A stretch of DNA of 64,000 bases from a virus. The stretch is from the IMG/VR virus record IMGVR_UViG_3300026488_000022, positions 1 to 64,000 of that record. One strand, given 5' to 3'. Shown here one piece after another: positions 1 to 64,000 of this stretch. Positions within the stretch are counted from its first letter, which is position 1. Every line of letters begins with the position of its first letter. The translations under genes were made by a program, and so were the position numbers. The notes below the pieces were generated by a model. That model saw only the letters and a list, made by a program, of their open reading frames with translations, did not search any database and was not told where the DNA came from.

Positions 1-1144
1 GCTCTAATTTTTCTTTTAGTTTATCTAAATTTTCTTCAAGTTGTTTTTTTAATTCTTTTTGTTTAACATATTCATCTCTTTTTACTTTTAACTTTTCAAT
101 TTGTAATAAAATACTTTTTTTCTTTTTCTCAAAATCATTTTTTAAATTTTCATATTCTACCTTTAATTTATCTACTTTATTTTTTTCTTGTTTATAATAA
201 TTTTTAAACTCTTTAAATGCTAAATCTGCTTTTTTAAACTGCTCTTCATAAATTTTATACTTATCTTTTACAGGACTACTACACACCGGACAAACTCCCT
301 CTTTTAATTCTTCTTTTAATTTATATAAATTTTCAGCTCTTAATTTCAACTCTATTACTTGTTCTTTTAAATCGTCTAATTTCTTTTTTTGTTCTAAATA
401 CTTTTCTTCTTTTTGTTTTATAATTGCTAATGTATTGCTTGTTTCTAATTCATATAAATATTCTTTTAATTTCTCTATCTCTTCTTTATAATTTACTTCT
501 TCAACTTCTTTAATCTTATCAAATAGAACTAAATTATCTTGAATTGAATTATACTGCACTAAAAACAATTCATACTCTTTTTTTAATTCTCTTATTTGTT
601 TTTGAATTGACTCTTGATAAGCCAAAACTTTTTCTACATTAAAAAACCTATAAACAATATTATTTTTCCCTGTAATTTCAATAATACTATCAAGAGAAGT
701 CTGATTAAGATAAGTGAGAGAAGTAATTACATCAAAATCATAATTAATAATTTCGGTTTTAATTAAATTTAATTGATTTGTAATTCCTTTAGGACTTATA
801 AATTCTCCATTTTTATAAATATCAATTGACATTTTATTTCTATCATTAATAATTACAAATTCATTTTCATTTTTTTTAAAATCAAGAGAAATAACATAAG
901 GTTTTTTTGTATAAACATTATTAACGGATTGAATATTTCCCTTTTGGTCTTTAAGATTTTTATTAAAAAGACACTGATAAATTGCATTAAAAATACTTGT
1001 TTTACCTGCACCATTACTCACTAATGTGTCACTTTTTACATCTTTATTAACACCTTTAACAAGATAAACACCTTTTTTGAACTCAAACTCTACTTGTCCT
1101 AACGAATAAAAATTTTCTATCTTGATTTTCTTAAATTCATACAT
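1..1144 (-). CDS. SbcC/Rad50-like ATPase, recombination nuclease subunit (T5 D13/T4 gp46-like); runs off the left edge
   Basis: Not in the ORF track. Hand translation from ATG 1144 gives MYEFKKIKIENFYSLG...SNGAGKTSIFNAI (Walker A), coiled coil and a CPVC zinc hook near 270-300. TAATG overlap with the SbcD-like gene. Confidence 0.9.
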   Translation of the reverse strand, partial: MYEFKKIKIENFYSLGQVEFEFKKGVYLVKGVNKDVKSDTLVSNGAGKTSIFNAIYQCLFNKNLKDQKGNIQSVNNVYTKKPYVISLDFKKNENEFVIINDRNKMSIDIYKNGEFISPKGITNQLNLIKTEIINYDFDVITSLTYLNQTSLDSIIEITGKNNIVYRFFNVEKVLAYQESIQKQIRELKKEYELFLVQYNSIQDNLVLFDKIKEVEEVNYKEEIEKLKEYLYELETSNTLAIIKQKEEKYLEQKKKLDDLKEQVIELKLRAENLYKLKEELKEGVCPVCSSPVKDKYKIYEEQFKKADLAFKEFKNYYKQEKNKVDKLKVEYENLKNDFEKKKKSILLQIEKLKVKRDEYVKQKELKKQLEENLDKLKEKLE

Positions 1145-2145
1145 TACAAATCCTTTTCAATTAACTCAAGCTCATTAATAATTTCTTTTTTAAGTTCTTC
1201 GTCTTCTACTCTTAAATGTTTTTTTACAATATCAGTTATAACTATTTGTTTATCATTATTCTTAATTTCTGAAATAACCTCTTTTTTTTCATTTTCAATT
1301 TCATTAATATTTATAAAAGAATATCTCACAATTTTATCTTTATTATTTTCAATAAAATCAATTAATTTATCTGTTTTAACAACTGAAACAACTTTAAAAA
1401 CATCTTTTTTATTCTGTTCTAAAACTAATTTTAATTTATCAATATCTTTTTCTTCTTTTATTACAAATTTTACTAAATTAGGTAAATTCAATTGTTTCCA
1501 TTTTACTTCATAGTTTTTATTTTCTACATTTAAAACTATATATCCAAAGTCTTCTCTATTATCAAAAACAATCGAATAAGGACTTGAAGTATATTCTATA
1601 TTAACAGCAGGTTTATAATGTTGATGAATATCAGAGAGAATAGTATAATCGAAAGTTTTACTTACATAAACATTATCAATTTCGTCGGTCATATAATTAT
1701 TAATAGCACTTCTATAATGTGAGAATAAAATATTAATATCAGTAAAAAACTCATTTTTAAGTTTATAAATTTCAAAAATTTTATGATGAGAAATAAACCA
1801 AAAAGTTATATCATCTGTAATTTTTAAAAATCCCTTATCAACATATTCAAAGTTAGTTTGGGGAATATAATCATACAAACACTCATTTTTCGATAAATCC
1901 TCATGATTACCGCTTATAAGAATAATTTTATTTTTCACAAAATTATTCGCTTTCTCTATCCACTCATAAAATTTTTTTAACTCATACCAACTCGGATTTG
2001 CTCTGTCTAAAACATCCCCATTTAAAATTAAAATGTCTGGCTCTTCTTTTTTTATTACCTGAATTAAATTAAAAAACCTACGTTCATTAAAATCATAAGG
2101 CTCTTTAATACGAATATGAATATCTCCAAAAACAACGATTTTCAT
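1144..2145 (-). CDS. SbcD/Mre11-like metallophosphoesterase nuclease (T5 D12/T4 gp47-like)
   Basis: Motifs GDIH, GDVLD, GNHE, SH, SDIH; adjacent to SbcC-like gene. Confidence 0.92.
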   Translation of the reverse strand: MKIVVFGDIHIRIKEPYDFNERRFFNLIQVIKKEEPDILILNGDVLDRANPSWYELKKFYEWIEKANNFVKNKIILISGNHEDLSKNECLYDYIPQTNFEYVDKGFLKITDDITFWFISHHKIFEIYKLKNEFFTDINILFSHYRSAINNYMTDEIDNVYVSKTFDYTILSDIHQHYKPAVNIEYTSSPYSIVFDNREDFGYIVLNVENKNYEVKWKQLNLPNLVKFVIKEEKDIDKLKLVLEQNKKDVFKVVSVVKTDKLIDFIENNKDKIVRYSFININEIENEKKEVISEIKNNDKQIVITDIVKKHLRVEDEELKKEIINELELIEKDL

Positions 2146-2210
2146 AAAAAACCTTTTTTACTTATTATACCAAAAAAACTAAAAAAACAAAAGGAGGAAA
2201 GGAGAGAAAA

Positions 2211-3011
2211 TTAATAAGAAGTTTCTAAGTCTTCGTCATCATCAACTTGTGTTTGTGAAGTATCTTCCACTTGATTTGGAGCTTTTGTTTTCACACCCGT
2301 TGAAGCAACCCACTCATCCCATTTTTTAATTAAAGGAATGGTCTCTTTGATTTTTAACTGAAGTTCTGCTGAACTCAATGGCTCAATTTTTTCAATATCA
2401 TAAATCCAAACAGCTCTACCATTTGTTACCTCTTTTTTCGTTTTTACATAAACATAATATTTTAAAGGTAAATGAGCGTCACCAATTAATTCTTTTACTT
2501 GCTCCCAAAATTTCATATAATTTACACCACGCAGATAAATTAAATAAGGATTTTCTTTTCCGTCCTCTTCGATTGTAACAAGTAAAATTTGATTGAATGT
2601 TAATTTAACACCTTTTTCTTTTAAATCACCTACTTTTTCACCTGTTTTAGTCTCAACAACCTCTTTACCCTCCATAATATTTGTAAATACAGGGGTTATA
2701 TGGCTATAACCATTTTTGCTAATATCATAAGCACTATATTGATAACCAACTGCAATAATTCTCATTTTTACAGGCTGTTTAAATACTTTTCCTTGCTTTT
2801 TAACTTCAAGTGTTTTTTTGTCTATTTCCCAGCCTGTTATGATTTCACCCTTTTTTACGCCTTCGTTGATAAGCACATCATCTTTGTCATAATTGATTTT
2901 CACAACATCAAAAGGTAATCCACCGCTTGTCTGTTCTCCGCCTGTATGTTTAGCAATCAATCTTGCTTCTTCTGGGCTAACCCCACTTGCTACTAATTCT
3001 TCATAAGTCAT
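2211..3011 (-). CDS. Probable single-stranded DNA-binding/annealing protein
   Basis: Acidic C-terminal tail (VDDDEDLETSY), size, and position next to SbcD/SbcC as for T5 D11. Confidence 0.55.
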   Translation of the reverse strand: MTYEELVASGVSPEEARLIAKHTGGEQTSGGLPFDVVKINYDKDDVLINEGVKKGEIITGWEIDKKTLEVKKQGKVFKQPVKMRIIAVGYQYSAYDISKNGYSHITPVFTNIMEGKEVVETKTGEKVGDLKEKGVKLTFNQILLVTIEEDGKENPYLIYLRGVNYMKFWEQVKELIGDAHLPLKYYVYVKTKKEVTNGRAVWIYDIEKIEPLSSAELQLKIKETIPLIKKWDEWVASTGVKTKAPNQVEDTSQTQVDDDEDLETSY

Positions 3012-3088
3012 ACTAATCTCCTTCTAATAAATTTACTAATTTTGTGGCTAATGATTTTTAACTAATATTTTTATCAATAGCCTTTAAT

Positions 3089-3117
3089 ATTATATAAAAA
3101 CCTCTTTAAATTGTCAA
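3089..3117 (-). promoter_or_regulatory. sigma70-type promoter upstream of the SSB-like gene
   Basis: TTGACA-17 bp-TATAAT on the minus strand. Confidence 0.8.
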
Positions 3118-3124
3118 GAAAAAT

Positions 3125-4210
3125 TTATTCAAAATTATCAAATTTATTTAAGTCATTTTTAAGTGTCCCTTTTTGATAATTTATATTATCAGCCTCTTGT
3201 AAAGCAACCTGTGTTTTATTTAAATTTCTATAATCATTATACCAATCAATAATATCAGATTTTCTTTCATTATAAATAGGATTTAACCCAATAGTTTTTA
3301 ATCTATAATCTGTCCAATATTTAATAAAATGCTCTCCTATTTCTTTAGTATAACCTAAAATACCCCCCTCTTTTTGTAGATAATCATTCCATTCAAACTC
3401 TAATTCTGTTGTTTCTTTTGCCATATCATACGCCATTTGTTCAATTTTACTTTTTAAATGTATAAAACCTTGCTTTTCGTCTTTCATTAAAATTTTAATC
3501 ACATTCTGTCCGGTTGTCGTATGAACAGTCATTTCATCCCAAGCAATTAATTTTAATGCTTGTGAAAATCCTTGAATACAATTCTTACAAGCTCTATTAA
3601 TAGTCCAAGTTACAAAAAAACTAAAAGGAAATTTTACACCTTCAAGAAAATATGTTCTTAACAACATCTCTATTAAAACCATCTTAGCCTCATCATCTTC
3701 TTTACCTTGTTTAACTAAAACATCAATAAAACGATTAGCTGTTTCTATTTCTTTTTCTGTTCTTTTCTGTAAAATTTTATCATTATAAACATAATCAAGC
3801 ATTTCTGTAACTTTTTCTCCAAACACTTGAAATAAACCATTTGAATAAGAAAGACTATGTATTTGCTCCTCTGTTGCAATTCTACTATATAAATAACTCA
3901 ACCAAGTATCTGTCGCCAATTCACTTAAAACGCCAAATGTATTTGGAACTAAGCTATCCATATTATTTTGATAAAGAATGTTTAAATGAAACATTCTAAA
4001 CATTTTATCGTCTAAATTTCCAATACTTTTTTTATCTTTTGTATAATCAATTTCATTCATAAACCAAGTATTTCCTTCTGAATTCTCGGCAAGCGTCCTA
4101 AATATAGGATAAGCTACTTTATCTATTCTTTGAAAATTACCATAATCACCAAAAAAAAGTTTATTATATTCTTTTGGTTTTTTTGCTAAGCATAATGTAC
4201 TGCACGCCAT
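3125..4210 (-). CDS. nrdB: Ribonucleotide reductase class I beta subunit
   Basis: Ferritin-like motifs EEQIHSLSY (radical Tyr), LEGVKF, DEMTVH; C-terminal ALQEADNINY; follows nrdA. Confidence 0.93.
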   Translation of the reverse strand: MACSTLCLAKKPKEYNKLFFGDYGNFQRIDKVAYPIFRTLAENSEGNTWFMNEIDYTKDKKSIGNLDDKMFRMFHLNILYQNNMDSLVPNTFGVLSELATDTWLSYLYSRIATEEQIHSLSYSNGLFQVFGEKVTEMLDYVYNDKILQKRTEKEIETANRFIDVLVKQGKEDDEAKMVLIEMLLRTYFLEGVKFPFSFFVTWTINRACKNCIQGFSQALKLIAWDEMTVHTTTGQNVIKILMKDEKQGFIHLKSKIEQMAYDMAKETTELEFEWNDYLQKEGGILGYTKEIGEHFIKYWTDYRLKTIGLNPIYNERKSDIIDWYNDYRNLNKTQVALQEADNINYQKGTLKNDLNKFDNFE

Positions 4211-4234
4211 TTTATTCTCCTTTAAATTAAAAAT

Positions 4235-6529
4235 TTATATAGCACAACCTTCACAAACTTCTTCAATTTCACCTTTTTTTAAACTATTAAAATAATACAA
4301 ACTTTTTAAACCAAGTTTCTCTGCATATAAAATATCACTAATTATCTCATAAGCACTATCAGGATTAACTTGATACAAATTTAAACTTTGACTTTGGTCA
4401 AGAAATTTCTGTCTAATAGCTGCCAATTCTAATATTTGTTTCGTCGGTATTTCCCAAGCCTTTTCATAATACATTCTATTTTTTTGTAAATTAGGTACAA
4501 TAAAAGGTAATGTATATGTACCTTCTTTCATTATTTTAAGTTCTCTAATAGGCTCTATTCCCTCAGTAAAATTAAGTACAAGACTTGAGGTAGCCCCAGG
4601 CGGTATGCTCATAAGCAATTCAAACCTTACACCATATTTAACCATTTCCTCTCTTAATTCCTCCCAATTATGTTTTATAGAGTAATTTAATTTTATTCCT
4701 AATTCTTTTTCAATTTCTTTAAAATGTTCTTCATATAATTCCCAACCAAATTTTCCTTTGCTCCACAAGCTACCTTCAAAATAATAATATTTACCTCTTT
4801 GTTTTGCCAACTCTATTGAATTTTTAACAAGATAATAATAAATATCTTCCATAATATAATGTGTAACTTCTTTTGCTTTTTCTTCACTAGATTTTATTTT
4901 TTGACTTGCTAACCAATTATGATAATTAGTAATACCGATACCAATAGCTCTATGTAATTTATTAAACCTTTCCCCTGCTTTTACGGGATAATCAGCATAC
5001 TCAATAGCGTTATCCATACCAAGTAGTAATGAATAAACAAATTTATCTTTTTCTTTTTCATTCATTTTATCCCAAGCTAACAAATTTATAGAAGTTAAAT
5101 TACAAATACCTATTTCACCATCATATTCTCTTACTTCTTTTACCTCTTTCGTTTCTTCGTCTCTTATAAACTTTATTTCTTTAAGTTTTAAAGGTTTTGT
5201 TGGTAAAAGAACTTCAGAACAACACAAATTACCTTGATTTATAAAATCTTTTGTAACTCTAAATTTATTAGCATTATCAACACTAAACCAATATAAATTA
5301 CCTGTTTCACTTCTTATTTTTGCCACTAAATAAGCTAAATCCCTTGCTTTAATTTTTTTCTTTTTAATCCCTTGCTTCTCACTATATAATTTATACCATT
5401 TTTCAAAATCTTCACCATAACTCTCTAACAACTCTGGTGTATCTTTTGGGTCAAATAAATAAATATCTTCATTCTTTTTTATTGCATTAGTAAAAATTTT
5501 ATTCCATTTTATTGCATATTTTAATTTTCTTGCTCTTTCATCTTCATTCCCTCCTGCGTCTTTTAACAAAGTAATTCTCTCACTATCTAAATGCCAAAAA
5601 GGGTAATATATAGCCGCACTTCCCGGACGTGAAGATTTTTGATTAAAAGCACTGACAACACTCTCAAATATCTTTATAAAAGGAATAGTTCCAGAACTCA
5701 CCCCATCTTTACCAATACTACTACCTAAAGCTCTAATTCTACTAATATCAACCCCAAGGCCAGAAGCATTTTTACTATAAATCCCCATACTCCTTGCAGT
5801 TTCCATTATACTTTCACTATCATCATCAACTTGTATAAGAACACAACTTGTGGCATTAAATACATCACTAAGAGAATTTAGCATAATAGGCGTAGCAGGA
5901 GCTATTTTATGCAAACTTAACATATCATATTTTTCTTTAATTCTTTTAATTCTATCTCTATCTTTATAATGTAACTGAATAGCCACTCTCATATAAGTAT
6001 GTTGGGGCAATTCTAATATCTTATTTTTTGTATATTTTTTCGCATATTTTGTCATAAACAATTCTAAACCACCAAAAGTAAATAAAAAATCCCTCTCTGG
6101 CTTAATATAATCGCCAAGTTCTTTTAATTCTTCTTTTGTAAAACTATCTATAATTTCTTTTTTATAAACACCATATTTTAAAGCTTTTTTAACAACTTCT
6201 TTATAATTTGGATACTCATTTCTTTTAATCCCCCAAACTTCTTTGTAATATTTTTGAATTAAAAGTTTTTTAGCTACTTCATCCCACATTGGATACAATA
6301 AAGAAATTTTATTAGCAACTGTATTTATAACTTCATCAAATAATTTACTTATATGTATTCTATCATAAATTTTTATTTGAACATCGTTTAAAACTTCCTT
6401 TACCATCCACTCTCTGTTATCACAAGCCCACTCTAAAACTTTTCTCATTTTTTCTTCATTATACTCCTCTTCTCTACCATCTCTTTTAATTACAATATGT
6501 TTTTTATTTTTTACAAGGGTAATTCCCAT
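4235..6529 (-). CDS. nrdA: Ribonucleotide reductase class I alpha subunit with N-terminal ATP cone
   Basis: VIKRDG ATP cone, PATPIM, SCVL, GNLC, ICNLTSINL, PPGATSS, DQSQSLNLY, KSLYY, terminal CEGC. Confidence 0.96.
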   Translation of the reverse strand: MGITLVKNKKHIVIKRDGREEEYNEEKMRKVLEWACDNREWMVKEVLNDVQIKIYDRIHISKLFDEVINTVANKISLLYPMWDEVAKKLLIQKYYKEVWGIKRNEYPNYKEVVKKALKYGVYKKEIIDSFTKEELKELGDYIKPERDFLFTFGGLELFMTKYAKKYTKNKILELPQHTYMRVAIQLHYKDRDRIKRIKEKYDMLSLHKIAPATPIMLNSLSDVFNATSCVLIQVDDDSESIMETARSMGIYSKNASGLGVDISRIRALGSSIGKDGVSSGTIPFIKIFESVVSAFNQKSSRPGSAAIYYPFWHLDSERITLLKDAGGNEDERARKLKYAIKWNKIFTNAIKKNEDIYLFDPKDTPELLESYGEDFEKWYKLYSEKQGIKKKKIKARDLAYLVAKIRSETGNLYWFSVDNANKFRVTKDFINQGNLCCSEVLLPTKPLKLKEIKFIRDEETKEVKEVREYDGEIGICNLTSINLLAWDKMNEKEKDKFVYSLLLGMDNAIEYADYPVKAGERFNKLHRAIGIGITNYHNWLASQKIKSSEEKAKEVTHYIMEDIYYYLVKNSIELAKQRGKYYYFEGSLWSKGKFGWELYEEHFKEIEKELGIKLNYSIKHNWEELREEMVKYGVRFELLMSIPPGATSSLVLNFTEGIEPIRELKIMKEGTYTLPFIVPNLQKNRMYYEKAWEIPTKQILELAAIRQKFLDQSQSLNLYQVNPDSAYEIISDILYAEKLGLKSLYYFNSLKKGEIEEVCEGCAI

Positions 6530-6538
6530 ACTAACTCC

Positions 6539-7459
6539 TTATTTTAATTTGTAAAACTTCTGTTCTTCATTTGTAGGATAATACAACTTATCAAAAATTT
6601 CAAGACTATCTTCAACTATTTTATTTACACTCTTTACAGGTTTAGACGAAATTTGTTTTTTAATTTCGTTCTGTTCATTTTCGTCTAAATCTTTAAAACC
6701 TAAAGGTTTAAACAACATCATATTATACTTAAACATTTCTTCTAAATCAACAAATTTTTCAGGTATTTTGTATCGTCCTTTTTCAACTAAATCAGCCAAC
6801 CTTCTCTTAATACAAGCTAATTCTCCTTTACATTCGTTATAAATTTTCATATAAGATTTATGCCCTAAACCTTTTAATCCTTTTATGTTCTCTTTTCCAA
6901 CACCACAAAAACAATCTTCTACAACCTTATCAAACCCCAGCTTATAACCAAATTCTTGCTCTAATTCACTTGAATGCAACAACTTACCTCTATTCAAATG
7001 ATAAAGCCACTGATTGCCCCAATTAGCGTTCATTTCATTAAAAAACTTAAGCCAATCACTATCGCTTGTAAAATAAATAAGATTATTCCCAATAAGATAA
7101 TCAGTTAAAACACTTGCTAAATCATCAGCTTCTAAACCATTAACTGCTACAACCCTACCAAAATTTCTCAAGTAACTTTCAAGTTTTGAATAAAATTCAT
7201 TCAGTTTTTTAACCTTTAATTCATAAGCCTCTCCTTGTTTTTTAATCAATTCTTTTCTTTGTGCTTTATATTCTGGAGCAATTTTAACCCTTTTACTTTG
7301 TCCTTTATCCATAACAAAAATAGGAATAACTTGATTACCAAATTCAGTATTTAACATTCTTTTGGCAATCAAATCAGTAAATTTCAATAGATTTGTTTCT
7401 TTTCTATGAAATAAATAATAAACTACTAACTTACTATCTATTATTAATATATTTCTCAT
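6539..7459 (-). CDS. 5'-3' exonuclease / flap endonuclease (T5 D15-like)
   Basis: LIID, D-KG, PEYKAQR, EADD, SDSDW and GVGKENIKGLKGLG helix-turn motif. Confidence 0.85.
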   Translation of the reverse strand: MRNILIIDSKLVVYYLFHRKETNLLKFTDLIAKRMLNTEFGNQVIPIFVMDKGQSKRVKIAPEYKAQRKELIKKQGEAYELKVKKLNEFYSKLESYLRNFGRVVAVNGLEADDLASVLTDYLIGNNLIYFTSDSDWLKFFNEMNANWGNQWLYHLNRGKLLHSSELEQEFGYKLGFDKVVEDCFCGVGKENIKGLKGLGHKSYMKIYNECKGELACIKRRLADLVEKGRYKIPEKFVDLEEMFKYNMMLFKPLGFKDLDENEQNEIKKQISSKPVKSVNKIVEDSLEIFDKLYYPTNEEQKFYKLK

Positions 7460-7489
7460 TTTAAGTCCTTTTTATTTTAGTGTATAAAA

Positions 7490-7518
7490 ATTATAAAATA
7501 TTTTTTATAATAAATCAA
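7490..7518 (-). promoter_or_regulatory. sigma70-type promoter for the exonuclease-nrdA-nrdB operon
   Basis: TTGATT-17 bp-TATAAT about 30 bp upstream of the ATG. Confidence 0.6.
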
Positions 7519-7523
7519 TAAAC

Positions 7524-7689
7524 AAAAGTAAAATTTATTTTAAAAGCTCTATTATAATATATAATAACTTTAAGGGTTTGGACACTTTGGACAGTAACAA
7601 AAAGCCCTAAAATTCGGACTTTTAATAACTTGCAAACATTTATAATCAGTAAAAAATGTCATTTCGGCGGTCAAGAACATTTTATAATT
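7524..7689. repeat. Dispersed intergenic element, copy A
   Basis: ACTTTAAGGGTTTGGACACTTTGGACAGTAACAAAAAGCCCTAAAATTCGGACTTT-38 bp-ATTTCGGCGGTCAAGA, near-identical to copies C-F. Confidence 0.97.
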
Positions 7690-8161
7690 AATTTAAAAGA
7701 CCATACAAAGCAAGAGCATAGGCATCAACTAAATCATCAATTTTTTTATATTTTTTACTAAATAAATCTATAATCTCTCCTGGTGTAGCCTCAATCATAT
7801 CCTCTTTTTTTGCTCTTCCATTTTTAGTATAAAATTTCTTAAGTGTTGTAGGAGGAACTAACATAACTTCGTAATGCTTTTTTAAATCATAAAAAACACT
7901 TCCTAATAACATTGCTAAATCTACTATTTTTCCTTTAGAATGTAAAGAAATGTCCTCTATAATAACTTTTGTAAAAACATCTCTATGTTGCCTAACATAT
8001 TTTTTTACAATATCATTGATTTTTAAAGCTCTTTCTTTAATATTTTTACCCTCTGGAGAAATTAATTTAAAATCTAATAAACCTCCTGAATTTGATAAAA
8101 CTACAATTCCCGTATTTGTAGTAGATAAATCAATACCAATATAAAAATACTTACTTGTCAT
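7688..8161 (-). CDS. RuvC-like Holliday junction resolvase
   Basis: YIGIDLS, IIED, PTTLKK, GRAKKEDM, DDLVDAYALA. Confidence 0.88.
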   Translation of the reverse strand: MTSKYFYIGIDLSTTNTGIVVLSNSGGLLDFKLISPEGKNIKERALKINDIVKKYVRQHRDVFTKVIIEDISLHSKGKIVDLAMLLGSVFYDLKKHYEVMLVPPTTLKKFYTKNGRAKKEDMIEATPGEIIDLFSKKYKKIDDLVDAYALALYGLLN

Positions 8162-8164
8162 TAA

Positions 8165-8404
8165 TTAGCCTCCATAACTATCATCATAAACAATTTTAGC
8201 TCTACCCCTTGCTTTTACATAAACATTTTGATTACCTGTATATTTAAAGAAATCTCCTATTATATAAGCACTAACACTATCTTCATTTGTAGGCTCGTTG
8301 TCTCCTATAAATACTAAAACTTCTCCTTGCTGAACTTGAAAAACACACATACCACTTTTTAATAAAATCCAATTTTGTTCATCTAAAAATTTTGAAACAG
8401 TCAT
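8165..8404 (-). CDS. Hypothetical protein
   Basis: ORF with AAGGAG RBS, tightly packed in the late operon. Confidence 0.6.
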   Translation of the reverse strand: MTVSKFLDEQNWILLKSGMCVFQVQQGEVLVFIGDNEPTNEDSVSAYIIGDFFKYTGNQNVYVKARGRAKIVYDDSYGG

Positions 8405-8413
8405 TTAAACTCC

Positions 8414-8782
8414 TTATACTAATTCAATTTTTATTTCACCATTATCAACATAAAGTCTGTATTTTTTACTTGTATCGCTTCTATCTACTAAAACTAAACC
8501 TTTTGTTTCATCAGTATAAACAATATCCTCGCTAACTTGTGTATTAGCCAAATTACTTAAATCTATATTAGCTTTATCGTCTAAATCTGATTGATAAGCT
8601 ACATTGATATTATCTGCTTTTGTTTTAAAGTCTATATCAGAAACATTCGATAAATCTTTATCTGCTTTATCATCAACATTATCTATTAAATCATTTAAAA
8701 TAGAAAAATTATTATTACAAATAATTCTCCAAACTTTACTACCTGCCTCTATTGTCTCAATTCCATTACTTAAAATAGCCAT
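8414..8782 (-). CDS. Short fibre-like virion protein
   Basis: NNNFSIL head motif, repeated DKADKDLSNV/DKANIDLSNL, C-terminal YRLYVDNG typical of trimeric fibres. Confidence 0.5.
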   Translation of the reverse strand: MAILSNGIETIEAGSKVWRIICNNNFSILNDLIDNVDDKADKDLSNVSDIDFKTKADNINVAYQSDLDDKANIDLSNLANTQVSEDIVYTDETKGLVLVDRSDTSKKYRLYVDNGEIKIELV

Positions 8783-8784
8783 TA

Positions 8785-9198
8785 TTAATCCTTTCTAATC
8801 GTTTTCTGAAAATGAGAAGTATCAGGTTTTTTCCAGAAACCACCCCATCTATTTAATGGACTCAAACGTTCCCAAAACTCCCCAAATTTTTTTAAATCAT
8901 TCTTATTATACGTTAAAACATACTTATTTTCAACAGGTTTAAAAAAATTCAAATCAATTGCTAATCTCTGTAAATGTTTTGAACTTTTTGTCCAACTTAA
9001 TTTTTTATCTTTAATTAAACAAATAGGCTTAGTTGTTTCTTCACACTCTCGCACTCTATAACCATAATAATAAAGTAATTGCATATCATAAGGACGATAC
9101 AATTCCCCTCCTGTAACCAACCATCCTTCTTTTTGAATATAATCAATTAATCTTGCTAAATCATTTAAAAATTCATTTTGTAAAAAAACAAGTTTCAT
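8785..9198 (-). CDS. Endolysin, M15-family (L-Ala-D-Glu) peptidase
   Basis: GELYR, SKHLQRLAIDL (SxHxxxxAxD), RWGGFW..D..HFQ. Confidence 0.85.
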   Translation of the reverse strand: MKLVFLQNEFLNDLARLIDYIQKEGWLVTGGELYRPYDMQLLYYYGYRVRECEETTKPICLIKDKKLSWTKSSKHLQRLAIDLNFFKPVENKYVLTYNKNDLKKFGEFWERLSPLNRWGGFWKKPDTSHFQKTIRKD

Positions 9199-9208
9199 TT
9201 TTAATCCT

Positions 9209-11422
9209 TTATATTAATATAGCCTTAATTTTTTCACTTTTATAATCATTTTTATAAACACTTTCAACATATATATCATTAATATTATAAGAGCTTACAT
9301 CAAAACTAACTATTGTATCATATCTATCAAATGCATAAGTTTTTAATAAATTATTTCCTTCATAAATATTTAATTGTAAATACTCCTCTGTTTGAGCTTC
9401 TGCGTCCCCTGCTACAACCATATCTGCGTCTTGCAAATCACCACTTAAACCGCCTCTAATAGCTGGTGATACATATAAAATATTGTTTTTAATATATGGA
9501 TTGACCGGATTTAAAGGTTTAAAAACAAAAACATCATTAATTTCTTTTTGCAAATTAGAACTTGGAGATATACTATACATATTTTTATAATAAAAATCAT
9601 AATCCAAAGAAAATTCATTACTACTAATTAAAGTGGCTTCACTGAAATAATTATAAAATACCCAAACTTTACTATCAGCAGTATGCTCTGATTTATTACC
9701 ATTTAAGTTTCTAATAATTCCCTCAATTGTCAATTTTTCAGTAGTACCATTATAACTGATATTTTTAACCGAAATTAACTCATTATTAACAAAAACAGTA
9801 ATTTTCAGTTTTTGCCACTCTTCATCACTTAAATTGTAATTATAAGCTTTACCTTTTACATTTTTTAAAACAAATGTAAAATCTCTATCTATATCTTTTG
9901 TAAAAGGTAAATCAGACTCTAACTCACCATATACAAACAAACCAGACAAATAAGTATTGCTATTATGGTTATTTTTTTCATATACACTGCTAACAATACC
10001 ATTTGTTGTTTTAGCACACACAGGTAATAAATTATACTTTCTTTCTTCTAAATTAGGATTTAAAAACAAATTATTTAAAGGTAATAAATCATAAAATTCT
10101 GGCGGGTCATTTAATTGATAAGTTTTAATAAGAGGGTCGATTGTAGTTTTGTATAATCCATCAGTTTTTGGGACTCTATAAATATCTTCAATCGCCTCAA
10201 TTTCGACATAAGACTGATATTCCTTGTCCCCTCCTATTTTTATAATCCTAAAATACATTTCAGGAATATTTAAACTTTCACTTTTTACTTTTACCAATTT
10301 TCCTATATGTAAATCAGGAAAGTCAAGAAAGTTTAGTTTGCACTTTAAAGTAGCCAATGGTTTTCCGTTTTTTTCAATAATTTTATTAGCAACTTTACTC
10401 ATAGTCTCCGCATTGCTAATTAGCTGAAAAGTATAAGTTTTTGGTTTTTCATACCCTAAAATATTGACTAAAGCCTCATTTTTAATTGTGAAACTATCAG
10501 TATTTCCTGTTGCTAAATTTGTATATTTAAAAGTAAAAGTAGTAAAAACATTAGACCAATCTCCTGTTTTTATTGTCAAATCACTTGCATTATATTCATT
10601 TATCTCATATGCAGGTGTATCTTCTTTTTTTATTAAATAAATTTTCCATTTACCATCTAAAATAGAATAATAAAGCGTTCCATCAATTACTCTTAAAACT
10701 TCTTTTATCCAATCAGTTATAGGCTTTTCAGTAGTCATAATAAAAGACACACCTAAGCCCTCATTTTTACAATAATCAAAAGCCTCTTGAAAACTAACTT
10801 CATCTATTTCATTCTCTGGAATACCAATAAAAGTTCTTAGCATATCATAAATAACAGCAACAGGATTAATATCATAACCTATAGCACTGCCTTTTTGATA
10901 AATATTATTTCCTTCAAAAAATGCATTTTCTAAAACCCATCTTGATAATCTAAATTTATAATTAGGAACTTGAGTTGTATTATCCCCTACAAAAGCGTCT
11001 TTAAAAATTGCACAACAAATATTATTTATTTTAACTTTATCTAATAAAGGATAATCAAAAGTGACAGTCCCGCTTTTTGAGGAAACAGGATAAGATAAAC
11101 CCCTAACTCTACTATCTTCACTATTAAGACTATTGGTATAAATCCTTATGATACTTTTTTCAGAATAATCAGAATGATAAACATCACCCTTTCTACCAGT
11201 AACAACATTTAATTCATAAATCCCTTGTGGAGCATTCTCACTATATAAAGCGGAAGGATTAATATCCCCTTCTCCGTCTAACGTTTTTAAATACTCAATA
11301 TTATCATTCCAACTATAACCTGATACCCAATCGCAATTTTCTACTAAAGCATAAACCATTGTTAAGGCATAGCCATAACCTACTAATTGGCAACCACCTC
11401 CTCTTTTACCACCTCCGCCCAT
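9209..11422 (-). CDS. Central tail tip / baseplate hub protein (lambda J / GTA megatron-like)
   Basis: MGGGGK start, INPVAVIYDML, EGLGVSF, follows DUF2163-like and small tip genes. Confidence 0.75.
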   Translation of the reverse strand: MGGGGKRGGGCQLVGYGYALTMVYALVENCDWVSGYSWNDNIEYLKTLDGEGDINPSALYSENAPQGIYELNVVTGRKGDVYHSDYSEKSIIRIYTNSLNSEDSRVRGLSYPVSSKSGTVTFDYPLLDKVKINNICCAIFKDAFVGDNTTQVPNYKFRLSRWVLENAFFEGNNIYQKGSAIGYDINPVAVIYDMLRTFIGIPENEIDEVSFQEAFDYCKNEGLGVSFIMTTEKPITDWIKEVLRVIDGTLYYSILDGKWKIYLIKKEDTPAYEINEYNASDLTIKTGDWSNVFTTFTFKYTNLATGNTDSFTIKNEALVNILGYEKPKTYTFQLISNAETMSKVANKIIEKNGKPLATLKCKLNFLDFPDLHIGKLVKVKSESLNIPEMYFRIIKIGGDKEYQSYVEIEAIEDIYRVPKTDGLYKTTIDPLIKTYQLNDPPEFYDLLPLNNLFLNPNLEERKYNLLPVCAKTTNGIVSSVYEKNNHNSNTYLSGLFVYGELESDLPFTKDIDRDFTFVLKNVKGKAYNYNLSDEEWQKLKITVFVNNELISVKNISYNGTTEKLTIEGIIRNLNGNKSEHTADSKVWVFYNYFSEATLISSNEFSLDYDFYYKNMYSISPSSNLQKEINDVFVFKPLNPVNPYIKNNILYVSPAIRGGLSGDLQDADMVVAGDAEAQTEEYLQLNIYEGNNLLKTYAFDRYDTIVSFDVSSYNINDIYVESVYKNDYKSEKIKAILI

Positions 11423-11430
11423 AAAAACTC

Positions 11431-11781
11431 CTAACTACAAGCTTTAATTTTTAAGCTTAATAAATTATTATAATAAATAATATTACCTGATACCCAAACT
11501 GTCCCATACAAAACAGGAATACTCCGTGAATTTGAATTAGTTGGAAAAGTAAAATCATTTAAACTTGCTTGTTCTGCATTACTACTCATACTCGGCACAG
11601 GTATTAATAAATAAACTAAAATTAACAAAGTGGCAATTCCACCAAATAAAAGTAAAGGCTCTATGACATCCTCCTTAAAAACCTGATGTTGAAAGATTTT
11701 TCTGTGGTATATAAGGAAACCCACCAAAATGACTAATATTATTATATTTTTCACAACTTTCGGTAGTTTTACTGCAACCAT
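11431..11781 (-). CDS. Small tail tip assembly protein (lambda I-like C-terminal region); true start uncertain
   Basis: DFTFPT...RSIPVLYGTVWVSGNIIYY motif after a hydrophobic segment. Confidence 0.65.
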   Translation of the reverse strand: MVAVKLPKVVKNIIILVILVGFLIYHRKIFQHQVFKEDVIEPLLLFGGIATLLILVYLLIPVPSMSSNAEQASLNDFTFPTNSNSRSIPVLYGTVWVSGNIIYYNNLLSLKIKACS

Positions 11782-12415
11782 AATAAACTTTTATATTAAT
11801 TATATCGGTAAATAAAAATGGTTTTAACAAAGTAATTTCCCCTGCACTTTCATCATATGCTGTTATATATTGTGTTTCCTGTTTATCAGTTACCACAAAA
11901 CCGCTAATTAAATCATAATATAAATTTTTTAATAAATCAGATTGAATAGTAAAACCATTAATATTAAATTCTCCTACCTGTAATTCAACTTTAAAATCAT
12001 CAATATTTAAACCGCAATTTTCATCACAAAAATTAAAACTACATAAAGAACTATAACTTCTCTTTGGTATGGTCACTTCTTTTAAATTATACTTTGACCC
12101 TATCATTAATTTTACTTGTCTTTTACTATAATCAAATTCACAACTATTAACAACACCTTCAAAAAAAGTAAAACCAAAAGGATATTTAATTATTTTTATC
12201 GTAGGTAATTGAACATTAGGATTTGTCACTAAATAAGCAAAAGGCTTAACATCAATAGGAGCTGTAACCACAGCACCGTTAGAGTCTATATCTAAATTTA
12301 TCTCTTCTCTTTCAATAGGAATAGGCTTATAAACTCTACCGTTAAATTCAATAGGCTCTGGTCCTGTATTATAATAATAAGTTTTCCCCATAAAACCAAC
12401 ATCGTAAAGCTCCAT
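11675..12415 (-). CDS. Tail tip / hub protein, DUF2163 + BR0599-like (Fe-S Cys motif)
   Basis: C-x7-C (CSFNFCDENCGL) and GCSKTTESC...FGGFPYIP. Confidence 0.82.
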   Translation of the reverse strand: MELYDVGFMGKTYYYNTGPEPIEFNGRVYKPIPIEREEINLDIDSNGAVVTAPIDVKPFAYLVTNPNVQLPTIKIIKYPFGFTFFEGVVNSCEFDYSKRQVKLMIGSKYNLKEVTIPKRSYSSLCSFNFCDENCGLNIDDFKVELQVGEFNINGFTIQSDLLKNLYYDLISGFVVTDKQETQYITAYDESAGEITLLKPFLFTDIINIKVYYGCSKTTESCEKYNNISHFGGFPYIPQKNLSTSGF

Positions 12416-12417
12416 AA

Positions 12418-13056
12418 CTAACTCCTAAACAAATTTAATAATTTATAATGTGCTACTGTAATTTCTTTAAAATTAAAATTAACACTTCCTCTAAACAAAT
12501 CAATAAAATTAAAAGATAAATCATCTTTACCTAATCTACCTAAGTGTGCAAAACAAAACCTTTTACATTTTTCTGATATTATGTCCTCAGGGACCGGGTC
12601 TTCTAACTCAATTTTTCCAATTTTTTTATTATCAATAAAGTCATTTGACTCTACATTAACAATTTTTGTAATAAAATTTAATTCAGGTATATAAATAAAT
12701 AAAGGACGTAATAAAAAAACTTTATCTAAAAAAGGTATTTCAACATCTAAAAAGATACTTCCTTGATTAACATCATTAATAATAGTGAGTTCATTTACAT
12801 AACTATAAAACCAAAACAACCCTTGCATTCCTTTATTATAAATAAAAAATTGTCTAATCTTGTCAAATTCATAATAATCATCAAATTTGATTTCAACATC
12901 AATATTATAATACTCACTTTCGTTCCATAAATAAAAATTATAATTATAAGGTTTTCCTAAAACAATACGATTATGGTTAATATTTTTTTGAATTTTATTT
13001 AAAGGCAAAAATTCAATAGGAAACAGTGGAAAACCTTTATACTCTAAATAACTCAT
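12418..13056 (-). CDS. Probable distal tail protein
   Basis: FF...KG....FWF motif and position upstream of the hub gene. Confidence 0.5.
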   Translation of the reverse strand: MSYLEYKGFPLFPIEFLPLNKIQKNINHNRIVLGKPYNYNFYLWNESEYYNIDVEIKFDDYYEFDKIRQFFIYNKGMQGLFWFYSYVNELTIINDVNQGSIFLDVEIPFLDKVFLLRPLFIYIPELNFITKIVNVESNDFIDNKKIGKIELEDPVPEDIISEKCKRFCFAHLGRLGKDDLSFNFIDLFRGSVNFNFKEITVAHYKLLNLFRS

Positions 13057-14300
13057 AATAAACCCTTTAAAGGTTTTATACTACTAACTTCTAAATTCAT
13101 TGTATTTTCATTATGTAATCTATCAATGCTACTATTATTTTTTTTCATAACATCAACAACAGGGACAATCCAATTATCTATTGAGTAATCTACAAACCCT
13201 TCTATAATAATATCATTATCAATAATATCAACAATAGTTAATAAATAAGCATTTAATTCATTCTCTATTAAAAATATTTTTGAACCTACCTCAAGAGTTT
13301 TAGGCAAACGTTCTGCTTTTATAATATTTGTTTTATTTCCTATTTCCCGTGGTTTAACCGCCTCAGACCATAAAGGAAAATAATTAAGGTTTCTTTCTAT
13401 CAAGATATTTATATTTTCTAAAAATTTATGTTTATATATTTCTAAATTAGAATAAGTAGCACTAAAATTAACTTTAGGGTTATTCATTGTTGAATAACCC
13501 GTTTCTACACCATTTATTGTTCTAAACATTAATGTATTAAAAAAATAAGTTTCAGTATAAGAATTTTTATCAGGGTAAAAGACAAAACCCCCAGCAAAAG
13601 AACTTCTTTTAAAACATAATTGATATTTTAAATAAAACTCTTTTTCACCATCATTAACCTTAATACTAATCCATTTGCCTTTAACATTCTCATACACATC
13701 TTGGTCTTCTATAACAAGTTGAAAACATAATTGGCTATTTGGATACAAAATATCCCCTACACTTAAACCTACAAATTTAACACCAAAAAGTTCAGATATA
13801 CCTACAATTTCTACATTTCTTTTATAACCAGAAACTAAACAGTAATTTACCTTAACTTTATTAAAAATAACATCGTTTGAATAATAAAAAGTAGTAGTTC
13901 TTTCAAAAAAATCACCTTCAGTATCATAAACTAACCACAACAAACCATCATTGATAATTCTTGTTTTTTCACAAAAATTTTCGTACTTTAAATTCTCTAT
14001 ATTATTATAAAGTTTATCTGTGAAAACATATGCATTATAACTTGTTATAACCTCTTGTTTCTTAGGTAAAACATAATTATCTACTCTTAAAGTTTTATCT
14101 AAAAAACAAAAGGAAAAAGAAAAAGAATTATTACAAAAAACATTATTTTGACCATACCCGGCTAAACGTTTAACAATTTGATAACTAACACTTTCTTGAA
14201 TTTGTATATTTTCACTATCATATATACGTAATTTTATGGGAACATAATTCTTATCTAAAATTGAAACTTGTTCTGTAACATATTTTATAATTGTTCCCAT
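13053..14300 (-). CDS. Tail/baseplate structural protein; paralog of 30940-31917
   Basis: N-terminus and central GLSVGD region align by eye with the 325-aa protein. Confidence 0.5.
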   Translation of the reverse strand: MGTIIKYVTEQVSILDKNYVPIKLRIYDSENIQIQESVSYQIVKRLAGYGQNNVFCNNSFSFSFCFLDKTLRVDNYVLPKKQEVITSYNAYVFTDKLYNNIENLKYENFCEKTRIINDGLLWLVYDTEGDFFERTTTFYYSNDVIFNKVKVNYCLVSGYKRNVEIVGISELFGVKFVGLSVGDILYPNSQLCFQLVIEDQDVYENVKGKWISIKVNDGEKEFYLKYQLCFKRSSFAGGFVFYPDKNSYTETYFFNTLMFRTINGVETGYSTMNNPKVNFSATYSNLEIYKHKFLENINILIERNLNYFPLWSEAVKPREIGNKTNIIKAERLPKTLEVGSKIFLIENELNAYLLTIVDIIDNDIIIEGFVDYSIDNWIVPVVDVMKKNNSSIDRLHNENTMNLEVSSIKPLKGLL

Positions 14301-14313
14301 TAAATTACCTTAT

Positions 14314-15300
14314 TTAGTATTTTTCCGAAACTATTTCAAATTCACTTTCCTCAACTAAAAGTGCTAAATTTAATTTTGAAGCAATGTCATAAACTTCAGG
14401 AAAACGATAACATAACTTTTGTTCTCCATTAATATCTTTAATATTTACAATATTTGGGTGATAGTAACTACTAATAGAATAATTCTCATAACTATAACCA
14501 ATAAATTTCCACTCTTCTACATCAGTATCAAAATTTGTATCTACAAAATAAGCAATAGGGCAAGCACTAACACTACTATTAGGTTGTGGGTAATGCCTAA
14601 AACCAACTGATTTATCTACATCAAGTTTGTGTTTTCTCGTAAGAATTCCACTTTCAGTATCTCCCCACCAATAACCATTATAAAAAATCAATGCTTTATC
14701 AGCAGTTTCGTGCCAATAATTAGTTATATACATTCCTCCGTTATCTTTATCTAAACAATTAAATACTTGAAATTTGAAAAATCCATTAAAATAAATTCTA
14801 TCTTCATAACGCCCAAGTAAAATTTGGGGTAAAGTAAAACTAATACTATAATCGGTTATCAACAAATTAACCAAAAAATTACTATAAATTTTAGGTTGTG
14901 GATTATAAGGCAAATAATCCATTAAAGTTTTAAACGTTTCACAATTTGTACCGTCACTTATAGCTCCTTCTTGTTCGCATAAATCCTTGCTACTATCATA
15001 ACTTTTACAAGGTATAAATTTTAAATACTGTTTATCATCATCACTATCATAATAATATTTAAAAATTAAATGTGGCTCATAATTTAACCCACTAACTTTA
15101 TTTTTAACAATCAATAAACCTATACCGTTTCTACCCCACTTATCTGTGGCAGTTTGGACTTCAACAATCTCCCAAGCATTAGTTCTATAATTTAAAGCCT
15201 TATATAATTCATTTAAAATAGACCAATTCTCTTCAGGTGTATCTACAACACTATCTAAACCTGTTGTCATATCTAAACTTTTAAACCAAGTTAATTTCAT
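14314..15300 (-). CDS. Probable virion structural protein (tail region)
   Basis: Long ORF in the tail operon; no recognised motif. Confidence 0.45.
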   Translation of the reverse strand: MKLTWFKSLDMTTGLDSVVDTPEENWSILNELYKALNYRTNAWEIVEVQTATDKWGRNGIGLLIVKNKVSGLNYEPHLIFKYYYDSDDDKQYLKFIPCKSYDSSKDLCEQEGAISDGTNCETFKTLMDYLPYNPQPKIYSNFLVNLLITDYSISFTLPQILLGRYEDRIYFNGFFKFQVFNCLDKDNGGMYITNYWHETADKALIFYNGYWWGDTESGILTRKHKLDVDKSVGFRHYPQPNSSVSACPIAYFVDTNFDTDVEEWKFIGYSYENYSISSYYHPNIVNIKDINGEQKLCYRFPEVYDIASKLNLALLVEESEFEIVSEKY

Positions 15301-15303
15301 TTT

Positions 15304-17196
15304 TTACTCCTCATTTAATTCTACAAGATAGTTATATGGTGCTTTTATATGATTATCAGGAATAACTATATGCTTAACACCATTTATATAAACTTCAGTT
15401 TCTGGTTGAATTTCAGTAAAATTAATCAAATATAACCATTTAGGACTACCAAAATTAATAATTTTCAAATCATCAGCAATATTTCTGTATTTATTAACTT
15501 TAATAACAGAAATACTTTGATTATCATTTATAATTTCTCGCCACTCTCCAGATAAAGCCCCATCTGAAACATAATTATTAACCCAAGATGTACCATTCCA
15601 AAAACTTGTATTATCATTATACATTAAACCAAACCTAAAACTATCATTATTCACATCATAAGCATTATTACCCCCCCAACCTAAAACAAAAGGTAAATCA
15701 TATGTCTTATCTCCTTCTCCCCAACCTAAATAAAAAATTTGATAAGTTGGATTTTCAGTTTGAGAAGGGTCATATTTTTTTAGAACAATTAAAATATCTT
15801 CTCCATCAGTTACGTACCAATACTTTTCAATCATTTCATTATGCAATCCCCAATGTAATTTAGGAATATAAAAATTAATGTTTTCATTAAAAGAAACATT
15901 AGTAGCTCTATTCATCTGGTAATTCCACTCATAATTAGGTACAACATAAATACTTGAATTTAAAGATTGTAAATAGTCCTCTGTTTCTCCAATAAAATTA
16001 ACTACGTTAAAAAATCTAATTTCATTATTTTTAATTTGTAAAAAACCACTTTTATTAGTTTGAAGTAAAACATTTTTATATAAGCCTGTATCATTAAACA
16101 AAGAAATATAAAAATCATTTAATTCTTTAGGAGGAAAGCCATTTTCATCAAAACTATTTATTTCCTCTTCTGTTAATAACCTATCCCAAACATAATAACT
16201 GCTTACATAAACAGGAGCATCAATTTGTTTTCCAAATAGTCCTTTAAAATTTTTCCATTTATCATTTTGTAAATTATCAACAACTTTTACACCATCAACA
16301 TACACACTTAATTTACCTTCTGTACTATTAATCAAAACAACCAAAGTAACAGGACCTTTTCCTTCTACAATATCCACAATATTACATAAAACTTCATCAT
16401 CAAAATATAAATTACCATCTCTTAAGTCAGTTTGAATATAAAAATTCTTTTCACTTGTGTAATAATCAGAAGTAAAATTAGAAATATACATTCTATTTAT
16501 ATAATAATTATTAGATAAATCAGCTTTTACTAACTCACCAAATTGGGCGTGTAGTACCAGCGTAACATCCCCGTCAATACTATGAGATGAAGAATTAATG
16601 TCAGAACAATAAACTCTCCCATTTCTAAAGGGAGCAATTTTCTCAAAAGAATAATGAGTAGCTCCTATATTCCCTCCTCTACTAAAATAAATTTTTTTGT
16701 TTTTATATTTATTAAAATTCTGTGTTCTTCCTACACTACCAATTATATGTGTATAAGTTACATCAAAACCATAAGTTCCAGCAATCCAAGCTTTATTAAC
16801 TTCTACGTCGTTTTCTTCAAAGTTGGCTAAAACTTTAAAGGGTTTTGAGCTTCCTTTAATAACATCAATAGTTACAATATCTCCATCTTGCCACTCATTC
16901 TCCCCCTGTCTAATTGTAAAACTAATAATACCATTATCATAGGCTTGGTCTATTTGTGCGTCATCTTTTGCACCACTAACGCTACCTGTTACCTTAAAAA
17001 CATCATTAGTTGCGTCATATTTTATTTCCCAAGTTTCTGTGACAACTGTATCTGGATTAAAAGTAATATTTTCAATATTCCCATCTCCTTGTGCTAAATC
17101 ATAGCTTGTTTCCATACTCACAGGGTTACTTAAAAACTCTACTAAATTATCAATAGCTTCTTTTACTGTTTTTTTACATTCAACTCTATATGCCAT
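15304..17196 (-). CDS. Tail structural protein with a TETW...YDNGII module and a LamG-like insert
   Basis: Module shared with both tail-tube paralogs; LSVYVDG...VWDRLLTEEEI resembles LamG/ConA. Confidence 0.55.
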   Translation of the reverse strand: MAYRVECKKTVKEAIDNLVEFLSNPVSMETSYDLAQGDGNIENITFNPDTVVTETWEIKYDATNDVFKVTGSVSGAKDDAQIDQAYDNGIISFTIRQGENEWQDGDIVTIDVIKGSSKPFKVLANFEENDVEVNKAWIAGTYGFDVTYTHIIGSVGRTQNFNKYKNKKIYFSRGGNIGATHYSFEKIAPFRNGRVYCSDINSSSHSIDGDVTLVLHAQFGELVKADLSNNYYINRMYISNFTSDYYTSEKNFYIQTDLRDGNLYFDDEVLCNIVDIVEGKGPVTLVVLINSTEGKLSVYVDGVKVVDNLQNDKWKNFKGLFGKQIDAPVYVSSYYVWDRLLTEEEINSFDENGFPPKELNDFYISLFNDTGLYKNVLLQTNKSGFLQIKNNEIRFFNVVNFIGETEDYLQSLNSSIYVVPNYEWNYQMNRATNVSFNENINFYIPKLHWGLHNEMIEKYWYVTDGEDILIVLKKYDPSQTENPTYQIFYLGWGEGDKTYDLPFVLGWGGNNAYDVNNDSFRFGLMYNDNTSFWNGTSWVNNYVSDGALSGEWREIINDNQSISVIKVNKYRNIADDLKIINFGSPKWLYLINFTEIQPETEVYINGVKHIVIPDNHIKAPYNYLVELNEE

Positions 17197-17226
17197 TTAT
17201 AGCCTTTTTATTGATTTACTAAAAGG

Positions 17227-17234
17227 TATATCGG
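17227..17234 (-). promoter_or_regulatory. Putative late promoter CCGATATA
   Basis: 31 bp upstream of start 17196; motif recurs before most late genes. Confidence 0.65.
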
Positions 17235-17267
17235 AAATAAAAAATTACAAAACGAAAACTTTAAAAC

Positions 17268-17287
17268 TTCCCCTAAATTTAGGGGAA
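17268..17287 (-). terminator. Probable intrinsic terminator after the tape measure gene
   Basis: Perfect palindrome TTCCCCTAAATTTAGGGGAA followed by GTTTT on the minus strand. Confidence 0.6.
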
Positions 17288-17317
17288 ACTAAAGATTTTT
17301 CTTTCTTATATTATAAC

Positions 17318-17340
17318 TAACTTTAAGGGTTTGGACACTT
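17318..17340. repeat. Dispersed element, truncated copy B
   Basis: TAACTTTAAGGGTTTGGACACTT, ending at the tape measure stop codon. Confidence 0.9.
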
Positions 17341-20300
17341 ATTTTCCAACAACATTTCTTATAATTGTTCTGCCACTTCTACTTGTTAAATAGTCTTCAA
17401 ATGCTTTTGTATCTACACTATTTAAAATAACTACCTCAGGTGTTGGGGCAGTAACATTCACTTGAGGTGAAGTATTACCACTTGCTTTAATTGCTTTAAC
17501 TTCCTCTTTGCTTAAAACATATTCTCCTTTTTGTAAAATTGCAGGAATTTCATCATCTTTTAACCCGCCCATTTTTTGATTAGCAGTTTGCCTATCTACA
17601 TAACCTCCTGTATGAAATCTTTGTGCTTTAATAATAGCAACTCTCATCATACCTGTTGCAACCGCTAAACCAGCCGCCACATAGTTAAATGGTATAGGTA
17701 ACTCTGTCATTGCTTTTTGAGCCGAAGCATAAGTATCAATTATTGCTTGTGCCACCCTCATTGCCTTATAAACTGCAAACCATTTTTTTTGTTTTATTAG
17801 TCCTGCTTGCATCATTTGGTCTAACATACCAGAAAATTGCCCTATATAACCGCTTAATGCTGACAAAGACGCATTAAAACTTGCTTTTTCAAGAGCTTTT
17901 CTTTTTTCTATTTCATTTTTTACTATCTCAGTTTTTAAAGCCTCTAATTTTTTATAAGCCTCAGCTTCAGTTATTCTTTTAGACTCTAATTCTTGTAAAA
18001 TTTCTTGTTCTTGAGCTTGTATTAAAGCTTTTTTTTGTGCATAAAAATTTTTAATAGCCTGAATTTGTTGTTGATATTGATTAAAAGCATTAACTGCACC
18101 AGCCGTACCACTATCAACATTCCCCGGCACTATACCTAATTTAATTTCTTTTTCTTTTTGTTTTAATTCTTGTGCTTTTGTTTTAATATAAGCATTTATA
18201 TTTCCAAAATAAGCGTTTAGTTTTTCTTTATCTTTTTCACTATCAAAACTAACAATACTTAACTTTCTTCTATTTTCATACATTTTATTTTGTATATCTA
18301 ACAAAAGAGCGTCAGCTGGATTTTGCATTGCTTTAGTTTCTCTATTCATTTCAGCGATTGTAGCTTTAATCCTTTGTCTTATTTCTAATTCTTTAATTTC
18401 TGCCTGTAAAGTTCTTTTTTTATACTCCTCTTCTTTTTGATATAAACCTTTAATTTCACTTTCTAATTCTCTTTTTTTAGTTAAAAGTTGGGTTTTTTGT
18501 TCTTCATCTTTATAACCTGTCCATTTTAAACGTTTAATTTTAGCTACTAAAGCATAATACTCTTTTTCTTTTGCAACTCTTTGGTCATAATAAGTTTTAT
18601 ACATACCGTCTAATCTTTGTATTTCTTTTTGAGCCTCTACTAAATCATTTACAATAGGCATACGACCTGTTGCTTTTACCTTTTCTAAATCAGAGAACGC
18701 TTGTCTTAGTTTATCAGCCAATCTTTGAATTTCAGCCTCTACTTCACCAAAATCTTTAAAATTAAAAATATCTTTAATTTGATAATCCTGCCATTTAACC
18801 TCTAATGATTTTTTAGTAGAGTTTGCTTTATTAGCTACTGAATTTAAAGCATTCAGTCTTGCTTTTAAAATACCTTCTAAATTTGCAAAATCTTTGTCAA
18901 GCCCTTCTAAATATGCTTTTAATGCTTGATATGTATTTTTATCTAAGCTGTTTTTAGTTTTATCTAACAATAATTTCAATCTTATAAATTCAGCCTCTAA
19001 TTTAACAACTTCTTTAGGGTCAGTAGCATTTGCAAGCATAGTTTTAAATTGTATAAATTCTTTAGCTAAACTTTCTGGTAAAACATTGACATCAATTTTA
19101 GCTTGTTTAAAGCTAACTTCCATTGTATCTACAAGACCTTTTACTGTTTCTCTAAAAGCATTATCAAGCTCTGTATTTAAGTTATTTACTAAGTCAGTTA
19201 CATCAAGCCCGTTTTTTAAGAAAAACTTAATCTTTTCTGATAATTGTTGAAATCTTTGAACTTCCTCTTTAGTTACTAAAGTAATTAAACCTTTTTTAGT
19301 CTCGTCTTTTATTTCTTGAACATCTCTTTTTACTTTATCTTTAAAAACACCAAAATTCACAGTTAGCATATCAAAAGGATTAGTATCTAATCGAATACTA
19401 TTTAATGTAGTATCTATCTGTTTTATTTTTTGATTTAAAATTTCACTTTGTTTTATAGGTGTTGTAAAATCTATTAAATTCTGTTCCCAAGTAGTATTAG
19501 AAACACCTTGTGCTACGTTTGGTGTTTGTTCTTTATAAGGAGTAAAAACACTTACAGTCTGTGCTACATTTGTTTTAGGTTTATAATTAGCAAACTCTTT
19601 TAATTTTTCTAATTGTTTTTCTATAACAATAATTTGATTTTCTAATTCTTTTGAATTTGTTTTTAAATACTGAGACCTCAATCTTTCTAACTTAGCACTT
19701 AATAGTTGGTATTCAACATATTTTTGAGCTTTATCAACTTCTTCTTGTTTTTGTTTAACTAAATTTTCTTGTTCATTAATAATCTTTTTATACATTTCTA
19801 ATTGTTGCTCAATTTTGTTTAACTCACTGCCTAATAATTTAATTCTTTGACTATCATTATTAACCAAGGCTTCTGCTAATTGTTTTTTAATTTGTTGTTT
19901 TTTAGCTATTAAGCTATCATATTGTGAGATTAAACTGTTTAATTTCTGTTGTTCAGCTAACAAACCATTACTTTTTGCTAATTCCTCATTTACATTTTTA
20001 ATTGTAAAAAACAACTTACCAAAAGCACCTAAAGCTAAAGTTGCCACTAAAACATAAGGATTTCTCATTGCAATTAAAGCAACACTTGTTAAAGCGCCCC
20101 CAATTGCTTTAACAATATCTAAAAGGTTTTTACCTGCTAAAGTAGCCATTCTAAATGACTCTACTAAAGACTTAACACCTTTAAAAATTAATACACCTCC
20201 AATAACTCCTGCAATACCTTTGATTATACTCCATATTTGACTTAAATCTCTTTGAATTTGTGGCATAGCATTATTAATAGTATTAACCCACTCAATAGTT

Positions 20301-23263
20301 TTATTAACTATACTTTCTAAAATAGGCAAGGCATTCTGCATTAAACCATTAAAAGCTAATCCTAAACTATTTTTTAACCTTTCCCATTTGCCTATATAAG
20401 TATCTAACATAACATTTGATTTTTCTAATTCACCATTAACACCATCATTTAACGTTTTTAAATGAGTTAAAAGAGCGTCTGCATTATTTCTAATAGCTGA
20501 AAGGGTTTGTTTTGCTAATGTTTCCATATTCCCAACAGCTTCTTGAAACTCACTGTCACTCATATTTTTAAGCTTTTTAACAAGCCACACCATCATTCTT
20601 TCACTGTCTTCTGCACTTTTTCCTACTTGTTGTGCGAATAATTTTTGATTTACCCCAAGACTTTTAAAAAATTGCCTAACAGCCTCTGAATTATCTTGTA
20701 ATAAATCTCCTAATCTCCTGATACTTGTACCTATTGTACTTGCCTCAAATCCTGCATTTGAAAAAGCAATCGCTAAAGCCTCAATAAAATGCCTTGTAAT
20801 ATTAGCACTTTTAGCAGTTGCCAAAGCATAGTTAGAAAATACATTTATATCTTCAGTTGATAATTTACTTGCGTTTGCCATATAAGTTAATTCATCAGCT
20901 AATTGCTTAATACTAACTCCTGCTTTTTGATAATTGTGAATATAAGTAATCAAAGCATTAGCAGTTGTTTCAAACTGGTCACCTGTTAATTTAGACATTT
21001 TTATAACATATTCAGTAACTTTAATTAATTTATCACTTTCAATTCCTGCCCTACCAAGAGCCATAGCAATTTCATTAATTGACTCAATATCACCTCCATA
21101 AGCCATACCAAGCCTAACTAATCTTTCTTCTAATTGTTTTGCTTTACTTGCACTAATATCAAAAACAGCACTCATTTTACCGACAGCTTCATTCATTTGA
21201 ACAATAAATCCAAAACCTCTTTGAATAACATTTATAACCTCATAAATGCTCATATATAAAGCACTATACCCAAGTGCCATTTTAGTAATATGAGATATAA
21301 ATTTACTAAATGAAGTCTCTTGTAATGTTGCTTTTACTTTTGCTAATGTAATATCTAATTTATTTAATTGTTTAACTGCCTCATCTGCATTTTGTTTAAT
21401 ATTTGCAAAAATAGAAGTATTAAATGTTCCTGTTCTCAAACTTAATTTCAACTTATTTTGAACATCAGTTAATGTTTCTATTTTTGATGTATATTCTTCA
21501 ATTAAACGTTCTGCTTCTTTAATTGCTTTACTGTCTGCAAATTCTTTTCTACTACTTTTTTGAATTTCTAAGTTTTGAACTACTTTCATATATTTATTTT
21601 TAATTCTATCTAACTCTTTAATAAACTTATCTGCGTCTTTATATAAACCTTCAAAGAGTTTTATTTCTTTTACATTAGCACCTTTTATACTTGCCATAAA
21701 CTTTTCAAAAGCGGCTCTGTCATTAAACAACAATTCTCTTAAATTTTTAGAACTTATTTGAATTGAATTAATTTTCTGTTCAAACTCTTTTAAAGGTGTA
21801 ATATCTGCTGTCTTCTTAACTTCTTCATTAAGTTTTTTAAACTCTTCTTTTAAAGCTCTGATAGTATCGCTTGGTACTCCATAAGAACGTAAAACCTTTA
21901 AAGTTTCATTAATAGATTTTATTTTTCTTTCAACAACACTTAAATCTTTAACTTCTTTTTTTAATTCTCTCATATCTTTTAATAACAAACCTAAATAAGT
22001 TGTCTTTCCTAAACTCTTACTTTCTTCTGCTAATTTTTTAAATTCTTTCTCAAAATTAGCTAAAACAGTATCACTGACTCCTAATTTTTTTAACTCTTTT
22101 TCTAATCTTTCAAAAGTATCACTCGCTTTTACTAAACCTAAACTGTTATTTACTATCTGTTTTATTTCTTTATTTAATAAAGCTAAAGGTTTAGCGTCTC
22201 CTGTTTTAACAGCTACATCGTATAATTTTTGAATTTCATTTTGAAATTGAGCTATTTTAGTACTATCAATAAAGGGCAATCTACTTGCTTTATGTATGTT
22301 TTCTAAAGCTTTTAAATATAAGTCACTATATTTTTTAGAATTCTCAAAAGTTTTTTTAGCCTGTACCTCAAACTCTACTAAATCTTTTTCTAATTTTTCA
22401 AATCCATCTATTTTTCCTGTTTTAAACCACTCTCTTATAATACCATCAATTTGTTTTTTTAATCTTTCTATATCTTTTTCTGTTTTACCATACACTCTTA
22501 AACTTAAAGTTTTATTTAATAAATCTTCTCTTTTCTTTAAAAGCTTTTCAAAAGATTTATATTTATTTTCTAACTCTCCCATTTTCTGTTTTAATTCTTC
22601 AGTAGTTAAAACCCCTTTTTTCATTTTCTTATAAAAAGTTTCTAATGGTGCAGTTAATTGTTTTTTAAATTTAGAACTAATATCTAAATTGTTAATTTTC
22701 TCTAATTGTGTTTTATAAAAATTTAAAAGGTTAATCTTATCTTCTAATTCTTTATTAAAAGAAATAAGATTTTGTTTTCTTTCTGTTCTATCTTTAGCTT
22801 TTAATAATCTTTTATAAGCTCTTTCTAATGCTAAAACTTCACTTTTTGTAGTAGCTAATTGTTTATAATTTTGCAAATTTGCTTCAATTAAAGCTTTAAT
22901 AGCTTTTTCACTTTGTTGAATTGCTTGTTTAAAAACTTCAAATTCTTTATCTAATTTTCCAACATCTTTAACTATTCCTAACAATTCATTTTTTAAAGTA
23001 GAAACAATATTATTTTTTAATTTTACATCTTTTAAAGACTCTAACTTACTTTTAAATTTATTAATTTTATCATATACACTCTCTACTTCTTTATTTAAAG
23101 TGTTAATTTGTTTTTTAAATTTATCTTTTACTTCTAATTTATTTAAAGTATCGTTTAAATGATATAAACTTTTATCTATATTCTCTACAATCTCTTCAAA
23201 AGCTTTAACACCTTTTTGTTTAAATTCAATAACTATTTCAGCTTTGTTATTTCTATAAGCCAT
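17339..23263 (-). CDS. Tail tape measure protein
   Basis: 1974 aa, coiled coil, TP901-like core (ELTYMANASKLS, GFEASTIGTSIR), C-terminal FHTGG...DEIPAILQKGEYVL. Confidence 0.93.
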   Translation of the reverse strand: MAYRNNKAEIVIEFKQKGVKAFEEIVENIDKSLYHLNDTLNKLEVKDKFKKQINTLNKEVESVYDKINKFKSKLESLKDVKLKNNIVSTLKNELLGIVKDVGKLDKEFEVFKQAIQQSEKAIKALIEANLQNYKQLATTKSEVLALERAYKRLLKAKDRTERKQNLISFNKELEDKINLLNFYKTQLEKINNLDISSKFKKQLTAPLETFYKKMKKGVLTTEELKQKMGELENKYKSFEKLLKKREDLLNKTLSLRVYGKTEKDIERLKKQIDGIIREWFKTGKIDGFEKLEKDLVEFEVQAKKTFENSKKYSDLYLKALENIHKASRLPFIDSTKIAQFQNEIQKLYDVAVKTGDAKPLALLNKEIKQIVNNSLGLVKASDTFERLEKELKKLGVSDTVLANFEKEFKKLAEESKSLGKTTYLGLLLKDMRELKKEVKDLSVVERKIKSINETLKVLRSYGVPSDTIRALKEEFKKLNEEVKKTADITPLKEFEQKINSIQISSKNLRELLFNDRAAFEKFMASIKGANVKEIKLFEGLYKDADKFIKELDRIKNKYMKVVQNLEIQKSSRKEFADSKAIKEAERLIEEYTSKIETLTDVQNKLKLSLRTGTFNTSIFANIKQNADEAVKQLNKLDITLAKVKATLQETSFSKFISHITKMALGYSALYMSIYEVINVIQRGFGFIVQMNEAVGKMSAVFDISASKAKQLEERLVRLGMAYGGDIESINEIAMALGRAGIESDKLIKVTEYVIKMSKLTGDQFETTANALITYIHNYQKAGVSIKQLADELTYMANASKLSTEDINVFSNYALATAKSANITRHFIEALAIAFSNAGFEASTIGTSIRRLGDLLQDNSEAVRQFFKSLGVNQKLFAQQVGKSAEDSERMMVWLVKKLKNMSDSEFQEAVGNMETLAKQTLSAIRNNADALLTHLKTLNDGVNGELEKSNVMLDTYIGKWERLKNSLGLAFNGLMQNALPILESIVNKTIEWVNTINNAMPQIQRDLSQIWSIIKGIAGVIGGVLIFKGVKSLVESFRMATLAGKNLLDIVKAIGGALTSVALIAMRNPYVLVATLALGAFGKLFFTIKNVNEELAKSNGLLAEQQKLNSLISQYDSLIAKKQQIKKQLAEALVNNDSQRIKLLGSELNKIEQQLEMYKKIINEQENLVKQKQEEVDKAQKYVEYQLLSAKLERLRSQYLKTNSKELENQIIVIEKQLEKLKEFANYKPKTNVAQTVSVFTPYKEQTPNVAQGVSNTTWEQNLIDFTTPIKQSEILNQKIKQIDTTLNSIRLDTNPFDMLTVNFGVFKDKVKRDVQEIKDETKKGLITLVTKEEVQRFQQLSEKIKFFLKNGLDVTDLVNNLNTELDNAFRETVKGLVDTMEVSFKQAKIDVNVLPESLAKEFIQFKTMLANATDPKEVVKLEAEFIRLKLLLDKTKNSLDKNTYQALKAYLEGLDKDFANLEGILKARLNALNSVANKANSTKKSLEVKWQDYQIKDIFNFKDFGEVEAEIQRLADKLRQAFSDLEKVKATGRMPIVNDLVEAQKEIQRLDGMYKTYYDQRVAKEKEYYALVAKIKRLKWTGYKDEEQKTQLLTKKRELESEIKGLYQKEEEYKKRTLQAEIKELEIRQRIKATIAEMNRETKAMQNPADALLLDIQNKMYENRRKLSIVSFDSEKDKEKLNAYFGNINAYIKTKAQELKQKEKEIKLGIVPGNVDSGTAGAVNAFNQYQQQIQAIKNFYAQKKALIQAQEQEILQELESKRITEAEAYKKLEALKTEIVKNEIEKRKALEKASFNASLSALSGYIGQFSGMLDQMMQAGLIKQKKWFAVYKAMRVAQAIIDTYASAQKAMTELPIPFNYVAAGLAVATGMMRVAIIKAQRFHTGGYVDRQTANQKMGGLKDDEIPAILQKGEYVLSKEEVKAIKASGNTSPQVNVTAPTPEVVILNSVDTKAFEDYLTSRSGRTIIRNVVGK

Positions 23264-23295
23264 CAGACTATCCTTTTGTAATAATTGCTACTAAA

Positions 23296-23303
23296 TATAT
23301 CAG
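23296..23303 (-). promoter_or_regulatory. Putative late promoter CTGATATA
   Basis: 33 bp upstream of the tape measure start. Confidence 0.65.
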
Positions 23304-23492
23304 TATAAAATAAAAGTAAAATTTAATTTAAAAGCTCTATTATAATATATAATAACTTTAAGGGTTTGGACAGTGTTGGACAGTAACAAAAAGCCCTAAA
23401 ATTCGGACTTTTAACAACTTGCAAACATTTATAATCAGTAAAAAATATCATTTGGGCGGTCAAGAACATTTTATAATTTTTGTAAAAAACTC

Positions 23493-23521
23493 TTGACATA
23501 AAGTTAAAAGTGTTTTATAAT
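23493..23521 (+). promoter_or_regulatory. Consensus sigma70 early promoter (cassette type)
   Basis: TTGACA-17 bp-TATAAT followed by AAAGGAG RBS. Confidence 0.88.
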
Positions 23522-23558
23522 TCTTAGCATAAAACAAAAAACAAAAGGAGAATTGAAA

Positions 23559-23945
23559 ATGAAAACTACATTTATAAACACAAGAGCAGATTTAGAAAAA
23601 ATGCTAAAAGAAACAAACAAAGAACTTGCTCTTAAATACTTAGAAATATTTAAAAATAGAATAATTTGGGGACAAGCTGAAAAATTTGACAATAATTATT
23701 ATATAGACATTACATTATTTGAAGACACTGATAGCATAAAAAGAGTTAAAGTATCAAAACCAATATTAGAAAATTCAGAGGATGTTCAAAGGTTTATTAT
23801 GTTTTGTCTTGATGAAAAAGATTATATTCATTATTCGAATATAATCACTGATAAAAAACTAATAGGTTTTATAAATGAATTTTATTTAGACTTAATCTCT
23901 TATCACCATTTAAAAGATGAATTAACAAAGGAAAACAATGAATAA
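23559..23945 (+). CDS. Hypothetical cargo protein, antisense to the late operon
   Basis: ATG 8 nt after AGGAG preferred over TTG 23553. Confidence 0.7.
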   Translation: MKTTFINTRADLEKMLKETNKELALKYLEIFKNRIIWGQAEKFDNNYYIDITLFEDTDSIKRVKVSKPILENSEDVQRFIMFCLDEKDYIHYSNIITDKKLIGFINEFYLDLISYHHLKDELTKENNE

Positions 23946-24198
23946 TTATCCTATTCTTTCATTTAGAGTTTATAGTGTTATTTATAGGGCTTTAGAAAAC
24001 AAAAAAGCTAAGATAACATTAAAACACAAGAAAAAAGGCAATTTTAATGTAGAACATTACATAGTAGAAATTAACAACCCCACTTTAAAAGGAAGTGCTA
24101 TTAGAACATACAAACAATATTTTAAAGATAAAAATTTAGAAAAATTTAAAGAAATAATAAATAAAAATGAAAAGATAATTTTTGAAAAGTTTGAGTAA
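23938..24198 (+). CDS. Hypothetical basic cargo protein
   Basis: Overlaps previous ORF with AAGGA RBS; followed by a hairpin. Confidence 0.65.
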   Translation: MNNYPILSFRVYSVIYRALENKKAKITLKHKKKGNFNVEHYIVEINNPTLKGSAIRTYKQYFKDKNLEKFKEIINKNEKIIFEKFE

Positions 24199-24199
24199 A

Positions 24200-24217
24200 G
24201 GGCAGATTTTTCTGCCC
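24200..24217. terminator. Hairpin between convergent cargo and capsid genes, probably a terminator
   Basis: GGGCAGA-TTTT-TCTGCCC. Confidence 0.7.
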
Positions 24218-24228
24218 CCTCAAACGTT

Positions 24229-25443
24229 TTAGTTAGAAGCTACATTAACAATTACAGAAACAGGTGTAGAAGTTACAGAAAGTTTCTTAAAGTCAATATC
24301 TCTATATCCAACATATAGAGTTGTTGAACTAACTGCTTTTCTTTCAGTTTCAATTCCAATGTTTCCTCTATCAGCAACACCAAAATATGCTTTATTAACA
24401 AGTAAAACTGCTGTTTTGTCTCCATTTGTTTCATCAACATCACCATTAGCGTCAAGATTATCAGGGATATACTCAGTTACTACAATAGGCATACCAAATA
24501 ATTTCCCAATCTCACCTGTGATAATTGTAGCTTTAGCACCATATTTATCAATTGTTAGAACTTCTGGAAGTTCAAGCATTTGATATGCTACATTAACAGG
24601 CGCTACAATAGCAAGGTCACTTAAATTAATACCATAAACTCCAAGTAACCTTCTTGCTTGCGCTATAAGACTTGCAGTTACTGTATTTCCACCTGCATCA
24701 ACTTTATTTCCAGCACTTTTAGCGTATTTTAAAAGACCATCAAATGCTTTTTTAACATCATTAACATCAGAAATACCTGTATCACCCATTACAAGTGCGT
24801 CTTCTGTGGCTCTTGCAAGTGATTTTACAAGTTCTTGTCTAACAAGTTGTGTAATAGCTGTTACCATTTCTTTGTCTGCTTGGTCAGTTACTGCTAAAAG
24901 AGTTTTAAATCTTGAAGTTGCAAAACTCACTTTTGCACCATTAATTGCACTTTCAATTGCGTTATCACCAGGAGCAATCAAATAAGCTTTTGCTTTGTCT
25001 GTTTTTGCAGGAATAGAGAACGTACTTCTATTATCAGGCATTCTAAATCTTTGAAATAATCCTTCAACTTTAAGGTCAAGTTCAAGTTCTTCAAGCACTC
25101 TATTTGAAAATTCCTCAGCAAGCCAACTTGCAATGTCTGCTGGTTTAATTGCTTTTTCAACAATAGGAGCAATCTCTTTAAACTCCTCAAAAGTCTCAAC
25201 AGGTCTGCCTAATAGCTTTGATTTAATATGCAAATCAACTGCTTTTTCTCTTGCTTTTTCTACTTCTTTATCGTCATAAGCTTTTGTTTCAAATTGAGTT
25301 TTTCTGTTAGACCATTTATCTTCAAATTCTTTTTTAAGTTCTTCTACTTTTTTTTCTGCTTCAGTTTTAGTAGAGTCAAGTTGTTTTTTAAGTTCTTCTA
25401 CTTCTTTTTGTAGTGTAGAAATTGCTTCAATACCCATAACCAT
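24229..25443 (-). CDS. Major capsid protein, HK97 fold, with N-terminal scaffolding domain
   Basis: Coiled-coil N-terminus, EDALVMGD, FDGLLK, GEIGKLFGMPIVVTEY; T5 pb8-like layout. Confidence 0.9.
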   Translation of the reverse strand: MVMGIEAISTLQKEVEELKKQLDSTKTEAEKKVEELKKEFEDKWSNRKTQFETKAYDDKEVEKAREKAVDLHIKSKLLGRPVETFEEFKEIAPIVEKAIKPADIASWLAEEFSNRVLEELELDLKVEGLFQRFRMPDNRSTFSIPAKTDKAKAYLIAPGDNAIESAINGAKVSFATSRFKTLLAVTDQADKEMVTAITQLVRQELVKSLARATEDALVMGDTGISDVNDVKKAFDGLLKYAKSAGNKVDAGGNTVTASLIAQARRLLGVYGINLSDLAIVAPVNVAYQMLELPEVLTIDKYGAKATIITGEIGKLFGMPIVVTEYIPDNLDANGDVDETNGDKTAVLLVNKAYFGVADRGNIGIETERKAVSSTTLYVGYRDIDFKKLSVTSTPVSVIVNVASN

Positions 25444-25469
25444 ATCCTTTAATGTTATTTTACAAAAGT

Positions 25470-25477
25470 TATATCGG
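25470..25477 (-). promoter_or_regulatory. Putative late promoter CCGATATA
   Basis: 27 bp upstream of the capsid start. Confidence 0.7.
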
Positions 25478-25482
25478 AAAGT

Positions 25483-25647
25483 TTAATTAGATTTATTTTT
25501 AACAAATTTTTCATTATATTCTTTTATTTGTTGATTTAAAAAATCATTAATCTTTTTCAAATCATTACGCTCTTTAACACAGATTTTATAACGATTAAAA
25601 AGTTCTTCAAATTCATTTAGAGGAATTTCTATCATTTTCTTTTTCAT
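25483..25647 (-). CDS. 54-aa ORF absent from the track; possible separated C-terminal part of the o-spanin
   Basis: MKKKMIEIPLNEFEELFNRYKICVKERNDLKKINDFLNQQIKEYNEKFVKNKSN; AAAGG RBS; fills the gap before the capsid promoter. Confidence 0.55.
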   Translation of the reverse strand: MKKKMIEIPLNEFEELFNRYKICVKERNDLKKINDFLNQQIKEYNEKFVKNKSN

Positions 25648-25825
25648 CTTTTACCTTTATATGTAAAGTAATAGGTTTTGTTTTTGTTATATTATATTCA
25701 TAAGTTTGTAAAGCGGGACATTTAGACTTTACAAAAACATATTTAATTTTTTCGGTTTCTTTACAAGCACACCCACTAAGGAATAGTAATATTAACATCA
25801 CGCTCAAAAGTAATATTTTTTTCAC
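25613..25825 (-). CDS. Lipoprotein, probable o-spanin (Rz1-like)
   Basis: Signal peptide II with lipobox LSGC; overlaps the i-spanin 3' end. Confidence 0.7.
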   Translation of the reverse strand: MKKILLLSVMLILLFLSGCACKETEKIKYVFVKSKCPALQTYEYNITKTKPITLHIKVKDEKENDRNSSK

Positions 25826-26096
25826 TATTTTTTCCTTCTTTTTTTATTATTTCTTCTTTAATGTTTTGATATTTATCTTCAAATAAAATAACTTTTAAAT
25901 CATTTTTAATTTTCTGTAATTTAACTTCTAAATTCTCTTTTTCTCTTTTTAGTTTTTTAATTTCTTTTTGTTTTACTAAAATTTGTTGTTCTAATTTTTT
26001 TACTTCTAAACGATAATTAACAACTCCTGCTAATAAAACCAATACAATTCCACTTATAAAATAAGAAAACAATTTAGTTTTTAAAAAATCAAACAT
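25776..26096 (-). CDS. Probable i-spanin (Rz-like)
   Basis: N-terminal transmembrane segment followed by coiled coil. Confidence 0.68.
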   Translation of the reverse strand: MFDFLKTKLFSYFISGIVLVLLAGVVNYRLEVKKLEQQILVKQKEIKKLKREKENLEVKLQKIKNDLKVILFEDKYQNIKEEIIKKEGKNSEKNITFERDVNITIP

Positions 26097-26310
26097 TTGA
26101 ATTTTCCTTTAATTTTGATTTTTCATAACTTCTTCCAGCAATCCAAGCTATCGGAATACCCACAGCAATTGTAGTCCATAAACTTATCAAACTTTCTTTT
26201 AAATTTAAAACCCCAAAACCTTCAAGCAAAGTAATTAACGCACTAAAACACAGAACAAACCAAGACATTAAAGGTCTTGATGTGTTTCTAATTAATTCGA
26301 CTTTATTCAT
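26089..26310 (-). CDS. Probable holin
   Basis: 73 aa, two hydrophobic helices, SRPLMSW and GRSYEK motifs, basic tail, upstream of spanins. Confidence 0.65.
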   Translation of the reverse strand: MNKVELIRNTSRPLMSWFVLCFSALITLLEGFGVLNLKESLISLWTTIAVGIPIAWIAGRSYEKSKLKENSNV

Positions 26311-27721
26311 CTAACTTAAGTTTCTCGTTAATAGTTTTTTCTATTTCCGTATAAACCTCAAACAATAAATTCACATCTTCTTTTTCTTTTAAAAATTTTA
26401 AAATTTCATCTTTTGTTAGTGCTTTTTCACTATTAACAGATTTTTTATTTCCTTGGTCATCTCTATCTGCAAAATACTTTTTCATAAAAGCTAATAGTTT
26501 TGCAACCTCACTTCTACCTATAATAAAATCATAAACATTTCCATCATCTTTAACATATCTTCTAATTCTATAACCTAAAGGTGGGTTAGGATAAGCTGTT
26601 AAAACACTGTTTTCAGTTACATTAACAATCAACTCACCTTGTTCTCCTCCTTGTAACTGACTTCCCTCCTCTGCACCTTGTGCATCACTAATAATTTGAT
26701 TTACTTTATCTTTTCCTAAATTTGTAGTTCCTCCACGTTTAGCTTTTGTTTGCATATTTTCAACCTCCTTAATTTCAGAATAAACTTTTTCTACTTGTGA
26801 CTCAAATTCTTTTACCATATCTTGTAATTCTTGTGGTATTTCTCCTATCAGTTCCTGTTTTAACATTTCTTTATAATGTTTTAAAAGATGCCTTGCGGCA
26901 TCTCTTTTTTCAACAGCACTAATATTAGGATTGTTTCTTGCACCTCTTAGTGCTTGATAAGCCGCAATCACACCATTTTTATTAACTATTAAATCTTCAC
27001 CTTGTAATTCGTGATGAGGAAACTTCCAAGTACTTCTAAGTTCTGGGTCTCCTACAACTAAATACGCTTCTTTAATATAGTTTAATTTACCCATTTCAGC
27101 TAATTTTTGTCCTAAAGCAGTCTTATCTACTTCTGACCAAGGTTTAGTACTAATTACGTTATTTTTTATTGCTTTTTCTTTCATTTTTTTATTTCCTTTC
27201 TTATTGTAATTTTGTCTTGTTGAAAGCAAACAAACTCCACTTTCACAAGGACTGCTTTCTAAAACATTAAACAAGCTATCTTGATTATCTGGTATTGAAA
27301 CGATACTAACTTCATAAAGCTCAATTTTAGTCCAATACCAGATACCATTCACCTCTTTGTATTCAAGCCCTCTAAATCCAATTGAAAAAGCCTTTAAAAT
27401 ACCCTCTTTTACAGCTAAATAAACTTTTGGGTTTAAATCTTTATAAACAACAGCCTCAATTTCAAGCCCTTGAGCATTTAAATTAATATTAGTAACTTTA
27501 CCAACAACATCACTTGGATTATGCTGATAAAGCAAAATAGGATTTTTCATATAGTTTTTTAAATCGTAACTTTCAGGCAAAACACTTTCGTCACTTCTAT
27601 CAATAACCAAATTACCGTTATCGTCGATATAACGATTAGCATATCCTTTTATTGTTATTTTTTCATCAGTAACTTCTGTTGAAAATTCTTTTATAATCAA
27701 ATTTAAGTTTTTATCCATCAA
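26303..27721 (-). CDS. Prohead maturation protease (HK97/S78 family) with long C-terminal extension
   Basis: NPILLYQH, AFSIGF, ELYEVSIVSIPDNQ; extra domain with KFPHHE...HLLKHY. Confidence 0.88.
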   Translation of the reverse strand: MMDKNLNLIIKEFSTEVTDEKITIKGYANRYIDDNGNLVIDRSDESVLPESYDLKNYMKNPILLYQHNPSDVVGKVTNINLNAQGLEIEAVVYKDLNPKVYLAVKEGILKAFSIGFRGLEYKEVNGIWYWTKIELYEVSIVSIPDNQDSLFNVLESSPCESGVCLLSTRQNYNKKGNKKMKEKAIKNNVISTKPWSEVDKTALGQKLAEMGKLNYIKEAYLVVGDPELRSTWKFPHHELQGEDLIVNKNGVIAAYQALRGARNNPNISAVEKRDAARHLLKHYKEMLKQELIGEIPQELQDMVKEFESQVEKVYSEIKEVENMQTKAKRGGTTNLGKDKVNQIISDAQGAEEGSQLQGGEQGELIVNVTENSVLTAYPNPPLGYRIRRYVKDDGNVYDFIIGRSEVAKLLAFMKKYFADRDDQGNKKSVNSEKALTKDEILKFLKEKEDVNLLFEVYTEIEKTINEKLKLDE

Positions 27722-27742
27722 AACTCCTTAAAACTTTTATAT

Positions 27743-27750
27743 TATATCGT
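27743..27750 (-). promoter_or_regulatory. Putative late promoter variant ACGATATA
   Basis: 22-25 bp upstream of the protease start, abutting copy D. Confidence 0.45.
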
Positions 27751-27752
27751 CT

Positions 27753-27900
27753 TAAAAAATTCTATTATAATATATAAATAACTTTAAGGGTTTGGACACT
27801 TTGGACAGTAACAAAAAGCCCTAAAATTCGGACTTTTAACAACTTGCAAACATTTATAATTAGTAAAAAATATCATTTCGGCGGTCAAGAGGTTTTTATA
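27753..27900. repeat. Dispersed element, copy D (no promoter extension)
   Basis: Same core boxes and 38-bp spacer as copy A. Confidence 0.97.
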
Positions 27901-27921
27901 AAAAGAGAGAAAAGAAAAGAT

Positions 27922-28419
27922 TTATACTCCAACAAAAGCGTGGTTAATAAACACAATCAATTGGTCTTGGTCAGTAACATCAAAAGCCTCATCAAATAAA
28001 AAATGGTTTAAAGCTTCAGTAGGATTATCTGGGTCATCTACTAAAGCACCTTCTATAACTCCATTTGCGACTACTTCACCTACGTCATATGTTATTTTAT
28101 ATGTTATAACATTTTCCCCTCCATTAGTATTTCCTTCATCTGTATAGTTTCTTTGGGGGAAACCACTATCGACAATTCTTGAACTTGGGTCTATATAAGC
28201 ATTAACATCAGTATCGTCTTTTGTAGGGTTTGAACTATCCGTTCCTAACCTTAAATATAAAGTATCTAATGAACTTGTTTCACCTATAATTTTTTTAGCA
28301 TAATGAATATCCCCAGCATTTGTTACTATATTATGCCCTTTAATTATTTTTTCTTTTCCTGTTTTTTTATTAATTATTTTTACTAAAATATTATCTTTTA
28401 CAATTCCTTTTACTAACAC
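27922..28419 (-). CDS. Virion structural protein, tail collar/fibre-attachment-like
   Basis: HNIVTNAG...LRLGTD..P...DT pattern; GTG start with AAGGAG RBS. Confidence 0.55.
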   Translation of the reverse strand: MLVKGIVKDNILVKIINKKTGKEKIIKGHNIVTNAGDIHYAKKIIGETSSLDTLYLRLGTDSSNPTKDDTDVNAYIDPSSRIVDSGFPQRNYTDEGNTNGGENVITYKITYDVGEVVANGVIEGALVDDPDNPTEALNHFLFDEAFDVTDQDQLIVFINHAFVGV

Positions 28420-28445
28420 TTTAAAACTCCTTTAATCTTTACATT

Positions 28446-28453
28446 TATATCAG
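28446..28453 (-). promoter_or_regulatory. Putative late promoter CTGATATA
   Basis: 27 bp upstream of start 28419. Confidence 0.6.
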
Positions 28454-29133
28454 AAACTGCTTTCTTTGTTGTTTTTTTGTAATTCTTTCATTTCCTCTTG
28501 TTGTATCTTATCATAAAGTTTTAAACTTGCTAAATAAAAAAATTTAGTCTGGTCGTATAAACCGCCCTCATCTGGTAGAAAACCTTTTTCAAAAGCGTTA
28601 TAACATTCAATAGCTTCTGCAATTAACTTTTTATCTACATCATAAATAGGACAATATGTATAGACTTTATCTCCAACATAAACTTTAAAATCTTTTTTCT
28701 TGTTTTTTTCTCCTCTAAAACCACAATTTCTAACTCTATCAAGTCTTTTTGCTTTACAAACTTCACATTTCCAAGTTTCAGCTTTAAATTTACTATCAAA
28801 ATAAATATCAATACTATCATAAAGTTTATTTAGCACCTCTAAAGTAACATCGCTCACTTCAAAAATAAACTTACCTACTTCTTTAATAGTATCTGAAGAT
28901 AAAAAAGAGAAAGGCAATTCAACTCCCTTTTTATCTTCTATTTTTACAACTGAAAATTTAAGAGCGTAATAATATAATTTTAAAACCTCACCGTTTAACA
29001 TATAAGGCTCAAGTGAGTTAATTTCCCTATAAGATAACGTTCTTAGCATTAATTCTAAATTAGGTTGAGAATTTGGAGTAATAAAGTGAATTACCTTATG
29101 ACTTTTAACATTATTTATCATCCTCTTCTTCAC
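28450..29133 (-). CDS. Tail assembly chaperone-like protein with Cys cluster
   Basis: CEVC...CG...CP and LPDEGGLYDQ; follows the first chaperone. Confidence 0.55.
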   Translation of the reverse strand: MKKRMINNVKSHKVIHFITPNSQPNLELMLRTLSYREINSLEPYMLNGEVLKLYYYALKFSVVKIEDKKGVELPFSFLSSDTIKEVGKFIFEVSDVTLEVLNKLYDSIDIYFDSKFKAETWKCEVCKAKRLDRVRNCGFRGEKNKKKDFKVYVGDKVYTYCPIYDVDKKLIAEAIECYNAFEKGFLPDEGGLYDQTKFFYLASLKLYDKIQQEEMKELQKNNKESSF

Positions 29134-29521
29134 CTAAGTAAAGTTTTGCATTTTCTGGGTCTTTAGAAATTCCTACAATTACATTTGCAATTTCAGTTAT
29201 AAATGAAATAGGAAGATAATTTAAAGTTTCATCAGAAATACCGATAGTATCCCTATTAATAGGAATTTCTCTATTTCTCTCATCAAGTAAATTCCTCCAA
29301 TCTACTATTCCTCTTTTGCAAACTTCCCAATTATAAGAACCGGTAGAAACACTAATACTTTCATCTTTATTTAACCTAACCATTTTATCTTCAATCTCAA
29401 TGAGTTCTTTTGGAGTTAAAGGTCTAATTTCAACTGTAAAAGGGTCTTTTTCTCCTCTTTCTAAGATAGGAACATATCTATAAGTTATATCCTTTTTAGC
29501 TCTATCAATTCTAATTGCCAT
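29111..29521 (-). CDS. Tail assembly chaperone
   Basis: Directly after major tail gene; IRPLT and GIVDWRNL motifs. Confidence 0.7.
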   Translation of the reverse strand: MAIRIDRAKKDITYRYVPILERGEKDPFTVEIRPLTPKELIEIEDKMVRLNKDESISVSTGSYNWEVCKRGIVDWRNLLDERNREIPINRDTIGISDETLNYLPISFITEIANVIVGISKDPENAKLYLGEEEDDK

Positions 29522-29555
29522 TTATTATCCTTTATTAATTAAATTTAGTTAATAA

Positions 29556-29580
29556 AGCACACAAAAATTATTTGTGTGCT
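29556..29580 (-). terminator. Probable terminator after the major tail gene
   Basis: AGCACACAAA-5 nt-TTTGTGTGCT hairpin followed by TTATT. Confidence 0.6.
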
Positions 29581-30893
29581 AAATAGAATGCCTCACCTAA
29601 AACTGGATGTTCATATGCCTCAAACTCAAGTTTATTTGCAAGAACACCATCATCATCTTCTACACTTACACTTGTGTATTTGATATATGGTAACCAAATT
29701 GCAAATTTATGTTTTTGTGTTTCATCGTCAGTTTCAGTTTTCATTTCAAGGAAAAACTCTGCTGTTTGATTATTTTTGAATTTGTTAAGCTCATCCCAAT
29801 TTTCAAAAGTAACAGTCATACTACCTTTAACTGTTTTTTTAGTGATAATTTTCCTCATAATACCAGAACTTGTAATAGCCTCTCTATCAGAAACTTGATT
29901 TTCGATTGTTATTTCAACATCTTTACCTTCATAAGTTTTACCATCAACTGTAAGAACTGCATTTTTACCAACATATGGTATTGTTGTTAAATATTGATTT
30001 GAAAGCAAAGGTTCATTTTCTGCTGTTTCAAAAGAACTTGCTCCTAAATCAATTGACAATGTTGCAATATCTGCAACAGGAAAACTAAATTTAACTGAAT
30101 TTGGAACTGCACCTTTTAGTGTTAAACTTCTACTATCAGTCTCATCACACCCATACATCAATTTAACAGCTAAAGATTGTTCCTGACCACAAGGCTTAGC
30201 GAGTTTATATAAAACAGCATCCCCTGTTTCGCCTTCTTGAACTTCGTAGATTTGATAAGCAACATTACTAACAACATCAATTGTGAATTTATCTCCTACT
30301 GCAAAGTCAGTAGAGCCACTAACAATTTTAAATTTAATAATACCGTTGTCATAATCAACACCTGTTGTTGCCTCAGCTTGTGTGCCACTTTCAGTTCCTT
30401 CAACACTCCAAACCTCAGCACCTGCTGTATCTGCATTTATACACTCAATAGTCCAAGTTTCAGTTTTAATAGTGTCTTCATAATACCCAAAATTAGTTAA
30501 GTTACCGTCCCCTGTGTTTCCACTATCAGCTGTGATAGTACTTTCAACTTGAGGGGCTTTGTTTGCTCTAATTACAGCCCCTGTACCAGACCCTGCCTCT
30601 TCTCTAATACCTAATGCTACTTCTAAAACTACATTACCTGCTAAATCATTACTTCCATCTCCTAATGGAATTAGCTCAAATGCTAATGTCCCACTACCAA
30701 ATTCTTTACCCGGTAATGCAGGAGCAGTAATATAAGAGTTTCTTACAACTTTTCTTTCAATAACGTCAATTTCTGGTTTTAATGCACTATCAGATGTAAC
30801 TTCAACAACATCACTGTCTGTAAATGTACCACCTTTATTAAATTCTGCTTCTTTAATAACCGCATAAAGAGTAGATAAAGTTTTATATGCCAT
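29568..30893 (-). CDS. Major tail tube protein with inserted beta-domain
   Basis: Tube-like N- and C-terminal halves (GSGTLAFEL, ITIEN, VKGSMTVTF), own late promoter and terminator, upstream of chaperones. Confidence 0.8.
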   Translation of the reverse strand: MAYKTLSTLYAVIKEAEFNKGGTFTDSDVVEVTSDSALKPEIDVIERKVVRNSYITAPALPGKEFGSGTLAFELIPLGDGSNDLAGNVVLEVALGIREEAGSGTGAVIRANKAPQVESTITADSGNTGDGNLTNFGYYEDTIKTETWTIECINADTAGAEVWSVEGTESGTQAEATTGVDYDNGIIKFKIVSGSTDFAVGDKFTIDVVSNVAYQIYEVQEGETGDAVLYKLAKPCGQEQSLAVKLMYGCDETDSRSLTLKGAVPNSVKFSFPVADIATLSIDLGASSFETAENEPLLSNQYLTTIPYVGKNAVLTVDGKTYEGKDVEITIENQVSDREAITSSGIMRKIITKKTVKGSMTVTFENWDELNKFKNNQTAEFFLEMKTETDDETQKHKFAIWLPYIKYTSVSVEDDDGVLANKLEFEAYEHPVLGEAFYLAHK

Positions 30894-30924
30894 TTTACCT
30901 TCCTTTTATTTATTCTACAAAAAT

Positions 30925-30932
30925 TATATCGG
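30925..30932 (-). promoter_or_regulatory. Putative late promoter CCGATATA
   Basis: 32 bp upstream of the major tail start. Confidence 0.7.
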
Positions 30933-30939
30933 ATAGGTA

Positions 30940-31917
30940 TTATTCACCTTCGATAATACCTTCACCTGCTAATTTTATCGGACTTTTCACCACAGGATTT
31001 AACACCCTGTATTTTACATTCAATTTATCAAAACCTTCTTCTGTTATTATTTTAGTTTCTATTATTTCAATTTCTGGTAATTCTATACCATAAGAAAATT
31101 GAACATTTTTATTATTAATTTCAAAAAATGACACTTCTTTACTTAGATAATCAATTTCAGCTAAATTTAAAGTTCTGTTAAAAAATCTTGTCTGGTCAAA
31201 TAAAGCCTTAGTATAAGATTTATTACTCATAGGAGGCAAGAAAGCATAATTTCTTTTTGCACATAAAATATAAGATACTTTTACTCCGTTTTCAAATTCA
31301 ATTGTTAGTTTATTTTGATAAAGCTCTTTTAAACCTACAAAATATAAAAATTCAATATTAAATACTTTTTCGGTATTAGGATTTATTACATCTCCTATAT
31401 TAATACCTTTAATTTGAATACCATAAACATTTAACAAATTAATACTTTTAACTTTTAAATCTTCCTTATAACCATTAACAAACTTAACTTCAACAACTTT
31501 ACTAATATCATCAGTTAAATCCACTTCAACCCAAAAATTGCCTTTAAAAACACCTTTACTCCAGATTAAATTTTCTTTTAAAGTATCCTTAATAAGATAA
31601 AAATTGTCTTTTATTTCTGTCTGAATAATTTTGTTTTCTAATTTATAACCATAAACTGTTAATTTTTTAAGTTTTTGTTGAGGTTTAACAAAATAAGTAG
31701 AATATAAAACACTATAATAATTACAATTTTTTAAATTAATTTTATAATTGCAACTTTTAACAGAAGTTACATTTCCTTCTAAGGCTTTTAATAACTTATA
31801 AGAAACACTTTCATTAATACTTTCGTTTTCTAAATTATAAACTCTTAATTTTGCATTAACAAAATTTTTATCACCTATATTTGTGTTTTCATTTATATAC
31901 TTATTTATAGTAGCCAT
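30940..31917 (-). CDS. Structural protein; paralog of 13053-14300
   Basis: MATINKYINE...KLRVYNLENESINESVSYKLLK vs MGTIIKYVTE...KLRIYDSENIQIQESVSYQIVK. Confidence 0.55.
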   Translation of the reverse strand: MATINKYINENTNIGDKNFVNAKLRVYNLENESINESVSYKLLKALEGNVTSVKSCNYKINLKNCNYYSVLYSTYFVKPQQKLKKLTVYGYKLENKIIQTEIKDNFYLIKDTLKENLIWSKGVFKGNFWVEVDLTDDISKVVEVKFVNGYKEDLKVKSINLLNVYGIQIKGINIGDVINPNTEKVFNIEFLYFVGLKELYQNKLTIEFENGVKVSYILCAKRNYAFLPPMSNKSYTKALFDQTRFFNRTLNLAEIDYLSKEVSFFEINNKNVQFSYGIELPEIEIIETKIITEEGFDKLNVKYRVLNPVVKSPIKLAGEGIIEGE

Positions 31918-33638
31918 TACAATTTCCTTGCTAAATTACCTATTTTAAATATCTTATCAGTTAAATCAATATCAGGTAGATATCCCCACAAAACTTTTTC
32001 ACTATTAACATAAACTTCTACATATTTTTCTTCTTTATAAAAGATAAGTGTATAAAAAAGCCACTCTTGTAAATTATATTTTTTATCACTTATAGTTTGC
32101 CCATCTAAATAAATATAATTTCCATTTTTAACAATATAAACATAGATTTTTCCGTTTGGGTGCATTCCTAAGCCAAGTCCGTTTTGCTCTTCATAATTAC
32201 TTAAAATTAAACGTTCATAACCATTCAAATAAAACCAGCCACTAACGGAAAAATCGCTATTAGGAATAGGAACATTTGTTTTTACCCCCGAATAACCTTC
32301 TAAAACCACTGCTTTATGTAGATAACCTTTTTCATAATAACCGGGATATTCCTCATTAATCCATTCCCCTAAATAAACTTCTTCTTCATCGTTTAAATTT
32401 TCTTCAAACCTAAACAATCCTACACAACTACCATCACCAAAAATATCTTTTATTTTTTCAGTTCCTTCTTGTTTATAATGCCCTACTAAAACTTCTGAAC
32501 TTATACTATAATATAAAGAGGCTTTAAAATCATTACTTAAAGCTTCTTTAATTAAATCAAAACATTTAATATCAGTTACAAATTCACCGTATCCGATTTT
32601 ATCAACTACTTCAAAATCTTTTATTCCGTTTTTACTATTTATAGTATTAATCTCTTTTAATTTATTTTCTAAAACAAATTGAAACCTCTCAACATTATAA
32701 TTTTCACCAGAAATATTAAAACAACCATATTGTTGATAAATTTCAGTCAAAAATACCTCTCTAAAAGGCTCTCTTAAAAATTCATTCTTATGAAATATAT
32801 ATTCAGGAGATTTTAATTCAAATATGAGTTCAGGAGTATTATTAACATCAAACAACATAGTAAATTTAGAAACAACAGCTTTTTTTAATTCAATCGCACA
32901 AGTGTCGTCTCCACAATAATATCCCATTAATAAATCAACCTTCGGTAACTCACTACATTTCATTGAAGGTTTATATAAAAAAGCACTTCCTAATTCTCCT
33001 GCTTGTACTTCATAAATCTGACAAGCTACATTTGAAGTTATATTTATTGTAAAATAATCACCAACATTGTATTCAAATTCGTCTGAAATTAAAACTTTAA
33101 TAATTTCATTAAAATAATCTTTTCCTGTTATGGCATTGTGTTTCCAACCACTTTCACTACCATAAACAGACCACTTTTTATCTCCTAAATATTCAAATGT
33201 CCAAACTTCAGTTTTTACATTAAAAGCAACATAATCTAATAATTGAACTTTTTTATTAATGCTTTCTATTGTATCACTCTCTATTTCATATTCAATTCTC
33301 GGATATTTATTAGCATTTAAAATCCCTCCACTACTAATACCGGGTATCTGCCTTTCTCCAAAGACACTATAAAAAAGCTCATTATTCACATTATCAAAAA
33401 CTTTATTATAAACAAAAGGTAAAAGAGATGTTTTAACGATAGCTGACCCGTTGCTTTTTCCTAAAACTTTCTTTTTATCAAAAAAATAAGTTTTACTTTT
33501 ATTTCTGTCAATTTTAGTAAAATCAATATTTACTAAACTTCCGCTTTTAAATTCAATCAAGTCATTAGCAACAAAAAAATCATTACGTTCATTATCACTT
33601 CTTTTAACTGCTATTATTTTAACTGACTCTTTTTTCAA
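31917..33638 (-). CDS. Second tail-tube paralog fused to a C-terminal LamG-like domain
   Basis: Colinear similarity to 29568-30893 (e.g. SNVACQIYEVQAGELG vs SNVAYQIYEVQEGETG), plus DIFGDG...FSVSGWF LamG-like tail. Confidence 0.7.
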   Translation of the reverse strand: MKKESVKIIAVKRSDNERNDFFVANDLIEFKSGSLVNIDFTKIDRNKSKTYFFDKKKVLGKSNGSAIVKTSLLPFVYNKVFDNVNNELFYSVFGERQIPGISSGGILNANKYPRIEYEIESDTIESINKKVQLLDYVAFNVKTEVWTFEYLGDKKWSVYGSESGWKHNAITGKDYFNEIIKVLISDEFEYNVGDYFTINITSNVACQIYEVQAGELGSAFLYKPSMKCSELPKVDLLMGYYCGDDTCAIELKKAVVSKFTMLFDVNNTPELIFELKSPEYIFHKNEFLREPFREVFLTEIYQQYGCFNISGENYNVERFQFVLENKLKEINTINSKNGIKDFEVVDKIGYGEFVTDIKCFDLIKEALSNDFKASLYYSISSEVLVGHYKQEGTEKIKDIFGDGSCVGLFRFEENLNDEEEVYLGEWINEEYPGYYEKGYLHKAVVLEGYSGVKTNVPIPNSDFSVSGWFYLNGYERLILSNYEEQNGLGLGMHPNGKIYVYIVKNGNYIYLDGQTISDKKYNLQEWLFYTLIFYKEEKYVEVYVNSEKVLWGYLPDIDLTDKIFKIGNLARKL

Positions 33639-33639
33639 A

Positions 33640-34047
33640 TCAAATCCTTTTAATATACCTAACTTCTATATCTATCTTTGCAATAGCATAAGGATGAACT
33701 ATCCCACCTTCTCTTTTCATACTACTCACTGTCATATCAACAACACCCATAGGTTGCCATCTAATATCCTCTACAACCTCATAAACAACATCAATTAAAT
33801 CACTTAATATATCCTCATATTTATTTCTATGTTGTTTATTAAACACATAAACACTAATGTTACCAATATAATAAGCTTTTCTATTTGTTAAATTGTCTCT
33901 TTCTTTTTCCTCACTTTCATAAATCACACTAACAGCCGGAAATCTGTCTATTTGAGACCATAAAGGAACTATATTTTTATAAAACTTAACAAACAAATTC
34001 TTATCTTTTAAGCCTTGGACTATTTTCTCTACAATTTCTTTTCTCAT
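33640..34047 (-). CDS. Tail terminator protein
   Basis: R.EI...I...L start, FPAVSVIYESE, position in the neck module. Confidence 0.65.
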   Translation of the reverse strand: MRKEIVEKIVQGLKDKNLFVKFYKNIVPLWSQIDRFPAVSVIYESEEKERDNLTNRKAYYIGNISVYVFNKQHRNKYEDILSDLIDVVYEVVEDIRWQPMGVVDMTVSSMKREGGIVHPYAIAKIDIEVRYIKRI

Positions 34048-34126
34048 AATGAAAACCCTTTTAAAAATTCAATACATAACATCAATAAAATTACAAAATA
34101 AAATAAATTAGTACTTTTTTTAATTA

Positions 34127-34612
34127 TCATATCAGCTCCTTAGACTCTTTTAAAATCAATTCAAATAAATCTCCTACTGAAGTGATATTACCTCTACCTT
34201 TATCAAACAAAACATCATACATCCAATCTTTCCAATAAGGCACTTTTCCATCTTTTCTTTGGGGTTTTGCCATATCAGTAAATTTAGCATAAGGCACTCC
34301 TATTTCTGCCCAACTATGAATTATAAAACTTTCTCCTTTTTTATAACTCTCAACCTTTGTTTTAATACTATTAACTTGATTTCCACTAATTTTATAAGTA
34401 AATCTTCTTTTTAACGGTCTTCTTTTATGGAGGTATTCAACAGGAATAGGAGTACCTAATGCTCTTTTAAGTGCTTTTTTCCAAGCTTTTAAATCTAAAT
34501 CAAGATTTTTTGCTAAAAGTTCTAATTTATGAAAAGATAAATCGGGTAATTCTTTTTTAAGCCCTACCCAAGCCTCCCCGACTGATTTTTTTATCCTCAC
34601 ATTAGCTATCAT
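34127..34612 (-). CDS. Neck / tail completion protein (HK97 gp10-like)
   Basis: SGNQVNSIK, VPYAKFTD; basic; position. Confidence 0.55.
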   Translation of the reverse strand: MIANVRIKKSVGEAWVGLKKELPDLSFHKLELLAKNLDLDLKAWKKALKRALGTPIPVEYLHKRRPLKRRFTYKISGNQVNSIKTKVESYKKGESFIIHSWAEIGVPYAKFTDMAKPQRKDGKVPYWKDWMYDVLFDKGRGNITSVGDLFELILKESKELI

Positions 34613-35166
34613 AATCTAAATACCCTAAAAGAATTTAACATTTTATCTACAACAGCAGGAACTTCATCATTAACTTTCATACTTTCTCTAATGCCTGTGG
34701 ATAAAGAAGCTATGTTATCTGTATCTTTTGTTACGTCATTATAAAGTTTTTTTCCTAATAACAATAAACCTGATACCAACCCCTCAGGTATTAAATCAAT
34801 ATCATTATAACCTACCTTATATTCAATTCGCATAATCTGATAGTTCTCTATTGAAAATAAAACAGGCAGATAAATTCTATTTAATTCTCCTATTTCAAAA
34901 CTTAATAACACATCATTTTCAAGCTCCTCGCCATCAATCGTTATTTTTATAATTTCACTTATTAGACCTTTTTTTGTATAAATAGAGTTACCATAAATTT
35001 TATTAATGCGCTCAACTAAATCTCTTTCAAAAATTCCCACATTATAATAGTCATAAATATAACTCTCACTTATAATTAATATTTCTTTTAACAATTCATC
35101 TATTTCATCATCTTGAATATCTAAAACTTTTTTAAACTCTATTAACAAATCATCTATAAGAGCCAT
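34609..35166 (-). CDS. Head-tail adaptor (head completion) protein
   Basis: K..L.I.D...D..L, IEYKVGY...IPEGL, ends LNSFRVFRL. Confidence 0.75.
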   Translation of the reverse strand: MALIDDLLIEFKKVLDIQDDEIDELLKEILIISESYIYDYYNVGIFERDLVERINKIYGNSIYTKKGLISEIIKITIDGEELENDVLLSFEIGELNRIYLPVLFSIENYQIMRIEYKVGYNDIDLIPEGLVSGLLLLGKKLYNDVTKDTDNIASLSTGIRESMKVNDEVPAVVDKMLNSFRVFRL

Positions 35167-35206
35167 AACTTATCCTTTTATAAAACTTACAATTTTAGAC
35201 CAAAAA

Positions 35207-35485
35207 TCAACTATTTTCTTTTTTAGACTTTGCTTTTCTTTTCCTCGTTTGACTTTTGGTATGTAATTCGCTTGTGGTTTCCCTCTCTTTACGAAGTAAC
35301 TCCTTTTTAGAATTTTTAGTCGTATCTTTAATCTTTTCTATTAAAACAAATTCTTTTGGAAAAGTAGAAAGCAGATATTTACCAAGCTCTTCATCTACAA
35401 CATACAAACCATCATATCTATTAGGACTAAATAAAATCCCTCTAACCATAATACCTTTACCGATAACTTTAATTTTATATTTCAT
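35207..35485 (-). CDS. Small protein of the head-completion region
   Basis: 92 aa with basic tail; type usually found directly after major capsid genes. Confidence 0.5.
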   Translation of the reverse strand: MKYKIKVIGKGIMVRGILFSPNRYDGLYVVDEELGKYLLSTFPKEFVLIEKIKDTTKNSKKELLRKERETTSELHTKSQTRKRKAKSKKENS

Positions 35486-35516
35486 TATAAATCCTTTTAA
35501 TAAATGTATTTACTTA

Positions 35517-35524
35517 TATATCAG
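35517..35524 (-). promoter_or_regulatory. Putative late promoter CTGATATA
   Basis: 32 bp upstream of start 35485. Confidence 0.65.
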
Positions 35525-35714
35525 TATAAAATAAAAGTAAAATTTAATTTAAGAATTCTATTATAATATAATAATAACTTTAAGGGTTTGGACACTTTTG
35601 GACAGTAGCAGAAAGCCCTAAAATTCGGACTTTTAACAACTTGCAAACATTTATAATCAGTAAAAAATGTCATTTCGGCGGTCAAGAGTTTTTTATAATT
35701 TTTGTAAAAAACTC

Positions 35715-35743
35715 TTGACATAAAGTTAAAAGTGTTTTATAAT
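35715..35743 (+). promoter_or_regulatory. Consensus sigma70 early promoter (cassette type)
   Basis: TTGACA-17 bp-TATAAT. Confidence 0.88.
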
Positions 35744-35780
35744 TCTAAGCATAAAACAAAAAACAAAAGGAGAATTGAAA

Positions 35781-35906
35781 ATGAAAAGAGATTTTAATAT
35801 TTTAAAAATATATCAAAGAGAAATAAATTGCAGACCAAAAGTTGTTAAAAACAAAAAGAAATATACAAGGAAAGTAAAGCATAAAAAAGCTTTACTAAAC
35901 TTTTAA
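35781..35906 (+). CDS. 41-aa basic peptide, ArfA-like (alternative ribosome rescue factor resemblance)
   Basis: Not in the track. MKRDFNILKIYQREINCRPKVVKNKKKYTRKVKHKKALLNF, with promoter and AAGGAG RBS; RxxVxKNKK..YxRKxKH pattern. Confidence 0.55.
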   Translation: MKRDFNILKIYQREINCRPKVVKNKKKYTRKVKHKKALLNF

Positions 35907-37229
35907 ATCAGGCTCACCACCAAGTGGGTCTGTGCTTCCTACATTTGTAGGTTTGTTTTGCCCTTCTGAACTATTTTGACTCATTTTTACTAAATCTTGA
36001 AAGAATTGTGCTTCACTTCCTGTTAAAAATGCAGGAACAACATTTTTGTCAGCTCCTTCAAAATCCATTTCTGGTAAATCAACTAAATCTCTTGCCTCAT
36101 TTAATGTAGCAAGTCCTGTTGCAAACAATGTTCTTGCACTATCAGCTTTTACATCAAGTGCAGTATCAAGTTCTGTTATTCTTCCAAAATCAAACTCAAA
36201 ATAATATTTTCCATAACCAAATTGTTTCCCTAAAAAGAGATTAATTTGGTCTTGTATTCTATAAAGATAAGGTCTGACTGCAGTATTAAAAACAACTTTC
36301 ATTAATTCTTGAGGTTTTCCTGCACTTTTATCTTCTCCTCCTAAAACAAGAGAATTTAATTTAAAAACTCTTAAAACTCTTTTTTCACTTATATCAAGGC
36401 TATCTAATAACATTGCGTCTCTTGGACTTGCTTGTACTGTTTTATAATCCATTTTAGCGGGTAAAACAGCAATTCCTCTTCTCTCACTTCCTCCTTTACC
36501 ATATAAAGCATTGAATTGGTCTCTTAATTCATCTATTTGTTGAGGTGTTAGAGCATATTCTGCTTTTAAAATACCAGCTAAAATTACACTACCCTCATAA
36601 AACTCTTTTAAACTATCAATAGCGTCCTTTTCTAAAGTTAAAGTGTCAAGTAAAGGTGCTACACTCGGCAAACCGTAATATGCATTATTTAATGTTGGGT
36701 TAATAATCCAAATAAGTTCGTTTTCTTTATAAGCAATTTGGTCATTATAAATATACCCTTTAATAAATTTAGAGGCGTCAGGTACAACTTGCACTAAATG
36801 TGGTTGGGTTAAAAACCAAGTTTCATAACTTCCTTTAACGTTTTCAAAAGTTAAAGGCGCTACCCCTGAAAGTAATAAACCTTGAATTGCAAGTTCAATT
36901 ATAACTCCCCAGGACCAAAAAGGATTTGGTCTATATTCCCATTCTGCTAATTTTTTATCTTTAACAGGCAGTTTTTTACCCGATTTATCTAACCTATAAA
37001 GTCTTGGGATTGCTTGTCCTCCAGCTTTTGCGATATAATCAACTGCACTAAAAACAAGCTCACTTGTATGAAAAGTGTTTTCCATTCCACTTGTAGCAAG
37101 TTGATTGTTACCTAATTTATAATCCTCAGCTATTTTTTTATTTGCTTTTGTTGCCTTTGTGTCCATATAAACTATTGTTTGTTTTTCTGTTTTTATATCC
37201 TTAGGTTTTAAAAAATCAAATAATCCCAT
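35895..37229 (-). CDS. Portal protein (HK97 family)
   Basis: VFSAVDYIA, RPNPF, YYGLPSVAPL, AGILK, TLNEARDL. Confidence 0.92.
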   Translation of the reverse strand: MGLFDFLKPKDIKTEKQTIVYMDTKATKANKKIAEDYKLGNNQLATSGMENTFHTSELVFSAVDYIAKAGGQAIPRLYRLDKSGKKLPVKDKKLAEWEYRPNPFWSWGVIIELAIQGLLLSGVAPLTFENVKGSYETWFLTQPHLVQVVPDASKFIKGYIYNDQIAYKENELIWIINPTLNNAYYGLPSVAPLLDTLTLEKDAIDSLKEFYEGSVILAGILKAEYALTPQQIDELRDQFNALYGKGGSERRGIAVLPAKMDYKTVQASPRDAMLLDSLDISEKRVLRVFKLNSLVLGGEDKSAGKPQELMKVVFNTAVRPYLYRIQDQINLFLGKQFGYGKYYFEFDFGRITELDTALDVKADSARTLFATGLATLNEARDLVDLPEMDFEGADKNVVPAFLTGSEAQFFQDLVKMSQNSSEGQNKPTNVGSTDPLGGEPDLKV

Positions 37230-37260
37230 TTATATTCCTTTTTGTTATTTTACTATTAAA

Positions 37261-37268
37261 TATATCAG
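37261..37268 (-). promoter_or_regulatory. Putative late promoter CTGATATA
   Basis: 32 bp upstream of the portal start. Confidence 0.65.
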
Positions 37269-37289
37269 TATAAAAAACAAAAGGAGAAA

Positions 37290-37424
37290 AAATGAAAAAG
37301 AAGAAAGAGCGGAAGCTCAATTGAAGCTTGTTTTACAAACCTCAATTGAACGCCCATTTCAGGCGTTCTAAATCAAACACCCATTTCAGGTGTTTTAAAT
37401 TGAACACCCACCCCAGGTGTTCTA
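37290..37424 (-). ncRNA. Candidate late small RNA of three tandem 27-nt hairpins plus a terminal hairpin
   Basis: Units 37344-37370, 37371-37397, 37398-37424 with compensatory stem changes; upstream CCGATATA; U-rich end. Confidence 0.5.
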
Positions 37425-37428
37425 CTAT

Positions 37429-37436
37429 TATATCGG
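37429..37436 (-). promoter_or_regulatory. Putative late promoter CCGATATA not followed by a CDS
   Basis: Sits 5 bp from the hairpin array. Confidence 0.55.
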
Positions 37437-37439
37437 AAA

Positions 37440-38492
37440 TTAAACTAATCTTAATGACACATAATTTCCAACATAAGTTTTTTCACTTAAAGTAGCATCT
37501 GTGGTAAATAAAGGAAAATGTTTAATGCTTAAAGTTTCTTTAAAAAATTCACTAAAATAAACTTTTCCGTCTATTTCCTGTCTTAACCTAAATCTTAATT
37601 GGTTTGTTCTCCCCCATTGTCTTGTAGCTCCAATAAAATCAAAAAGAACTTCATTTTTAGTAAAAGCATATAAAGGATAATAACTGCCCCTTCTGTTTTG
37701 AGAAACACTACCTCTGTTTCCTGAATTATTAAAGTTTGTGTTTTTATCAAATCCCCATACTTCTAATTTTATTCCATCAGGAAAATCTTTCCCTAATTCA
37801 AAACCACCCGCAAACACAACATTAAAAAACCTTTTTTGTATTGTATATGTGTCACCTGAATTAAAACTTTGATAAGTAACATCCCAACTTGTTAAATCAC
37901 TATCATTCATAATTGCACTTTTTAAAAAACCATTCCCGTTAAATGCGTCTATATAAGATGTTTGAGGGATAAGGGCATTTCTTGCTTTAACATAGGAATT
38001 TCCTTCCTTTCTTGCCAATCTTAAATTGTATTGTCCGCCATATTTTAAAGGCTCTTCATAGACTATTTTAACAACCCCAGAAGGCGCACCATCTGGAAAT
38101 TCTAAATGTTCTACATAACCGGCAGGATTAATCACTTGTCCGTGAAAATCCCAATCTTCAAACAATTCGTCATTAATATAAACTTTTACTAAATCTTTTT
38201 TTGGAAAAATAACTTGTCTTAAAAACAAACGATTTTTGCTGGATAAATTATCCGTATGATTATAAAATACCATCACATTCTTTTTGCTGTTTTCAGCTCC
38301 AAAAGGTATTAAATGTTCATTATTTATTGCGTCATTTACGCTTTCATAAGAAATTGTATTATCTCGTACAACATAATATTTTAATTCAGTTCCATTATCC
38401 ACTATAACAAGCTGGTTTAATTGATAATTTTTTAAACTTATATAATCATTGCTTTTTAAAACCGGTAATTTATAATGAGTATAAGTTGCCAT
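37440..38492 (-). CDS. Modular fibre/decoration-like virion protein
   Basis: N-terminus resembles 47185-48747; remainder resembles the C-terminal part of 38502-40367. Confidence 0.5.
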   Translation of the reverse strand: MATYTHYKLPVLKSNDYISLKNYQLNQLVIVDNGTELKYYVVRDNTISYESVNDAINNEHLIPFGAENSKKNVMVFYNHTDNLSSKNRLFLRQVIFPKKDLVKVYINDELFEDWDFHGQVINPAGYVEHLEFPDGAPSGVVKIVYEEPLKYGGQYNLRLARKEGNSYVKARNALIPQTSYIDAFNGNGFLKSAIMNDSDLTSWDVTYQSFNSGDTYTIQKRFFNVVFAGGFELGKDFPDGIKLEVWGFDKNTNFNNSGNRGSVSQNRRGSYYPLYAFTKNEVLFDFIGATRQWGRTNQLRFRLRQEIDGKVYFSEFFKETLSIKHFPLFTTDATLSEKTYVGNYVSLRLV

Positions 38493-38501
38493 TTTTTCTC
38501 C

Positions 38502-40367
38502 TTATATTATTTTCATTAATTTGTAATGTCCTACAAAAGTATTGACATTATCTTCAGGGTCTGTTGTAAAAACAGGAAAATTACGCACACTAACTACACT
38601 TGATAACCATTGACTAAACAAAACATCTCCAGAATTATCAACTTTAATCATTCTAAAATGATATACACCGTTTTTGTCTAAATTATAAATTTTATTTCTT
38701 GTAAATTTTCCTACTGGAACTAACCTACCTTGTGCCTCCTTGTTATCAGGAATATGTTTTTTAGCTGGTGATTTACTGTCTCTTGCCCAAACTTCTATAA
38801 CAAAACCATCTGGCAAATCAGTTTCTTTTGGAAACTCAGCTATATAGGCTAAATTTGGACTTGCTTTTTCTACATCAATTGTATAATCACGATTATTGAC
38901 GCCTTTATAATGACAGATGTAACGCTCAAAACCATAACTTGTATTAACTAAATCTACACTATCTAAATAATATCTAATACCTCCTTGGTCAGTAATAAAT
39001 TTAGTTATCATTTTTGGTCTTGAAATTATAAAATTTGCACCTTCTTTTCTATATAAAACAAGCTTATAATCTCCAAGACCGATTGGCTCAACATATTCAA
39101 TTTTTATTTTATCATCATCGTTTAAAGCAGAATTAAACTTTAAATGAGTTGTATAATCTGGATTTAAACTTTCAACTTGGTCGCCAAAATCCCAATCTTC
39201 AAACACCTCATCATTAACATAAACTTTAATTAAATTTCTACTTTTATAAATATATCTTTTTAAAAACAACAAATTTTTACCTGAAATATCTTCCCCTTTT
39301 CTGTAAATAAAAACTTTATTAGTCGGGTCAGCACTTAGATTAAAACTAAAAAGCTCTCCTGTTGAGGTATCCACTCCAATTACATAAGGGTTATTAGGTT
39401 TTGCTTTAGGATTTTTACCATATGCATAAAAAATAGGATTATCTTCTTTTGTAAATTGATAATTGGTTTTTTTAACAATAAAATAAGGACTTAAACTTCC
39501 AAAATCATCACCTAAAACCACATCATATTGAGCATTATCACCATAAGCACCTACTACAAGTTGTGTGTCAGTTAAATTTCCGCCTTTCCCAGCAAGATAA
39601 GTTTGGTAAAAATTATCACCATACATTGTTAAGAATACTTGTTTGGCATACGGGTCAGCTGATGTAGAGGCAGTAAAACTTGCTCCTGTATAATTATCAT
39701 CATTATTTGTATTTGTAGCATTAAATTCTACAATACCATAAGCATTTCTTTCAATATAAACTCTTTGGACGTTTTCGGTGTTTTCATTAGGTACTAATTG
39801 TTCCCCTATGCCTGTATCTGCGTCTTCTTTTTTCCAATAAGTTTTAGTATCAATAATATCACAAATATCTTTAGGTGTGTATCTCCTCACTTCATTAACT
39901 TCACAAGGATTTTGTTTTTCGGCGTCTGATATTTTATGTATCTGAACTCCAAGATAAAACCAATTTGGATTACCTTCATCATCTGTTCTTGCCTCATATA
40001 AACCAGCTTTTTTCCTATTGAAAAAAACCCAAGTTCCTGTTGCTTTTTGTACTAACCATTGCTCACCGAGATGGTCTGCTGGGTCTGGCAAATCAGCATA
40101 AGTTTCAACTTCGCCTTCCCAACCATCAAAATTTGCATTACCTCCTAAGCTAACTTCAACCCAACTAAGCAAATCGTCTTGTAATTGCCAAAATTTTTGG
40201 TCTTCTTGATTATAAACAACCATTCCTACTTTTTTTCTTAAGTCAGGAATGTTATCACGTTCTTCAGTTGTTGCTACAACACGAAAACCACCTTCTAAAT
40301 GAATATCCTCAATTAACGGATATTCACCACCGCCTGTATCAAATTTACCTGTTATTTTAATTGCCAT
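38502..40367 (-). CDS. Fibre-like virion protein
   Basis: GGFRVVATTEERDNIP...GMVVY and GEVETYADLP motifs typical of phage fibres. Confidence 0.6.
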   Translation of the reverse strand: MAIKITGKFDTGGGEYPLIEDIHLEGGFRVVATTEERDNIPDLRKKVGMVVYNQEDQKFWQLQDDLLSWVEVSLGGNANFDGWEGEVETYADLPDPADHLGEQWLVQKATGTWVFFNRKKAGLYEARTDDEGNPNWFYLGVQIHKISDAEKQNPCEVNEVRRYTPKDICDIIDTKTYWKKEDADTGIGEQLVPNENTENVQRVYIERNAYGIVEFNATNTNNDDNYTGASFTASTSADPYAKQVFLTMYGDNFYQTYLAGKGGNLTDTQLVVGAYGDNAQYDVVLGDDFGSLSPYFIVKKTNYQFTKEDNPIFYAYGKNPKAKPNNPYVIGVDTSTGELFSFNLSADPTNKVFIYRKGEDISGKNLLFLKRYIYKSRNLIKVYVNDEVFEDWDFGDQVESLNPDYTTHLKFNSALNDDDKIKIEYVEPIGLGDYKLVLYRKEGANFIISRPKMITKFITDQGGIRYYLDSVDLVNTSYGFERYICHYKGVNNRDYTIDVEKASPNLAYIAEFPKETDLPDGFVIEVWARDSKSPAKKHIPDNKEAQGRLVPVGKFTRNKIYNLDKNGVYHFRMIKVDNSGDVLFSQWLSSVVSVRNFPVFTTDPEDNVNTFVGHYKLMKII

Positions 40368-40378
40368 TTAAAAACTCC

Positions 40379-41191
40379 TTAACTGATAGTACTATCTAAT
40401 GAACTACCTTGTTGATAAGCAGTTCGCAATACTTTATATTCAATTGTAATACCATAATCATTTGTTATATTTATATTATCCAAATAAGTAAAATCAACAG
40501 CAAAACCAGACTCATTGTCACGCCAATCATTGATATTTCCCCATTCAGCTGGATAAATAACATAACAATATTTATTTGTGCTTCCTATTGAAAAACTATA
40601 ATGTCCAGCATACCCACTTTTCAAGGCACTGTTTTCAAGATTTTTAACCTCATCTTCAGTTAATGTATCATTCACTGAAGTTCCCCAATAAACTCTTGCC
40701 CTCCAATAAACACGAAAATCACGGCTAAAGATTTGCCCTTTTGTATTAATTCCACTAATTCTCCAAGTATAAGAACTGTTAATTCCGCTTGAAGTTTTAT
40801 CGTCCCCAATATCTAAATCTTCCTGTCCATCGTTTGCTAAATTATCACCTAAAATCGCATTAGCATTTACATCTTTAATTCTAATTGAGTTTTCTTGAAT
40901 GTTTTCTGAATGACTTGTAGTCCATTTAAAAGTTCTAACTCCTCCGTTTATAACTTGGCCCACTTCTAACTGCGTAACTTGTCCATCAATATAAAAACTT
41001 GTAAAAGCAGGGTATTGATAAGGAAATAAAATCATTTTTAAAACTTCACAAGGTTGTAGCCCGTTTATATCCGTTCCTGCTTCTAAACCTCCGTGTGTTT
41101 CAGGCACTGTATCCTCAGTTTGCATAACACAACCAGCTTGGTCTCCTACCCCTATATCTGGATAAATTATAGAAAATTTATTATTTGCCAT
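40379..41191 (-). CDS. Virion structural protein with Ig-like domain
   Basis: GG...GT...ILFPYQYPAF, LEVGQ, YVIYPAEWG; own late promoter. Confidence 0.55.
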   Translation of the reverse strand: MANNKFSIIYPDIGVGDQAGCVMQTEDTVPETHGGLEAGTDINGLQPCEVLKMILFPYQYPAFTSFYIDGQVTQLEVGQVINGGVRTFKWTTSHSENIQENSIRIKDVNANAILGDNLANDGQEDLDIGDDKTSSGINSSYTWRISGINTKGQIFSRDFRVYWRARVYWGTSVNDTLTEDEVKNLENSALKSGYAGHYSFSIGSTNKYCYVIYPAEWGNINDWRDNESGFAVDFTYLDNINITNDYGITIEYKVLRTAYQQGSSLDSTIS

Positions 41192-41217
41192 ACTCAGCCT
41201 TTATTAGCATTTATACA

Positions 41218-41225
41218 TATATCAG
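41218..41225 (-). promoter_or_regulatory. Putative late promoter CTGATATA
   Basis: 27 bp upstream of start 41191. Confidence 0.65.
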
Positions 41226-41270
41226 TTATATTACTCTTATAAAAAATTTTAAAATTTTTGTAAAAAACTC

Positions 41271-41299
41271 TTGACATAAAGTAAAAAATATTTTATAAT
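41271..41299 (+). promoter_or_regulatory. Consensus sigma70 early promoter (cassette type, without core element)
   Basis: TTGACA-17 bp-TATAAT with the same flanks as copies C, E, F. Confidence 0.88.
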
Positions 41300-41332
41300 T
41301 CTAAATGTAAAACAAAAAACAAAGGAGAAAAT

Positions 41333-41902
41333 ATGGCAACAATTAAACAACTTGGAGAAATTAAAGTAGTAGAAATTAGAGGGGTTGGAGAAAACATCTC
41401 CGACGAAACTAAAAGAATTTTTTTAAGTAAAAGTGGGTTAAAAATAATTGAAGAATATGAAAGAACAAAAGAAAGCAATCCTGAGGAAGCACCAAGCTGG
41501 GAAGATGTTATTAACAAGCTTGAACTTTATTTTAACAAAAACAACAAACCTATTTTAACTGCTAAAAAAGATAAAACAAAAATAACAATTAACAAATATA
41601 TTGAAAGCAGTTATAGGGGAACTTCTTATATTGAAGAAACAAGTGAAGGAGTTACAATAGTTAGCGCAACAGGTGCTGGAAGACTTGGTGAGCATACTGA
41701 ATTTATTGCTACTATACCAGAAGGATGTTATGTTATTGTTTATAGTGGTGGGAGATATCACAAAGGTTGGACTTGTTTTAAAAATGTAGAAGGAGAACTT
41801 AAAACTTATGAATTTTACAATAGAGGCAAATATGTAGAAAAACCTGATTATGAAGACGCTAAAATAGCTTTTGGATTAATGGATTGTGCTTGTGAAGATT
41901 AA
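41333..41902 (+). CDS. Hypothetical cargo protein, antisense to the late operon
   Basis: Promoter, AAGGAG RBS and 189-aa ORF converging on terL. Confidence 0.75.
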   Translation: MATIKQLGEIKVVEIRGVGENISDETKRIFLSKSGLKIIEEYERTKESNPEEAPSWEDVINKLELYFNKNNKPILTAKKDKTKITINKYIESSYRGTSYIEETSEGVTIVSATGAGRLGEHTEFIATIPEGCYVIVYSGGRYHKGWTCFKNVEGELKTYEFYNRGKYVEKPDYEDAKIAFGLMDCACED

Positions 41903-41905
41903 TTT

Positions 41906-43264
41906 TTACACGACCTGAATTTGTAAATTTTGCAATTTCCACCACCCACTTGTTAAATACCTTAAAGCACCTACGGACAAATCAAAATGTCCGTCCTTGT
42001 TTCTTTCTATTGTTTTTCCATTGCTATTTTCTTTCCAATGAGCTAATTTTAATTCTTCAATCAATTGCATACAATTTTCTGATATGAATAATTTTCCTTT
42101 TTGAAATGCCGTGTTAATGTCCCTAATGCTTTCTACTAATTGAATTGGTGCGGGTTGTGTATAGTAACTATAACTATACGCCATATCTGCCATTGTCAAA
42201 CTTGCACTTGGGTCACAAAATCTTACAATCTGCATATCAGGATTTTCACAATATCTTTGTTCTATTTCTCTAAAATGTTTAATGTGCCATTCAATAGGCA
42301 TTTGCCCCGCCATATATTCATCTAAAACATAAATATTACCAGTCATTGGCTCTATCCAAGCCATAACAAAACTTGTATTGTCCCTAAAACCAATATCAAT
42401 TCCTACTGCAAACGTATCTTTTGTTGTCATTTTATTTTTTAAATCACTAACTCTAAATACATTTTTTTCTAAATCAAAAGCATAAAATACCTGCAAATCC
42501 TCACTAAACCCACTTTGAAACTCACATAAATATTCTTGTTCAAAACTTCTTTTATCAAGTTTTGCTTTTATTGACTCAATCATTTCTTTTGTTATCATAG
42601 GATTATCATAAACTGTAACTTTTTTACAAAAATAATCGTTTCTTTGCCCACATCTTTTCCATAACTTATAAAAATCATTATCAAAAGTTCTTGGTGTTCC
42701 TATAAAATAAGTTTTAGAAAACATAAAGCCGTTTTCATCAGTACCATAATCGTTTTGTGCTGGTGAAATGTAGGTTTCCCAAATTTCAAGAACATTATTT
42801 ATACTCGCAGTTTCATCAAAAATAACTAAACTGAATTTATCTCCAAGTGCATTTTCATAATTTTTTTCTGTAACTACACGAAATTTAGCACCATTTTCTA
42901 ATGTAAATGTTAAACCTTTCATATCCTTTGATTTAAAAGGTAATTGTAGTTTATTTACATCTTTTTCAACATTACTAAAAATAGCTTGTGCATTTGCAAA
43001 TGTAGGTGTTACTAATAATATACTTGCATTAGGAATTAAAAGTTCTGACAATGCAATTTTTGACATAATTGTAGATTTACCTGCCCTTCTTGACATTAAA
43101 AAAACACCAACATTAAAATCAGCTTTTTGTATCCTATCAATTATCTCTTGTTGATATTTTGTAGGTGTAAATTCTAACAATTTTAATACTTTATTATAAT
43201 CAATTTTTCTTTTTACTTTTTTATAAAGTTCTATTTCTTGATTTACAGGTTTAAATTCTGACAT
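41906..43264 (-). CDS. terL: Terminase large subunit
   Basis: Walker A SRRAGKS, Walker B LVIFDE, GTP coupling motif, FEQEYLCEF, nuclease GIDIG. Confidence 0.95.
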   Translation of the reverse strand: MSEFKPVNQEIELYKKVKRKIDYNKVLKLLEFTPTKYQQEIIDRIQKADFNVGVFLMSRRAGKSTIMSKIALSELLIPNASILLVTPTFANAQAIFSNVEKDVNKLQLPFKSKDMKGLTFTLENGAKFRVVTEKNYENALGDKFSLVIFDETASINNVLEIWETYISPAQNDYGTDENGFMFSKTYFIGTPRTFDNDFYKLWKRCGQRNDYFCKKVTVYDNPMITKEMIESIKAKLDKRSFEQEYLCEFQSGFSEDLQVFYAFDLEKNVFRVSDLKNKMTTKDTFAVGIDIGFRDNTSFVMAWIEPMTGNIYVLDEYMAGQMPIEWHIKHFREIEQRYCENPDMQIVRFCDPSASLTMADMAYSYSYYTQPAPIQLVESIRDINTAFQKGKLFISENCMQLIEELKLAHWKENSNGKTIERNKDGHFDLSVGALRYLTSGWWKLQNLQIQVV

Positions 43265-43299
43265 TAAATCTTCCTTTTTAATAGATTGTAATTTTAAGT

Positions 43300-43307
43300 T
43301 ATATCAG
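43300..43307 (-). promoter_or_regulatory. Putative late promoter CTGATATA
   Basis: 36 bp upstream of the terL start. Confidence 0.65.
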
Positions 43308-43497
43308 TATAAAATAAAAGTAAAATTTAATTTAAGAATTCTATTATAATATAATAATAACTTTAAGGGTTTGGACACTTTTGGACAGTAGCAGAAAGCC
43401 CTAAAATTCGGACTTTTAATAACTTGCAAACATTTATAATCAGTAAAAAATGTCATTTCGGCGGTCAAGAACATTTTATAATTTTTGTAAAAAACTC

Positions 43498-43526
43498 TTG
43501 ACATAAAGTAAAAAATGTTTTATAAT
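43498..43526 (+). promoter_or_regulatory. Consensus sigma70 early promoter (cassette type)
   Basis: TTGACA-17 bp-TATAAT. Confidence 0.88.
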
Positions 43527-43557
43527 TCCAATACAAATAAAAACAAAGGAGAATAAA

Positions 43558-44022
43558 ATGGAATATAGCGTAATAATAAATCTAACTCAACATAAAGCAA
43601 CTGAAGAACAAAAACAGGCAGGTGTGATAGACCTGCCAGAAAAATATCAAACAAAATTAAGAACACTTTTAACGTTTAATGAATTACCAAATTGTAAAGA
43701 AATCACTAATAGAGCTGAAAAAATAGGAGATTTAGTTTTAGAATTTTTATCAGATAATTTAAGTCCTGTTAAAAACGAAGTTGAACAAATTTTAAAATTA
43801 GATGAAATTAAACAAATTGAAGAATTTGAAAAACTAAATTTAGGTTTTATGATAGGTGGAGCGCCTTATCTTATGGGCGCTTTAGAAGAAGAACTAAGTT
43901 ATTTTGGGACACCTTTATATGCCTTTACAAAAAGAATTGTAGAAGAAATAAAAAAATCAGACGGAACAGTAGAAAAGAAAGCAATATTCAAACACGAAGG
44001 CTTTGTTCCTGCTTGTATTTAA
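43558..44022 (+). CDS. Csx20/Csx15-like CARF-related protein; candidate cyclic-oligoadenylate ring nuclease
   Basis: NLTQH..TEEQ, MIGGAPYLM, PLYAFTKR..EE....DG...K..IFKH..F match my recollection of the Csx20 pattern. Confidence 0.55.
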   Translation: MEYSVIINLTQHKATEEQKQAGVIDLPEKYQTKLRTLLTFNELPNCKEITNRAEKIGDLVLEFLSDNLSPVKNEVEQILKLDEIKQIEEFEKLNLGFMIGGAPYLMGALEEELSYFGTPLYAFTKRIVEEIKKSDGTVEKKAIFKHEGFVPACI

Positions 44023-44546
44023 TCTTTTATAACTTGATTTAAAATATTGACAAAAACATTTCCTGTTGTTCCTAATTTTTTTCTTTCTTCTTCTTTCATA
44101 ATATCATCAAGCATTTTAGCTACATCTAAAATATCTTTGTCAGTAGCATTAGCAAAATCACCTCCTTGTTTTTCAATTTGTTCTATTTTATCTTCTAATG
44201 TTCTCATAACAACAGAAACTACAACATTTTTAGCATTTTCTTTTATTTCTTTCATAATTGCATTATAAAAATCTTTAACATAAGGTTTTGATAAAGTTCT
44301 ACTAATATATTGATATGGCAAACCAAGTTCAATTGCTATTCTTTTATTGCTATAACCTTTTGCTTTCATTTCTACAATATATCTTTCAACTGTTGATAAA
44401 GGTTTATCGAAATTAACATTTGTAAATTCTAAAACTTCAGTAGAAACTTTATTGTTTTTAACATTAGCGTCTGGTAAATTTTCTAATTCTTCTTTTTCTA
44501 CAACTGCCACAGGAGTTATTTCTTTAGTTTCTTTATTCTTCATCAA
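44019..44546 (-). CDS. Probable terminase small subunit
   Basis: HTH (GYSNKRIAIELGLP..YIS), helical body with TDKDILD, nearest same-strand gene upstream of terL; T5-like. Confidence 0.7.
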   Translation of the reverse strand: MMKNKETKEITPVAVVEKEELENLPDANVKNNKVSTEVLEFTNVNFDKPLSTVERYIVEMKAKGYSNKRIAIELGLPYQYISRTLSKPYVKDFYNAIMKEIKENAKNVVVSVVMRTLEDKIEQIEKQGGDFANATDKDILDVAKMLDDIMKEEERKKLGTTGNVFVNILNQVIKD

Positions 44547-44778
44547 AATGCCTTTTATTTACAGTATTACTAAATTTAATTACTAAATCTTTAATTACTT
44601 CATCTTCTATTTTTATTTTCTTGTTTTTTTCTTGACAAACATTACAACGTGTTTTTAATTCTAATTCTTTTAGACTTTCAACAAAAAATACATTAGAACA
44701 AGAGCAAACAACTTCATATTTTTTTAATTCTTCATTATAAACATAATCTAATAAAGGACTAATTTTATCTTTTTTCAT
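44533..44778 (-). CDS. Small zinc-ribbon protein
   Basis: CSC and CNVC. Confidence 0.5.
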   Translation of the reverse strand: MKKDKISPLLDYVYNEELKKYEVVCSCSNVFFVESLKELELKTRCNVCQEKNKKIKIEDEVIKDLVIKFSNTVNKRHFDEE

Positions 44779-44809
44779 TTTAAACCTTTTTATTAATTAT
44801 AGCTTAATT

Positions 44810-45121
44810 TCATTTTATTTTCAATTTTTTTATAATTTCTGTTTCTATTAAATATAAAAAATTAGCTCCTTTGTGAGCCATAACACCGCCTATTGCACTT
44901 GCTCCATAAACGCTTATATCCATTAAATCATAAGCAAGAATAAAACCTATTAAACCTAAAAAACTTGCATAAAATAAATCTAAAAAATATAAAAAAATTT
45001 TAGATTTTAATGATTTATTTTGTAAATCTCTTTGTGTAAAATTAATAGACGTAGCCCAAATAATAAAACCCATTAATAAAATATATGCTTTTATAGAAAT
45101 TTCATCCCACTTATTTTTCAT
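44810..45121 (-). CDS. Small membrane protein, possible second holin
   Basis: Three hydrophobic segments, A.GG..AH.G motif, own late promoter. Confidence 0.5.
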   Translation of the reverse strand: MKNKWDEISIKAYILLMGFIIWATSINFTQRDLQNKSLKSKIFLYFLDLFYASFLGLIGFILAYDLMDISVYGASAIGGVMAHKGANFLYLIETEIIKKLKIK

Positions 45122-45154
45122 CTTTTAAAACCTTTATATTTTAATGTTATTAAA

Positions 45155-45162
45155 TATATCAG
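45155..45162 (-). promoter_or_regulatory. Putative late promoter CTGATATA
   Basis: 34 bp upstream of start 45121. Confidence 0.65.
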
Positions 45163-45320
45163 TATAAAAATAAAAGTAAAATTTAATTTAAAAAACTCTA
45201 TTATAATATATAAAAACTTTAAGGGTTTGGACACTTTGGACAGTAACAAAAAGCCCTAAAATTCGGACTTTGTTGATAACGTAAATTAAATTTTAGTTGT
45301 TTTTTGTTAATTTCGGCGGT
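45155..45320. repeat. Dispersed element, copy G (unrelated 38-bp spacer)
   Basis: Left box to 45271, spacer 45272-45309, ATTTCGGCGGT at 45310-45320 inside the DUF1353 3' end. Confidence 0.93.
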
Positions 45321-45688
45321 ATAGAAGTTTTTATTATTTGAGGCAATTTATATTTAAAAAAATGATAAAATTTAACTGCATAATAAAAAAGATAACTTGT
45401 AAATTTTCCTACTTTTAAATCTAATAAGCAATTTAAGAAACATTTATCAGCCTTATCGTAGAGTTCTAAATTACAAAGATAATCGTGTAAAATAGCACAA
45501 GGTAAATAATCAGGTCTATATTTTGTATAGTTAAAAAGATATGCTATAAAAGGCACACTTGCTCCATCACTTTTAAAACCTTTTGGAATTTTTATGCTCT
45601 TATAATAAAAAGGTTTGACAACCTTAAATTTGTTATTTTTTAAAGGTTGTAACCAAACATCGCTATATTTTAACATTTTTAATTCCAA
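45293..45688 (-). CDS. DUF1353-family protein
   Basis: IPKGFKSDGASVP...AILHDYLC...AD..F. Confidence 0.85.
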   Translation of the reverse strand: MELKMLKYSDVWLQPLKNNKFKVVKPFYYKSIKIPKGFKSDGASVPFIAYLFNYTKYRPDYLPCAILHDYLCNLELYDKADKCFLNCLLDLKVGKFTSYLFYYAVKFYHFFKYKLPQIIKTSIPPKLTKNN

Positions 45689-46194
45689 GAAATATTTATT
45701 ACTTCTTTAATAGAAGTAGCATTATAAATTGCTTTTCTTAAGCTGACTTTTTTACTCCATAAAGTTGAATAATTTATACCAAGTTCTGTTAGCATTTTTT
45801 TGACTTCAGCAAGTTCAAGTTCGTGGTCCTGATTATAATAATCACCAACCAACATTGTACTCATACCTAATGTTTCAGCAAGTTCAATTCCCGCTTTTAA
45901 TTTTTGTATATCTAAAAAGTCGCAATCCATAGTTATACCATTAGAGCATTTATAACCATTTTTAATATGAAAATTAAAAGCTTTTTTAATTTCTTCAATT
46001 TTTAAATCTTTAGCTTTTTCTAATATTAATTCTTCATCAGGAATAATATTTCCGTTTTCATCTAATTTATAAAACGGATATAATGCTTGTGGTAAATTAT
46101 CAGTGACTAAAAAATTTTCTTTATTAATATAATCTTCTTCGTTTGATACTTCAACAGGAATTAACCTTTTTTCATCATTTATAAAAAATACCAT
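45679..46194 (-). CDS. Tail fibre assembly-like protein (DUF4376-like)
   Basis: K..KI.EIK, DYYNQ, K..LRKAI..A.S..EV..ISW. Confidence 0.7.
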   Translation of the reverse strand: MVFFINDEKRLIPVEVSNEEDYINKENFLVTDNLPQALYPFYKLDENGNIIPDEELILEKAKDLKIEEIKKAFNFHIKNGYKCSNGITMDCDFLDIQKLKAGIELAETLGMSTMLVGDYYNQDHELELAEVKKMLTELGINYSTLWSKKVSLRKAIYNATSIKEVINISWN

Positions 46195-46195
46195 T

Positions 46196-47170
46196 TTACT
46201 CTCCTTGAATTAAATATAAAATTTTAACTTCATCATCATTTAAATTTCTTGTGAATATCCTAACATCATCAATTGTTCCGCTTTGTCTATAACCCGCATT
46301 TCTGCCCCAACCAAACAAATATAAAGTATCGTTAAAAACCATACTATATCTGTTAATTGTGCCACAGTTTTGAGCTAAGTTTTGCTTTTCACCGTTAAGG
46401 TAAATATCGCCATATTCTCCCTTTCTAAAATTAACTGATAAATGCACCCACTGATTTTTATATTTTAAAAAATTAAAACCAAAATTATCGCTATTAGCAG
46501 TATTAAAACCAAGTTTTCCATTTCTGCAAATATAAATATCACATTCTTTAAAACCAAATGGCATAGTATAATCCCTGCCATTCCATTTAAACCACATTGA
46601 AATATTTAACTCTTCTGTATTTACATTAAAAGGTAAATTTTTTATTTGAATTTGTCCCCAATCAGAATAAACAGCTAAATTTTCTTTACCTTCAACGTAT
46701 CTTATGCCTCCTACTATTGTTCCTCTATATTTTCCGCTAACATCAAGGACATTTCTATTAAATTTAAACAAAGCAATACCACTACCATCGCCAAAAACAT
46801 CAACTTTTTCAAAAGGCGGAACATTCATAATTGTTGTTCCTTTATTTCCTACCCAAATGTTATCATTATTATCATTTTTAACACATTCAAACATTTCTGA
46901 AGTTTGAATATTATACCATTTAAAACCTTTAAAAGCCGGGTTAAAATTAACAGTAGGATTTTCTAAACTTATAATGTTAGCTATATTTTTAGTAATTTTA
47001 TCTACTACTTTTAGTTTGCCGTTATTTATTAAATCTCTTGCTTTTTGGTTTTTTACATCTTCTTTTAAATAACATTTATAAACAACATTTTGACGTTCGA
47101 TATTTAAAATTACAATTAAATCATCTTTTTTTCCGGTTATTAAACTATCTAAATTTTCTATATAAAACAT
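46196..47170 (-). CDS. Fibre/receptor-binding protein with LamG-like domain
   Basis: ISMWFKW, QWVHL, IYLNG, GTIDDVRIFTRNLNDDEVKILY. Confidence 0.75.
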   Translation of the reverse strand: MFYIENLDSLITGKKDDLIVILNIERQNVVYKCYLKEDVKNQKARDLINNGKLKVVDKITKNIANIISLENPTVNFNPAFKGFKWYNIQTSEMFECVKNDNNDNIWVGNKGTTIMNVPPFEKVDVFGDGSGIALFKFNRNVLDVSGKYRGTIVGGIRYVEGKENLAVYSDWGQIQIKNLPFNVNTEELNISMWFKWNGRDYTMPFGFKECDIYICRNGKLGFNTANSDNFGFNFLKYKNQWVHLSVNFRKGEYGDIYLNGEKQNLAQNCGTINRYSMVFNDTLYLFGWGRNAGYRQSGTIDDVRIFTRNLNDDEVKILYLIQGE

Positions 47171-47184
47171 AAAAACTCCTTATT

Positions 47185-48747
47185 TTAATTAATTTGATAT
47201 CCCCAAAGTTCGTCTTTATAAACATTACCATTACCATCTGCCCAATAAACAACGAAGCTTGAATTGTCATTTTCTTTAATCCCCCCTAAAACAAAAGTAG
47301 GTTTGTCTAACGGCTCTAATAATGCCACTGCATTATCATCATTTGCAATAAAATTAATAAACATCATCGCACGTCTTGTATCGTTGGCTTCTCCGTCATT
47401 ATTAATTAATTTTAGTCCGTTAGGTAAGTTATAAAATTTAATACTATCTTCATCACAATCAACTTCCATTCTTGTTGCATTATCTATGCTTGTGTATTTT
47501 GAGCTTGTAGCTCTAATATGCAAATGTTTTTTGTTATTTGAATTGTTATACCAATCAATCCTTGCTTGTGCCGGATAAGCAGTACCTAAACCAAAATTAT
47601 AACCTACCCAATTATCAGCACTTGTTGTGTCTTTATAAGCAAGATAAGTGCCACTATCTCCAGCTACAACATCATAAACGTTAATATTTGAACTTGTAAC
47701 ATCTACACCTAAACCAAGTGTTCCTGTTGTCCAATTATATTTTAAACTTTTTCCTAAAGTTGAACTTGCATTGTAATTGTCGTTTTGACTTATAACAACA
47801 TCGTAATTTACATAATCATTAGTTTTAACAGCTAATGCCTTCCATTCGTTTGAGTTACCTTTTCTTCTAACTATAATTTCTTCAGCGGAATTATCGTAAA
47901 TTAACTGCCCACCTTTTGGGTATTCGTTAATATCATTTTTCCAATCTTCAATTTTTTGATAAACAACATCGTGTGAATTTGCAGGTAAATAAACCCAGCT
48001 ATCACTCCATAAAACAAAACCTGAATATTTAATTTCTTTATTACCAACTAACGAAGTTTTACCTTTAAACCAACCAAAATGTCCATTTGAATTATAAATA
48101 GCAAGGTTTTGATTTTCATAATCAATCCAATAATAACCATCTTCGGGTGTTCCTTGTCCTGTGGCTGGGTATCCTGTGACATAATTAAAGCGATTATCCA
48201 TAGAACGATTAAAATCCCAACCAAAACCATCACGTGCTTTAATTGCATTTGAACGACCACAATATAGATTGTAATTATTTGTATTTCCATCAATAGAAAT
48301 ACCAGCACCAATGACACCATATTGATTAACAGCAAATTGAACTTGTGAGGTATAAGCTTGTATAATTTTTTCGCTATGTGTAAAAATTCTCAATGGTGTA
48401 ACACCATTATTATCAACAGTTGTATCAATATTTAGTGCTGAATTTGTACCTTGTGGGTTATGTTGTAAATATGGACTTGTTACAGCTTTGTCTCCGTTAA
48501 TTTTATATAAAAACTTTCCATTTTCACCTTCAATTGTTGTTCCGTATTTTATTTTTAAAAGTTGTCCATTATCAATTGCGTCTGTTACACTTACTCCAAC
48601 AACATCATTTGGATTAGCTACTAAAACATAATATTCAAAAATATCTTGGTCTGTTTGGATTTTTAAAATTTCACCTTTTCTAAACTTATTAAGCCCTGTA
48701 AATTGAATATCAACTACTGCAAAATTACTATGGGTGCTTATAGACAT
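47185..48747 (-). CDS. Fibre/receptor-binding-like virion protein
   Basis: Beta-rich, Gly/Asn-rich; N-terminal domain shared with 37440-38492; first gene of the late region. Confidence 0.55.
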   Translation of the reverse strand: MSISTHSNFAVVDIQFTGLNKFRKGEILKIQTDQDIFEYYVLVANPNDVVGVSVTDAIDNGQLLKIKYGTTIEGENGKFLYKINGDKAVTSPYLQHNPQGTNSALNIDTTVDNNGVTPLRIFTHSEKIIQAYTSQVQFAVNQYGVIGAGISIDGNTNNYNLYCGRSNAIKARDGFGWDFNRSMDNRFNYVTGYPATGQGTPEDGYYWIDYENQNLAIYNSNGHFGWFKGKTSLVGNKEIKYSGFVLWSDSWVYLPANSHDVVYQKIEDWKNDINEYPKGGQLIYDNSAEEIIVRRKGNSNEWKALAVKTNDYVNYDVVISQNDNYNASSTLGKSLKYNWTTGTLGLGVDVTSSNINVYDVVAGDSGTYLAYKDTTSADNWVGYNFGLGTAYPAQARIDWYNNSNNKKHLHIRATSSKYTSIDNATRMEVDCDEDSIKFYNLPNGLKLINNDGEANDTRRAMMFINFIANDDNAVALLEPLDKPTFVLGGIKENDNSSFVVYWADGNGNVYKDELWGYQIN

Positions 48748-48776
48748 TTTGTCTCCTTATATTGCTACTTTAAACA

Positions 48777-48784
48777 TATATCAG
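48777..48784 (-). promoter_or_regulatory. Putative late promoter CTGATATA
   Basis: 30 bp upstream of start 48747. Confidence 0.65.
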
Positions 48785-48805
48785 TTTAATATATAAGCTA
48801 TAATA

Positions 48806-48965
48806 ATTATAAAATGTTCTTGACCGCCGAAATGCTATTTTTCATTGTTTGTAGATAATTATAGTTTGTTAAAAGTCCGAATTTTAGGGCTTTCTGCTAC
48901 TGTCCAAAGTGTCCAAACCCTTAAAGTTATAATATATTATAATAGAGCTTTTAAAACAAAATTTT
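48806..48965. repeat. Dispersed element, copy H (inverted, divergent 38-bp spacer)
   Basis: ACCGCCGAAAT 48823-48833, spacer 48834-48871, AAAGTCCGAATTTTAGGGC...TGTCCAAAGTGTCCAAACCCTTAAAGT. Confidence 0.95.
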
Positions 48966-48974
48966 ATTTCTATC

Positions 48975-49003
48975 TTTACTTTTATTTTGCTTTTTGTTAT
49001 AAT
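48975..49003 (+). promoter_or_regulatory. Probable promoter of the Rep-like gene
   Basis: TTTACT-17 bp-TATAAT with extended -10 TG. Confidence 0.55.
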
Positions 49004-49041
49004 CTTTTAAAGATTTATAATTTATAAAAAGGAGTTGTAGA

Positions 49042-50928
49042 ATGATGAATGTAAGAAAAGAGAAAAGTAGAATTTTAACAGGAAATGATGTGATGAAAGA
49101 AAAAAAAGAAAAAATTTTTAAAGAAAAAACTTTAGAAATTTTATTTGTTAGAAAAACAAAAAAAGGAGAAATTTTAGCAACCCGACCGGATAAATTTGAA
49201 GATTTAATTGGGTTGCTAAAGAATTATACTATATTTATATATACTTTGTCAATACAAAAAGGACAATTTTTATCTATTTTTAATAATATTTTATTTTTAT
49301 TAGATAGAGCTGATAAAAATGATGTTTTTATCAAAAATTTTAAACATTTAATTTATGATTGGGCAACTAATAAAATTACAACAGACGAAATTGCAGATAA
49401 TTTTATTTCTTTTTATGAAGCCTTAACAGCTAATCATTTTGAAAGTAAAGGTTTTAGTTTTGTTGCTAATCCTTATAAAGTAACACAATATGATAAAGCA
49501 AGACCTAATACTAAAAATGGAAAGTTTTATAATATTTATAGAAAAGGTTATGAAGAAAATTTAGGTCTTGCTTTTGATAATGAAGTTTCTCTTGTTACTG
49601 CTTATTTCAAAATGCTTATAAATCCTCATTGTGCGTTTTATATTCCTAATAATAAATATTCTAAAAATTCTTTAAGATTTGATATTGATGATAAAAGTTT
49701 AAGTTTAGAAGAAATAACTTTATTAAGCAAGGCAACTATGAATGCTTTAAGTTTTAACGGACAAGTAGTAGTTTTAGAAACTACAAAAGGTTATCAAATT
49801 AGTATTTATATTCCTGTATTTTTTGTTAAAACATTTTTTGATAAAGATGATTATGTAGTTAGTGAAATTTTTGGTAAAAAAAGAAAAGTTACAAAAGCAT
49901 TTTACGCTTATCAATTTGTAGTTAAAAAATTTATTGAAAAATTTGAATTTTTAGCAAATGAATTATATGAAGTTAAATTAAAAATTGATAAATTTGCAGT
50001 CGAACAAGAAAAAGCAAGAATTTGGAGGAATTTTCAAGCTCATAATTATAATACATTTTCAATAACTGAAAATGATAGGACTACTATTTTTGATTTAGCT
50101 GGGGAATTTGAAAAAGAAGAAGAAAAAAAAGAAATAGTTAATTTATTTGAAGCTAAAACAATGAGTTATGCGGGTTTTAAACAAAAATTTTATAATGTTT
50201 ATAAATTTTCTAAAAAATATAAAGTAAATTTACCAGCTGTTAATTTAGAAATGGTAGGTAAATTTAGTGAAAATGCTGAAATGTTTTGGCTAACTAAAGC
50301 TTTAACTCATAAATTTATTATAAATTATAATCATTTATCAAATTTTAATATGCTTTTATTAGAGCTTTTCACTGCTATTGAAAATGATTTAATGTTTGTT
50401 TATGGTAATGAAAATGTTAAAGATGTTGTTTGGGATGTTTATGATTTTTATTTAGAAAATATGACAAAATACTTAAATGGACAAAAAATAGCAAGAAGTA
50501 AAACATTTAAAAAAATTACTGAAAGTTTAAAAGTAATTAAAAATGCTCCAGAAAATAAAAAAGAAAAGTTACAACAAGTTAAAATTGAAGTAGAAAAATT
50601 TGTAAATAATAAAGAAGATAAATTATCAGTTAGAAAATTAGCTGATTTAGTAAAAAATGTAGGGCTTGATTTTTCAAAATCTACAATCCATAATTACATT
50701 AAAAATGAAAATATGGATATTTTAGTAGAAATAATCGATATTTTATTAGAATATGTTATTATTTTAATGAACGGCAATAAACAAGAACAAGAAAAAGCAA
50801 TTTTATTATTAAAAATTGCTGATGAATTTCAAAGTGCTGTTAAGTTAATGGTAGTTATGATAAATCAAGGTTTGTTTTTACATAATGAAAAATTAAAAAA
50901 TTATTTTTACTACAATAAAAAGGAATGA
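49042..50928 (+). CDS. Putative AEP-superfamily replication initiator/primase with C-terminal HTH
   Basis: LRFDIDD (motif I), ETTKGYQI (motif II), KID...RIWR (motif III), LSVRKLAD...FSKSTIHNYIK HTH. Confidence 0.55.
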   Translation: MMNVRKEKSRILTGNDVMKEKKEKIFKEKTLEILFVRKTKKGEILATRPDKFEDLIGLLKNYTIFIYTLSIQKGQFLSIFNNILFLLDRADKNDVFIKNFKHLIYDWATNKITTDEIADNFISFYEALTANHFESKGFSFVANPYKVTQYDKARPNTKNGKFYNIYRKGYEENLGLAFDNEVSLVTAYFKMLINPHCAFYIPNNKYSKNSLRFDIDDKSLSLEEITLLSKATMNALSFNGQVVVLETTKGYQISIYIPVFFVKTFFDKDDYVVSEIFGKKRKVTKAFYAYQFVVKKFIEKFEFLANELYEVKLKIDKFAVEQEKARIWRNFQAHNYNTFSITENDRTTIFDLAGEFEKEEEKKEIVNLFEAKTMSYAGFKQKFYNVYKFSKKYKVNLPAVNLEMVGKFSENAEMFWLTKALTHKFIINYNHLSNFNMLLLELFTAIENDLMFVYGNENVKDVVWDVYDFYLENMTKYLNGQKIARSKTFKKITESLKVIKNAPENKKEKLQQVKIEVEKFVNNKEDKLSVRKLADLVKNVGLDFSKSTIHNYIKNENMDILVEIIDILLEYVIILMNGNKQEQEKAILLLKIADEFQSAVKLMVVMINQGLFLHNEKLKNYFYYNKKE

Positions 50929-51176
50929 AAATGCAAATAACTAAAACAAATCTTTTAAATCTTATTACAAATGACCCGATAATTTCAAAACTCTGGGAGG
51001 AAGGGTTAGCGTGGTTTGATTATTATAAAGAAAGAAAAGAAGAAAATGGTATGAGTTATGAAAAATATATGGTATATATGGATTTACGTCAAAAATGTAT
51101 AGAGTTAAAAAAAGAAAATTTAGATAAAAGAGAAGAGAAAATTATAAAAGATTTTGTTGATTTTTATTTTAATTAA
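50925..51176 (+). CDS. Hypothetical protein
   Basis: Coupled ORF in the plus-strand operon. Confidence 0.6.
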   Translation: MKMQITKTNLLNLITNDPIISKLWEEGLAWFDYYKERKEENGMSYEKYMVYMDLRQKCIELKKENLDKREEKIIKDFVDFYFN

Positions 51177-51188
51177 AAAGGAAAAATT

Positions 51189-51662
51189 ATGGAATTAATA
51201 AAAGCAGATTGGTCATTTGGTTTAAAAAATTTAAAATCACAAAATATCTCACTTACTAAAAAGCAATACGATGTTATTACACCTATTGTATTGCCTTCAA
51301 GAAATTATGATGAAATTAGAAGTGCATATGTTAAATCAGTGCAGAAATTAAGAAGGTATTATAACGCACCTGTTTTTTCTACAATGAAAATTGTGTATTT
51401 TAATAATATGAGTTGGTTTATTTATTCTAAAGCTTATTTAGAACAATGGTTAGAGTTTATGTTAAGAGAAGCAAATATCAAATTAAATGATTATATTTTT
51501 GAGCCACATAAACTATCTGAAAAAGTAATTAAAAAGGAAATTAAGTTTTTTATAAAACCAAAAGAAAAAGCACAATTTGATTTAGTTAAAATTTTTTATA
51601 AAGATAAAGCTATCGGATATAAAGTTGAAAACGAAGTTTTAAAATATAAGGAGATAAAATAA
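51189..51662 (+). CDS. Hypothetical protein
   Basis: AAGGA RBS, operon packing. Confidence 0.65.
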   Translation: MELIKADWSFGLKNLKSQNISLTKKQYDVITPIVLPSRNYDEIRSAYVKSVQKLRRYYNAPVFSTMKIVYFNNMSWFIYSKAYLEQWLEFMLREANIKLNDYIFEPHKLSEKVIKKEIKFFIKPKEKAQFDLVKIFYKDKAIGYKVENEVLKYKEIK

Positions 51663-51898
51663 TGTTATACAGAAAGGTTACTTTTGAAAGGTTAAAATTT
51701 TTATTAGAAAATTTAAATAAAAATGTTGAGGTTGTTGCTTATGTTTATGAGGATAATTGTAAAGTTGTTTTAAAAATAGGTAGTATTTTTTATGAAATAA
51801 AAGAAAAAAATCCAATTTTTGTCAATAAATCGAATAAATTTTATAAAATAATAAGGTTTTTAACCGAAAAAAACATAAAAAAGATAAAAAAATGTTAA
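51662..51898 (+). CDS. Hypothetical protein
   Basis: AAGGAG RBS, stop/start overlap. Confidence 0.6.
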   Translation: MLYRKVTFERLKFLLENLNKNVEVVAYVYEDNCKVVLKIGSIFYEIKEKNPIFVNKSNKFYKIIRFLTEKNIKKIKKC

Positions 51899-52410
51899 AA
51901 ATTTCTCCGATTTTTGCATTTTTTAAAGAAAAAAAGATAGAAAATTGGTTAAATCAACAAAAATTTAAAGAAATTGCTTTACTTTTTTATAAAATAAAGC
52001 AAAAAGAGCTTGAAAATTTAATAGCTGATTATAATGAAATAGAAATTTTAATGAGTTTTTTTAGTTATTTAAAAACTTATAACAAGTTAGATTATTTTTA
52101 TGTTTTACATAAAGAAGACAAAATGTTTGGCGTTTTAAGTTTTGATATTAATGAAGGCGACTTATATTTTAAAAAAGGTAAATATATGATATTTACTCAA
52201 ACCGGTGTTATTGGTGGATTAAACGAATTTTGGTTTTTGTTAAAACAATTCAAAATAAAAACCAAAGAAATTATTGAAATTGAAAAACCAGATTTTTATA
52301 TTTCTTATTTAAAAAATGTAAAACATAATGATAGATTATTTAGTTGGTTTATTAAAGCATATAATTTAAAAACAAAATTACATTATAATTTAAAATTTGT
52401 AGGAGAATAA
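51892..52410 (+). CDS. Hypothetical protein
   Basis: Operon packing. Confidence 0.6.
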   Translation: MLKISPIFAFFKEKKIENWLNQQKFKEIALLFYKIKQKELENLIADYNEIEILMSFFSYLKTYNKLDYFYVLHKEDKMFGVLSFDINEGDLYFKKGKYMIFTQTGVIGGLNEFWFLLKQFKIKTKEIIEIEKPDFYISYLKNVKHNDRLFSWFIKAYNLKTKLHYNLKFVGE

Positions 52411-52411
52411 A

Positions 52412-52690
52412 ATGAAAACAAATTTGATTTTATCTGATAAAAAACTTGGAAAAGAAAATAATCAAAAAATTGTGGATTTAATAAGAGAACTTTATCCTTA
52501 TTTATCAATAGACGCAGTAGCGAATTTAACAGGTTTATCAAGAACTAAAGTTAAAGAAATTTTAAAAGCTAATAATATTACAAAAGAAGAAGACCCGAGT
52601 TGGTATATAAATATTCCGATTGTAATTTGGTTACCAAAAAAATTATATGATAAGATTGATATAGAAAATTTAAAATTTATTGAAAAATAG
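52412..52690 (+). CDS. HTH DNA-binding protein
   Basis: LSIDAVANLTGLSRTKVKEIL. Confidence 0.7.
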   Translation: MKTNLILSDKKLGKENNQKIVDLIRELYPYLSIDAVANLTGLSRTKVKEILKANNITKEEDPSWYINIPIVIWLPKKLYDKIDIENLKFIEK

Positions 52691-52691
52691 C

Positions 52692-52720
52692 TTGACATAT
52701 ACATAGACAAAAGTTATAAT
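52692..52720 (+). promoter_or_regulatory. sigma70-type promoter
   Basis: TTGACA-17 bp-TATAAT before start 52750. Confidence 0.82.
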
Positions 52721-52749
52721 ATTTATACAAAAAATTTTAAGGAGAAAAA

Positions 52750-53193
52750 ATGGAAATGACAACTTCAGTTTATCTAAAACAACTGCTAACACCAGAAATT
52801 GTTTTAGCGATTTGTAATAATAAACCAACAAAAGTTAAAAATGAAATTCCGCTGTTAGCGGTTTTGACAAGAAAACTTGTTAAAGAAAAAAATTTAAAAA
52901 AAGATATAGAAAATTTTTGTGCTGTTGTAGGTTATGTAGCATATGTTGAATTTATGTTTGTTGAGGAAGATGATTATTTTGATGTAGATATGCTTGATAA
53001 TGCTTTTTATCTTTTAGTTGGTAAAATAGAAAAAGCAGGTATAGCTAAAGGTTTTATTAAACAATTTATCATAGATTGTTTTAAATCTTATTTTGGTATA
53101 AGTGATAAAACGATTGATACACTAATATGGAAATACCAAGATAAAAAAGAAAAATTACCTCAACAAATAGGAGGAGCAAATGTTAGAGCGTAA
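52750..53193 (+). CDS. Hypothetical protein
   Basis: Promoter and AAGGAG RBS. Confidence 0.7.
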   Translation: MEMTTSVYLKQLLTPEIVLAICNNKPTKVKNEIPLLAVLTRKLVKEKNLKKDIENFCAVVGYVAYVEFMFVEEDDYFDVDMLDNAFYLLVGKIEKAGIAKGFIKQFIIDCFKSYFGISDKTIDTLIWKYQDKKEKLPQQIGGANVRA

Positions 53194-53485
53194 ATTTAGT
53201 TGCTATCAAATCCAAAAAATAATGGATTTGTTTTATTTTAGAAAAGCTACAATTACAAAAATAGCAAAATATTTTAACGCAAGTTATAAAACAATTCAAT
53301 ATATAATCCAAGGCAAAACTTATAGGAATTGTTGGCGTTATGATAGATATGGTTGGGAGAATGAAGAAGATTTTAAAAGAGCGTATGAACATAGAAAAAA
53401 AGAAAATGTTAGGTTATATGGTAACGGGCGTAAAAGCCAAAGCATTGAAATGATGTTAAAACAATTAGAAAAGGGAAAAGTTTGA
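53180..53485 (+). CDS. HTH DNA-binding protein
   Basis: TITKIAKYFNASYKTIQYIIQGKTY. Confidence 0.7.
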   Translation: MLERKFSCYQIQKIMDLFYFRKATITKIAKYFNASYKTIQYIIQGKTYRNCWRYDRYGWENEEDFKRAYEHRKKENVRLYGNGRKSQSIEMMLKQLEKGKV

Positions 53486-53730
53486 AAATCATTTGGGTAG
53501 TAAAGTGCAAAAAGTGCAATGATGAAATTGAACGTGGTTTTTGTAAATGTGGAAATGTTGGGGTAAGGAAAAAAGGAAACCAAATTTTAGCTTTGTTTTG
53601 TGATGATTTAACAACTTGTAATTTAAAACAAATTGTTAAAAATAAAAACTTAATAATAAAAGAAAAAAGTTGGTTTCCTTTTAGTTTTGCTAAAGTTGAA
53701 AAAATAAATATGGAGTTAGATTATGAATGA
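53482..53730 (+). CDS. Small zinc-finger protein
   Basis: CKKC...CKCG. Confidence 0.6.
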   Translation: MKIIWVVKCKKCNDEIERGFCKCGNVGVRKKGNQILALFCDDLTTCNLKQIVKNKNLIIKEKSWFPFSFAKVEKINMELDYE

Positions 53731-53809
53731 TTTAGTTTTAGGTTTAACTTTATTAAGTTTTTATGTTGGTTTATTTTATATAATTCAAGAAATTTTAAAG
53801 GAGCATTAA
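53723..53809 (+). CDS. 28-aa hydrophobic peptide, not in the track
   Basis: MNDLVLGLTLLSFYVGLFYIIQEILKEH, GGAG RBS, fills the gap between neighbours. Confidence 0.5.
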   Translation: MNDLVLGLTLLSFYVGLFYIIQEILKEH

Positions 53810-54064
53810 ATGAGTAAATTAAGAGAAATTTTAACACCGTTTTTAATAATTTTATTTTTAGTGATTTTTGGTTTAGCGGGGTTATTATTATATGGTGTTT
53901 TAGGGTATCTTTTATTTTTATTTATAAATACAATATTTTATAGTGGAGAAATACTTGCAAATGCAAATTGGGAGGTAGTAGTTTTAGATTTAAAAATGGT
54001 TGTATTTTTGGGTTTAGCTGGTTTTTTGGTTTTTTTAATTGCTTATTTTGTAAATGAAAATTAA
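53810..54064 (+). CDS. Small membrane protein
   Basis: Two long hydrophobic segments, AAGGAG RBS. Confidence 0.65.
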   Translation: MSKLREILTPFLIILFLVIFGLAGLLLYGVLGYLLFLFINTIFYSGEILANANWEVVVLDLKMVVFLGLAGFLVFLIAYFVNEN

Positions 54065-54074
54065 AGGAGAATAA

Positions 54075-54248
54075 ATGAAAATTAGAGAAAGTTTCAATCT
54101 AAACGAAATAAAAAATCTTGTTTTTGACGAAAAAACGAAAGCGGTTTCTTTCGTTTATAATAATAAAAAAGTAACAGGTAAATTGATTTTCTTTTATAAA
54201 GGCGAAAACATATTAGTAATTGAAAAGGAAATAAAATGGTGTGGTTAA
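54075..54248 (+). CDS. 57-aa hypothetical protein, not in the track
   Basis: MKIRESFNLNEIKNLVFDE..., AAGGAG RBS. Confidence 0.6.
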   Translation: MKIRESFNLNEIKNLVFDEKTKAVSFVYNNKKVTGKLIFFYKGENILVIEKEIKWCG

Positions 54249-54478
54249 ATATTGAGAATATCGGTTTTTTAAAAGTTAGTGATATTAGTTATATTGGTGA
54301 AGTTAGTTTAATTGATTTTGATGAATATACTAATAAAAATTTGTATGGTTTTGAATTAGTAGTTGGTGGTGAGCTTTTACCTTTAATTTATGAAAACAAA
54401 GAAAAAGCGCTAAAAATTCATAGTGAAATTAAAAAACAACTTTTGATGAGCGCTAAAATAATTAAGTTGGAGGTTTAG
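54236..54478 (+). CDS. Hypothetical protein, possible paralog of the next gene
   Basis: Similar beta-strand/helix pattern to 54479-54724. Confidence 0.6.
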   Translation: MVWLNIENIGFLKVSDISYIGEVSLIDFDEYTNKNLYGFELVVGGELLPLIYENKEKALKIHSEIKKQLLMSAKIIKLEV

Positions 54479-54724
54479 ATGAAAATTTATAAATTAGGTG
54501 GGGATGTTTTTGATTTATCTAAGATTGAAGTTGTAAGTGAAATTGAACAGGTTGGGCTTGATTATAAATTTAAAGTAATAGTAAATGGAATTACACTTGC
54601 TTTTATTGATGATAATTTAGAAAAAGTTAAAAAAGAAAGAGAAAAATTAATAAAGGAGTGGAAAAATGAAAACCGCAACAAGCTTGAGTTTTTTAGAAAA
54701 TCTAAAAAGTACAGAAATAAGTGA
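54479..54724 (+). CDS. Hypothetical protein
   Basis: GGAGG RBS. Confidence 0.6.
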   Translation: MKIYKLGGDVFDLSKIEVVSEIEQVGLDYKFKVIVNGITLAFIDDNLEKVKKEREKLIKEWKNENRNKLEFFRKSKKYRNK

Positions 54725-54959
54725 GGAACAAGAAAAACAACTCATAAAATTTTATGAGTTGTTGTTTGAATATGAGAAAGAAATAGATAAATTAAGAGGT
54801 GAAAACAACATCTTGTTTATACAAGAAGAAGATAATGAATTTTTAGCTTATTTTAGCGGTGTCTATTTTTTACCAATAGATAAAGAGAAATTTTTTAGTT
54901 TTAGTTCAGATGATTTAATTATAATTGGTGAGTTTTTAGAGGAGGCTTTAAATGATTAA
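54666..54959 (+). CDS. Acidic hypothetical protein
   Basis: AAGGAG RBS. Confidence 0.6.
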   Translation: MKTATSLSFLENLKSTEISEEQEKQLIKFYELLFEYEKEIDKLRGENNILFIQEEDNEFLAYFSGVYFLPIDKEKFFSFSSDDLIIIGEFLEEALND

Positions 54960-55311
54960 ATTCATAAAACGCTATGTTTGTGATGGGGATTTTAAAGATG
55001 ATTTTGAAAATAAAGTGGTTTTTTATCAAGTTTTAGTTAAAAAACAAAAAGGTGGTTTTGCTTGGAATGATATTATAGTTAAAGGTTTTCTTGTATTTTT
55101 AAAAGGTGGTAGGTATGATAGGCATATAAAAGGAATGTACGAATTGAGCGAGGAAAAATGGCAAGAACTTGAAAACTTATTGTATGATACGGTCGAAAAA
55201 ATTGATTGTAAAGAAGAAAGTGAATTTGAAAGTTATGAAAAAGGTTTGGTTGGAATAACTTTACCAGAGCTTCACCAATTTTTAGAAAAAAACGGAAGGA
55301 AAGTAAAATGA
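54952..55311 (+). CDS. Hypothetical protein
   Basis: GGAGG RBS. Confidence 0.6.
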   Translation: MIKFIKRYVCDGDFKDDFENKVVFYQVLVKKQKGGFAWNDIIVKGFLVFLKGGRYDRHIKGMYELSEEKWQELENLLYDTVEKIDCKEESEFESYEKGLVGITLPELHQFLEKNGRKVK

Positions 55312-55607
55312 GAATTGTTGCCCTTCTTTTCGCTCTTTTTTCGCTATCTTTTAGTTGGGATTTGTTATGTATTGTAGGTAAAAAAGGTAATAAGTGGTAT
55401 AACGTTGAAGTGCAAGAAACTTTTCATTGTAGTTATGATGTTTTAGAGAAAAATGCGGTAGAAAAAAGCAAAAAAGGCGATTTGTTTATTTTTAAAATGC
55501 CTGATGGTAGGGTTATGTATTGTGAAAGCGATTGGGTTTGGAGTTTTAGAAATTTTGTTATTTTTGGGCGTGATAATTTTAACGAAAAGTTTTGCGAGGA
55601 AAAATAA
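55308..55607 (+). CDS. Predicted exported protein
   Basis: Signal peptide MRIVALLFALFSLSFS; four Cys. Confidence 0.6.
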   Translation: MRIVALLFALFSLSFSWDLLCIVGKKGNKWYNVEVQETFHCSYDVLEKNAVEKSKKGDLFIFKMPDGRVMYCESDWVWSFRNFVIFGRDNFNEKFCEEK

Positions 55608-56061
55608 CAAGAATTTTTTTGAAATGTTATATTAACATAATGTTTTTACTCTGTATATACTAAGCTAAAAAATAGTAATTGTTAGGTAATAGAAAGTCCG
55701 CCGGTTTGTTGAGCGGTCGGCAATCAAGGACCTCCCCCTTTTTTTGTTTGCTCCAGGTTCTTTCCATTTTGTTTTTATTTGGTGACAAACACTGATTTTT
55801 TACTTAACATAATGCATATTCTCTTGGAGAAAAAGCATTGTTTTCTTAAAGAAAATTTAAGTAGAAATAACGATTTTAAGTTTTGTTTAAGCTATTTATA
55901 AAAAGTTTTTTATTACTTGGAGGTGATTTTTGCTAAAAACACAAAATAAGTAGGTAGTTTATATAATAAGCGACAGGCACGATTTTTCGGTCAGTTTGTG
56001 TTCAAAAGGGTAGCGTTCTACAATAAAGGTGCAAAAAATGGTGCGTTTAGTAGGTCACATT

Positions 56062-56119
56062 GTAGCTTATATTTTCATTGCAAGTAGCTTATATTTTCAT
56101 TGCAAGTAGCTTATATTTT
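56062..56119. repeat. 22-bp tandem repeat, 2.6 copies
   Basis: GTAGCTTATATTTTCATTGCAA x2 plus GTAGCTTATATTTT. Confidence 0.95.
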
Positions 56120-56194
56120 TTGTTTTAAAAAAATTATATCTTATAGTCTCTGGCACTAACTTGATTAAAAATAGAGAGAGAAAGGGGAGGAGAT

Positions 56195-56521
56195 TTAATA
56201 TTCGTTTTTTATTTTTAATTTTTTTATAAAATTAAGCCATCTTTTTTCTTTTATTTCTTTAAATTCACCTTTATCATACCAATACCATTTTTTAAGCTTC
56301 CTGTTATAGAAAGCTTTTTCATTTAAAATTAAAAATTTTTCAATATCTTTCCACAAATATTTTGGGAGATGGTCGTCAGCTGCCCATCTCCCATTGTTAT
56401 ACAAAAAAATGTTTCCTCCTTTACTAAAAGAAGGTCCTTCAAATACATACCATACTCTTCCCATTTTATCGTTGTCTATTTTCCACTTATACTTTCTCAG
56501 CTCAATTTGTATGTTTAACAT
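56195..56521 (-). CDS. Hypothetical early protein (Trp/Lys rich)
   Basis: AAGGAG RBS, last gene of an early operon. Confidence 0.65.
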   Translation of the reverse strand: MLNIQIELRKYKWKIDNDKMGRVWYVFEGPSFSKGGNIFLYNNGRWAADDHLPKYLWKDIEKFLILNEKAFYNRKLKKWYWYDKGEFKEIKEKRWLNFIKKLKIKNEY

Positions 56522-56537
56522 TTTTTCTCCTTTTTAG

Positions 56538-56945
56538 TTAATTAATTCTGTAAATAAAAAATATTTTATCATCTACTATAAATTCTCTTTCTTCGCTGTC
56601 ATAAGGAGCAAGGATACTCCCTGCTCCGTCTGACAGCAAAACATCCTCAATCCAGGCCTCTACATCTATGTAATATTGTAGAGGCTCTGGGACTTCTGGA
56701 GCATAACACTCTTCATAAATTTCAGATAGTTTGTCTTTCGCAAACTCTTTAACAGCATCATAATTATCAAAAATTAGAAATTGACGACAACTGCAATCAG
56801 TGAAGAGATAATTACTTTTTTCATAAAATCTACAATTTTTTATTTCTTTTGTAGGTATTTCAAAAACTTTTGCTAAATTTTTTAAATCTTCTCTACTTTT
56901 AATGTTAAAAAACTCTATAATTTCTTTAAAAGTTAATTCTTTCAT
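56538..56945 (-). CDS. Acidic early protein with ArdA-like C-terminal motif
   Basis: EVPEPLQYYIDVEAWIEDVLLSDG. Confidence 0.45.
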   Translation of the reverse strand: MKELTFKEIIEFFNIKSREDLKNLAKVFEIPTKEIKNCRFYEKSNYLFTDCSCRQFLIFDNYDAVKEFAKDKLSEIYEECYAPEVPEPLQYYIDVEAWIEDVLLSDGAGSILAPYDSEEREFIVDDKIFFIYRIN

Positions 56946-57241
56946 TTTATTCCTCCTCTTTTTGTTTTTAATTTTTCATCAATTTTTTCTATTTTTTCTT
57001 TAGTATTCTCTACATATTCGACAATTTTAGCTAAAATTTTTTCAAGCTCTTCAATCTCCTCAATTTTAACAAATAATTTTCCTGAATTCACGTCATAATA
57101 AACGTGAGGAAAATCATTATAATCAATTTTTGCAATAACCTCGTCAGCACCTGCTCTTCTTATAATGAATTCATCAGTAAATTCATTGTAAGTTACATTT
57201 AGAGATTTTAAAAATTTATTTAATTTTACTTCAAATTTCAT
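56942..57241 (-). CDS. Hypothetical early protein
   Basis: AAGGAG RBS identical in context to that of 57594. Confidence 0.65.
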   Translation of the reverse strand: MKFEVKLNKFLKSLNVTYNEFTDEFIIRRAGADEVIAKIDYNDFPHVYYDVNSGKLFVKIEEIEELEKILAKIVEYVENTKEKIEKIDEKLKTKRGGIK

Positions 57242-57271
57242 TTTCGCTCCTTTTGTTTTTTAATTTTTAGC

Positions 57272-57320
57272 CTCTCAGCTTATATAAACAGACACTCCAT
57301 CTGTTTATATAAGCTGAGAG
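57272..57320. other. Perfect 21-bp inverted repeat with 7-nt loop
   Basis: CTCTCAGCTTATATAAACAGA-CACTCCA-TCTGTTTATATAAGCTGAGAG. Confidence 0.95.
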
Positions 57321-57330
57321 AAGAAGAGTG

Positions 57331-57594
57331 TTATTTAAAACACTCTTCTTCTTCCCTTAATCTTTCTTTATACCACGAAACCCATTTTTGTGGGTTTCTT
57401 GGAGCTATTACCCAGCTCCAATTATATTCTACTACTACATCCCCATCTCTTTCAAAAGGGGTAGCAAATTCAACTGCCACCCAGTCATTAATTATCTCAA
57501 TAGAGCGGAAAATTTCCGCTCCTTCTATTTTATTTTTTACTTTTCTCATTTCTTTTAATATTTTTTTAGCTTCTTTTAGTGTTATTTCTTTCAT
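57331..57594 (-). CDS. Hypothetical early protein
   Basis: First gene after the cassette-type promoter. Confidence 0.7.
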   Translation of the reverse strand: MKEITLKEAKKILKEMRKVKNKIEGAEIFRSIEIINDWVAVEFATPFERDGDVVVEYNWSWVIAPRNPQKWVSWYKERLREEEECFK

Positions 57595-57633
57595 TTTCGC
57601 TCCTTTTGTTTTTGTTTTTGTTTTACACTTAGA

Positions 57634-57662
57634 ATTATAAAATATTTTTTACTTTATGTCAA
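57634..57662 (-). promoter_or_regulatory. Consensus sigma70 early promoter (cassette type)
   Basis: TTGACA-17 bp-TATAAT with same flanks as 41271. Confidence 0.88.
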
Positions 57663-57823
57663 GAGTTTTTTACCTTTTTTCAAAAATTTTTAAAAAATTT
57701 GTTTGCTTATAAATTGTATATACATTATATATAAAAAATAGCTCCAAAAAATTTAAGTGCTAAACACCAAAAATTTTGTATTACTAATTTTTGTAAAATA
57801 ATCAAATTTTATTCAATAATATA

Positions 57824-57915
57824 CTATTACCGGTTTTTCAGCAGATTTTGAAAAGTTTATTTCTAATTTCTATTACTGGTTTTTCAGCAGATTTTGAAAA
57901 GTTTATTTCTAATTC
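57824..57915. repeat. 46-bp tandem duplication
   Basis: CTATTACYGGTTTTTCAGCAGATTTTGAAAAGTTTATTTCTAATTY twice. Confidence 0.95.
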
Positions 57916-58341
57916 CCTAAATTTCGGGAAGTTTAAATTTTCAATCTCTTGTAAATTGTGCCAAATTTGTTTTTATAAAGCTTTTATTTGTCTTTTAATT
58001 TTTATCAAAAATTGTTAATAAGTTAGAGAAAATTTTAATTTTAGAGCTTTTTGTTCTAAGATAAAAAAGATATTTACAATATGCCCTACTAAACGTATTT
58101 TTTTATATTTCTTATTAATTATTTTATAACTAAATTTTTGTTTCATAGAGATTTCTTTTTAAAAATATAAAATTTAATCTTAAAAAGAAATATTAATTTA
58201 AAAGATAAATTTATAACATAAATCAATCTTATGTTTTATTTTTCTATATTTTAAAATTTTATTTTATTTTAAAATAAAATAATAAAAGATAATGAAGTAA
58301 CAAGAGGGAAAGAAAAAGAAATTTAATTTTTATATTTTATT

Positions 58342-59712
58342 TTAAGAAGAACTTTTTAAGGGATTTTTAGTAATTACTAAATCCTCAAAATTATCTGCTT
58401 TATCTTTATCAACTCTAAACTCTTTAAATCTTGGAAAGTCCATAACTAATTGCTTTTCTTTATCTGCATTTATTATACAATATAAATCTGTATAATAAAT
58501 TTCTACAAGTTTTCCAATTAATTTGTTTCCGTCAAGTTCTCTAATTTCATCAGTTAATCCGCTTCCTACTTTGATTTCAAATTTTTTATCTTCTGTTTGG
58601 CAAATAAATCCACCTATTTTACCTTTATATTTTCCTTCACCTTCAAACCAATCTACAATTTTTAAAGTGCAACTTTCAAGTCCTTTATATTTAATCCATT
58701 TTTTACTTCTTTTTTTCTCATAAACTCCACTTAAATCTTTAAGCATAATCCCTTCACCATTTTTATTTCTAATTTCATCAAAAAAATCTTTAACTTGTTT
58801 AAAGTTGTCACACACAAATTGCTCAACTAATTTAATAAAATTTTTATCGTTTGAATTTTTGACCCCCCTTAAATTTTGACCCCCCTTAAATTTTGACCCC
58901 CCTAAAATACGCTCAAGTCTAACCCGCCTATCTTTCAAGGGCGGACAGTAGGATTTAAGATTATTCCACTCTCTAATTGTGAGATAATCAAAACAATAAA
59001 AACTAAGCTCTTGTTTTTCTTGTTCTGTTGCAGTTTCTTTTAACACTTTATTAACTAAACCGCTTGTTTCTTGTCTTGTGTTTGCAAGTAACTCACCGTC
59101 ATAATAGCCGTCAGGTTTATTTTTTAATTCATCAAAAATGTGTGGTAAATTCAAAACACTACCGTTATAAGTAACTGCATTTATTTCATTTTTGTTTTTA
59201 TAAATAAGACATCTTACACCGTCTAATTTTTCTTCTACTGCAACAGGAAATTTAATCTCATTAATATCAATTTTATTTAAATCATATGCTTTCATAATTG
59301 TTGTATCAGGGATAAATTCATAACCTAATGCCTCATTTATTAATTTAACTTTAACTCCAATTTTTAATTTTTTAGTTAAAATATCTTGATAATATTTACC
59401 TTCTATCCCACAATTAGACAAAAAACTAATTACTTTAGTTTCAATTTCTTTGCTTTTACCTTTTACTTTACTGATATTATCTATTACATTTAAAAAAACT
59501 TTTGGAGGCATAATGAAGCCTCCGTGTTTATAAGAAATTTCTGGTAGTTTTTTTATATGTGTATTTATAAAAGGATTAATAAGAATGTTTAACAAATCAA
59601 GAAAATAAGGATACTCCTTATTTTCTCTAATAATTTCTATTTTTTTATTTTTAGATTGTGTCATTAAGAGTTTGTTAAAACCTTCTATCCATTTAAAATT
59701 TTCTTTTTTCAT
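58342..59712 (-). CDS. ATP-dependent DNA ligase
   Basis: EEKLDGVR (KxDGxR), YDGEL, FDYL, EGIMLK, KWIKYK, VGSG, FPRF..FR.DK. Confidence 0.95.
   Translation of the reverse strand: MKKENFKWIEGFNKLLMTQSKNKKIEIIRENKEYPYFLDLLNILINPFINTHIKKLPEISYKHGGFIMPPKVFLNVIDNISKVKGKSKEIETKVISFLSNCGIEGKYYQDILTKKLKIGVKVKLINEALGYEFIPDTTIMKAYDLNKIDINEIKFPVAVEEKLDGVRCLIYKNKNEINAVTYNGSVLNLPHIFDELKNKPDGYYDGELLANTRQETSGLVNKVLKETATEQEKQELSFYCFDYLTIREWNNLKSYCPPLKDRRVRLERILGGSKFKGGQNLRGVKNSNDKNFIKLVEQFVCDNFKQVKDFFDEIRNKNGEGIMLKDLSGVYEKKRSKKWIKYKGLESCTLKIVDWFEGEGKYKGKIGGFICQTEDKKFEIKVGSGLTDEIRELDGNKLIGKLVEIYYTDLYCIINADKEKQLVMDFPRFKEFRVDKDKADNFEDLVITKNPLKSSS
58857..58906. repeat. 17-bp tandem repeat x3 inside the ligase gene
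   Basis: TTTTGACCCCCCTTAAA x2 plus TTTTGACCCCCCTAAA. Confidence 0.95.
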
Positions 59713-59715
59713 TTT

Positions 59716-59979
59716 TTACTTCTCCTTACAGATTTCTCTTAAAAAGCCTAACAACTCATAGCTACCAAGCTCTTCTACAAAATCACTCCAATATAGTTTA
59801 AACTCACCTAAAAACATTACGTCTTCTTCTAAATGATTATTATTCATATATGTTATTGGGTAACCGTAACTAATTGTAATATACATTTTTTCACCATTTA
59901 AAAATTCCTCTATAACTTCTCTGGCATTTTCATAAATTTTATCATAAGCTTCATCAAAGTCTTTGGCATTAATCCACAT
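59716..59979 (-). CDS. Acidic hypothetical protein
   Basis: GAGGAG RBS. Confidence 0.6.
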   Translation of the reverse strand: MWINAKDFDEAYDKIYENAREVIEEFLNGEKMYITISYGYPITYMNNNHLEEDVMFLGEFKLYWSDFVEELGSYELLGFLREICKEK

Positions 59980-59981
59980 TT

Positions 59982-60284
59982 TTAAACTCCTCTTTTTATA
60001 GTCTCCTTTAATTCATTTAAAATTTTTTTTAATTTACTTACTTCATTTTCACAAAACTCTTTAAAATTTTTAATTTTTTCTTTAATTTCTCCTTCATCTG
60101 CACCATAAAATACAACTATGTTTTTATTGTTCCAATAATCTGCATTATCAAACCCAAAACTGTCAGGGACATCAATTTCTTTTTTAATTGAATGTCTTTC
60201 TTCGCTAAGATAAAATTCTATTTTATGCCCCCTCATATTTAAAATATGAGGGTTAATATCTTTTGTTAAAAATGTTACTTTCAT
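59982..60284 (-). CDS. Hypothetical protein
   Basis: AAGGA RBS. Confidence 0.6.
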   Translation of the reverse strand: MKVTFLTKDINPHILNMRGHKIEFYLSEERHSIKKEIDVPDSFGFDNADYWNNKNIVVFYGADEGEIKEKIKNFKEFCENEVSKLKKILNELKETIKRGV

Positions 60285-60294
60285 TATACTTCCT

Positions 60295-60888
60295 TTAATT
60301 TACTTCAAATAAATATAGCAAAATCGGATTAGACCAAGAGCCTTCTTCTTCTGATAAAAAGAAAAATTTATTCCCTTTTTTTATTAATGTAATATCTTTT
60401 CTTGCAAAATATTTGTTTAGCAATCTGTGCAAGATTACAGTTTCTTTTTCTTTTAGATTGCAGTGATACTCCACGAGAGTATCATCCCACTGATATGCTC
60501 TTTTGTATTTTTTCACTTTTTTAAGTCTAAAAGATGTAATATTTCTTTTTAACAATTCATTTAATAGTTCTATCTCGTTAATTGTATGATTAATATCTTC
60601 TACAATTAGCCCACGTTGATTATCATTGTAATCAACATTTCTTTTACATCTTTCACATTCCTCTGTGTATGCACCAAATGCCTCTTCACACTCTTCATAA
60701 GTGTAAAGAGGGTCATACGCTTCATACTCCTCTTCAAGATATTTAAGAGCTTCTTGGAGGTCTTTAATTTTTCTTCTAATTAAATTTTTATTTATAACTA
60801 CCTCTTCTTTTTCTTCTTTTTTTAAAGGGATTTCTAATCTATAATTATCATAAAGTTCTTTAAAGTTGATTTTAGTTAAAATATCCAT
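60295..60888 (-). CDS. Hypothetical early protein; start revised to MDILTK
   Basis: Track start 60939 lies inside the promoter; AAGGAG precedes ATG 60888. Confidence 0.7.
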   Translation of the reverse strand: MDILTKINFKELYDNYRLEIPLKKEEKEEVVINKNLIRRKIKDLQEALKYLEEEYEAYDPLYTYEECEEAFGAYTEECERCKRNVDYNDNQRGLIVEDINHTINEIELLNELLKRNITSFRLKKVKKYKRAYQWDDTLVEYHCNLKEKETVILHRLLNKYFARKDITLIKKGNKFFFLSEEEGSWSNPILLYLFEVN

Positions 60889-60927
60889 ATTTTCTCCTTT
60901 GTTTTTTGTTTTTGTTTTACACTTAGA

Positions 60928-60956
60928 ATTATAAAACATTTTTTACTTTATGTCAA
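60928..60956 (-). promoter_or_regulatory. Consensus sigma70 early promoter (cassette type)
   Basis: TTGACA-17 bp-TATAAT with same flanks as 43498. Confidence 0.88.
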
Positions 60957-61047
60957 GAGTTTTTTACAAAAAATAAAAAATTCTTTGAAATTACAAAAGA
61001 AAAGAGGTTTTTGTAGATTTGTTTTTAACTAATTTTAATATTAAAAG

Positions 61048-61935
61048 CTAAGAATAAAGAAGTTGTAAGAAATCGTTGAAGTCTTTTTGTCTGCTATTAT
61101 AATACTCTTTTATAAGAGGTTTTTTAGAGCTAATTGCAAGTTTTAAATCAAACCAATTTTTTAAATCTGATTTAAAAAATTTTCTAATCGCCTCTTGTCC
61201 TCTTTTATCATTATCAAGCATAATATAAATTGTATCTATACCTTTTTTTAAAAGATAACTGATTTTATAAGAATTAAAATTAACTGCCAAACCAAAATTT
61301 GCAATAGCTTGAATATTTAATTGATAAAGACTTAAAGCGTCCATAATGCCCTCAACAAGATAAATTTCATTTTGATTTAAGTCAATTCTAGGGTAAATTA
61401 AACTTTTTAAATCCAAGCCTTTTGCATATAAATATTTTGGCTCTAAATTTTTATCATAAGCTCTTGTATTATAGCCTATACAAATATTTTCATCATTATA
61501 AAAAGGAAAAATAACCCTGTCTTTATATAAACCTCTTCTGCAAACATAAAGGTCATATTTTTTAATTGTCTGAAAATTTAACCCCCGCCATTTTTTAGGT
61601 AACTCTTCATTTCTTGGAGGTAAAACAAAAGACTTTGTTTTTATTTGTTCTTGGTTTGTTAATTGTTGTAAAAGATTGTTGTATTTAGTTTGTTGTTGAA
61701 TTTCATAGAGTTCTTCGTCGGAGAAATTAACATTATCTAACCAAAAGTTTTTATTAACTTTGTAACCGCAACCAAAACACTCACCAAAACCCGTTTCAAA
61801 ATTAATCCACATACTTTCGTGTTTATCATCGTGTTCTGGGTTTAAGCAATTAACAAGGAAAAAATTATCCCCTGTTTGTTTATAATTAACTTTTAATTGT
61901 TTGAGTTTATTAATTATTAATAATTTTAAATTCAT
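61048..61935 (-). CDS. DnaG-type DNA primase (zinc finger + TOPRIM), T5-like
   Basis: CLNPEHDDKHES...CFGCG, RVIFP, PKY, LVEGIMDA, LDNDKRG, KDFND. Confidence 0.92.
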   Translation of the reverse strand: MNLKLLIINKLKQLKVNYKQTGDNFFLVNCLNPEHDDKHESMWINFETGFGECFGCGYKVNKNFWLDNVNFSDEELYEIQQQTKYNNLLQQLTNQEQIKTKSFVLPPRNEELPKKWRGLNFQTIKKYDLYVCRRGLYKDRVIFPFYNDENICIGYNTRAYDKNLEPKYLYAKGLDLKSLIYPRIDLNQNEIYLVEGIMDALSLYQLNIQAIANFGLAVNFNSYKISYLLKKGIDTIYIMLDNDKRGQEAIRKFFKSDLKNWFDLKLAISSKKPLIKEYYNSRQKDFNDFLQLLYS

Positions 61936-62413
61936 TGTTAAATCTTTCGATTATTTCTGGCGTATTTTCTTTTCTTAATTGAATATCAAATATTTCCAAA
62001 TTAATTGTTTGAGTATCCAAAAAGACCTTATAATAATTAAATTTTTTTTGAATGTCTTTATCTTTTAAGAGGAAATGTATTTTTTTATAGGTATCTTTTA
62101 GCATAGGCTTGACATTATATATAGTATCAAACCAAAAATAATAAAGAGCATATTTAATAATATGCTGTCCTATTTTTTTAAGTTTTGATTGATTATTGCT
62201 TGTAGCCTCATAAATAAAAACCAAATTCCCCTTTGCTAAATGTAATAGCATATCATCTGGTACATTTAATAAAAATTTTTTGTATGCTTTTTGTTCAAAT
62301 AAAGAAGATTGTAATCTACAAAAAGAAATATTGGAAATTGGATTTATAAAAATATGTCTATGCTGAAAAGCCTCTAACCCTGCTGTTAAATTAACATATT
62401 CTTTTACTATCAT
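61910..62413 (-). CDS. Hypothetical protein with enzyme-like motifs
   Basis: VNLTAGLE, RLQSSLFEQK, LLHLAKG. Confidence 0.6.
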   Translation of the reverse strand: MIVKEYVNLTAGLEAFQHRHIFINPISNISFCRLQSSLFEQKAYKKFLLNVPDDMLLHLAKGNLVFIYEATSNNQSKLKKIGQHIIKYALYYFWFDTIYNVKPMLKDTYKKIHFLLKDKDIQKKFNYYKVFLDTQTINLEIFDIQLRKENTPEIIERFNNEFKIINN

Positions 62414-62622
62414 TTTTTATCCTTTTATTTTATATTTTGAATTTATTTAATTATTGTTTAGTAATTTACTTCATCATTGCCACATTGCTAATAAAATTTG
62501 TTTAATTGCTATTTTTAATTATTATATTATAAAATACTTATTAACATAAAATCAAAAACTTTTATTCTTCTCTAAATTAAAATAATTAAAAAGCTTTAAA
62601 AACTTAAATATTATAATTTATT

Positions 62623-62919
62623 TTAATTTTCTATTAATTGAATATGCAGATTGTTTTTCGCCAAAAGTCCTTTTCTTTTTGCCTTAAAAGTAAAAAATCC
62701 TTCAATTTTATTAAATAAGAGATTGTATAAATCATTAATATTTGAGTTTATCTCAGCTGTTTCAATATATTTATCAATTATACAAAAAATACCTTCTGCT
62801 TTATTTTCAATTTCTTCTTCAGTATTTCCTTTTACTTTGACATATACTTCAAATTTTGAAGTATCTTTATTGATAAAAGAAACAGGAATTTTAAATTCCC
62901 TGTAAATTGTTTTAATCAT
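62623..62919 (-). CDS. Hypothetical protein
   Basis: AAGGAG RBS. Confidence 0.6.
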   Translation of the reverse strand: MIKTIYREFKIPVSFINKDTSKFEVYVKVKGNTEEEIENKAEGIFCIIDKYIETAEINSNINDLYNLLFNKIEGFFTFKAKRKGLLAKNNLHIQLIEN

Positions 62920-62932
62920 TTTTATCTCCTTG

Positions 62933-63361
62933 TTAATGTGAATTTACTTCTATCGTAGGTAATGGTACTTGTGTTGTAACTTTTGTTTCTACTATAGGTA
63001 TAATAGTTTGAGGTCTAAAATTAACTTTGTAATAATAAGCAGGAACATTTATCTCTTTTAATTGTTCAACAAAATAAGCTGTGTTATCTGATAATCCAAA
63101 ATATTCTTTAATGTAAGAGTTGTCTCCAACTTTACAAGTTACTTCTAATTGATTATCATATTTATCGTACTCTATACTACAAAACCCTTTTATCTCAAGT
63201 AAATATTTATCAGTTATACCATTAAAAAACACAATCCGTCTTAACACCTTAAAATTATCTGCCTCATAGCTAATATTATATGAGGCAGTTGTTGCCTCTC
63301 TTGAACAACCTATAAATAAGGTAGCTATTATTAATCCAAAAATTAAAGTTTTAATTTTCAT
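62933..63361 (-). CDS. Phage lipoprotein of unknown function
   Basis: Lipobox FIGC; ASYNIS.EADNF.V.RRIVFFNGITD motif familiar from many phages. Confidence 0.75.
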   Translation of the reverse strand: MKIKTLIFGLIIATLFIGCSREATTASYNISYEADNFKVLRRIVFFNGITDKYLLEIKGFCSIEYDKYDNQLEVTCKVGDNSYIKEYFGLSDNTAYFVEQLKEINVPAYYYKVNFRPQTIIPIVETKVTTQVPLPTIEVNSH

Positions 63362-63962
63362 TTTTATATCCTTTATTCAAATTTATTTTGCAGTTTTTAT
63401 AGTCAGCTTTTACCCATTTAGCTCTTGCTTCAGGTGAAGTATCTTTTTGAAATTTACCATCTACTATTTTACCTTTTCTACTGTTAATTTCTTTCCAAGT
63501 TTCATATAGAGTGCATTTAGGGTCATAACCAAGTTTCATTAACATTCCTATACAAAATACCATAATATCGTTAATACCATCTACAATTTCTTCTTCGCTA
63601 ATTCCTACATAATCATCAAATTTTTTCTTTTCTTCTTCTGATAAATTTAACATAAAGAAATCTTCAACCCATTTTTTTAAAGCAGGACGTCTCTCTTTTG
63701 TGATTTTAAACCCAGCAATTTCAAACATTTCTTCAATTATATTTGTAAATTCGTTTGTCATATTAAATTCTTGCTGGTCTAACAATCTTTCTTTCTGCCA
63801 CTTTTCGATTTTATTTATTACCTTGTTCGGAATATCATCAATGTAAAATAATGTTTGATAACAAATATAAACATAGTGTTTTGTAATTCCAGCAAAATTA
63901 AAATCTTCTATATACCCTATATTGTTAAATTCTACACTAAAAATTTCGTATTCTTTTTTCAC
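63351..63962 (-). CDS. MazG-like nucleotide pyrophosphohydrolase domain protein
   Basis: EIVDGINDIMV...EINSRKGKIVDGKFQKD in the C-terminal half. Confidence 0.7.
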   Translation of the reverse strand: MKKEYEIFSVEFNNIGYIEDFNFAGITKHYVYICYQTLFYIDDIPNKVINKIEKWQKERLLDQQEFNMTNEFTNIIEEMFEIAGFKITKERRPALKKWVEDFFMLNLSEEEKKKFDDYVGISEEEIVDGINDIMVFCIGMLMKLGYDPKCTLYETWKEINSRKGKIVDGKFQKDTSPEARAKWVKADYKNCKINLNKGYKNEN

Positions 63963-64000
63963 ATCAACGACAATTCCATAACCATATCTACAATCCCAAA

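Follow-up and report, generated by a model that had tools for sequence, protein, structure and literature searches.

In T4-type phages, repeated intergenic cassettes combining a stem-loop with a promoter mediate modular shuffling; these elements are termed PeSLs, for promoter-early stem-loop (Arbiol et al. 2010, PMC2839356; Comeau et al. 2014, PMC4122927). T4 middle promoters, in turn, work by sigma appropriation, and pair a MotA box at about -30 with a sigma70 -10 element (PMC6755090, PMC2988021). The PrimPol of the vent phage NrS-1 recognises the sequence 5'-TTTGGTTA-3' (PMC8718748). Here we describe a set of repeats from an uncultivated hydrothermal-vent phage with a circular genome of 80.6 kb, which by analogy appears to resemble the terminator/promoter cassettes of T4-type phages more than replication origins.

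Identification of the repeated element

Seven full copies and one stump of an intergenic repeat of roughly 170 bp are present in the window, i.e. the whole stretch of 64,000 nucleotides that was analysed, and a search of the other 16.6 kb of the circular genome recovered no copy. An initial annotation had described the element as two boxes separated by a spacer. The 19-nt core of box 1 gave seven exact matches against 0.02 expected, and box 2 gave seven matches with at most one mismatch, at the places reported for it. The first 18 nt of box 1 were also found in copy B, at 17320-17337. These counts bear out both the reported positions and the truncation of B, and copies A to G are direct and H inverted, as had been stated; taken as a whole, the description of the repeat is partly confirmed. 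The features are as follows:

7520..7690, minus strand: copy A, full, after the last tail-operon gene (7688..8161); sigma70-like promoter (7490-7518) and FEN/RNR operon start (7459) on its downstream side
17299..17340, minus strand: copy B, a stump with one GTCC repeat only, CCTTAAAG and TATAAT; abuts the tape-measure gene stop codon, next come a strong CCCC/GGGG hairpin (-15.4 kcal/mol) and, at 17227, the late motif CCGATATA
23296..23478, minus strand: copy C, full, preceding the tape-measure gene (start 23263); late motif CTGATATA at 23296-23303; divergent perfect sigma70 promoter at 23493-23521 (plus strand) leading to cargo genes 23553-24198
27752..27901, minus strand: copy D, full, preceding the prohead protease gene (start 27721); ACGATATA lies at 27743
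35517..35700, minus strand: copy E, full, between the portal gene and a 92-aa gene (start 35485); late motif at 35517-35524; divergent sigma70 promoter at 35715-35743 (plus strand)
43300..43483, minus strand: copy F, full, preceding the large terminase gene (start 43264); late motif 43300-43307, TATTATAATA 43341-43352, CCTTAAAG and GTCC repeats 43361-43387, stem-loop 43395-43416, spacer 43417-43454, box 2 43455-43465; divergent sigma70 promoter 43498-43526 (plus strand) leading to cargo gene 43558-44022
45155..45345, minus strand: copy G, full, preceding a holin-like gene (start 45121); unrelated 38-nt spacer 45272-45309, box 2 45310-45320
48799..48980, plus strand: copy H, inverted in the window, its gene-relative orientation the same as in the other copies; downstream a sigma70-like extended -10 promoter (48975-49003) and then the 628-aa gene; beyond box 2 the divergent late promoter (48777-48784, minus strand) of a 520-aa gene
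49042..50928, plus strand: gene of the 628-aa protein singled out in the initial annotation, a candidate trans factor only

Organization and gene context

Read in the gene sense, a full copy consists of a distal box (TTGACCGCCGAAAT, i.e. box 2 in reverse), the 38-nt spacer, a stem-loop, the GTCC repeats, CCTTAAAG, a -10-like TATTAT and finally the gene's own promoter. One or two GTCCAAA repeats together with CCTTAAAG stand where a -35 box and promoter spacer would be, and the -10-like TATTAT(AAT) lies 8-9 nt past CCTTAAAG; comparison of the sequence at the -35 position with known sigma consensuses found none that fits. Sequences matching GTCCRRA are nearly missing outside the elements. All eight copies share the orientation of the gene that follows, whose start codon lies 30-125 nt past the end of the copy, the orientation of H flipping exactly where gene orientation flips, and they are restricted to the late region and its borders.

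The cassette is invariably found upstream of an early- or late-class promoter, namely a late CYGATATA at B-G and a sigma70-like promoter at A and H. Given that the genome has both early promoters (10 perfect TTGACA-17-TATAAT) and late promoters (about 12 single-box CYGATATA), and encodes a phage sigma factor, a third, factor-dependent class is plausible. Late promoters at 25470, 28446, 30925, 37261, 41218 and 48777 lack a cassette, and the distance from core (the GTCC repeats, CCTTAAAG and TAT) to late motif varies (31, 52-54 or 86 nt here; 46-114 nt in related phages); the core is therefore dispensable and is no phased activator site for these promoters. A strong hairpin lies within about 25 nt after the core in copy B and, in both relatives, at the A junction, so that a promoter at these places would yield only a very short RNA.

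The stem-loop (AAAGUCC / GGGCUUU, then U's) was also flagged as terminator-like. It is more stable in the gene sense than in the antisense in every variant checked (-8.9 vs -4.0, -9.4 vs -4.4, -11.6 vs -6.2 and -7.2 vs -4.8 kcal/mol), and it is short, with a U-tract that is broken in E, F and H. This bias bears on the reading of the opposite strand, in which a small plus-sense RNA, antisense to the late genes, would have box 1 as its 5' end, start about 8-9 nt downstream of TATAAT (in the relatives, GGATATA) and fold via AAGGGUUU / AAAGCCCU. A -10-like box does lie 8-9 nt upstream of CTTTAAGG in all three genomes, the conserved block starts at the predicted RNA start, and the stem, as read from sequence, requires a G-U pair that only the plus sense provides. 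Nevertheless, we consider such an RNA highly improbable: the 146-nt element has folding energies indistinguishable from those of shuffled sequence on either strand (z -1.4 to +1.6), the rival hairpin on the same GGGC is 4-5 kcal/mol better in the gene sense in every variant, GATATA is lost in two G2 copies (see below), and there is no consistent target, the RNA facing cargo genes in some copies and late-gene 3' ends in others. A search of Rfam with the element also returned no match, and the scaffold RNA that the initial annotation had offered as an alternative accordingly finds no support in either folding energy or Rfam.

In the reading that we hold with moderate confidence, the copies are instead PeSL-like terminator/promoter cassettes at operon boundaries of the late region, needing a phage factor. 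The stem-loop probably attenuates read-through out of the upstream operon, while the GTCC/CCTTAAAG motif with TATTAT would form a phage-specific promoter, or a factor-loading site, firing into the downstream gene's own promoter. As the cassette has no sigma70 -35 box, it should need a phage-encoded factor, and we infer that such a trans factor might read GTCC/CCTTAAAG in analogy to MotA-type middle promoters of T4.

The spacer between the two boxes

The 38-nt gap between GGACTTT and ATTTCGGCGGT had been reported as exact, and it indeed holds in all seven full copies. Box 1 itself measures 56 or 57 nt because the interval between its two GGAC repeats is 9 or 10 bp, and hence the whole element is not rigid. 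The idea of interchangeable spacers mostly fails: five are near-identical, and that of H, described as largely different, agrees in register with the common spacer at 27-29 of 41 positions (14.5 expected; 0 of 20,000 shuffles) and is by sequence a diverged homologue without indels. The G spacer alone is unrelated, as claimed (10/41 identical; global alignment p=0.53). Consequently, the argument that constant length with free sequence signifies selected geometry comes down to one independent case; moreover, in the two relatives, their own distal box lies 75, 85 or 97 nt from the core. The constant gap is mainly explained by common descent without indels, while box 2 at exactly 38 nt in copy G, next to an unrelated spacer, is not explained by the cassette model.

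Box 2 of copy G does lie within a coding 3' end, that of a DUF1353 gene (stop codon 45293), as annotated. The 11-residue tail, made of this box 2 and about 25 nt beyond, is present in this genome only, and the orthologues in both relatives end earlier, indicating that the element made the tail rather than the gene preserving box 2.

The fixed gap is also a feature of a further reading, in which a putative phage switch protein would read an operator array of four GYCCRAA-type sites, namely box 2, the hairpin arm and both repeats, the core having no promoter activity of its own. By bending or looping DNA, the protein would silence the divergent early promoter, insulate late units, or do both. 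Protein p4 of phi29, acting between the A2b/A2c and A3 promoters, is an analogue. In C, E and F the array lies exactly between the divergent perfect sigma70 promoter and the late promoter, with the end of box 2 being 32 bp upstream of the divergent -35 box, and the box spacing is constant in seven copies, G included. The distal box-core distances of the related phages are offset from one another by roughly 1 and 2 helical turns, a pattern that with three values is not significant. However, a divergent early promoter is missing from A, D and G, some G2 copies have a single GTCC site, the distance between repeats varies by 1 bp, and the early and late promoters paired at 41.2 kb work with no array present; we therefore regard an operator array as unlikely.

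Comparison with related phages

Two related phages, G1 and G2, with large terminases 97% and 93% identical, were compared. Common to both is only the core, with the layout GTCC-N4-CCTTAAAG-N8/9-TAT, which occurs at four orthologous junctions: the FEN operon (copy A; at 11307 in G1 and 72363 in G2), tape measure, terminase and the 628-aa gene. At the junction of copy E, G2 also has a core (14284), and the position of D is occupied in this genome only. The version of the core is genome-specific at the orthologous junctions, pointing to concerted evolution; copies are 71% similar within a genome vs 57% between genomes at orthologous sites. That copies recombine, as had been suggested, is upheld by this clustering by genome, by the four-gamete pattern (all four variant combinations occur among copies) and by the transposition of the protease-to-capsid block with respect to the two relatives, its junctions carrying copies C, D and E. 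In the preferred model, homologous recombination spreads and homogenises the cassettes and shuffles gene blocks between them, as PeSL cassettes do.

A further reading is that of a selfish or neutral repeat copied by recombination and kept for harmless promoter- or terminator-like sequence, its boxes having no dedicated function. The copy number is 8, 4 and 5 in the three close genomes, B, D and G are unique to this one, a search of more distant relatives found the motif absent, and copy G overwrote a gene end. Near-identity extends over about 170 bp, far beyond the need of a binding site or promoter, and across the five homogenised copies the boxes and the spacer contain variable positions at equal frequency. 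This reading is nonetheless quite unlikely, as the core persists at the four orthologous junctions of three genomes despite replacement of the surrounding intergenic sequence, the gene-relative orientation is strict, and the boxes of H and G are identical to those of other copies with spacers 32% (H) or about 75% (G) different. The same persistence sustains the earlier claim that these are not passive duplications. As for protein-binding sites, the short GTCC direct repeats would suit binding, whereas the argument from selected geometry is not supported; the overall interpretation in the initial annotation is partly supported.

The 628-aa protein

The 628-aa protein belongs to an orphan family of three proteins, being 50% identical between this genome and the relatives and 85% between the relatives. 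Residues 150-345 resemble LigD PrimPol, AEP-TOTE and PriCT models (TM 0.50-0.56, ESM Atlas), and a Hin/resolvase-type HTH is found near the C-terminus. These model matches make a PrimPol/palm-like centre possible. A domain model of our own gave only generic palm/RRM-like matches (Z <=6.7, Foldseek E >=0.16), so that the PrimPol assignment is putative. What we take to be the canonical histidine of AEP motif II is a glutamine in the alignment of this protein.

The GTCC repeats (TTTGGAC on the other strand) might be iterons or recognition sites of the 628-aa protein, making the copies origins or priming sites. The direct repeats, 9-10 bp apart, adjoin a pure A+T palindrome, each of the three genomes has copy H directly before the 628-aa gene, and both the element core and the protein, with its PrimPol-like matches and HTH, show this genome as the outlier. 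The repeats further share TTTGG with the NrS-1 PrimPol site, a resemblance only (PMC8718748). Against this, there are eight sites per 80 kb, intergenic, gene-co-oriented, upstream of promoters and found only in the late region and at its borders, with none in the 31-kb replication/early region. The A+T palindrome, when looked for in the relatives, was not conserved, the stem-loop is stable as gene-sense RNA only, and the phage already encodes a DnaG-type primase, DnaB helicase and PolA. GC skew tracks gene orientation and nothing more. We regard the origins or priming sites favoured earlier as rather improbable.

Comparison with known systems

The preferred terminator/promoter cassettes share with PeSLs the conserved, repeated intergenic arrangement of a stem-loop (terminator/attenuator) and a promoter, both activities being predicted here; they likewise flank small orphan genes, undergo concerted evolution, and recombine among copies to give indels, replacements and block shuffling. 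They differ in that this phage is an unrelated siphovirus-type, its large terminase being 25-27% identical to those of T5-like phages, and in that the promoter-like part is not a sigma70 consensus, GTCC repeats and CCTTAAAG replacing the -35 box. A true sigma70 early promoter is here a separate module, abutting C, E and F only and pointing the opposite way. Moreover, the cassettes occur in the late structural region rather than the early hyperplastic regions of PeSLs, and have an extra distal box at a fixed 38 nt.

Iteron-type origins, of which the P4 ori/crr octamer repeats are an example, and primase sites likewise have short direct repeats at about one helical turn beside A+T-rich DNA. One copy here is directly upstream of a possible PrimPol-HTH gene, and the TTTGG core is in common with the NrS-1 site. 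Those systems have one or two loci, whereas the eight copies here are dispersed and gene-co-oriented; each core has only one or two repeats, conservation of the A+T palindrome does not extend to the relatives, and the initiator is putative.

With T4 middle promoters the cassettes share a -10-like element and, at constant distance from it, a phage-specific motif in place of the -35 box, an arrangement that often stands in tandem with the late promoter of the gene concerned and by analogy would imply a phage-encoded DNA-binding activator. The motif is unrelated to the MotA box, and no MotA or AsiA homologue was seen among the proteins scanned, a subset of the ORFs. The element is also much longer than a promoter, and its promoter activity is a prediction.

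The phage and its two relatives

The window covers the first 64 kb of a contig of 80,614 bp; the two contig ends share a 127-bp overlap, so the assembly is circular. The genome is 27% G+C (73% A+T), carries nearly all its genes on the minus strand, and is that of a tailed phage:

Genes of the window referred to in the text
17339-23263: tape measure protein, 1974 aa
24229-25443: HK97-type capsid protein
26303-27721: prohead protease
35895-37229: portal protein
41906-43264: large terminase
49042-50928, plus strand: 628-aa orphan protein, following copy H of the repeat

Ribonucleotide reductase, FEN, a family-A polymerase, DnaB helicase, a DnaG-type primase, ligase and ThyX were also identified, and a 92-aa HTH protein is encoded at 52412-52690. 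The phage was found in hydrothermal-vent DNA metagenomes, with no RNA run among the sequencing runs that contain it; contigs from four runs gave fragmentary coverage. Its large terminase is just 25-27% identical to those of T5-like phages, and a megablast search against GenBank phages returned no match. Two related IMG/VR genomes, G1 (83.9 kb) and G2 (78.9 kb), encode terminases 97 and 93% identical to that of this genome, and the clade lacks any cultured member.

Beyond the window, a group I intron (RF00028, 99.4 bits, E 2e-26; genome 65783-66051, minus strand), also found in G1, interrupts the family-A DNA polymerase gene and leaves ORFs of 613 and 305 aa; the G2 gene is uninterrupted (896 aa). 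The ThyX gene (genome 70571-72358, minus strand), likewise beyond the window, encodes 595 aa including an intein with an HNH endonuclease, and its G1 and G2 orthologues are of 274 aa and without intein. In G1 two ORFs of 161 and 615 aa (7528-9870) replace the two ribonucleotide reductase genes of window 3125-6529, which they fail to match at E up to 1e-5, and the G2 versions are just 44-55% identical to those here. By these comparisons, the nucleotide-metabolism module is mosaic among the three genomes.

A real repeat with a constant spacing and a largely shared spacer

The element is a repeat of about 170 bp, present as seven full copies and one truncated copy (B) with 84-100% identity over 104-296 bp, all lying between ORFs save for the distal end of copy G. 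The initial annotation had described two conserved boxes held exactly 38 bp apart by interchangeable spacers, taking this geometry to be under selection. The repeat itself is borne out: the 19-nt core of box 1, the block with the GGAC motifs, occurs exactly seven times against 0.02 expected, box 2 is found at each of the seven reported sites, and copy B retains the first 18 nt of box 1. The remainder of the genome past 64 kb holds no copy. Likewise, the gap from GGACTTT to ATTTCGGCGGT (box 2) is 38 nt in 7/7 full copies. Box 1 is 56 or 57 nt long because two of its GGAC repeats stand 9 or 10 bp apart; a third lies 26-27 bp beyond this pair, and the array adjoins the A+T palindrome TATTATAATA. 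A short ORF of 66 aa that crosses the element in E and F was rejected as a gene: in the other copies its frame is shifted by the 1-nt difference in the distance between the GGAC repeats.

The three interchangeable spacer types reduce to one exception. Five spacers (A, C, D, E and F) have 38-41 of 41 positions in common, and that of H, previously regarded as largely different, matches them in register at 27-29 of the 41, where 14.5 would be expected (0 of 20,000 shuffles); as aligned, it is the common spacer diverged without indels. Only the G spacer is unrelated, as had been stated (10/41 identical; gapped alignment p=0.53). Length kept without sequence thus amounts to a single independent event, which leaves the argument from geometry weak. 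We found no support for two possible origins of the G spacer: an in-place inversion of the common spacer (20/41 identical, p=0.07 as a single test and p=0.38 once shifts and both strands are allowed), and the native 3' end of the adjacent DUF1353 gene (p=0.18 and 0.44). Positions 45283-45298 contain an exact inverted 14-mer of the promoter-proximal, low-complexity A+T stretch at 45177-45190 (TAAATTAAATTTTA), which may be chance in such DNA or a trace of the origin of the spacer. Box 2 of copy G does fall in a coding 3' end, within the last 11 codons of the DUF1353 gene; this coding tail occurs in this genome alone. In G1 and G2 the orthologues end earlier and homology stops just before the element sequence; therefore, the element has recombined into the end of the gene.

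Orientation and promoter context

The polarity of the element relative to the downstream gene is identical in all copies, with box 2, spacer, box 1, TATTATAATA, 30-125 nt and the ATG following in that order on the gene strand; H appears inverted in the window since the gene it precedes (49042-50928) is encoded by the plus strand. Two classes of promoter could be mapped around it. Ten perfect TTGACA-17-TATAAT early promoters precede replication and early genes as well as plus-strand cargo genes, which are small orphan genes inserted among the late genes. Several of these promoters belong to a repeat family of 80-100 bp. It is a second family apart from the cassette, which adjoins just three copies (C, E and F) at their box 2 end and fires away from the element. 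The second class is a single-box late motif, C[CT]GATATA, which lacks a conserved -35 box and stands 21-37 nt ahead of the ATG in about 12 late genes of each genome (37 distinct sites over all three). Its probable partner is the phage's own sigma factor (200 aa; genome 78647-79249), in which region 2 is nearest to those of FliA and SigH.

Promoter positions
Perfect early promoters, window: 3089, 23493, 35715, 41271, 43498, 52692, 57634, 60928
Perfect early promoters, genome: 64844, 76301
C[CT]GATATA late motifs, window, minus strand: 17227, 23296, 25470, 27743, 28446, 30925
C[CT]GATATA late motifs, window, minus strand (rest): 35517, 37261, 41218, 43300, 45155, 48777

The element is invariably upstream of a promoter, a late one at B-G and a sigma70-like one at A and H. 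Six late promoters have no element, and the distance from the core of the element (described below) to the late motif varies (31, 52-54 or 86 nt here; 46-114 nt in G1 and G2); hence, the element is a separate optional module and not a phased upstream site. After copy B lies a strong palindromic hairpin, CCCCTAAATTTAGGGG (window 17240-17300, minus strand; -15.4 kcal/mol; U-runs on both strands), and hairpins of this type also follow the orthologous A-junction cores of G1 (11235-11290) and G2; these are probably bidirectional terminators.

A conserved core in copies that recombine

Only GTCC[RR]A-[CG]-CCTTAAAG and an A+T stretch, carrying TAT.. 8-9 nt after CCTTAAAG, are common to the four G1 and five G2 copies. 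The pattern CCTTAAAG-N8/9-TAT[AT][ATC][CT] holds in 17/17 copies of the three genomes, with B a poorer fit. Between GTCC and CCTTAAAG every copy has a genome-specific AAAC, GGAG or GAAG, and the downstream box is genome-specific as well. A distal box, ATACAAGAGTTTTG, lies 97, 97 and 85 nt from CCTTAAAG in G1 and 97, 75 and 75 nt in G2. It is an uncertain candidate for the counterpart of box 2, as judged from TTGAC, the only sequence they have in common. Whatever that correspondence, spacing in the homologous cassettes varies, from 75 to 97 nt.

The G1 and G2 cores occupy the junctions of A, C, F and H, and G2 also has one at the E junction; B, D and G are confined to this genome. Mean identity is 71% among copies of one genome; copies of different genomes average 57% when the locus is shared and 56% when it is not, and the copies group by genome and not by locus. 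Among the homogenised copies here, all four combinations of the variant sites are present. Moreover, the protease-to-capsid block is transposed: in G1 (35446-39045) and G2 (14349-17891) it follows the portal gene, and here (24229-27721) the tail-completion genes flank it on one side and the tape measure gene on the other, while copies E, D and C mark the three junctions of the transposition. The cargo genes at F and G also differ among the genomes. Taken together, the grouping by genome, the four variant combinations and the block transposition show that recombination among copies is ongoing.

The distribution of the cassette is narrow. In terminase relatives at 38-44% identity the small terminase gene abuts the large one, the cassette is absent, and the core motif shows no enrichment over control. 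Exact box 1 strings had no match in IMG/VR, a degenerate core pattern gave multiple matches only in G1 and G2 (other contigs having one each), and a metagenome scan with the terminase recovered only the G2 contig again.

RNA structure and the element

The initial annotation had named a scaffold RNA as a less likely alternative. Were box 1 the 5' end of a plus-sense small RNA, that RNA would be predicted to begin at ACTTTAAGG. The structured-RNA alternative found no support: the whole element folds no better than shuffled sequence on either strand (z -1.4 to +1.6), Rfam gives no match reaching gathering score anywhere in the window and, with matches up to E = 1 admitted across 43200-45400, only an unrelated weak one outside the elements. 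There is one consistent local hairpin, AAAGUCC-GAAUUUUA-GGGCUUU followed by U's, with a 7-8 bp stem and an 8-nt loop; the sequence after it is UUUUUGUU in A, C, D and G and CUGCUAC in E, F and H. Its energy is -8.9 to -9.4 kcal/mol in the gene sense and -4.0 to -4.4 in the antisense. Both in this genome and in three different G1 variants the gene-sense fold is clearly the more stable one, because its G-U pairs turn into C-A mismatches on the other strand. This would fit a putative attenuator or terminator acting in the mRNA sense, directly ahead of the promoter-like core.

The 628-aa protein and a doubtful proposal of dispersed origins

We consider it improbable that the copies are replication origins or priming sites of the possibly PrimPol-like 628-aa protein encoded beside copy H. 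Here the TTTGGAC repeats and box 2 would be its cognate sites, the 38-bp spacing would be set by its geometry, and the copies would be dispersed, transcription-co-oriented sites of initiation or priming at operon boundaries, a detailed proposal that is just as doubtful. Promoter and origin would then form one unit, as they do at T4 oriF/oriG, but with an initiator of AEP type. The protein family has three members, in three genomes, among the 5.8 and 1.8 billion proteins searched. It contains conserved RFDIDD and ETTKGYQ stretches, a possible PrimPol/palm-like domain and, close to the C-terminus, an HTH like those of Hin and resolvases; a weak resolvase-HTH match is all that Pfam, PHROGs and NCBIfam offered. 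ESM Atlas models of residues 150-345 resemble LigD PrimPol, AEP-TOTE and PriCT (TM 0.50-0.56), but our own domain model (pLDDT 65.5, no specific fold match; the full-length AF2 model is poor, pLDDT 44) retrieved just generic palm/RRM-like matches. Compared with its G1 and G2 orthologues the protein shows 50% identity, whereas those two share 85%. This is among the strongest patterns with this genome as the outlier, and the element core has the same pattern. In addition, the PrimPol of the vent phage NrS-1 recognises TTTGGTTA (PMC8718748). However, an iteron-type origin occupies one or few loci, placed independently of gene orientation, whereas here eight co-oriented loci lie upstream of genes, and their restriction to the late region, together with the mRNA-sense hairpin, better fits transcription. 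The direct repeats beside the A+T palindrome TATTATAATA may recall an iteron array with its unwinding element, but the genome itself is 73% A+T, the palindrome is missing from G1 and G2, and some G2 copies have a single repeat.

A proposed boundary cassette and its comparison with known systems

The repeat is thus real and functional-looking, and of an ordinary kind in a new setting. The reading we favor, with confidence about evenly balanced, is that of a composite boundary cassette resembling the promoter-early stem-loops (PeSLs) of T4-type phages, both regulatory and recombinational, with a non-sigma70 core. Its stem-loop would dampen read-through out of the upstream operon, and the GTCC/CCTTAAAG block takes up about -37 to -21 with respect to a -10-like box, TATTAT. 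As the core has no sigma70 -35 box, it should require a phage factor. Transcription would proceed into the gene's own promoter and leader, and recombination both spreads the cassette, keeping its copies alike, and shuffles the DNA between them. Both the promoter and the terminator activities are predicted, and the model leaves box 2 and the exact distance in copy G unexplained. Inspected by eye, the core fits neither the sigma54 nor the sigma28 consensus.

If this is correct, PeSL-like cassettes occur outside T4-type myoviruses too: a vent phage that is AT-rich and unrelated to them would use repeats of stem-loop and promoter to punctuate its late operons, and with these repeats would also shuffle gene blocks and small cargo genes. 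GTCC-N4-CCTTAAAG-N8/9-TAT would then be a third promoter/operator class beside the sigma70 early and CYGATATA late promoters. This bears on no long-standing open question; its value lies in the annotation of such metagenomic phages and in a clean example of regulatory DNA evolving in concert.

In the PeSL layout a stem-loop is placed just ahead of a promoter (PMC2839356, PMC4122927). The cassette resembles PeSLs in having several highly similar intergenic copies and in the presence of these copies at rearrangement breakpoints, where they recombine with each other. Its predicted stem-loop directly precedes the promoter-like core and would add to the likeness if it terminates or attenuates upstream transcription. 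Unlike PeSLs, the repeat has no consensus sigma70 early promoter inside it, with TCCAAA/AAACCC occupying the place of the -35 box. In this last respect it resembles the middle promoters of T4, which require MotA and AsiA (PMC6755090, PMC2988021): as in those MotA-dependent promoters, a -10-like box lies at a fixed distance from a phage-specific motif and there is no sigma70 -35 box.

Follow-up and report, generated by a model that had tools for sequence, protein, structure and literature searches.

Why should nearly the same promoter and ribosome-binding leader recur at dispersed places in a phage genome, four times facing the late genes, with different genes behind it each time? The question is posed by an uncultured, probably virulent phage of hydrothermal-vent metagenomes, whose genome has 80.6 kb and 26.5% G+C and of which the window is the first 64 kb. 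An earlier note on this DNA had taken the repeats for the conserved flanks of an integron-like set of slots, through which cargo genes are exchanged. The explanation that we favour as a whole, and consider probable, is that they are portable early-promoter cassettes with accessory genes, turned over between relatives. The close comparison comprises three genomes, all metagenome assemblies from one project: the studied genome (G0) and its close relatives G1 and G2, whose large terminases (TerL) are 97% and 93% identical to its own. The sequencing runs that carry the phage DNA are hydrothermal-vent metagenomes, with no RNA run among those listed. No GenBank phage was matched by the region in a megablast search, and the window gave nothing in scans for Rfam families and tRNAs.

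The unit is about 70 nt long and consists of TTGACA-17-TATAAT, an A-rich leader and GGAG (Table 1). The 15-mer CTCTTGACATAAAGT has exactly six copies, on the plus strand at 23490, 35712, 41268 and 43495 and on the minus strand at 57651–57665 and 60945–60959. With up to three mismatches there are nine matches, a number that none of 100 dinucleotide shuffles attained, and a profile of the unit recovers the six copies at E-values of 1e-15 to 1e-19, the next best place in the genome reaching only E = 0.14. Exact and profile searches thus bear out the recurrence at six sites that the earlier note had claimed; the minus-strand positions in that note, 57634 and 60928, belong to genuine copies and mark their low-coordinate ends (TTGACA from 57662 and 60956). 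All four plus copies of TTGACA-17-TATAAT score 12/12, and each is followed by GGAG and then an ATG (23559, 35781, 41333 and 43558). Sequence conservation spans the promoter spacer and the entire A-rich leader up to GGAG; the six units have a mean identity of 0.84, background pairs one of 0.66. No stable hairpin was found inside the 70-nt unit; the only inverted repeat, of 7 bp with a loop of 23–25 nt, spans the joint between the unit and an adjacent core repeat. The relatives G1 and G2 lack the unit, which is therefore a family within one genome and not a common docking site, and an exact search of IMG/VR found no record besides its own. Five further perfect promoters in G0 lie mostly ahead of conserved genes, and their orthologues in G1 and G2 have unrelated spacers.

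Table 1. Units, core repeats, late-region features, cargo genes and hairpins, in window coordinates.
Feature	Coordinates	Strand	Remarks
Unit 1	23478–23555	+	TTGACA 23493, TATAAT 23516, GGAG, ATG 23559
Unit 2	35700–35777	+	TTGACA 35715; match to unit 1 extends over the first two codons (ATGAAA)
Unit 3	41256–41329	+	TTGACA 41271; no core; late motif at 41225, 46 bp away
Unit 4	43483–43552	+	TTGACA 43498; leader orthologous to that of G1, promoter part of the G0 family
Unit 5	57608–57674	-	TTGACA from 57662; replication region; heads G0-specific genes 57331–57594 and 56942–57241
Unit 6	60901–60971	-	TTGACA from 60956; heads G0-specific genes 60295–60888 and 59982–60284
Core repeat, slot 1	23289–23488	-	terminator-like hairpin, two TGTCCAAA repeats, late motif CTGATATA (23303)
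Core repeat, slot 2	35511–35711	-	late motif at 35524
Core repeat, slot 4	43297–43493	-	late motif at 43307; lies ahead of terL
Late motif CTGATATA	41218–41225	-	serves gene 40379–41191; kept in G1 and G2; cassette 3 just beyond
Large terminase, terL	41906–43264	-	PHROG match, 2.2e-35
HTH protein, probable small terminase	44019–44546	-	weakly supported
Slot 1 cargo	23559–24198	+	overlapping ORFs 23559–23945 (128 aa, ORFan) and 23938–24198 (86 aa)
Slot 2 cargo	35781–35906	+	41-aa basic peptide, DUF7230-like, ArfA-tail-like motif; overlaps portal stop codon
Slot 3 cargo	41333–41902	+	189-aa protein, rare family
Slot 4 cargo	43558–44022	+	154-aa Csx20-related protein (PF27247); overlaps terS stop codon
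Hairpin	24189–24228		strong, -20.7 kcal/mol; between slot 1 cargo and end of major capsid gene; likely a two-way terminator
Terminator-like hairpin with T run	35938–35960	+	inside 3' end of portal gene
Terminator-like hairpin with T-rich tail	41973–41994	+	inside 3' end of terL

The placement of the plus copies is as regular as their sequence. The motif CYGATATA has 12 intergenic copies, each 34–43 nt ahead of the nearest late-gene start, and a sigma factor is encoded by the phage at 78647–79249, outside the window. All four plus units sit 46–190 bp from a minus-strand CYGATATA, back to back with it, and in three of the slots, those at 23.3, 35.5 and 43.3 kb, the unit is fused with a core repeat of about 200 bp that is present in 7–8 copies, a further one of them at 27.7 kb, and whose terminator-like hairpin would act in the late direction. 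The 300-bp composites of core and unit at slots 1, 2 and 4 are 91–92% identical. This agrees with the earlier description of four plus cassettes that oppose the late genes, each of them adjoining a late promoter that points the other way, and in three cases fused to the core. A minus-strand sigma-70 promoter in the core (TTGACC...) was rejected by eye for its poor spacing and poor -10 element. One cassette had been said to separate terS from terL: the identity of terL is secure, whereas the terS label comes only from position, the HTH and a weak match to Terminase_2 (E = 0.079).

The cargo differs between relatives, as the earlier note had supposed; identical cargo at every slot, which would have told against that note's proposal, is not what the relatives carry. 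None of the genes headed by the six units has an intact homologue at the same place in G1 or G2. Both cargo genes of slot 1 are missing from the two relatives, as is the whole cassette of about 660 bp at slot 3, where their terL stop lies 38–66 bp from the late motif. At slot 4, G0 and G1 are alike in the leader up to ATGG and then wholly different until the end of terS, five other genes replacing the G0 cargo in G1; G2 has two other genes there together with a decayed copy (pseudogene) of the G0 cargo. The 41-aa ORF of slot 2 in G0 is found in slot 4 (terL/terS) in G1, with 91% amino acid identity. The C-terminus of this peptide varies with the neighbouring gene, and the 3' junctions of the cassettes fall at the ends of different late genes. 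Exchange of cargo at conserved flanks, as the earlier note proposed, thus holds for the terL/terS slot, but it is only the 5' flank that is standardised. Further afield, a complete 39.7-kb phage without any structural gene in common with G0 (G003) carries homologues of cargo 41333 (83% amino acid identity) and of the unit-6 cargo (70%). In that phage other sequences precede the shared genes, so the unit is not carried along with them from one unrelated phage to another.

These observations would be explained by a two-step programme of transcription, in which perfect host-type sigma-70 promoters serve the early genes and the phage sigma factor serves the late genes from the CYGATATA motifs. We infer the early timing of the units from their promoter consensus and the presence of the phage sigma factor. 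Six near-identical early promoters each head one or two accessory genes, and the four in gaps of the virion region, because each adjoins a divergent late promoter, would transcribe small units of the moron type from the opposite strand at an early stage of infection. The gaps are hot spots where genes are gained, lost, replaced or left to decay. Co-infecting relatives would probably exchange genes by ordinary homologous recombination, flanked by the leader/late-promoter region on one side and a conserved late gene on the other, and the unit itself would have been copied or homogenised within G0 by gene conversion.

Near-identity of the units could also arise without recombination, if they were kept alike for one phage or host factor that recognises the spacer or leader; candidates would be a repressor for early shut-off or a RegA-like repressor of translation, and the turnover of the slots would then be ordinary accessory-gene flux in which the repeats take no part. 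We consider such a regulon unlikely, while granting it a real chance. It sits well with conservation of the spacer and of the whole leader to GGAG, as an operator would show, with the occurrence of cargo in G003 without the unit, and with the adjacency of three unit-driven cargo families in other elements (described below), which fits co-regulated partners. It does not account for the composites of slots 1, 2 and 4, whose identity includes core sequence well beyond any operator, or for the units at slot 4 and 60.9 kb, which match the other units of G0 and differ from their own positional orthologues in G1 and G2 (identity only 0.63–0.76), so that replacement or conversion is required. The regulon and recombination readings are compatible.

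The orientation of the plus units allows a further reading, in which their main role would be to keep the portal, terL, terS and capsid genes down early through convergent transcripts, with the small ORFs incidental. In its favour, each of the four is directed against late genes, the stop codons of portal and terS lie within overlaps with cargo ORFs, and no terminator-like hairpin was found after the slot 4 cargo. After the other three cargos, terminator-like hairpins follow within 0–95 nt, two of them within the end of the converging late gene, which argues against the antisense silencing that the earlier note had thought possible. The cargo ORFs also have good ribosome sites, three have conserved homologues elsewhere, and the late genes would rely on a separate sigma factor, so that early antisense is not needed; we therefore give this reading little credence.

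An integron-like platform, with site-specific capture and movement of cargo at attachment sequences in the unit or core, is most improbable, for although the standardised 5' flank, the precise junctions at the start codon and the presence of one cargo in different slots of two relatives recall one, the 80.6-kb genome yielded no recombinase of the tyrosine or serine type, neither an attC-like repeat nor any other repeat common to the 3' ends of the cassettes was seen, every cassette has its own 12/12 promoter, and the 3' junctions lie at differing late-gene ends, the C-terminus of the peptide following its neighbour. The search of all six frames with PF00589 (tyrosine recombinase) gave no matches, its controls being positive in 14 of 14 genomes, and that with PF00239 (serine recombinase) likewise gave none, with positive controls in 13–14 genomes across both searches. 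The integron-like slots of the earlier note are for these reasons abandoned, only the 5' flank being standard.

We return to the portable cassettes and to what they carry. The product of 43558–44022 matches the NCBIfam model CAS_Csx20 (NF040559) at E = 1.5e-8 with 35 bits, over model positions 90–121 only and below the curated cut-off of 70 bits over the full model; the same model is matched by 38 of 40 homologues (best E = 7.8e-14). Judged by these matches it belongs to a Csx20-related family (PF27247). Its structure model (pLDDT 96.7) has β-strands with flanking helices. Foldseek with this model returned nothing below E = 1e-3, and VIA-align gave a top Z-score of 6.3 (racemases) and Z-scores of 3.8–4.9 for SAVED/CARF chains, with no decisive match in the PDB, whether to a CARF protein or another. 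Csx20 has been proven to be a ring nuclease for cA4, and a few phages carry it too (PMC12409355). The relationship makes the slot 4 product a candidate ring nuclease directed against type III CRISPR, which probably counters cyclic-oligoadenylate signalling. Like the viral ring nucleases (AcrIII-1, Crn family; PMC12409355) it is small, phage-borne and matched by the Csx20 model, and its gene is under a predicted early promoter, as would be expected of an anti-CRISPR; unlike Csx20 itself, it scores below the cut-off and its match is limited to the C-terminal 32 residues.

The 41-aa peptide of slot 2 contains the motif K-V-x-K-N-K-K...Y-x-R-K-x-K-H, which corresponds to residues 26–45 of ArfA (alternative ribosome-rescue factor A, PF03889) with 11 of 20 residues identical (pairwise E = 0.003), and the two proteins are similarly small. 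At the level of profiles, membership of the ArfA family was rejected in favour of a DUF7230-like assignment: the six-frame search of the genome with the ArfA HMM did not report the ORF, ArfA was matched by none of 47 relatives of the peptide and DUF7230 by 26 of them, and hhalign against Escherichia coli ArfA gave a probability of 5%. Where the earlier note saw host-interaction factors in two of the four cargos, the one that stands is the Csx20-related protein, the likeness to ArfA being confined to the motif.

The 189-aa product of 41333–41902 was modelled with a pLDDT of 87. Its best viral structural match is an uncharacterised SIRV11 protein (E = 9e-4, TM 0.43); the search with the model found no match in the PDB and nothing usable in the ESM Atlas. 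In an unrelated vent contig (L025), the genes for this protein, the 41-aa peptide and a Csx20-like protein are adjacent in one operon. The same three families are adjacent in a second unrelated vent contig (L027), where the peptide gene is decayed, and the pair of peptide and Csx20-like genes recurs in a 103-kb virus of 41% G+C (L036). The association does not look general, for the partner is missing at 79 of 80 other Csx20-like viral loci and at all 12 other peptide loci. Guilt by association favours the suggestion that the unknown cargos are anti-defence candidates for 41333 but not for 23559 and 23938, whose products gave no match in the family search. It is conceivable, if doubtful, that the three proteins work as one counter-defence module, aimed at type III CRISPR or at other defences that cleave RNA, in which the ring nuclease would clear cA4, the peptide would act on ribosomes that have stalled on cut mRNA, and the 189-aa protein would be their partner.

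In this phage a single standard expression unit stands exactly before those genes that distinguish close relatives, and can therefore be used to pick accessory, probably host-directed genes. The candidates for counter-defence that emerge here are the Csx20-related protein, a family of small peptides whose tail resembles that of ArfA, and a rare protein of 189 aa that accompanies the other two.

Integron cassettes are promoterless, are read from one Pc and each end in attC. The phage resembles them in having an array-like set of places that swap unrelated small genes, and differs in that no integrase was found and no attC seen, that there is no common Pc, and that the slots are dispersed and self-promoting. 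The closest known kinds are the PeSL cassettes of T4-type phages and morons. Promoter-early stem-loop (PeSL) cassettes contain a repeated motif of about 100 bp with a consensus sigma-70 promoter, an AT-rich upstream part, a Shine-Dalgarno sequence and a start codon; there are about 50 copies in phi1 and RB49, a few of them inside virion modules (Arbiol et al., 2010, PMC2839356; Comeau et al., 2014, PMC4122927). The unit of G0 is likewise a repeated consensus sigma-70 promoter with an AT-rich upstream part, ends in a Shine-Dalgarno sequence and ATG, stands ahead of ORFans, and bounds the indels and replacements between close relatives (the insertion at slot 3, the replacement at slot 4). In contrast to PeSL cassettes, these are not in a T4-type phage and number only six; they are single, dispersed and opposed to late genes; the unit itself lacks a stable terminator stem-loop, and the hairpin is part of the late-direction core; and it is near-identical within G0, yet not common to relatives with 93–97% TerL identity. 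The repeat lies only on the 5' side of the cargo, so the mini-circle route of PeSL, which is excision between flanking repeats, is inapplicable as such.

Morons are an established concept from lambdoid and other tailed phages, reportedly set out by Juhala and Hendrix in 2000, and the classic ones are expressed from prophages. Slot 3 fits the concept exactly, as an autonomous unit with a predicted promoter and a terminator-like hairpin between genes that are adjacent in relatives; unlike classic morons, those of G0 use one standard promoter, in a phage in which no integrase was found and which looks virulent. The idea of portable promoter cassettes, as in PeSL and morons, is thereby extended beyond the T4-type phages to one from a habitat about which little is known.

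The G0 record, of which the window is bases 1-64000, is 80,614 bp long with 127-bp terminal repeats and a G+C content of 26.5%. The DNA runs containing the window are hydrothermal-vent metagenomes, and no RNA run is listed as a holder. Virion protein genes occupy the minus strand from 7.7 to 48.7 kb, and DNA ligase and a DnaG-type primase are encoded on the same strand in the region from ~56 kb on. The phage is probably virulent, since no tyrosine or serine recombinase gene was found in the G0 genome.

Coordinates of identified genes and of core copies lacking an early unit
Feature	Position	Strand	Basis
Tape measure	17339-23263	-	family/profile searches
Major capsid	24229-25443	-	family/profile searches
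Head protease	26303-27721	-	family/profile searches
Tail protein	29568-30893	-	family/profile searches
Portal	35895-37229	-	family/profile searches
Large terminase (terL)	41906-43264	-	family/profile searches
Sigma-70-family protein	G000 78647-79249 (L122:1132-1734), outside the window	-	Sigma70_r2 32 bits (above cut-off); PHROG sigma factor E 1.9e-9
Core without early unit	7511-7700		repeat comparison
Core without early unit	17306-17340		repeat comparison
Core without early unit	27722-27901		repeat comparison
Core without early unit	45152-45339		repeat comparison
Core without early unit	48796-48988	reverse complement	repeat comparison

The recurrent promoter/RBS unit proposed in the earlier note is real: the 15-mer around its -35 box occurs exactly six times, and a profile search of the genome recovers six copies (E 1e-15 to 1e-19, the next best match being no better than E 0.14). 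Each copy matches TTGACA-17-TATAAT at 12 of 12 positions and is laid out as an A/T-rich upstream stretch, the promoter, an A-rich leader and GGAG, with the start codon 6-9 nt further on. The four plus-strand units (slots 1-4) precede ORFs at 23559, 35781, 41333 and 43558, the first overlapped by a second ORF at 23938, and all ORFs that they head converge on the late genes, the orientation that the note had described. Its claim that three of these units are fused to a core element is also borne out (3/4), the core being a distinct ~200-bp repeat with 7-8 copies. Two 45-nt tandem repeats (57824-57914, 98% identical) lie ~150 bp upstream of minus-strand unit 5.

Two close relatives were obtained from IMG/VR with TerL as query: G1 (G001, 83.9 kb, 97% aa) and G2 (G002, 78.9 kb, 93% aa), both collinear with G0 at ~70-92% nucleotide identity. 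The motif CYGATATA has 12 intergenic occurrences in G0, all on the minus strand and each with the nearest late-gene start 34-43 nt downstream, and both relatives retain it at orthologous positions. This placement and conservation, together with the presence of a phage sigma factor, make it a plausible late promoter, likely read by the sigma-70-family protein. All four plus-strand units adjoin this putative promoter back to back, as had been suggested, at 190 bp with the core between (slots 1, 2 and 4) or at 46 bp (slot 3). In the late direction, the first element of the core is a terminator-like hairpin (8-bp stem including a G-U pair, then a U run), which is predicted to be functional on that strand only and forms in 7/7 full or near-full copies; two TGTCCAAA repeats follow, and the late motif is the core end. 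From this order the core looks like a composite of terminator and late promoter. Its sequence in common with the relatives' versions consists of the TGTCC...CCTTAAAG and hairpin boxes. The 48.8-kb copy is inverted and faces a plus-strand block that begins at 49042. Nearby, a perfect minus-strand TTGACA-18-TATAAT promoter at 49252, inside the 5' part of a 628-aa gene, is directed at a 520-aa gene (48747); G1 and G2 have this promoter at the orthologous position. The minus strand at 37230-37439 holds, between a CCGATATA motif (37436) and the CTGATATA belonging to the portal (37268), three hairpin units of ~27 nt in tandem (ACACCTG...GGGTGTT type), perhaps a small structured RNA or a leader.

Identical cargo at every slot in relatives, named in the earlier note as the outcome that would speak against exchange, is not what G1 and G2 carry, as slots 3 and 4 differ. 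Slot 3 is an insertion in G0 (unit plus 189-aa ORF, ~660 bp) between the terL stop and the next late motif, an interval of 38-66 bp in both relatives. The cassette said to separate terS from terL is indeed found at slot 4, where G0 and G1 have a common leader through ATGG and are then wholly different as far as the terS end. G0 has one gene here and G1 five, the last being the 41-aa ORF (91% aa identity) that occupies slot 2 in G0; its final residues differ because the late-gene end that its reading frame enters is not the same in the two genomes. In G2 two other genes are followed by a version of the G0 gene that is interrupted by a stop codon and a frameshift. At 45.1-45.3 kb G0 has a partial core alone and both relatives carry plus-strand cargo: in G1 a 167-aa ORF preceded by a perfect promoter (L011:9335-9838), and in G2 a PAPS-reductase-domain protein (E 1.5e-12, L015:7156-7881). 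None of the genes behind the six standard units is intact at the same place in G1 or G2. G0 has five further perfect promoters, most of which precede conserved genes, and these have orthologous promoters in both relatives.

Perfect sigma-70 promoters are present in G1 and G2, and sequence and profile comparison found the G0 unit in neither. Mean identity is 0.84 among the six units vs 0.66 among background promoter pairs. Identity to positional orthologues is 0.63-0.76 for the slot 4 and 60.9-kb units, and these orthologues in G1 and G2 are 0.76-0.83 identical to one another. At slot 4 the leader is orthologous to that of G1 and the promoter part is like the other G0 copies; the 300-bp composites of slots 1, 2 and 4 (late motif, core, unit and first two codons) are 91-92% identical. 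Copying or gene conversion within the G0 lineage fits these data best. A shared regulator possibly holds spacer and leader constant, which is compatible with copying or gene conversion.

In G0 the order of two blocks, protease/capsid (24227-27755) and neck/tail (27772-35525), is reversed relative to the canonical one of both relatives, with a core copy at 3/3 breakpoints. The swap is possibly an assembly ambiguity, since these copies share exact runs of up to 46-60 nt; the main conclusions are independent of it. Silencing of late genes by antisense transcription is disfavoured as the main role of the units by predicted hairpins after the cargos of slots 1-3: a strong one directly after the slot 1 cargo, and plus-strand terminator-like hairpins with T runs ~30 and ~70 nt past the slot 2 and slot 3 cargos, within the 3' ends of portal and terL respectively. 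None was found after slot 4.

The 154-aa protein of slot 4 (43558-44022) matches NCBIfam CAS_Csx20 over its C-terminal part only (E 1.5e-8, score under the cut-off). Its 224 homologues all belong to PF27247, and 38/40 of those aligned match CAS_Csx20; its structure model is confident, and fold searches gave no decisive match. Csx20 itself has proven cA4 ring nuclease activity and is reported in 4/28,114 phage genomes (PMC12409355). Relatives in the Csx20-related family PF27247 are encoded by 180 IMG/VR stretches, so that the family is common in viral contigs, far above the four phage genomes in which Csx20 proper is reported. The 41-aa ORF (35781-35906) belongs to a family of ~40-aa basic peptides (47 clusters, 26 matching DUF7230 and none ArfA). 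It has 11/20 residues in common with the E. coli ArfA tail; membership of ArfA was rejected, failing at HMM level and in profile comparison. For the 189-aa protein (41333-41902), a search of 5.8 billion clusters gave six homologues, and structure searches found no known fold. No homologue of the 23559 ORF was found, and neither it nor the 23938 ORF matched a known family.

Cargo relatives occur in unrelated settings. G003, a complete 39.7-kb phage (G+C 33%) from the same metagenome as G2, has no structural genes in common with G0 and encodes homologues of the 189-aa protein (83% aa), the unit 6 cargo (70%) and 56942-57241 (43%), in same-strand context next to an SSB-like gene and with upstream sequences unlike the G0 unit. 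The 189-aa family, small peptide and Csx20-like genes are adjacent in one operon of vent contig L025 and again in L027, where the peptide gene is decayed and a RecE/Cas4-like exonuclease, an anti-restriction protein and an SSB are encoded upstream of the trio. In L036, a 103-kb IMG/VR virus (G+C 41%), a Csx20-like gene directly precedes a DUF7230/ArfA-tail-like small ORF (L036:4001-4509), a pairing also seen in the vent contigs. The linkage is not general: no partner was found within 3-4 kb at 79/80 Csx20-like viral loci or at 12/12 other peptide loci.

The 'integron-like set of slots' of the earlier note does not survive as an analogy: every defining feature of integrons that was checked is missing from the G0 cassettes, and recombinase searches were negative. 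The nearest known systems are morons and the PeSL cassettes of T4-type phages (PMC2839356, PMC4122927). Unlike PeSL, the G0 unit lacks a stem-loop, flanks its cargo on a single side and is confined to one genome; its copies are dispersed, oriented against virion genes and paired with a late terminator/promoter composite.

Follow-up and report, generated by a model that had tools for sequence, protein, structure and literature searches.

Between a late gene of the phage analyzed here and its portal gene, three near-identical hairpins follow directly on a copy of the late promoter that has no gene of its own. What this element is, whether it acts as RNA or as double-stranded DNA, and where a transcript starting at this promoter would end are the questions that the locus raises. 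A preliminary description had proposed a standalone late RNA of about 130 nucleotides (nt), serving as a protein sponge, an antitoxin or CRISPR-repeat mimic, or a packaging-related RNA, and had named palindromic DNA operator sites as the alternative.

Genomic setting of the hairpin array

The stretch of DNA analyzed (the window; 64,000 nt) is part of an 80,614-bp IMG/VR virus record (G000; 26.5% G+C). The top match for the phage in public sequencing runs is a hydrothermal-vent metagenome, and a nucleotide search with 2 kb of the locus found no match among 50,697 phage records. The nearest cultured-phage matches of the portal protein are from Vibrio phages at 23% identity, so the phage has no close cultured relative. 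The array region is flanked by a 350-amino-acid (aa) late gene and the portal gene. All surrounding genes have the minus strand as their sense strand and are arranged as follows.

41906-43264, large terminase gene, on the other side of a three-gene insertion from the portal gene
40379-41191, 38502-40367, and 37440-38492, minus strand, the three-gene insertion
37440-38492, minus strand, 350-aa late gene with no assigned function; upstream neighbor of the array
35895-37229, minus strand, portal gene (PF04860, E 2.8e-38); downstream neighbor of the array

The insertion and the array stand between the large terminase gene and the portal gene in this clade only. In several distant relatives the large terminase gene is directly followed by the portal gene, and the stretch between the two has a CGATATA box. 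The array thereby occupies the junction of a clade-specific insertion and the portal gene within the packaging/head module. The inserted late genes (window 37440-41191, minus strand) encode proteins of 270, 621, and 350 aa, none with a Pfam family. The gene for the 350-aa protein is present in the same three phages as the array and in no others, and it evolves fast, its product being 57 to 59% identical among the three phages, compared with 87 to 88% for the portals. This protein has no family in Pfam, PHROG, or PADLOC, and weak Atlas leads point to tail-fibre-like clusters (score, 0.83 or lower).

Several other genes of the phage were annotated in passing. A 154-aa protein (window 43558-44022, plus strand), encoded behind an early consensus promoter between the terminase genes, matches the PADLOC Csx20 models (E 1.7e-8) and, judging from this similarity, is possibly a countermeasure against type III CRISPR signaling. 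The 189-aa cargo of an early cassette (window 41333-41902, plus strand) has a weak PADLOC match to LmuB (E 3.5e-4, 75 residues) that is probably not meaningful. Pfam matches in the early/replication region of G000 (window 49-64 kb plus L157) include a family A DNA polymerase, matched in two open reading frames (ORFs), and an intein splicing domain; the polymerase is possibly split or intein-containing. Also matched in this region are ThyX, dCMP deaminase, a PAPS-reductase domain, N6/N4 methylase, ATP-dependent DNA ligase, DnaB, Toprim, HNH, and an SNF2-type helicase. The Rep gene and the divergent early/late region are located at ~48.8 to 49.0 kb, and the idea that the array is a replication origin was dropped.

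An orphan copy of the late promoter

The late promoter of this phage is a single box, YGATATA(A/T), which precedes the start codon by 25 to 40 nt in at least 13 late genes of the minus strand. Sites of this single-box motif in the window, all on the minus strand, are at 48783, 45161, 43306, 41224, 37267, 35523, 30931, 28452, 27749, 25476, 23302, 17233, and 11807. The box resembles the -10 element of FliA/SigD-type sigma factors, and the phage encodes a Sigma70_r2 protein (G000 79016-79207; sigma-factor gene at about 78.6 to 79.3 kb). The late promoters fall into two classes, TTCCGATATAA and ACTGATATAT, the latter with a conserved 30-nt upstream tract. Two copies of the promoter flank the array.

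37427-37439, minus strand, P1, orphan late promoter motif TTTCCGATATAAT, immediately past the 350-aa gene's stop codon; weight matrix score, 16.0 bits
37259-37268, minus strand, P2, portal-proximal late promoter ACTGATATAT; weight matrix score, 23.6 bits

The weight matrix was built from the 13 gene-proximal late promoters, with P1 left out of the training set. Under this matrix P1 ranks 12th of about 128,000 positions, within the range of the true sites and above all nonpromoter positions. It is the only high-scoring late-promoter site without a gene within 40 nt, and it is unchanged in two relatives but for one base. On the minus strand the late motif CGATATAA ends 5 nt ahead of hairpin 1, and the orphan motif that had been noticed 5 bp upstream of the hairpins is a genuine promoter copy; the separate downstream promoter that had been attributed to the portal gene corresponds to P2. 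P2 belongs to the cassette-borne promoter class, and P1 to the class that precedes the portal gene in distant relatives. A TTGATATAT site at 35815 was considered as a second orphan promoter and rejected, as it scores only 10.4 bits and lies inside a small plus-strand ORF.

Structure of the array

The interval between P1 and P2 contains the following elements, in the order of the minus strand.

37402-37422, minus strand, hairpin 1, GAACACCU / GGGUGUUC, loop GGGGU; inverted repeat GAACACC/GGTGTTC
37375-37395, minus strand, hairpin 2, AAACACCU / GGGUGUUU, loop GAAAU; inverted repeat AAACACC/GGTGTTT, with one base pair A-U here and U-A in the relatives
37348-37368, minus strand, hairpin 3, GAACGCCU / GGGCGUUC, loop GAAAU; inverted repeat GAACGCC/GGCGTTC
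37317-37349, minus strand, hairpin 4, a clamp hairpin of 13-14 bp with arms at 37317-37331 and 37335-37349 and a conserved base AAUUGA/UCAAUU
37307-37318, minus strand, mini-hairpin GAGC-UUCC-GCUC of 4 bp, followed by a U/C-rich run; present without the U-run in one relative (L009) and absent from the other (L010)
37269-37306, minus strand, pyrimidine-rich tail that includes an antisense copy of the leader, Shine-Dalgarno site, and ATG common to the early genes; the plus strand carries a promoter-less ribosome-binding site and a 10-codon ORF (37293-37325)

Three direct repeat units of 27 bp (37341-37367, 37368-37394, and 37395-37421) each hold one 21-nt hairpin. The units and 7-bp stems of the preliminary description are present, as are its minus-strand loops UGGGGUG, UGAAAUG, and UGAAAUG. 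The array hairpins are the sole exact matches to RAACRCC-N7-GGYGTTY both in the 64-kb window and in the whole 80.6-kb genome. When up to 2 mismatches were allowed, the dyad pattern had 4 matches in the 64-kb window against 0.68 expected, a count reached in 0 of 100 shuffles. The stem of the unit can be written AACRCCU/GGGYGUU, with a U-G closing wobble that is extendable to a tandem UG/GU wobble and leaves a free 3-nt apex.

Both strands of the 110-nt array fold far better than shuffled sequences, with -45.9 kcal/mol (z -8.2) for the minus strand and -31.8 kcal/mol (z -5.2) for the plus strand, and the sense strand folds better by 5 to 14 kcal/mol in all three genomes that carry the array. Two G-U pairs of hairpin 4 on the minus strand become A-C mismatches on the plus strand; the earlier observation that the longer hairpin pairs fully only on the minus strand through G-U pairing is therefore correct. 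The minimum-free-energy folds are plain hairpins, as predicted by tools that do not model pseudoknots, and inspection by eye found no conserved loop-linker pairing; a candidate loop-linker pseudoknot was discarded on the ground that its pairing is not conserved. We also rejected a coding repeat (27 nt equals 9 codons): start codon and ribosome-binding site are both missing, an open frame is not maintained, and the substitutions follow the pattern of compensation and not that of codons. A mimic of an anticodon loop was set aside as well, the loop having neither U33 nor a purine at position 37 on either strand.

Distribution of the array

The array was found in exactly three related IMG/VR phages, at one locus and with exactly three units in each genome. 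In the two relatives of G000, whose portals are those 87 to 88% identical, it lies at the same position and is accompanied by P1, hairpin 4, and P2. Strict and relaxed pattern scans of IMG/VR for tandem units returned nothing beyond these two relatives, and the array is absent from 16 more distant relatives (portal identity, 45 to 60%). A covariance model of the unit likewise had no match, either in 18 loci of more distant relatives or in the rest of the three genomes. Two of the distant relatives have other structures upstream of the portal gene: a near-perfect hairpin of roughly 60 bp in L024 (~2800-2920) and, in L030 (~2850-2950), a pair of ~45-nt direct repeats that contain GGACACCCC.

A metagenome scan with the portal alignment gave, among the matches listed, one known relative and one short contig at 58% identity. 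Vent metagenome contigs contained a variant that differs only in a loop (37413 C>T) and a haplotype of the L009 type, in which hairpin 2 again has the compensated U-A pair. Three units are retained in every genome and metagenome variant.

No Rfam 15 family came near its gathering score on the array. The best overlaps, mir-95 (20.4 bits versus 67.5, E 1.5) and ctRNA_pGA1 (16 bits versus 45, E 8.3), are noise, and the proposed packaging RNA found no backing here, with no Rfam family threshold reached. A pattern scan of GTDB (one genome per species) produced 95 matches, all but one of them single, with no same-strand tandem or spaced array; this number is close to the chance expectation, roughly estimated at ~70. 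One Omnitrophota metagenome-assembled genome has a dispersed REP-like hairpin, GGGAAC(A/G)CCTGGCGTGGGTGTTCCC, on at least 5 contigs, one copy having a G-U pair (pattern matches at L054 2518-2538 and 2650-2670 and L096 4159-4179, and also in L053, L062, and L076). Its resemblance to the phage hairpin pattern is coincidental. The array is a new putative RNA element outside the known families, of the general kind of structured noncoding RNAs in phage late regions.

Compensatory changes and the strand on which the structure forms

In the nine units of the three genomes, every one of the 72 pair cells holds a standard pair. Two stem positions vary (1/21 and 5/17), and whenever one arm changes there the other does too, giving G-C, A-U, or U-A at the base and A-U or G-C at position 5; the compensatory changes that had been claimed for two stem positions are thus real. 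An alignment of all four helices over the three genomes has 111 of 111 cells paired and six pairs with double changes, matched by only 2 of 500 shuffles; slid controls were 32 to 49% paired and held no double changes. Helix 4 (hairpin 4) accounts for 3 of the pairs with double changes and is 100% paired. Invariant columns across the three genomes make up 78% of P1 and the array, 43% of the 3' end of the upstream gene, and 35% of the downstream spacer. These alignments provide clear evidence that selection acts on the base pairing of the array, with the qualification that they comprise three fairly close genomes and few (about six) independent compensatory events. Template-switch repair of DNA palindromes could mimic some of the two-sided changes.

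All nine units have an invariant UG...UG around three variable apical bases, and the U-G closing pair forms on the minus strand only. Written as double-stranded DNA, these flanks (TG...TG) are asymmetric and not palindromic. The loops of the units (GGGGU, GAAAU, GAUGU, GAAGU, and GAGAU) vary freely at their apical bases while the stems are conserved.

Conserved stems around a variable center are a pattern also expected of palindromic DNA operators. The array might accordingly consist of three double-stranded sites (period 27 bp, with 6-bp AT-rich spacers) for a dimeric phage regulator of P1 or P2, or might form a unique cis site, for example iterons or a site recognized by the terminase. Its three 7+7 bp dyads overlap the P1 start region and lie upstream of P2, they occur at a single locus per genome with half-sites conserved around the variable center, and this locus belongs to the packaging/head module. 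However, symmetry is perfect in all 9 units and no change affects one side only; recognition of half-sites alone does not explain such conservation. A symmetric dimer would not require the asymmetric invariant loop flanks, nor would a protein operator need the upper stem of hairpin 4, which covaries completely; the 27-bp spacing would also set neighboring sites on different faces of the helix. We consider DNA sites quite unlikely. The operator alternative of the preliminary description retains its dyad sites near a promoter and is weakened by the two-sided compensation and the asymmetric UG...UG flanks.

A structure of the sense-strand RNA (or single strand) is favored over a double-stranded DNA site on these sequence grounds, because the G-U and U-G pairs exist on the minus strand only, the sense strand folds better, the upper stem of hairpin 4 covaries, and the loop flanks are asymmetric. 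The central proposal of a structured late RNA has in this respect held up: the promoter copy is genuine, the hairpins and their pairing are maintained in both relatives with compensatory changes, and the minus strand pairs better.

Ends of the predicted transcript

A consensus terminator scan called no intrinsic terminator in 37230-37440, whereas other late units of this phage end in ordinary single terminators by the same scan. Hairpin 4 was not called and has no adjacent conserved U-tract. The U-rich run described as following the longer hairpin does exist in this phage, but it starts 12 nt farther on, behind the GAGC/GCUC mini-stem, and is missing in both relatives. With terminator-like features missing or not conserved, a discrete standalone RNA of ~130 nt is not supported by the sequence. 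There is also no terminator between the stop codon of the 350-aa gene and the array, and read-through transcripts from the upstream gene would for that reason contain the array.

This arrangement bears on the possibility that the array is a structural cis element of late mRNAs without a specific partner, acting as a decay barrier, a processing site, or an insulator between the cassette and the portal unit. With such an element, the three-gene accessory operon would be capped at its 3' end and a P1-initiated portal mRNA at its 5' end. Any read-through RNA must carry the array, which stands at the border of the clade-specific insertion and the portal gene. The hairpins are very stable, and with so little divergence the harm done by single changes would by itself make stems look conserved. 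On the other hand, one hairpin would suffice for this purpose, yet three near-identical units are kept in every genome and variant, and the paralogous units stay alike in sequence, including the invariant UG...UG flanks. Moreover, the ordinary single terminators of the other late units are not of this form, and the conservation of P1 would be left unexplained. We regard a purely structural role of this kind as unlikely.

The antisense early-leader tail

The early promoters of the phage are perfect TTGACA-17-TATAAT sequences with a near-identical 5' leader and ribosome-binding site, and they drive small early genes, several of which are inserted antisense within the late operon. Early consensus promoters were identified from sequence at the following positions.

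23493, 35715, 41271, 43498, and 52692, plus strand, early consensus promoters
57662 and 60956, minus strand, early consensus promoters
64872 of G000, early consensus promoter

The early leader, of which gene 56942-57241 has one example, is homogenized within each genome and differs between the three phages. Downstream of the hairpins, plus-strand positions 37271-37298 are a promoter-less copy of this leader with its ribosome-binding site and ATG. In all three genomes the copy is followed on the plus strand by an ORF of 7 to 11 codons and then by the hairpins, and the encoded peptides are unrelated.

Read on the minus strand, the tail of a P1 RNA is an exact antisense of the leader common to each phage's own early genes, with longest matches of 17 nt in G000, 22 nt in G001, and 27 nt in G002. 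The tail variants are genome specific and track the early leaders of their own genome. Predicted tail-leader duplexes reach -29 to -38.6 kcal/mol, compared with mean best values of -21.5 to -24.2 kcal/mol for shuffled tails, and eight initiation regions pass the duplex threshold, compared with 0.3 to 0.4 in shuffles. The leader block is conserved between flanks that are not alignable and is predicted to be mostly unpaired in the short RNA (0.73 to 0.89 unpaired). The top predicted targets lie behind consensus early promoters, and the initiation regions of some late genes share 14-nt matches with the tail as well. The early leader recurs in antisense, again without a promoter, at window positions 2160-2205, as a CUCC-containing pyrimidine block on the late sense strand with no plus-strand start codon. 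This block is directly upstream of a TGGTATAAT promoter for the gene at 1144-2145.

These matches raise the possibility that the tail of the P1 RNA pairs with early mRNAs late in infection and shuts off their translation, with the hairpins serving as a stabilizing 5' cap. Exact complementarity that follows the leaders of each genome, duplexes and eight target regions well beyond those of shuffled tails, a block that is conserved and mostly unpaired, and best targets behind early promoters are all consistent with it. By descent, however, the block is what is left, without its promoter, of an early-cassette leader, so the complementarity needs no function, and any CUCC tract pairs with any Shine-Dalgarno site. 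The 14-nt matches to late initiation regions also speak against this role. Because the second copy adjoins another late promoter, a scar of the cassette or an element upstream of the promoter is an equally good account of the block. Nor would the need for three hairpins be accounted for, and we judge an antileader function to be rather unlikely. In phage T4, RegB and RegA inactivate early mRNAs at GGAG ribosome-binding sites (PMC3014915). An antileader RNA, if real, would be an RNA-based counterpart of these proteins, and its targets would include early genes that are in part counterdefense genes.

The same leader copy invites the opposite reading, in which the array is a relic on the plus strand: an early antisense cassette would have lost its sigma-70 promoter by deletion, leaving its cargo or terminator behind as the array, now nonfunctional or only weakly expressed. 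The order of cassette-type leader, ribosome-binding site, ATG, short ORF, and hairpins in all three genomes agrees with such an origin, as do the class of P2, which is cassette borne, and that of P1, which is the one upstream of the portal gene in distant relatives. Nevertheless, the plus strand has no promoter, the peptides of the mini-ORF are unrelated among the three genomes, and A-C mismatches interrupt hairpin 4 on that strand. A relic is not expected to retain six compensatory changes and 78% invariant columns, and we hold this account to be highly improbable.

Proposed function

The best explanation, which we put forward tentatively and at somewhat less than an even chance, is that the array is a clade-specific noncoding late transcription unit on the minus (sense) strand, driven by P1, whose product forms a stable multisite binding domain. 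Judging from its spacing, P1 would start transcription ~7 to 9 nt past the -10-like box, at the foot of hairpin 1. The RNA would then fold into the three iterated hairpins followed by a clamp hairpin of 13 to 16 bp. This folded domain is likely to resist nucleases, because it opens at the 5' end of the RNA and closes in a long stem. As a stable domain with three near-identical sites at a fixed number, it would most likely offer a platform for one sequence- and shape-specific RNA-binding factor. No recognizable RNA-hairpin-binding family appears among the 25 Pfam families listed in an overview of 61 phage proteins.

Downstream of the clamp, the RNA would continue as an unstructured pyrimidine-rich tail. 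It could be trimmed or terminated back to the hairpin domain of ~110 to 130 nt, or it could serve as a long leader of the portal mRNA. A Rho-like factor may stop the transcript in the C-containing, G-poor tail.

To our knowledge, few phage noncoding RNAs have been characterized, and those known come from cultured model phages. The array comes from a lineage of uncultured vent phages and is compact: it has a promoter copy of its own, its pairing is under selection, its units always number three, and it matches no known family. Should it act as a regulator, by binding protein or as an antisense RNA, it would represent a new way for phages to arrange the early-to-late switch or the expression of head genes, and also a small modular RNA part (a promoter with a stable 5' hairpin cap). 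If it is only a structural barrier on mRNA, it would be an ordinary element.

Comparison with known systems

Type III toxin-antitoxin loci (ToxI, CptI, and TenpI) consist of a promoter, tandem direct repeats, and a short palindrome (PMC3401426), and the order of P1, three 27-nt units, and hairpin 4 is the same. RNA anti-CRISPRs (Racr), or viral solitary repeat units, are defined by their likeness to a CRISPR repeat (PMC10651486); the phage array resembles them in having hairpin units of repeat size right behind a promoter (P1 lies 5 nt upstream, within 250 bp). The array might on this basis be a decoy of a host defense RNA, either an orphan type III antitoxin-like array or a Racr-like CRISPR-repeat mimic, that titrates a host endoribonuclease or Cas protein. 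The Csx20-like gene 6 kb away (PADLOC E 1.7e-8) makes a conflict with CRISPR plausible; it is an accessory gene, and no cas gene was found among the neighbors of the array.

The differences from both kinds of decoy are considerable. In place of an endoribonuclease toxin gene, the gene downstream is the portal (PF04860), and no ToxN/CptN/TenpN-type or other toxin gene was found nearby (PADLOC, seven neighboring proteins). The unit measures 27 nt, compared with 31 to 46 nt for aligned ToxI repeats, the predicted folds are plain hairpins rather than pseudoknots, and the palindrome lacks a U-tract; the earlier suggestion of a type III antitoxin is not supported by these observations. Unlike Racr, the array units are tandem, spacer-less, and driven by a late promoter, whereas the other counterdefense candidates of this phage sit behind early promoters. 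The CRISPR-repeat mimic was not substantiated either, as no Rfam CRISPR-DR family matched the array and no same-strand hairpin array occurred among the 95 GTDB matches, a comparison that covered Rfam and one genome per GTDB species. A decoy function of either type seems very unlikely.

Among antitermination RNAs, HK022 put and lambda nut boxB act in cis as promoter-proximal hairpins on the nascent transcript. The array hairpins are likewise promoter proximal, and their CCU-GAAAU-GGG apex superficially recalls the boxB pentaloops. However, the array has three identical units in place of two distinct stems, its loop bases are not conserved, and neither a boxA-like element nor an N-like protein was identified, the RNAs being compared by Rfam search only.

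In sponge RNAs of the CsrB/RsmZ type, the CsrA-binding hairpins carry GGA in their loops. No conserved GGA is present in the array loops, where the bases vary and the stems are conserved. The succession of iterated short hairpins and a terminal long hairpin is found in the array too and fits multivalent protein binding.

The late RNAs of lambdoid phages (lambda 6S and StxS) have a late promoter followed by a short structured noncoding stretch before the late genes and can become stable regulatory small RNAs (PMC7547250). Their 3' end is set by a strong intrinsic terminator (tR'), which Q antitermination overrides, whereas the array has no conserved terminator. The phage array also differs in its three iterated hairpins, in a next gene with its own promoter, and in showing no sequence or Rfam similarity to them. 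In layout they are nonetheless the nearest to P1 and the array, with a late promoter, a structured stretch, and late genes in the same succession in both.

Follow-up and report, generated by a model that had tools for sequence, protein, structure and literature searches.

To our knowledge, mechanisms by which viruses counter type III CRISPR have been described in only a few cases, and the validated viral ring nucleases are limited to the AcrIII-1 family and a recently described viral SAVED protein. Csx20 has been shown experimentally to be a ring nuclease of cyclic tetra-adenylate (cA4), with a minor turnover of cA3 that is seen only at high enzyme concentration (10.1101/2024.09.24.614671, available as PMC12409355). 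It adopts a derived CARF-like Rossmann fold and was found in 4 of 28,114 phage genomes (PMC12409355). csx20 homologues are also present in anti-CRISPR operons regulated by Aca14 (RHH) in Pasteurella and other mobile elements, for which co-option in counter-defence was suggested in 2026 (PMC13551039). The idea that phage-borne Csx20 takes part in counter-defence is already in print. Our search of the literature found no paper on the clade to which the gene described here belongs and no experimental test of any of its members.

The gene lies in a window of 64,000 nucleotides, positions 1 to 64,000 of the IMG/VR record IMGVR_UViG_3300026488_000022. The virus contig from which it comes is 80,614 bp long, has direct terminal repeats and a G+C content of about 27%, and near-identical sequence is present in hydrothermal-vent metagenome runs from several studies. 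A first-pass annotation, made from the letters of the window, had proposed a Csx20-like ring nuclease and possible type III anti-CRISPR, encoded between terS and terL under a strong early promoter. Coordinates of the gene and the features around it are presented in Table 1.

Table 1. Features at and around the Csx20-like gene, in positions of the window.
Feature	Positions	Strand	Basis
Csx20-like CDS (Pfam PF27247/MJ1673)	43558..44022	+	ORF; PF27247; NF040559 E 1.5e-8; hhalign 97.4%; AF2
Large terminase subunit, flanking gene	41906..43264	-	Pfam Terminase_6N E 2.8e-10; tblastn to annotated phage terL
Small terminase subunit, flanking gene	44019..44546	-	phrog_3802 E 1.6e-6; weak HTH matches
Promoter cassette: conserved upstream block, -35 TTGACA 43498-43503, 17-nt spacer, -10 TATAAT 43521-43526	43482..43526	+	12/12 consensus
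A-rich 5' leader with Shine-Dalgarno AAGGAG 43546-43551	43527..43557	+	Read from sequence; conserved among cassette copies
Repeated intergenic element upstream of the cassette	43300..43481	.	Direct repeat D1; also near 23.3, 35.5 and 45.2 kb

The ORF list and its translation give an uninterrupted frame of 154 amino acids, the stop codon being included in the coordinates. All three motifs quoted by the first-pass annotation are present in it, NLTQHKATEEQ at residues 8–18, MIGGAPYLM at 98–106 and TPLYAFTKRIVEE...DGTVEKKAIFKHEGF at 118–149. A word-indexed search with the window protein returned 224 homologues (best E 7e-68, closest 73% identity), and an exhaustive search of 1.84 billion representatives returned 1603 clusters at E ≤ 1e-3, 998 of them at E ≤ 1e-10, which sets the size of the clade at 1603 or more clusters at 50% identity. 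With these 224 homologues and 1603 clusters, the frame did not arise by chance. Across 50 aligned members, N8, T10, Q11, H12, Q18, F40, G101, A102, R126, K140, F144 and G148 are invariant. All of these except F40 fall in the quoted motifs, which therefore mark the conserved core of the family. The position between terS and terL is likewise confirmed by the family matches of the two flanking genes. The terS gene is convergent with the Csx20-like gene and overlaps it by 4 nt at its stop, and the Csx20-like gene is antisense to both minus-strand terminase genes.

The strong promoter is present before the gene as a sequence feature, with both hexamers and their spacing at consensus, and the AAGGAG of the leader sits 6 nt before the ATG. 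The exact TTGACA-17-TATAAT pattern occurs eight times in the window as compared to 0.05 expected. A cassette block of about 110 nt is found in six near-identical copies, four of them on the plus strand (23477, 35699, 41255 and 43482) and two on the minus strand (57634 and 60928), and consists of the conserved upstream stretch, TTGACATAAAGT...TATAAT, the A-rich leader, AAGGAG and ATG. Each of the four plus-strand cassettes drives a small gene or gene pair that runs counter to the late structural genes. The cassette at 57634 drives a four-gene operon whose third gene (56538–56945) is similar to ArdA, an anti-restriction protein (Pfam E 1.1e-5 and 26.5 bits, under the cut-off of 27; phrog_2059 at E 2.5e-4). 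The Csx20-like gene thus has its promoter class in common with at least one other probable anti-defence gene. From their host sigma-70 consensus we infer that the cassette promoters are early-acting; no RNA run is among the public runs listed with near-identical sequence. The repeated intergenic element is also marked by one spurious ORF of 58–66 amino acids, which recurs at 23323–23499, 35521–35721 and 43304–43504.

A sister phage (L116, a 78.9-kb IMG/VR contig with 93% identity in terL, 82% in terS and the same gene order) carries a decayed Csx20-like copy at the same position. This copy has a TAA stop at codon 38, is one A shorter in the A-run at window position 43718 and has GGAS in place of GGAP. 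Unrelated sequence stands where the window has its consensus promoter cassette, and the 189-aa cargo gene present at 41333–41902 of the window is absent. Contigs of the likely source run match the window exactly across 43499–44205; the same run also includes a joint that skips 41244–41905 and a divergent contig which, like the sister phage, lacks 1 nt at 43718. Since the copy of the sister phage is broken, the Csx20-like gene is dispensable, and it is gained and lost like accessory counter-defence genes, the window copy being maintained. The stop codon and frameshift of the sister copy, and the co-occurrence of this variant in the same sample, would also be expected if the phage copy were a functionless remnant nearing loss. 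Such decay seems very remote for the copy in the window, which is intact with all family-invariant residues in place, has a perfect promoter and Shine-Dalgarno sequence, is modelled at a pLDDT of 97, and recurs almost unchanged in contigs of runs from two other studies.

The assignment to the Csx20 family made by the first-pass annotation was borne out. A search of NCBIfam gave CAS_Csx20 (NF040559) as the sole family match, at 35 bits and aligned over residues 118–149, which form the C-terminal hairpin. The curated cut-off of this model is 70 bits, so the window protein lies below it both here and in a six-frame search (29.3 bits), and the 48 of the 50 relatives that match the model as well all remain under the cut-off. 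As a control, the same model scores above its cut-off in the M. jannaschii genome. A precomputed match to PF27247.1 is present on the window protein and on all 120 homologues listed. The protein atlas calls PF27247 MJ1673, a name taken from the Csx20 in the type III locus of M. jannaschii, and the nearest Atlas clusters are 83–100% PF27247. A Pfam scan with a model set predating PF27247 assigned no family to the window protein at E ≤ 10, and PHROGs gave no match for it.

Canonical Csx20 proteins were taken from 301 genomes of the phylum holding Thermoanaerobacter, 16 of which have NF040559 matches of 138–165 bits; none was found in 301 cyanobacterial genomes. These proteins carry the motifs that the first-pass annotation had given for Csx20 (SH.LT..Q, QG, Y.TT.R and F.H..F). 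Their neighbours are ORFs of about 450 amino acids with N-termini that are Csx1-like by eye, together with ORFs that are Cas6-like by eye, and some canonical Csx20 are fused into proteins of 572–605 amino acids. In one genome (G306) a canonical copy scoring 157 bits occurs together with a member of the present clade scoring 36 bits, and the score distribution is therefore bimodal rather than continuous.

Profile–profile comparison with Csx20, which the first-pass annotation had named as a check on its proposal, aligned the 50-member clade alignment with 13 canonical Csx20 over 122 columns with a probability of 97.4% and an E of 8.9e-12. Residues invariant in canonical Csx20 are matched by positions that are invariant, or nearly so, in the clade, the aligned pairs (clade/canonical) being H12/H10, Q18/Q16, G101-A102/G78-A79, R126/R101, F144/F118, H146/H120 and F149/F123. 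Reciprocal HMM scoring separates the two groups, as the window protein scores 177 bits on the clade profile and 24 on the canonical profile while canonical proteins score 17–31 and 182–205 bits, respectively. In a FastTree phylogeny of 160 rows the split between clade and canonical proteins is 100% supported and lies on a long branch. Profiles and tree together indicate that the window protein is a Csx20 homologue in a distinct sister clade and not a strict CRISPR-associated Csx20. The description of the gene as Csx20-like thus stands as regards homology and does not extend to canonical status, given the score of half the cut-off and a separate clade apart from CRISPR loci.

An AlphaFold2 model built on the 50-row alignment reached a pLDDT of 97.2 and a pTM of 0.88. 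It runs from beta1 (residues 5–8) through the NLTQH loop and helices to a central strand (95–99), the GGAP loop and a long C-terminal beta-hairpin (118–151) which bears R126, K140, F144 and H146. Residues 66–93 are modelled as two extra helices, an insert of about 30 residues which most relatives do not have. No solved relative emerged when the PDB was searched by sequence, either with the protein or with each of the two profiles. Nothing in the PDB passed E ≤ 0.1 in Foldseek, where a Cap4 SAVED domain and the Cad1 CARF domain ranked highest. In a wide VIA search all scores were at Z 6.2 or less, with Cap5 SAVED at 5.2; the C-domains of Asp/Glu racemases, which occupied the top rows at Z 5.2–6.2, were read as generic Rossmann likeness and set aside. 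In a second-look search more than half of the 50 rows were CARF or SAVED domains, all of them under the noise guide of Z 8. The best CARF row was Cam1 with cA6 (8t66; Z 5.5, rmsd 3.7, 111 aligned residues), and the others included SAVED-CHAT at Z 5.0, Cap5 at 4.9–5.2, Csm6, Cad1 and Cap4. The ring nucleases in this list, also under the noise guide, were the viral SAVED protein 9r8s (Z 3.9), Sis0811 (3.8) and Sso2081 (3.3–3.4). This enrichment of CARF and SAVED domains among weak fold matches fits the published view of the Csx20 fold. The CARF-related fold suggested by the first-pass annotation is thus weakly recovered, with Z of at most 5.5 for CARF and nothing from Foldseek at its threshold.

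A symmetric homodimer was predicted with a score of 0.78 against 0.00 for the best control, a mark that 20 of 30 solved one-chain pairs reached, compared with 1 of 23 proteins whose solved structure is a single chain. Our run, unlike the calibration of the tool, used its own alignment and two AMP molecules. Runs agreed in at least 96% of contacts, with a partner pLDDT of at least 90. The predicted interface comprises residues 40–46, 99–108, 121–125 and 147–153, the first three of these segments being conserved, and the GGAP loops would therefore meet at the two-fold axis. His12, Gln18, Arg126, Lys140 and His146 lie outside this interface. In 15 natural proteins two complete copies of the module are present in tandem in one chain, and these proteins support, independently of the prediction, a dimeric unit.

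Phage sponges for cyclic nucleotides are common, and a dimer of this type could instead hold cyclic oligoadenylate (cOA) tightly and sequester it without cleavage. Binding and catalysis are inseparable from sequence alone, and a stoichiometric sponge is usually produced in large amounts; the strength of the promoter suits either model. A sponge role was considered for Csx15 after no activity was seen (PMC12409355). However, the positions of the invariant His and Arg of Csx20 are invariant here, and Csx20 is a turnover enzyme (PMC12409355). We regard sequestration without cleavage as improbable, and turnover of the ligand remains the preferred reading.

The clade is widespread on mobile elements. 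In IMG/VR, 193 of 220 pattern matches encode a relative, so that at least 193 viral contigs carry the gene. Among cultured phages, tblastn found relatives in Rhodothermus phage RM378 and Fusobacterium phage JD-Fnp6, while Pasteurella phage Pm86 yielded a fragment. At least 140 plasmid records match, the best being a 92-kb plasmid of Caminibacter pacificus with 64% identity; the remaining matches are mostly distant and located on conjugative enterobacterial plasmids. Reference genomes contributed 75 clade loci, and viral and cellular rows are thoroughly mixed in the tree of 160 rows. One Taylorella protein is identical to the protein of a viral contig. Campylobacteria are considered as a candidate host class, a judgement made only from habitat and nearest homologues. 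Caminibacter pacificus itself was considered as the host through its plasmid, which carries the closest annotated homologue, and was rejected since the plasmid is unrelated to the phage through terL.

When the 1996 ORFs within 5 kb of the gene at 150 loci were clustered, no cluster was common to more than 12 loci. Recurrent neighbour clusters were confined to Patescibacteria (Saccharibacteria, Paceibacterota and relatives), with TrmB at 12 loci, RNase Y at 8, ClpP at 7 and trigger factor at 5; the recurrent neighbours on viral contigs were DNA methylases and SNF2 helicases, at no more than 5–8 loci. Csx1-like or Cas6-like neighbours, as in canonical loci, were found at none of the 150 clade loci. 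The Cas10/Cmr2 model TIGR02577 matched in 13 of 40 genomes carrying the clade, never on the same contig as the clade gene where the contig could be checked. Apparent proximity to Cas10 in two genomes (G614 and G612) was rejected, as it reflected coincidence of coordinates on other contigs. This model, which covers the Cmr2 type only, matched in 4 of 201 sampled Campylobacteria and in none of the 16 Patescibacterial carrier genomes. Members of the clade thus act as accessory genes that stand alone on mobile elements, and one lineage is stably chromosomal in Patescibacteria. The chromosomal location in Patescibacteria, where Cas10/Cmr2 was matched in none of the 16 genomes, argues that type III CRISPR is not the only context of the family.

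These observations bear on a role other than defence signalling, such as RNA or nucleotide end metabolism, with the phage copy then serving the nucleic-acid metabolism of phage or host. The Patescibacterial gene, with its recurrent housekeeping neighbours and carriers unmatched by the Cas10/Cmr2 model, would suit such a role. In addition, ten longer clade members showed no Pfam domain beyond the duplicated module, and their extra regions are without a known domain. However, outside Patescibacteria the gene has no stable neighbours and behaves as a mobile accessory, the promoter class used here is common with an anti-restriction homologue, and the only homologues of known activity are ring nucleases (PMC12409355). 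We consider a role of this kind unlikely.

The same distribution is relevant to the choice of signal, as the protein might act on another cyclic nucleotide (cA3, a different signal or a broad range of them) and counter CBASS or other cOA systems rather than type III CRISPR specifically. The divergence of the clade from canonical Csx20, its occurrence on conjugative plasmids of enterobacteria and in genomes that gave no Cas10 match, and the rarity of Cas10 in the sampled Campylobacteria would all agree with a different target; CBASS SAVED receptors are, moreover, as frequent as CARF among the weak fold matches. Csx20 itself degrades cA3 at high enzyme concentration (PMC12409355). Against this, the sole assayed relatives favour cA4 (PMC12409355), the invariant residues of canonical Csx20 are kept, and our analysis gave no link of the gene to CBASS. 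Another target is the least unlikely of these rival explanations, and it still falls well short of the cA4 reading.

We therefore favour, with a probability of about 55%, an early-expressed cA4 ring nuclease that acts in counter-defence. This reading is based on the homology, the retained invariant residues of Csx20, the predicted dimer, the mobile behaviour of the gene and the promoter which it has in common with an anti-restriction homologue. According to it, the protein would be a stand-alone homodimer of the Csx20/MJ1673 family with a derived, CARF-like Rossmann fold. Transcription would start from the host-type consensus sigma-70 promoter, probably early and independently of the late packaging genes nearby. 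By analogy with Csx20, the dimer may bind cA4 in a composite site on one face, with the GGAP loops at the two-fold axis and the invariant His12, Gln18, Arg126 and Lys140, together with His146, placed around the ligand. It would cut cA4 to linear products without metal, and in this manner cA4 made by the Cas10 of a type III CRISPR system could be removed before effectors of the Csx1 type become activated. Overall, the gene is a credible candidate for an anti-defence function, and genes of this kind have been noted in the literature before.

Some points count against the cA4 reading. The enzymology is that of canonical Csx20, and with the long branch between the two groups specificity or activity may differ. 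Cas10 is found in few of the sampled Campylobacteria, and many carriers are without detectable Cas10. Distant members are located on enterobacterial conjugative plasmids, a setting where type III systems are generally rare, and the sister phage tolerates a broken copy. A wider proposal is that the clade would constitute a major viral and plasmid family of cOA-degrading anti-defence proteins that is distinct from Csx20, with tandem pseudo-dimers, perhaps with shifted or broadened substrates, and with a chromosomal life in Patescibacteria without type III CRISPR. We put this forward tentatively, as possible and rather doubtful.

To what is in print, the present analysis adds that phage and plasmid genes of this type form a large clade which is missed by the curated Csx20 model and lies apart from CRISPR loci, and that this clade includes single-chain duplicated forms as well as a chromosomal Patescibacterial lineage. 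Since the curated model misses so large a clade, published counts of viral ring nucleases may be underestimates. The analysis also supplies an example that is intact and looks well expressed, in a vent phage whose 80.6-kb genome is complete and carries direct terminal repeats, along with a naturally broken copy in a sister phage. The broken copy and the carriers without a Cas10/Cmr2 match provide handles on the question of which signal gets removed.

In comparison to the AcrIII-1/Crn2 family (DUF1874), the likeness is in the proposed role only, that of a small dimeric virus-encoded protein which destroys cA4 to act against type III systems (PMC12409355). AcrIII-1 is validated experimentally as an anti-CRISPR, whereas the window protein is a candidate by sequence. 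The two have no detectable sequence similarity, PF08960 is unmatched anywhere in the 80.6-kb phage record, and AcrIII-1 is absent from all fold-search lists. Together with the Pfam result described above, this is consistent with the separation from AcrIII-1 that the first-pass annotation had drawn. Crn1 (Sso2081 and Sis0811) and the viral SAVED ring nuclease are metal-independent cA4 phosphodiesterases on a CARF/SAVED scaffold and are among the fold matches; these matches are, however, weak and non-diagnostic, and neither has sequence similarity to the window protein. Crn5 is also a SAVED protein.

The closest resemblance is to Csx20 itself. Both proteins belong to one Pfam family, are homologous over their full-length profiles and are similar in size. 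They have in common beta1, the loop with the invariant His, the Gly-Ala loop after the central strand and the C-terminal hairpin with Y..R and F.H..F, and the dimer predicted here has its counterpart in a dimer modelled for Csx20 (PMC12409355). However, the motifs differ between window and canonical proteins (NLTQH/FSH.LT, MIGGAP/QGDFGAT and LTF..LP/LP..L..W..IPP), and the subclade of the window protein contains the helical insert of about 30 residues at 66–93. Canonical genes adjoin or are fused with Csx1 or Cas6, whereas the window gene lies between phage terS and terL.

The csx20 genes of Aca14-regulated operons are, like the window gene, borne on mobile elements and proposed to be co-opted for counter-defence (PMC13551039). 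In contrast to these, the window gene is monocistronic, has no aca or RHH gene downstream and runs into the convergent terS, and it stands under a cassette repeated throughout the phage and not under an Aca-controlled promoter. For the relatives in RM378 and in Pasteurella phage Pm86 the clade profile gives by far the better score (for the Pm86 fragment 79 bits, as compared to 21 on the canonical profile), which places the Pm86 copy, at least, in the same clade as the window gene.

The window contains six nearly identical cassettes, each consisting of a promoter, a leader and a Shine-Dalgarno sequence in the order TTGACATAAAGT..TATAAT, A-rich leader, AAGGAG and ATG, and each followed by different small genes, the Csx20-like gene being one of them. 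The window has 8 exact matches to the hexamer pattern, compared with 0.05 expected, and all four plus-strand cassettes oppose the late structural genes in direction. Three of the cassettes have a longer intergenic repeat upstream of them. A hairpin within this repeat scores as a terminator on the minus strand, and the repeat probably unites a terminator and a promoter of the late strand with the plus-strand promoter. The same spurious minus-strand ORF of 58-66 aa arises from it three times. Coordinates of these features are presented in the table.

Cassettes, associated repeats and cargo genes of the window
Feature	Position	Strand	Remark
Cassette	23477-23521	+	
Cassette	35699-35743	+	
Cassette	41255-41299	+	
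Cassette	43482-43526	+	precedes the Csx20-like gene
Cassette	57634-57678	-	
Cassette	60928-60972	-	
Repeated element	43300-43481		
Repeated element	23296-23476		
Repeated element	35517-35698		
Repeated element	45155-45271		
Hairpin in repeated element	45271-45250	-	scored as terminator
Terminator-like hairpin	43617-43637	-	7 pairs, then T-run
ArdA-like gene	56538-56945	-	third in operon behind 57634 cassette
189-aa cargo gene	41333-41902	+	adjoins terL

Another terminator-like hairpin is located within the Csx20-like coding region, across the conserved AGVIDLP codons. It could terminate antisense transcription that reads through from terS, or it could arise incidentally from the coding sequence.

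Among the cassette cargo, the ArdA-like product resembles the anti-restriction protein ArdA in Pfam (E 1.1e-5, a match that narrowly misses the cut-off) and matches phrog_2059 (E 2.5e-4). No family was found for the 189-aa gene or for the cargo genes at 23559-23945, 23938-24198, 35781-35906, 57331-57594, 56942-57241, 56195-56521 and 60295-60888. The 189-aa gene is missing from the sister phage L116 (L116:6994-9230), where its flanking genes are just 68 nt apart, and is skipped in a contig of the metagenome run X1, which joins 41243 to 41906; it is therefore a presence/absence polymorphism within one population.

The Csx20-like copy of the sister phage (L116:10001-10461) is a pseudogene, with TAA at codon 38, an A-run shortened by one base (deletion at window position 43718), GGAS in place of GGAP and no consensus promoter cassette. 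The A-run deletion is also present in a co-occurring contig of run X1.

Caminibacter pacificus, a vent bacterium, carries the closest annotated homologue (64% identity), labelled 'hypothetical protein', on a non-mobilizable plasmid of 92 kb (NZ_CP040940.1, 56579-57058; L177:7995-8474). The genes around this homologue include a PAPS-reductase-family gene and an LPD29 gene, and the others have no annotation. This plasmid and the window phage have no terminase in common. In Saccharibacteria, Paceibacterota and their relatives the gene is chromosomal (around position 10000 in L045, L052, L057, L058, L060, L066, L048, L056 and other loci) with recurrent housekeeping neighbours, namely a TrmB regulator (12 loci), RNase Y (8), ClpP (7) and trigger factor (5). 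None of the 16 checked Patescibacteria genomes carrying the gene gave a Cas10/Cmr2 match.

Natural single chains of 260-670 aa carry two complete Csx20-like modules in tandem (P0008, P0011, P0013, P0124, P0126, P0130, P0133, P0134, P0137, P0143, P0146, P0150, P0154, P0165 and P0177), and the long extra regions of some of them contain no Pfam domain. SAVED domains arose from CARF duplication, an origin which the tandem Csx20-like modules in one chain recall.
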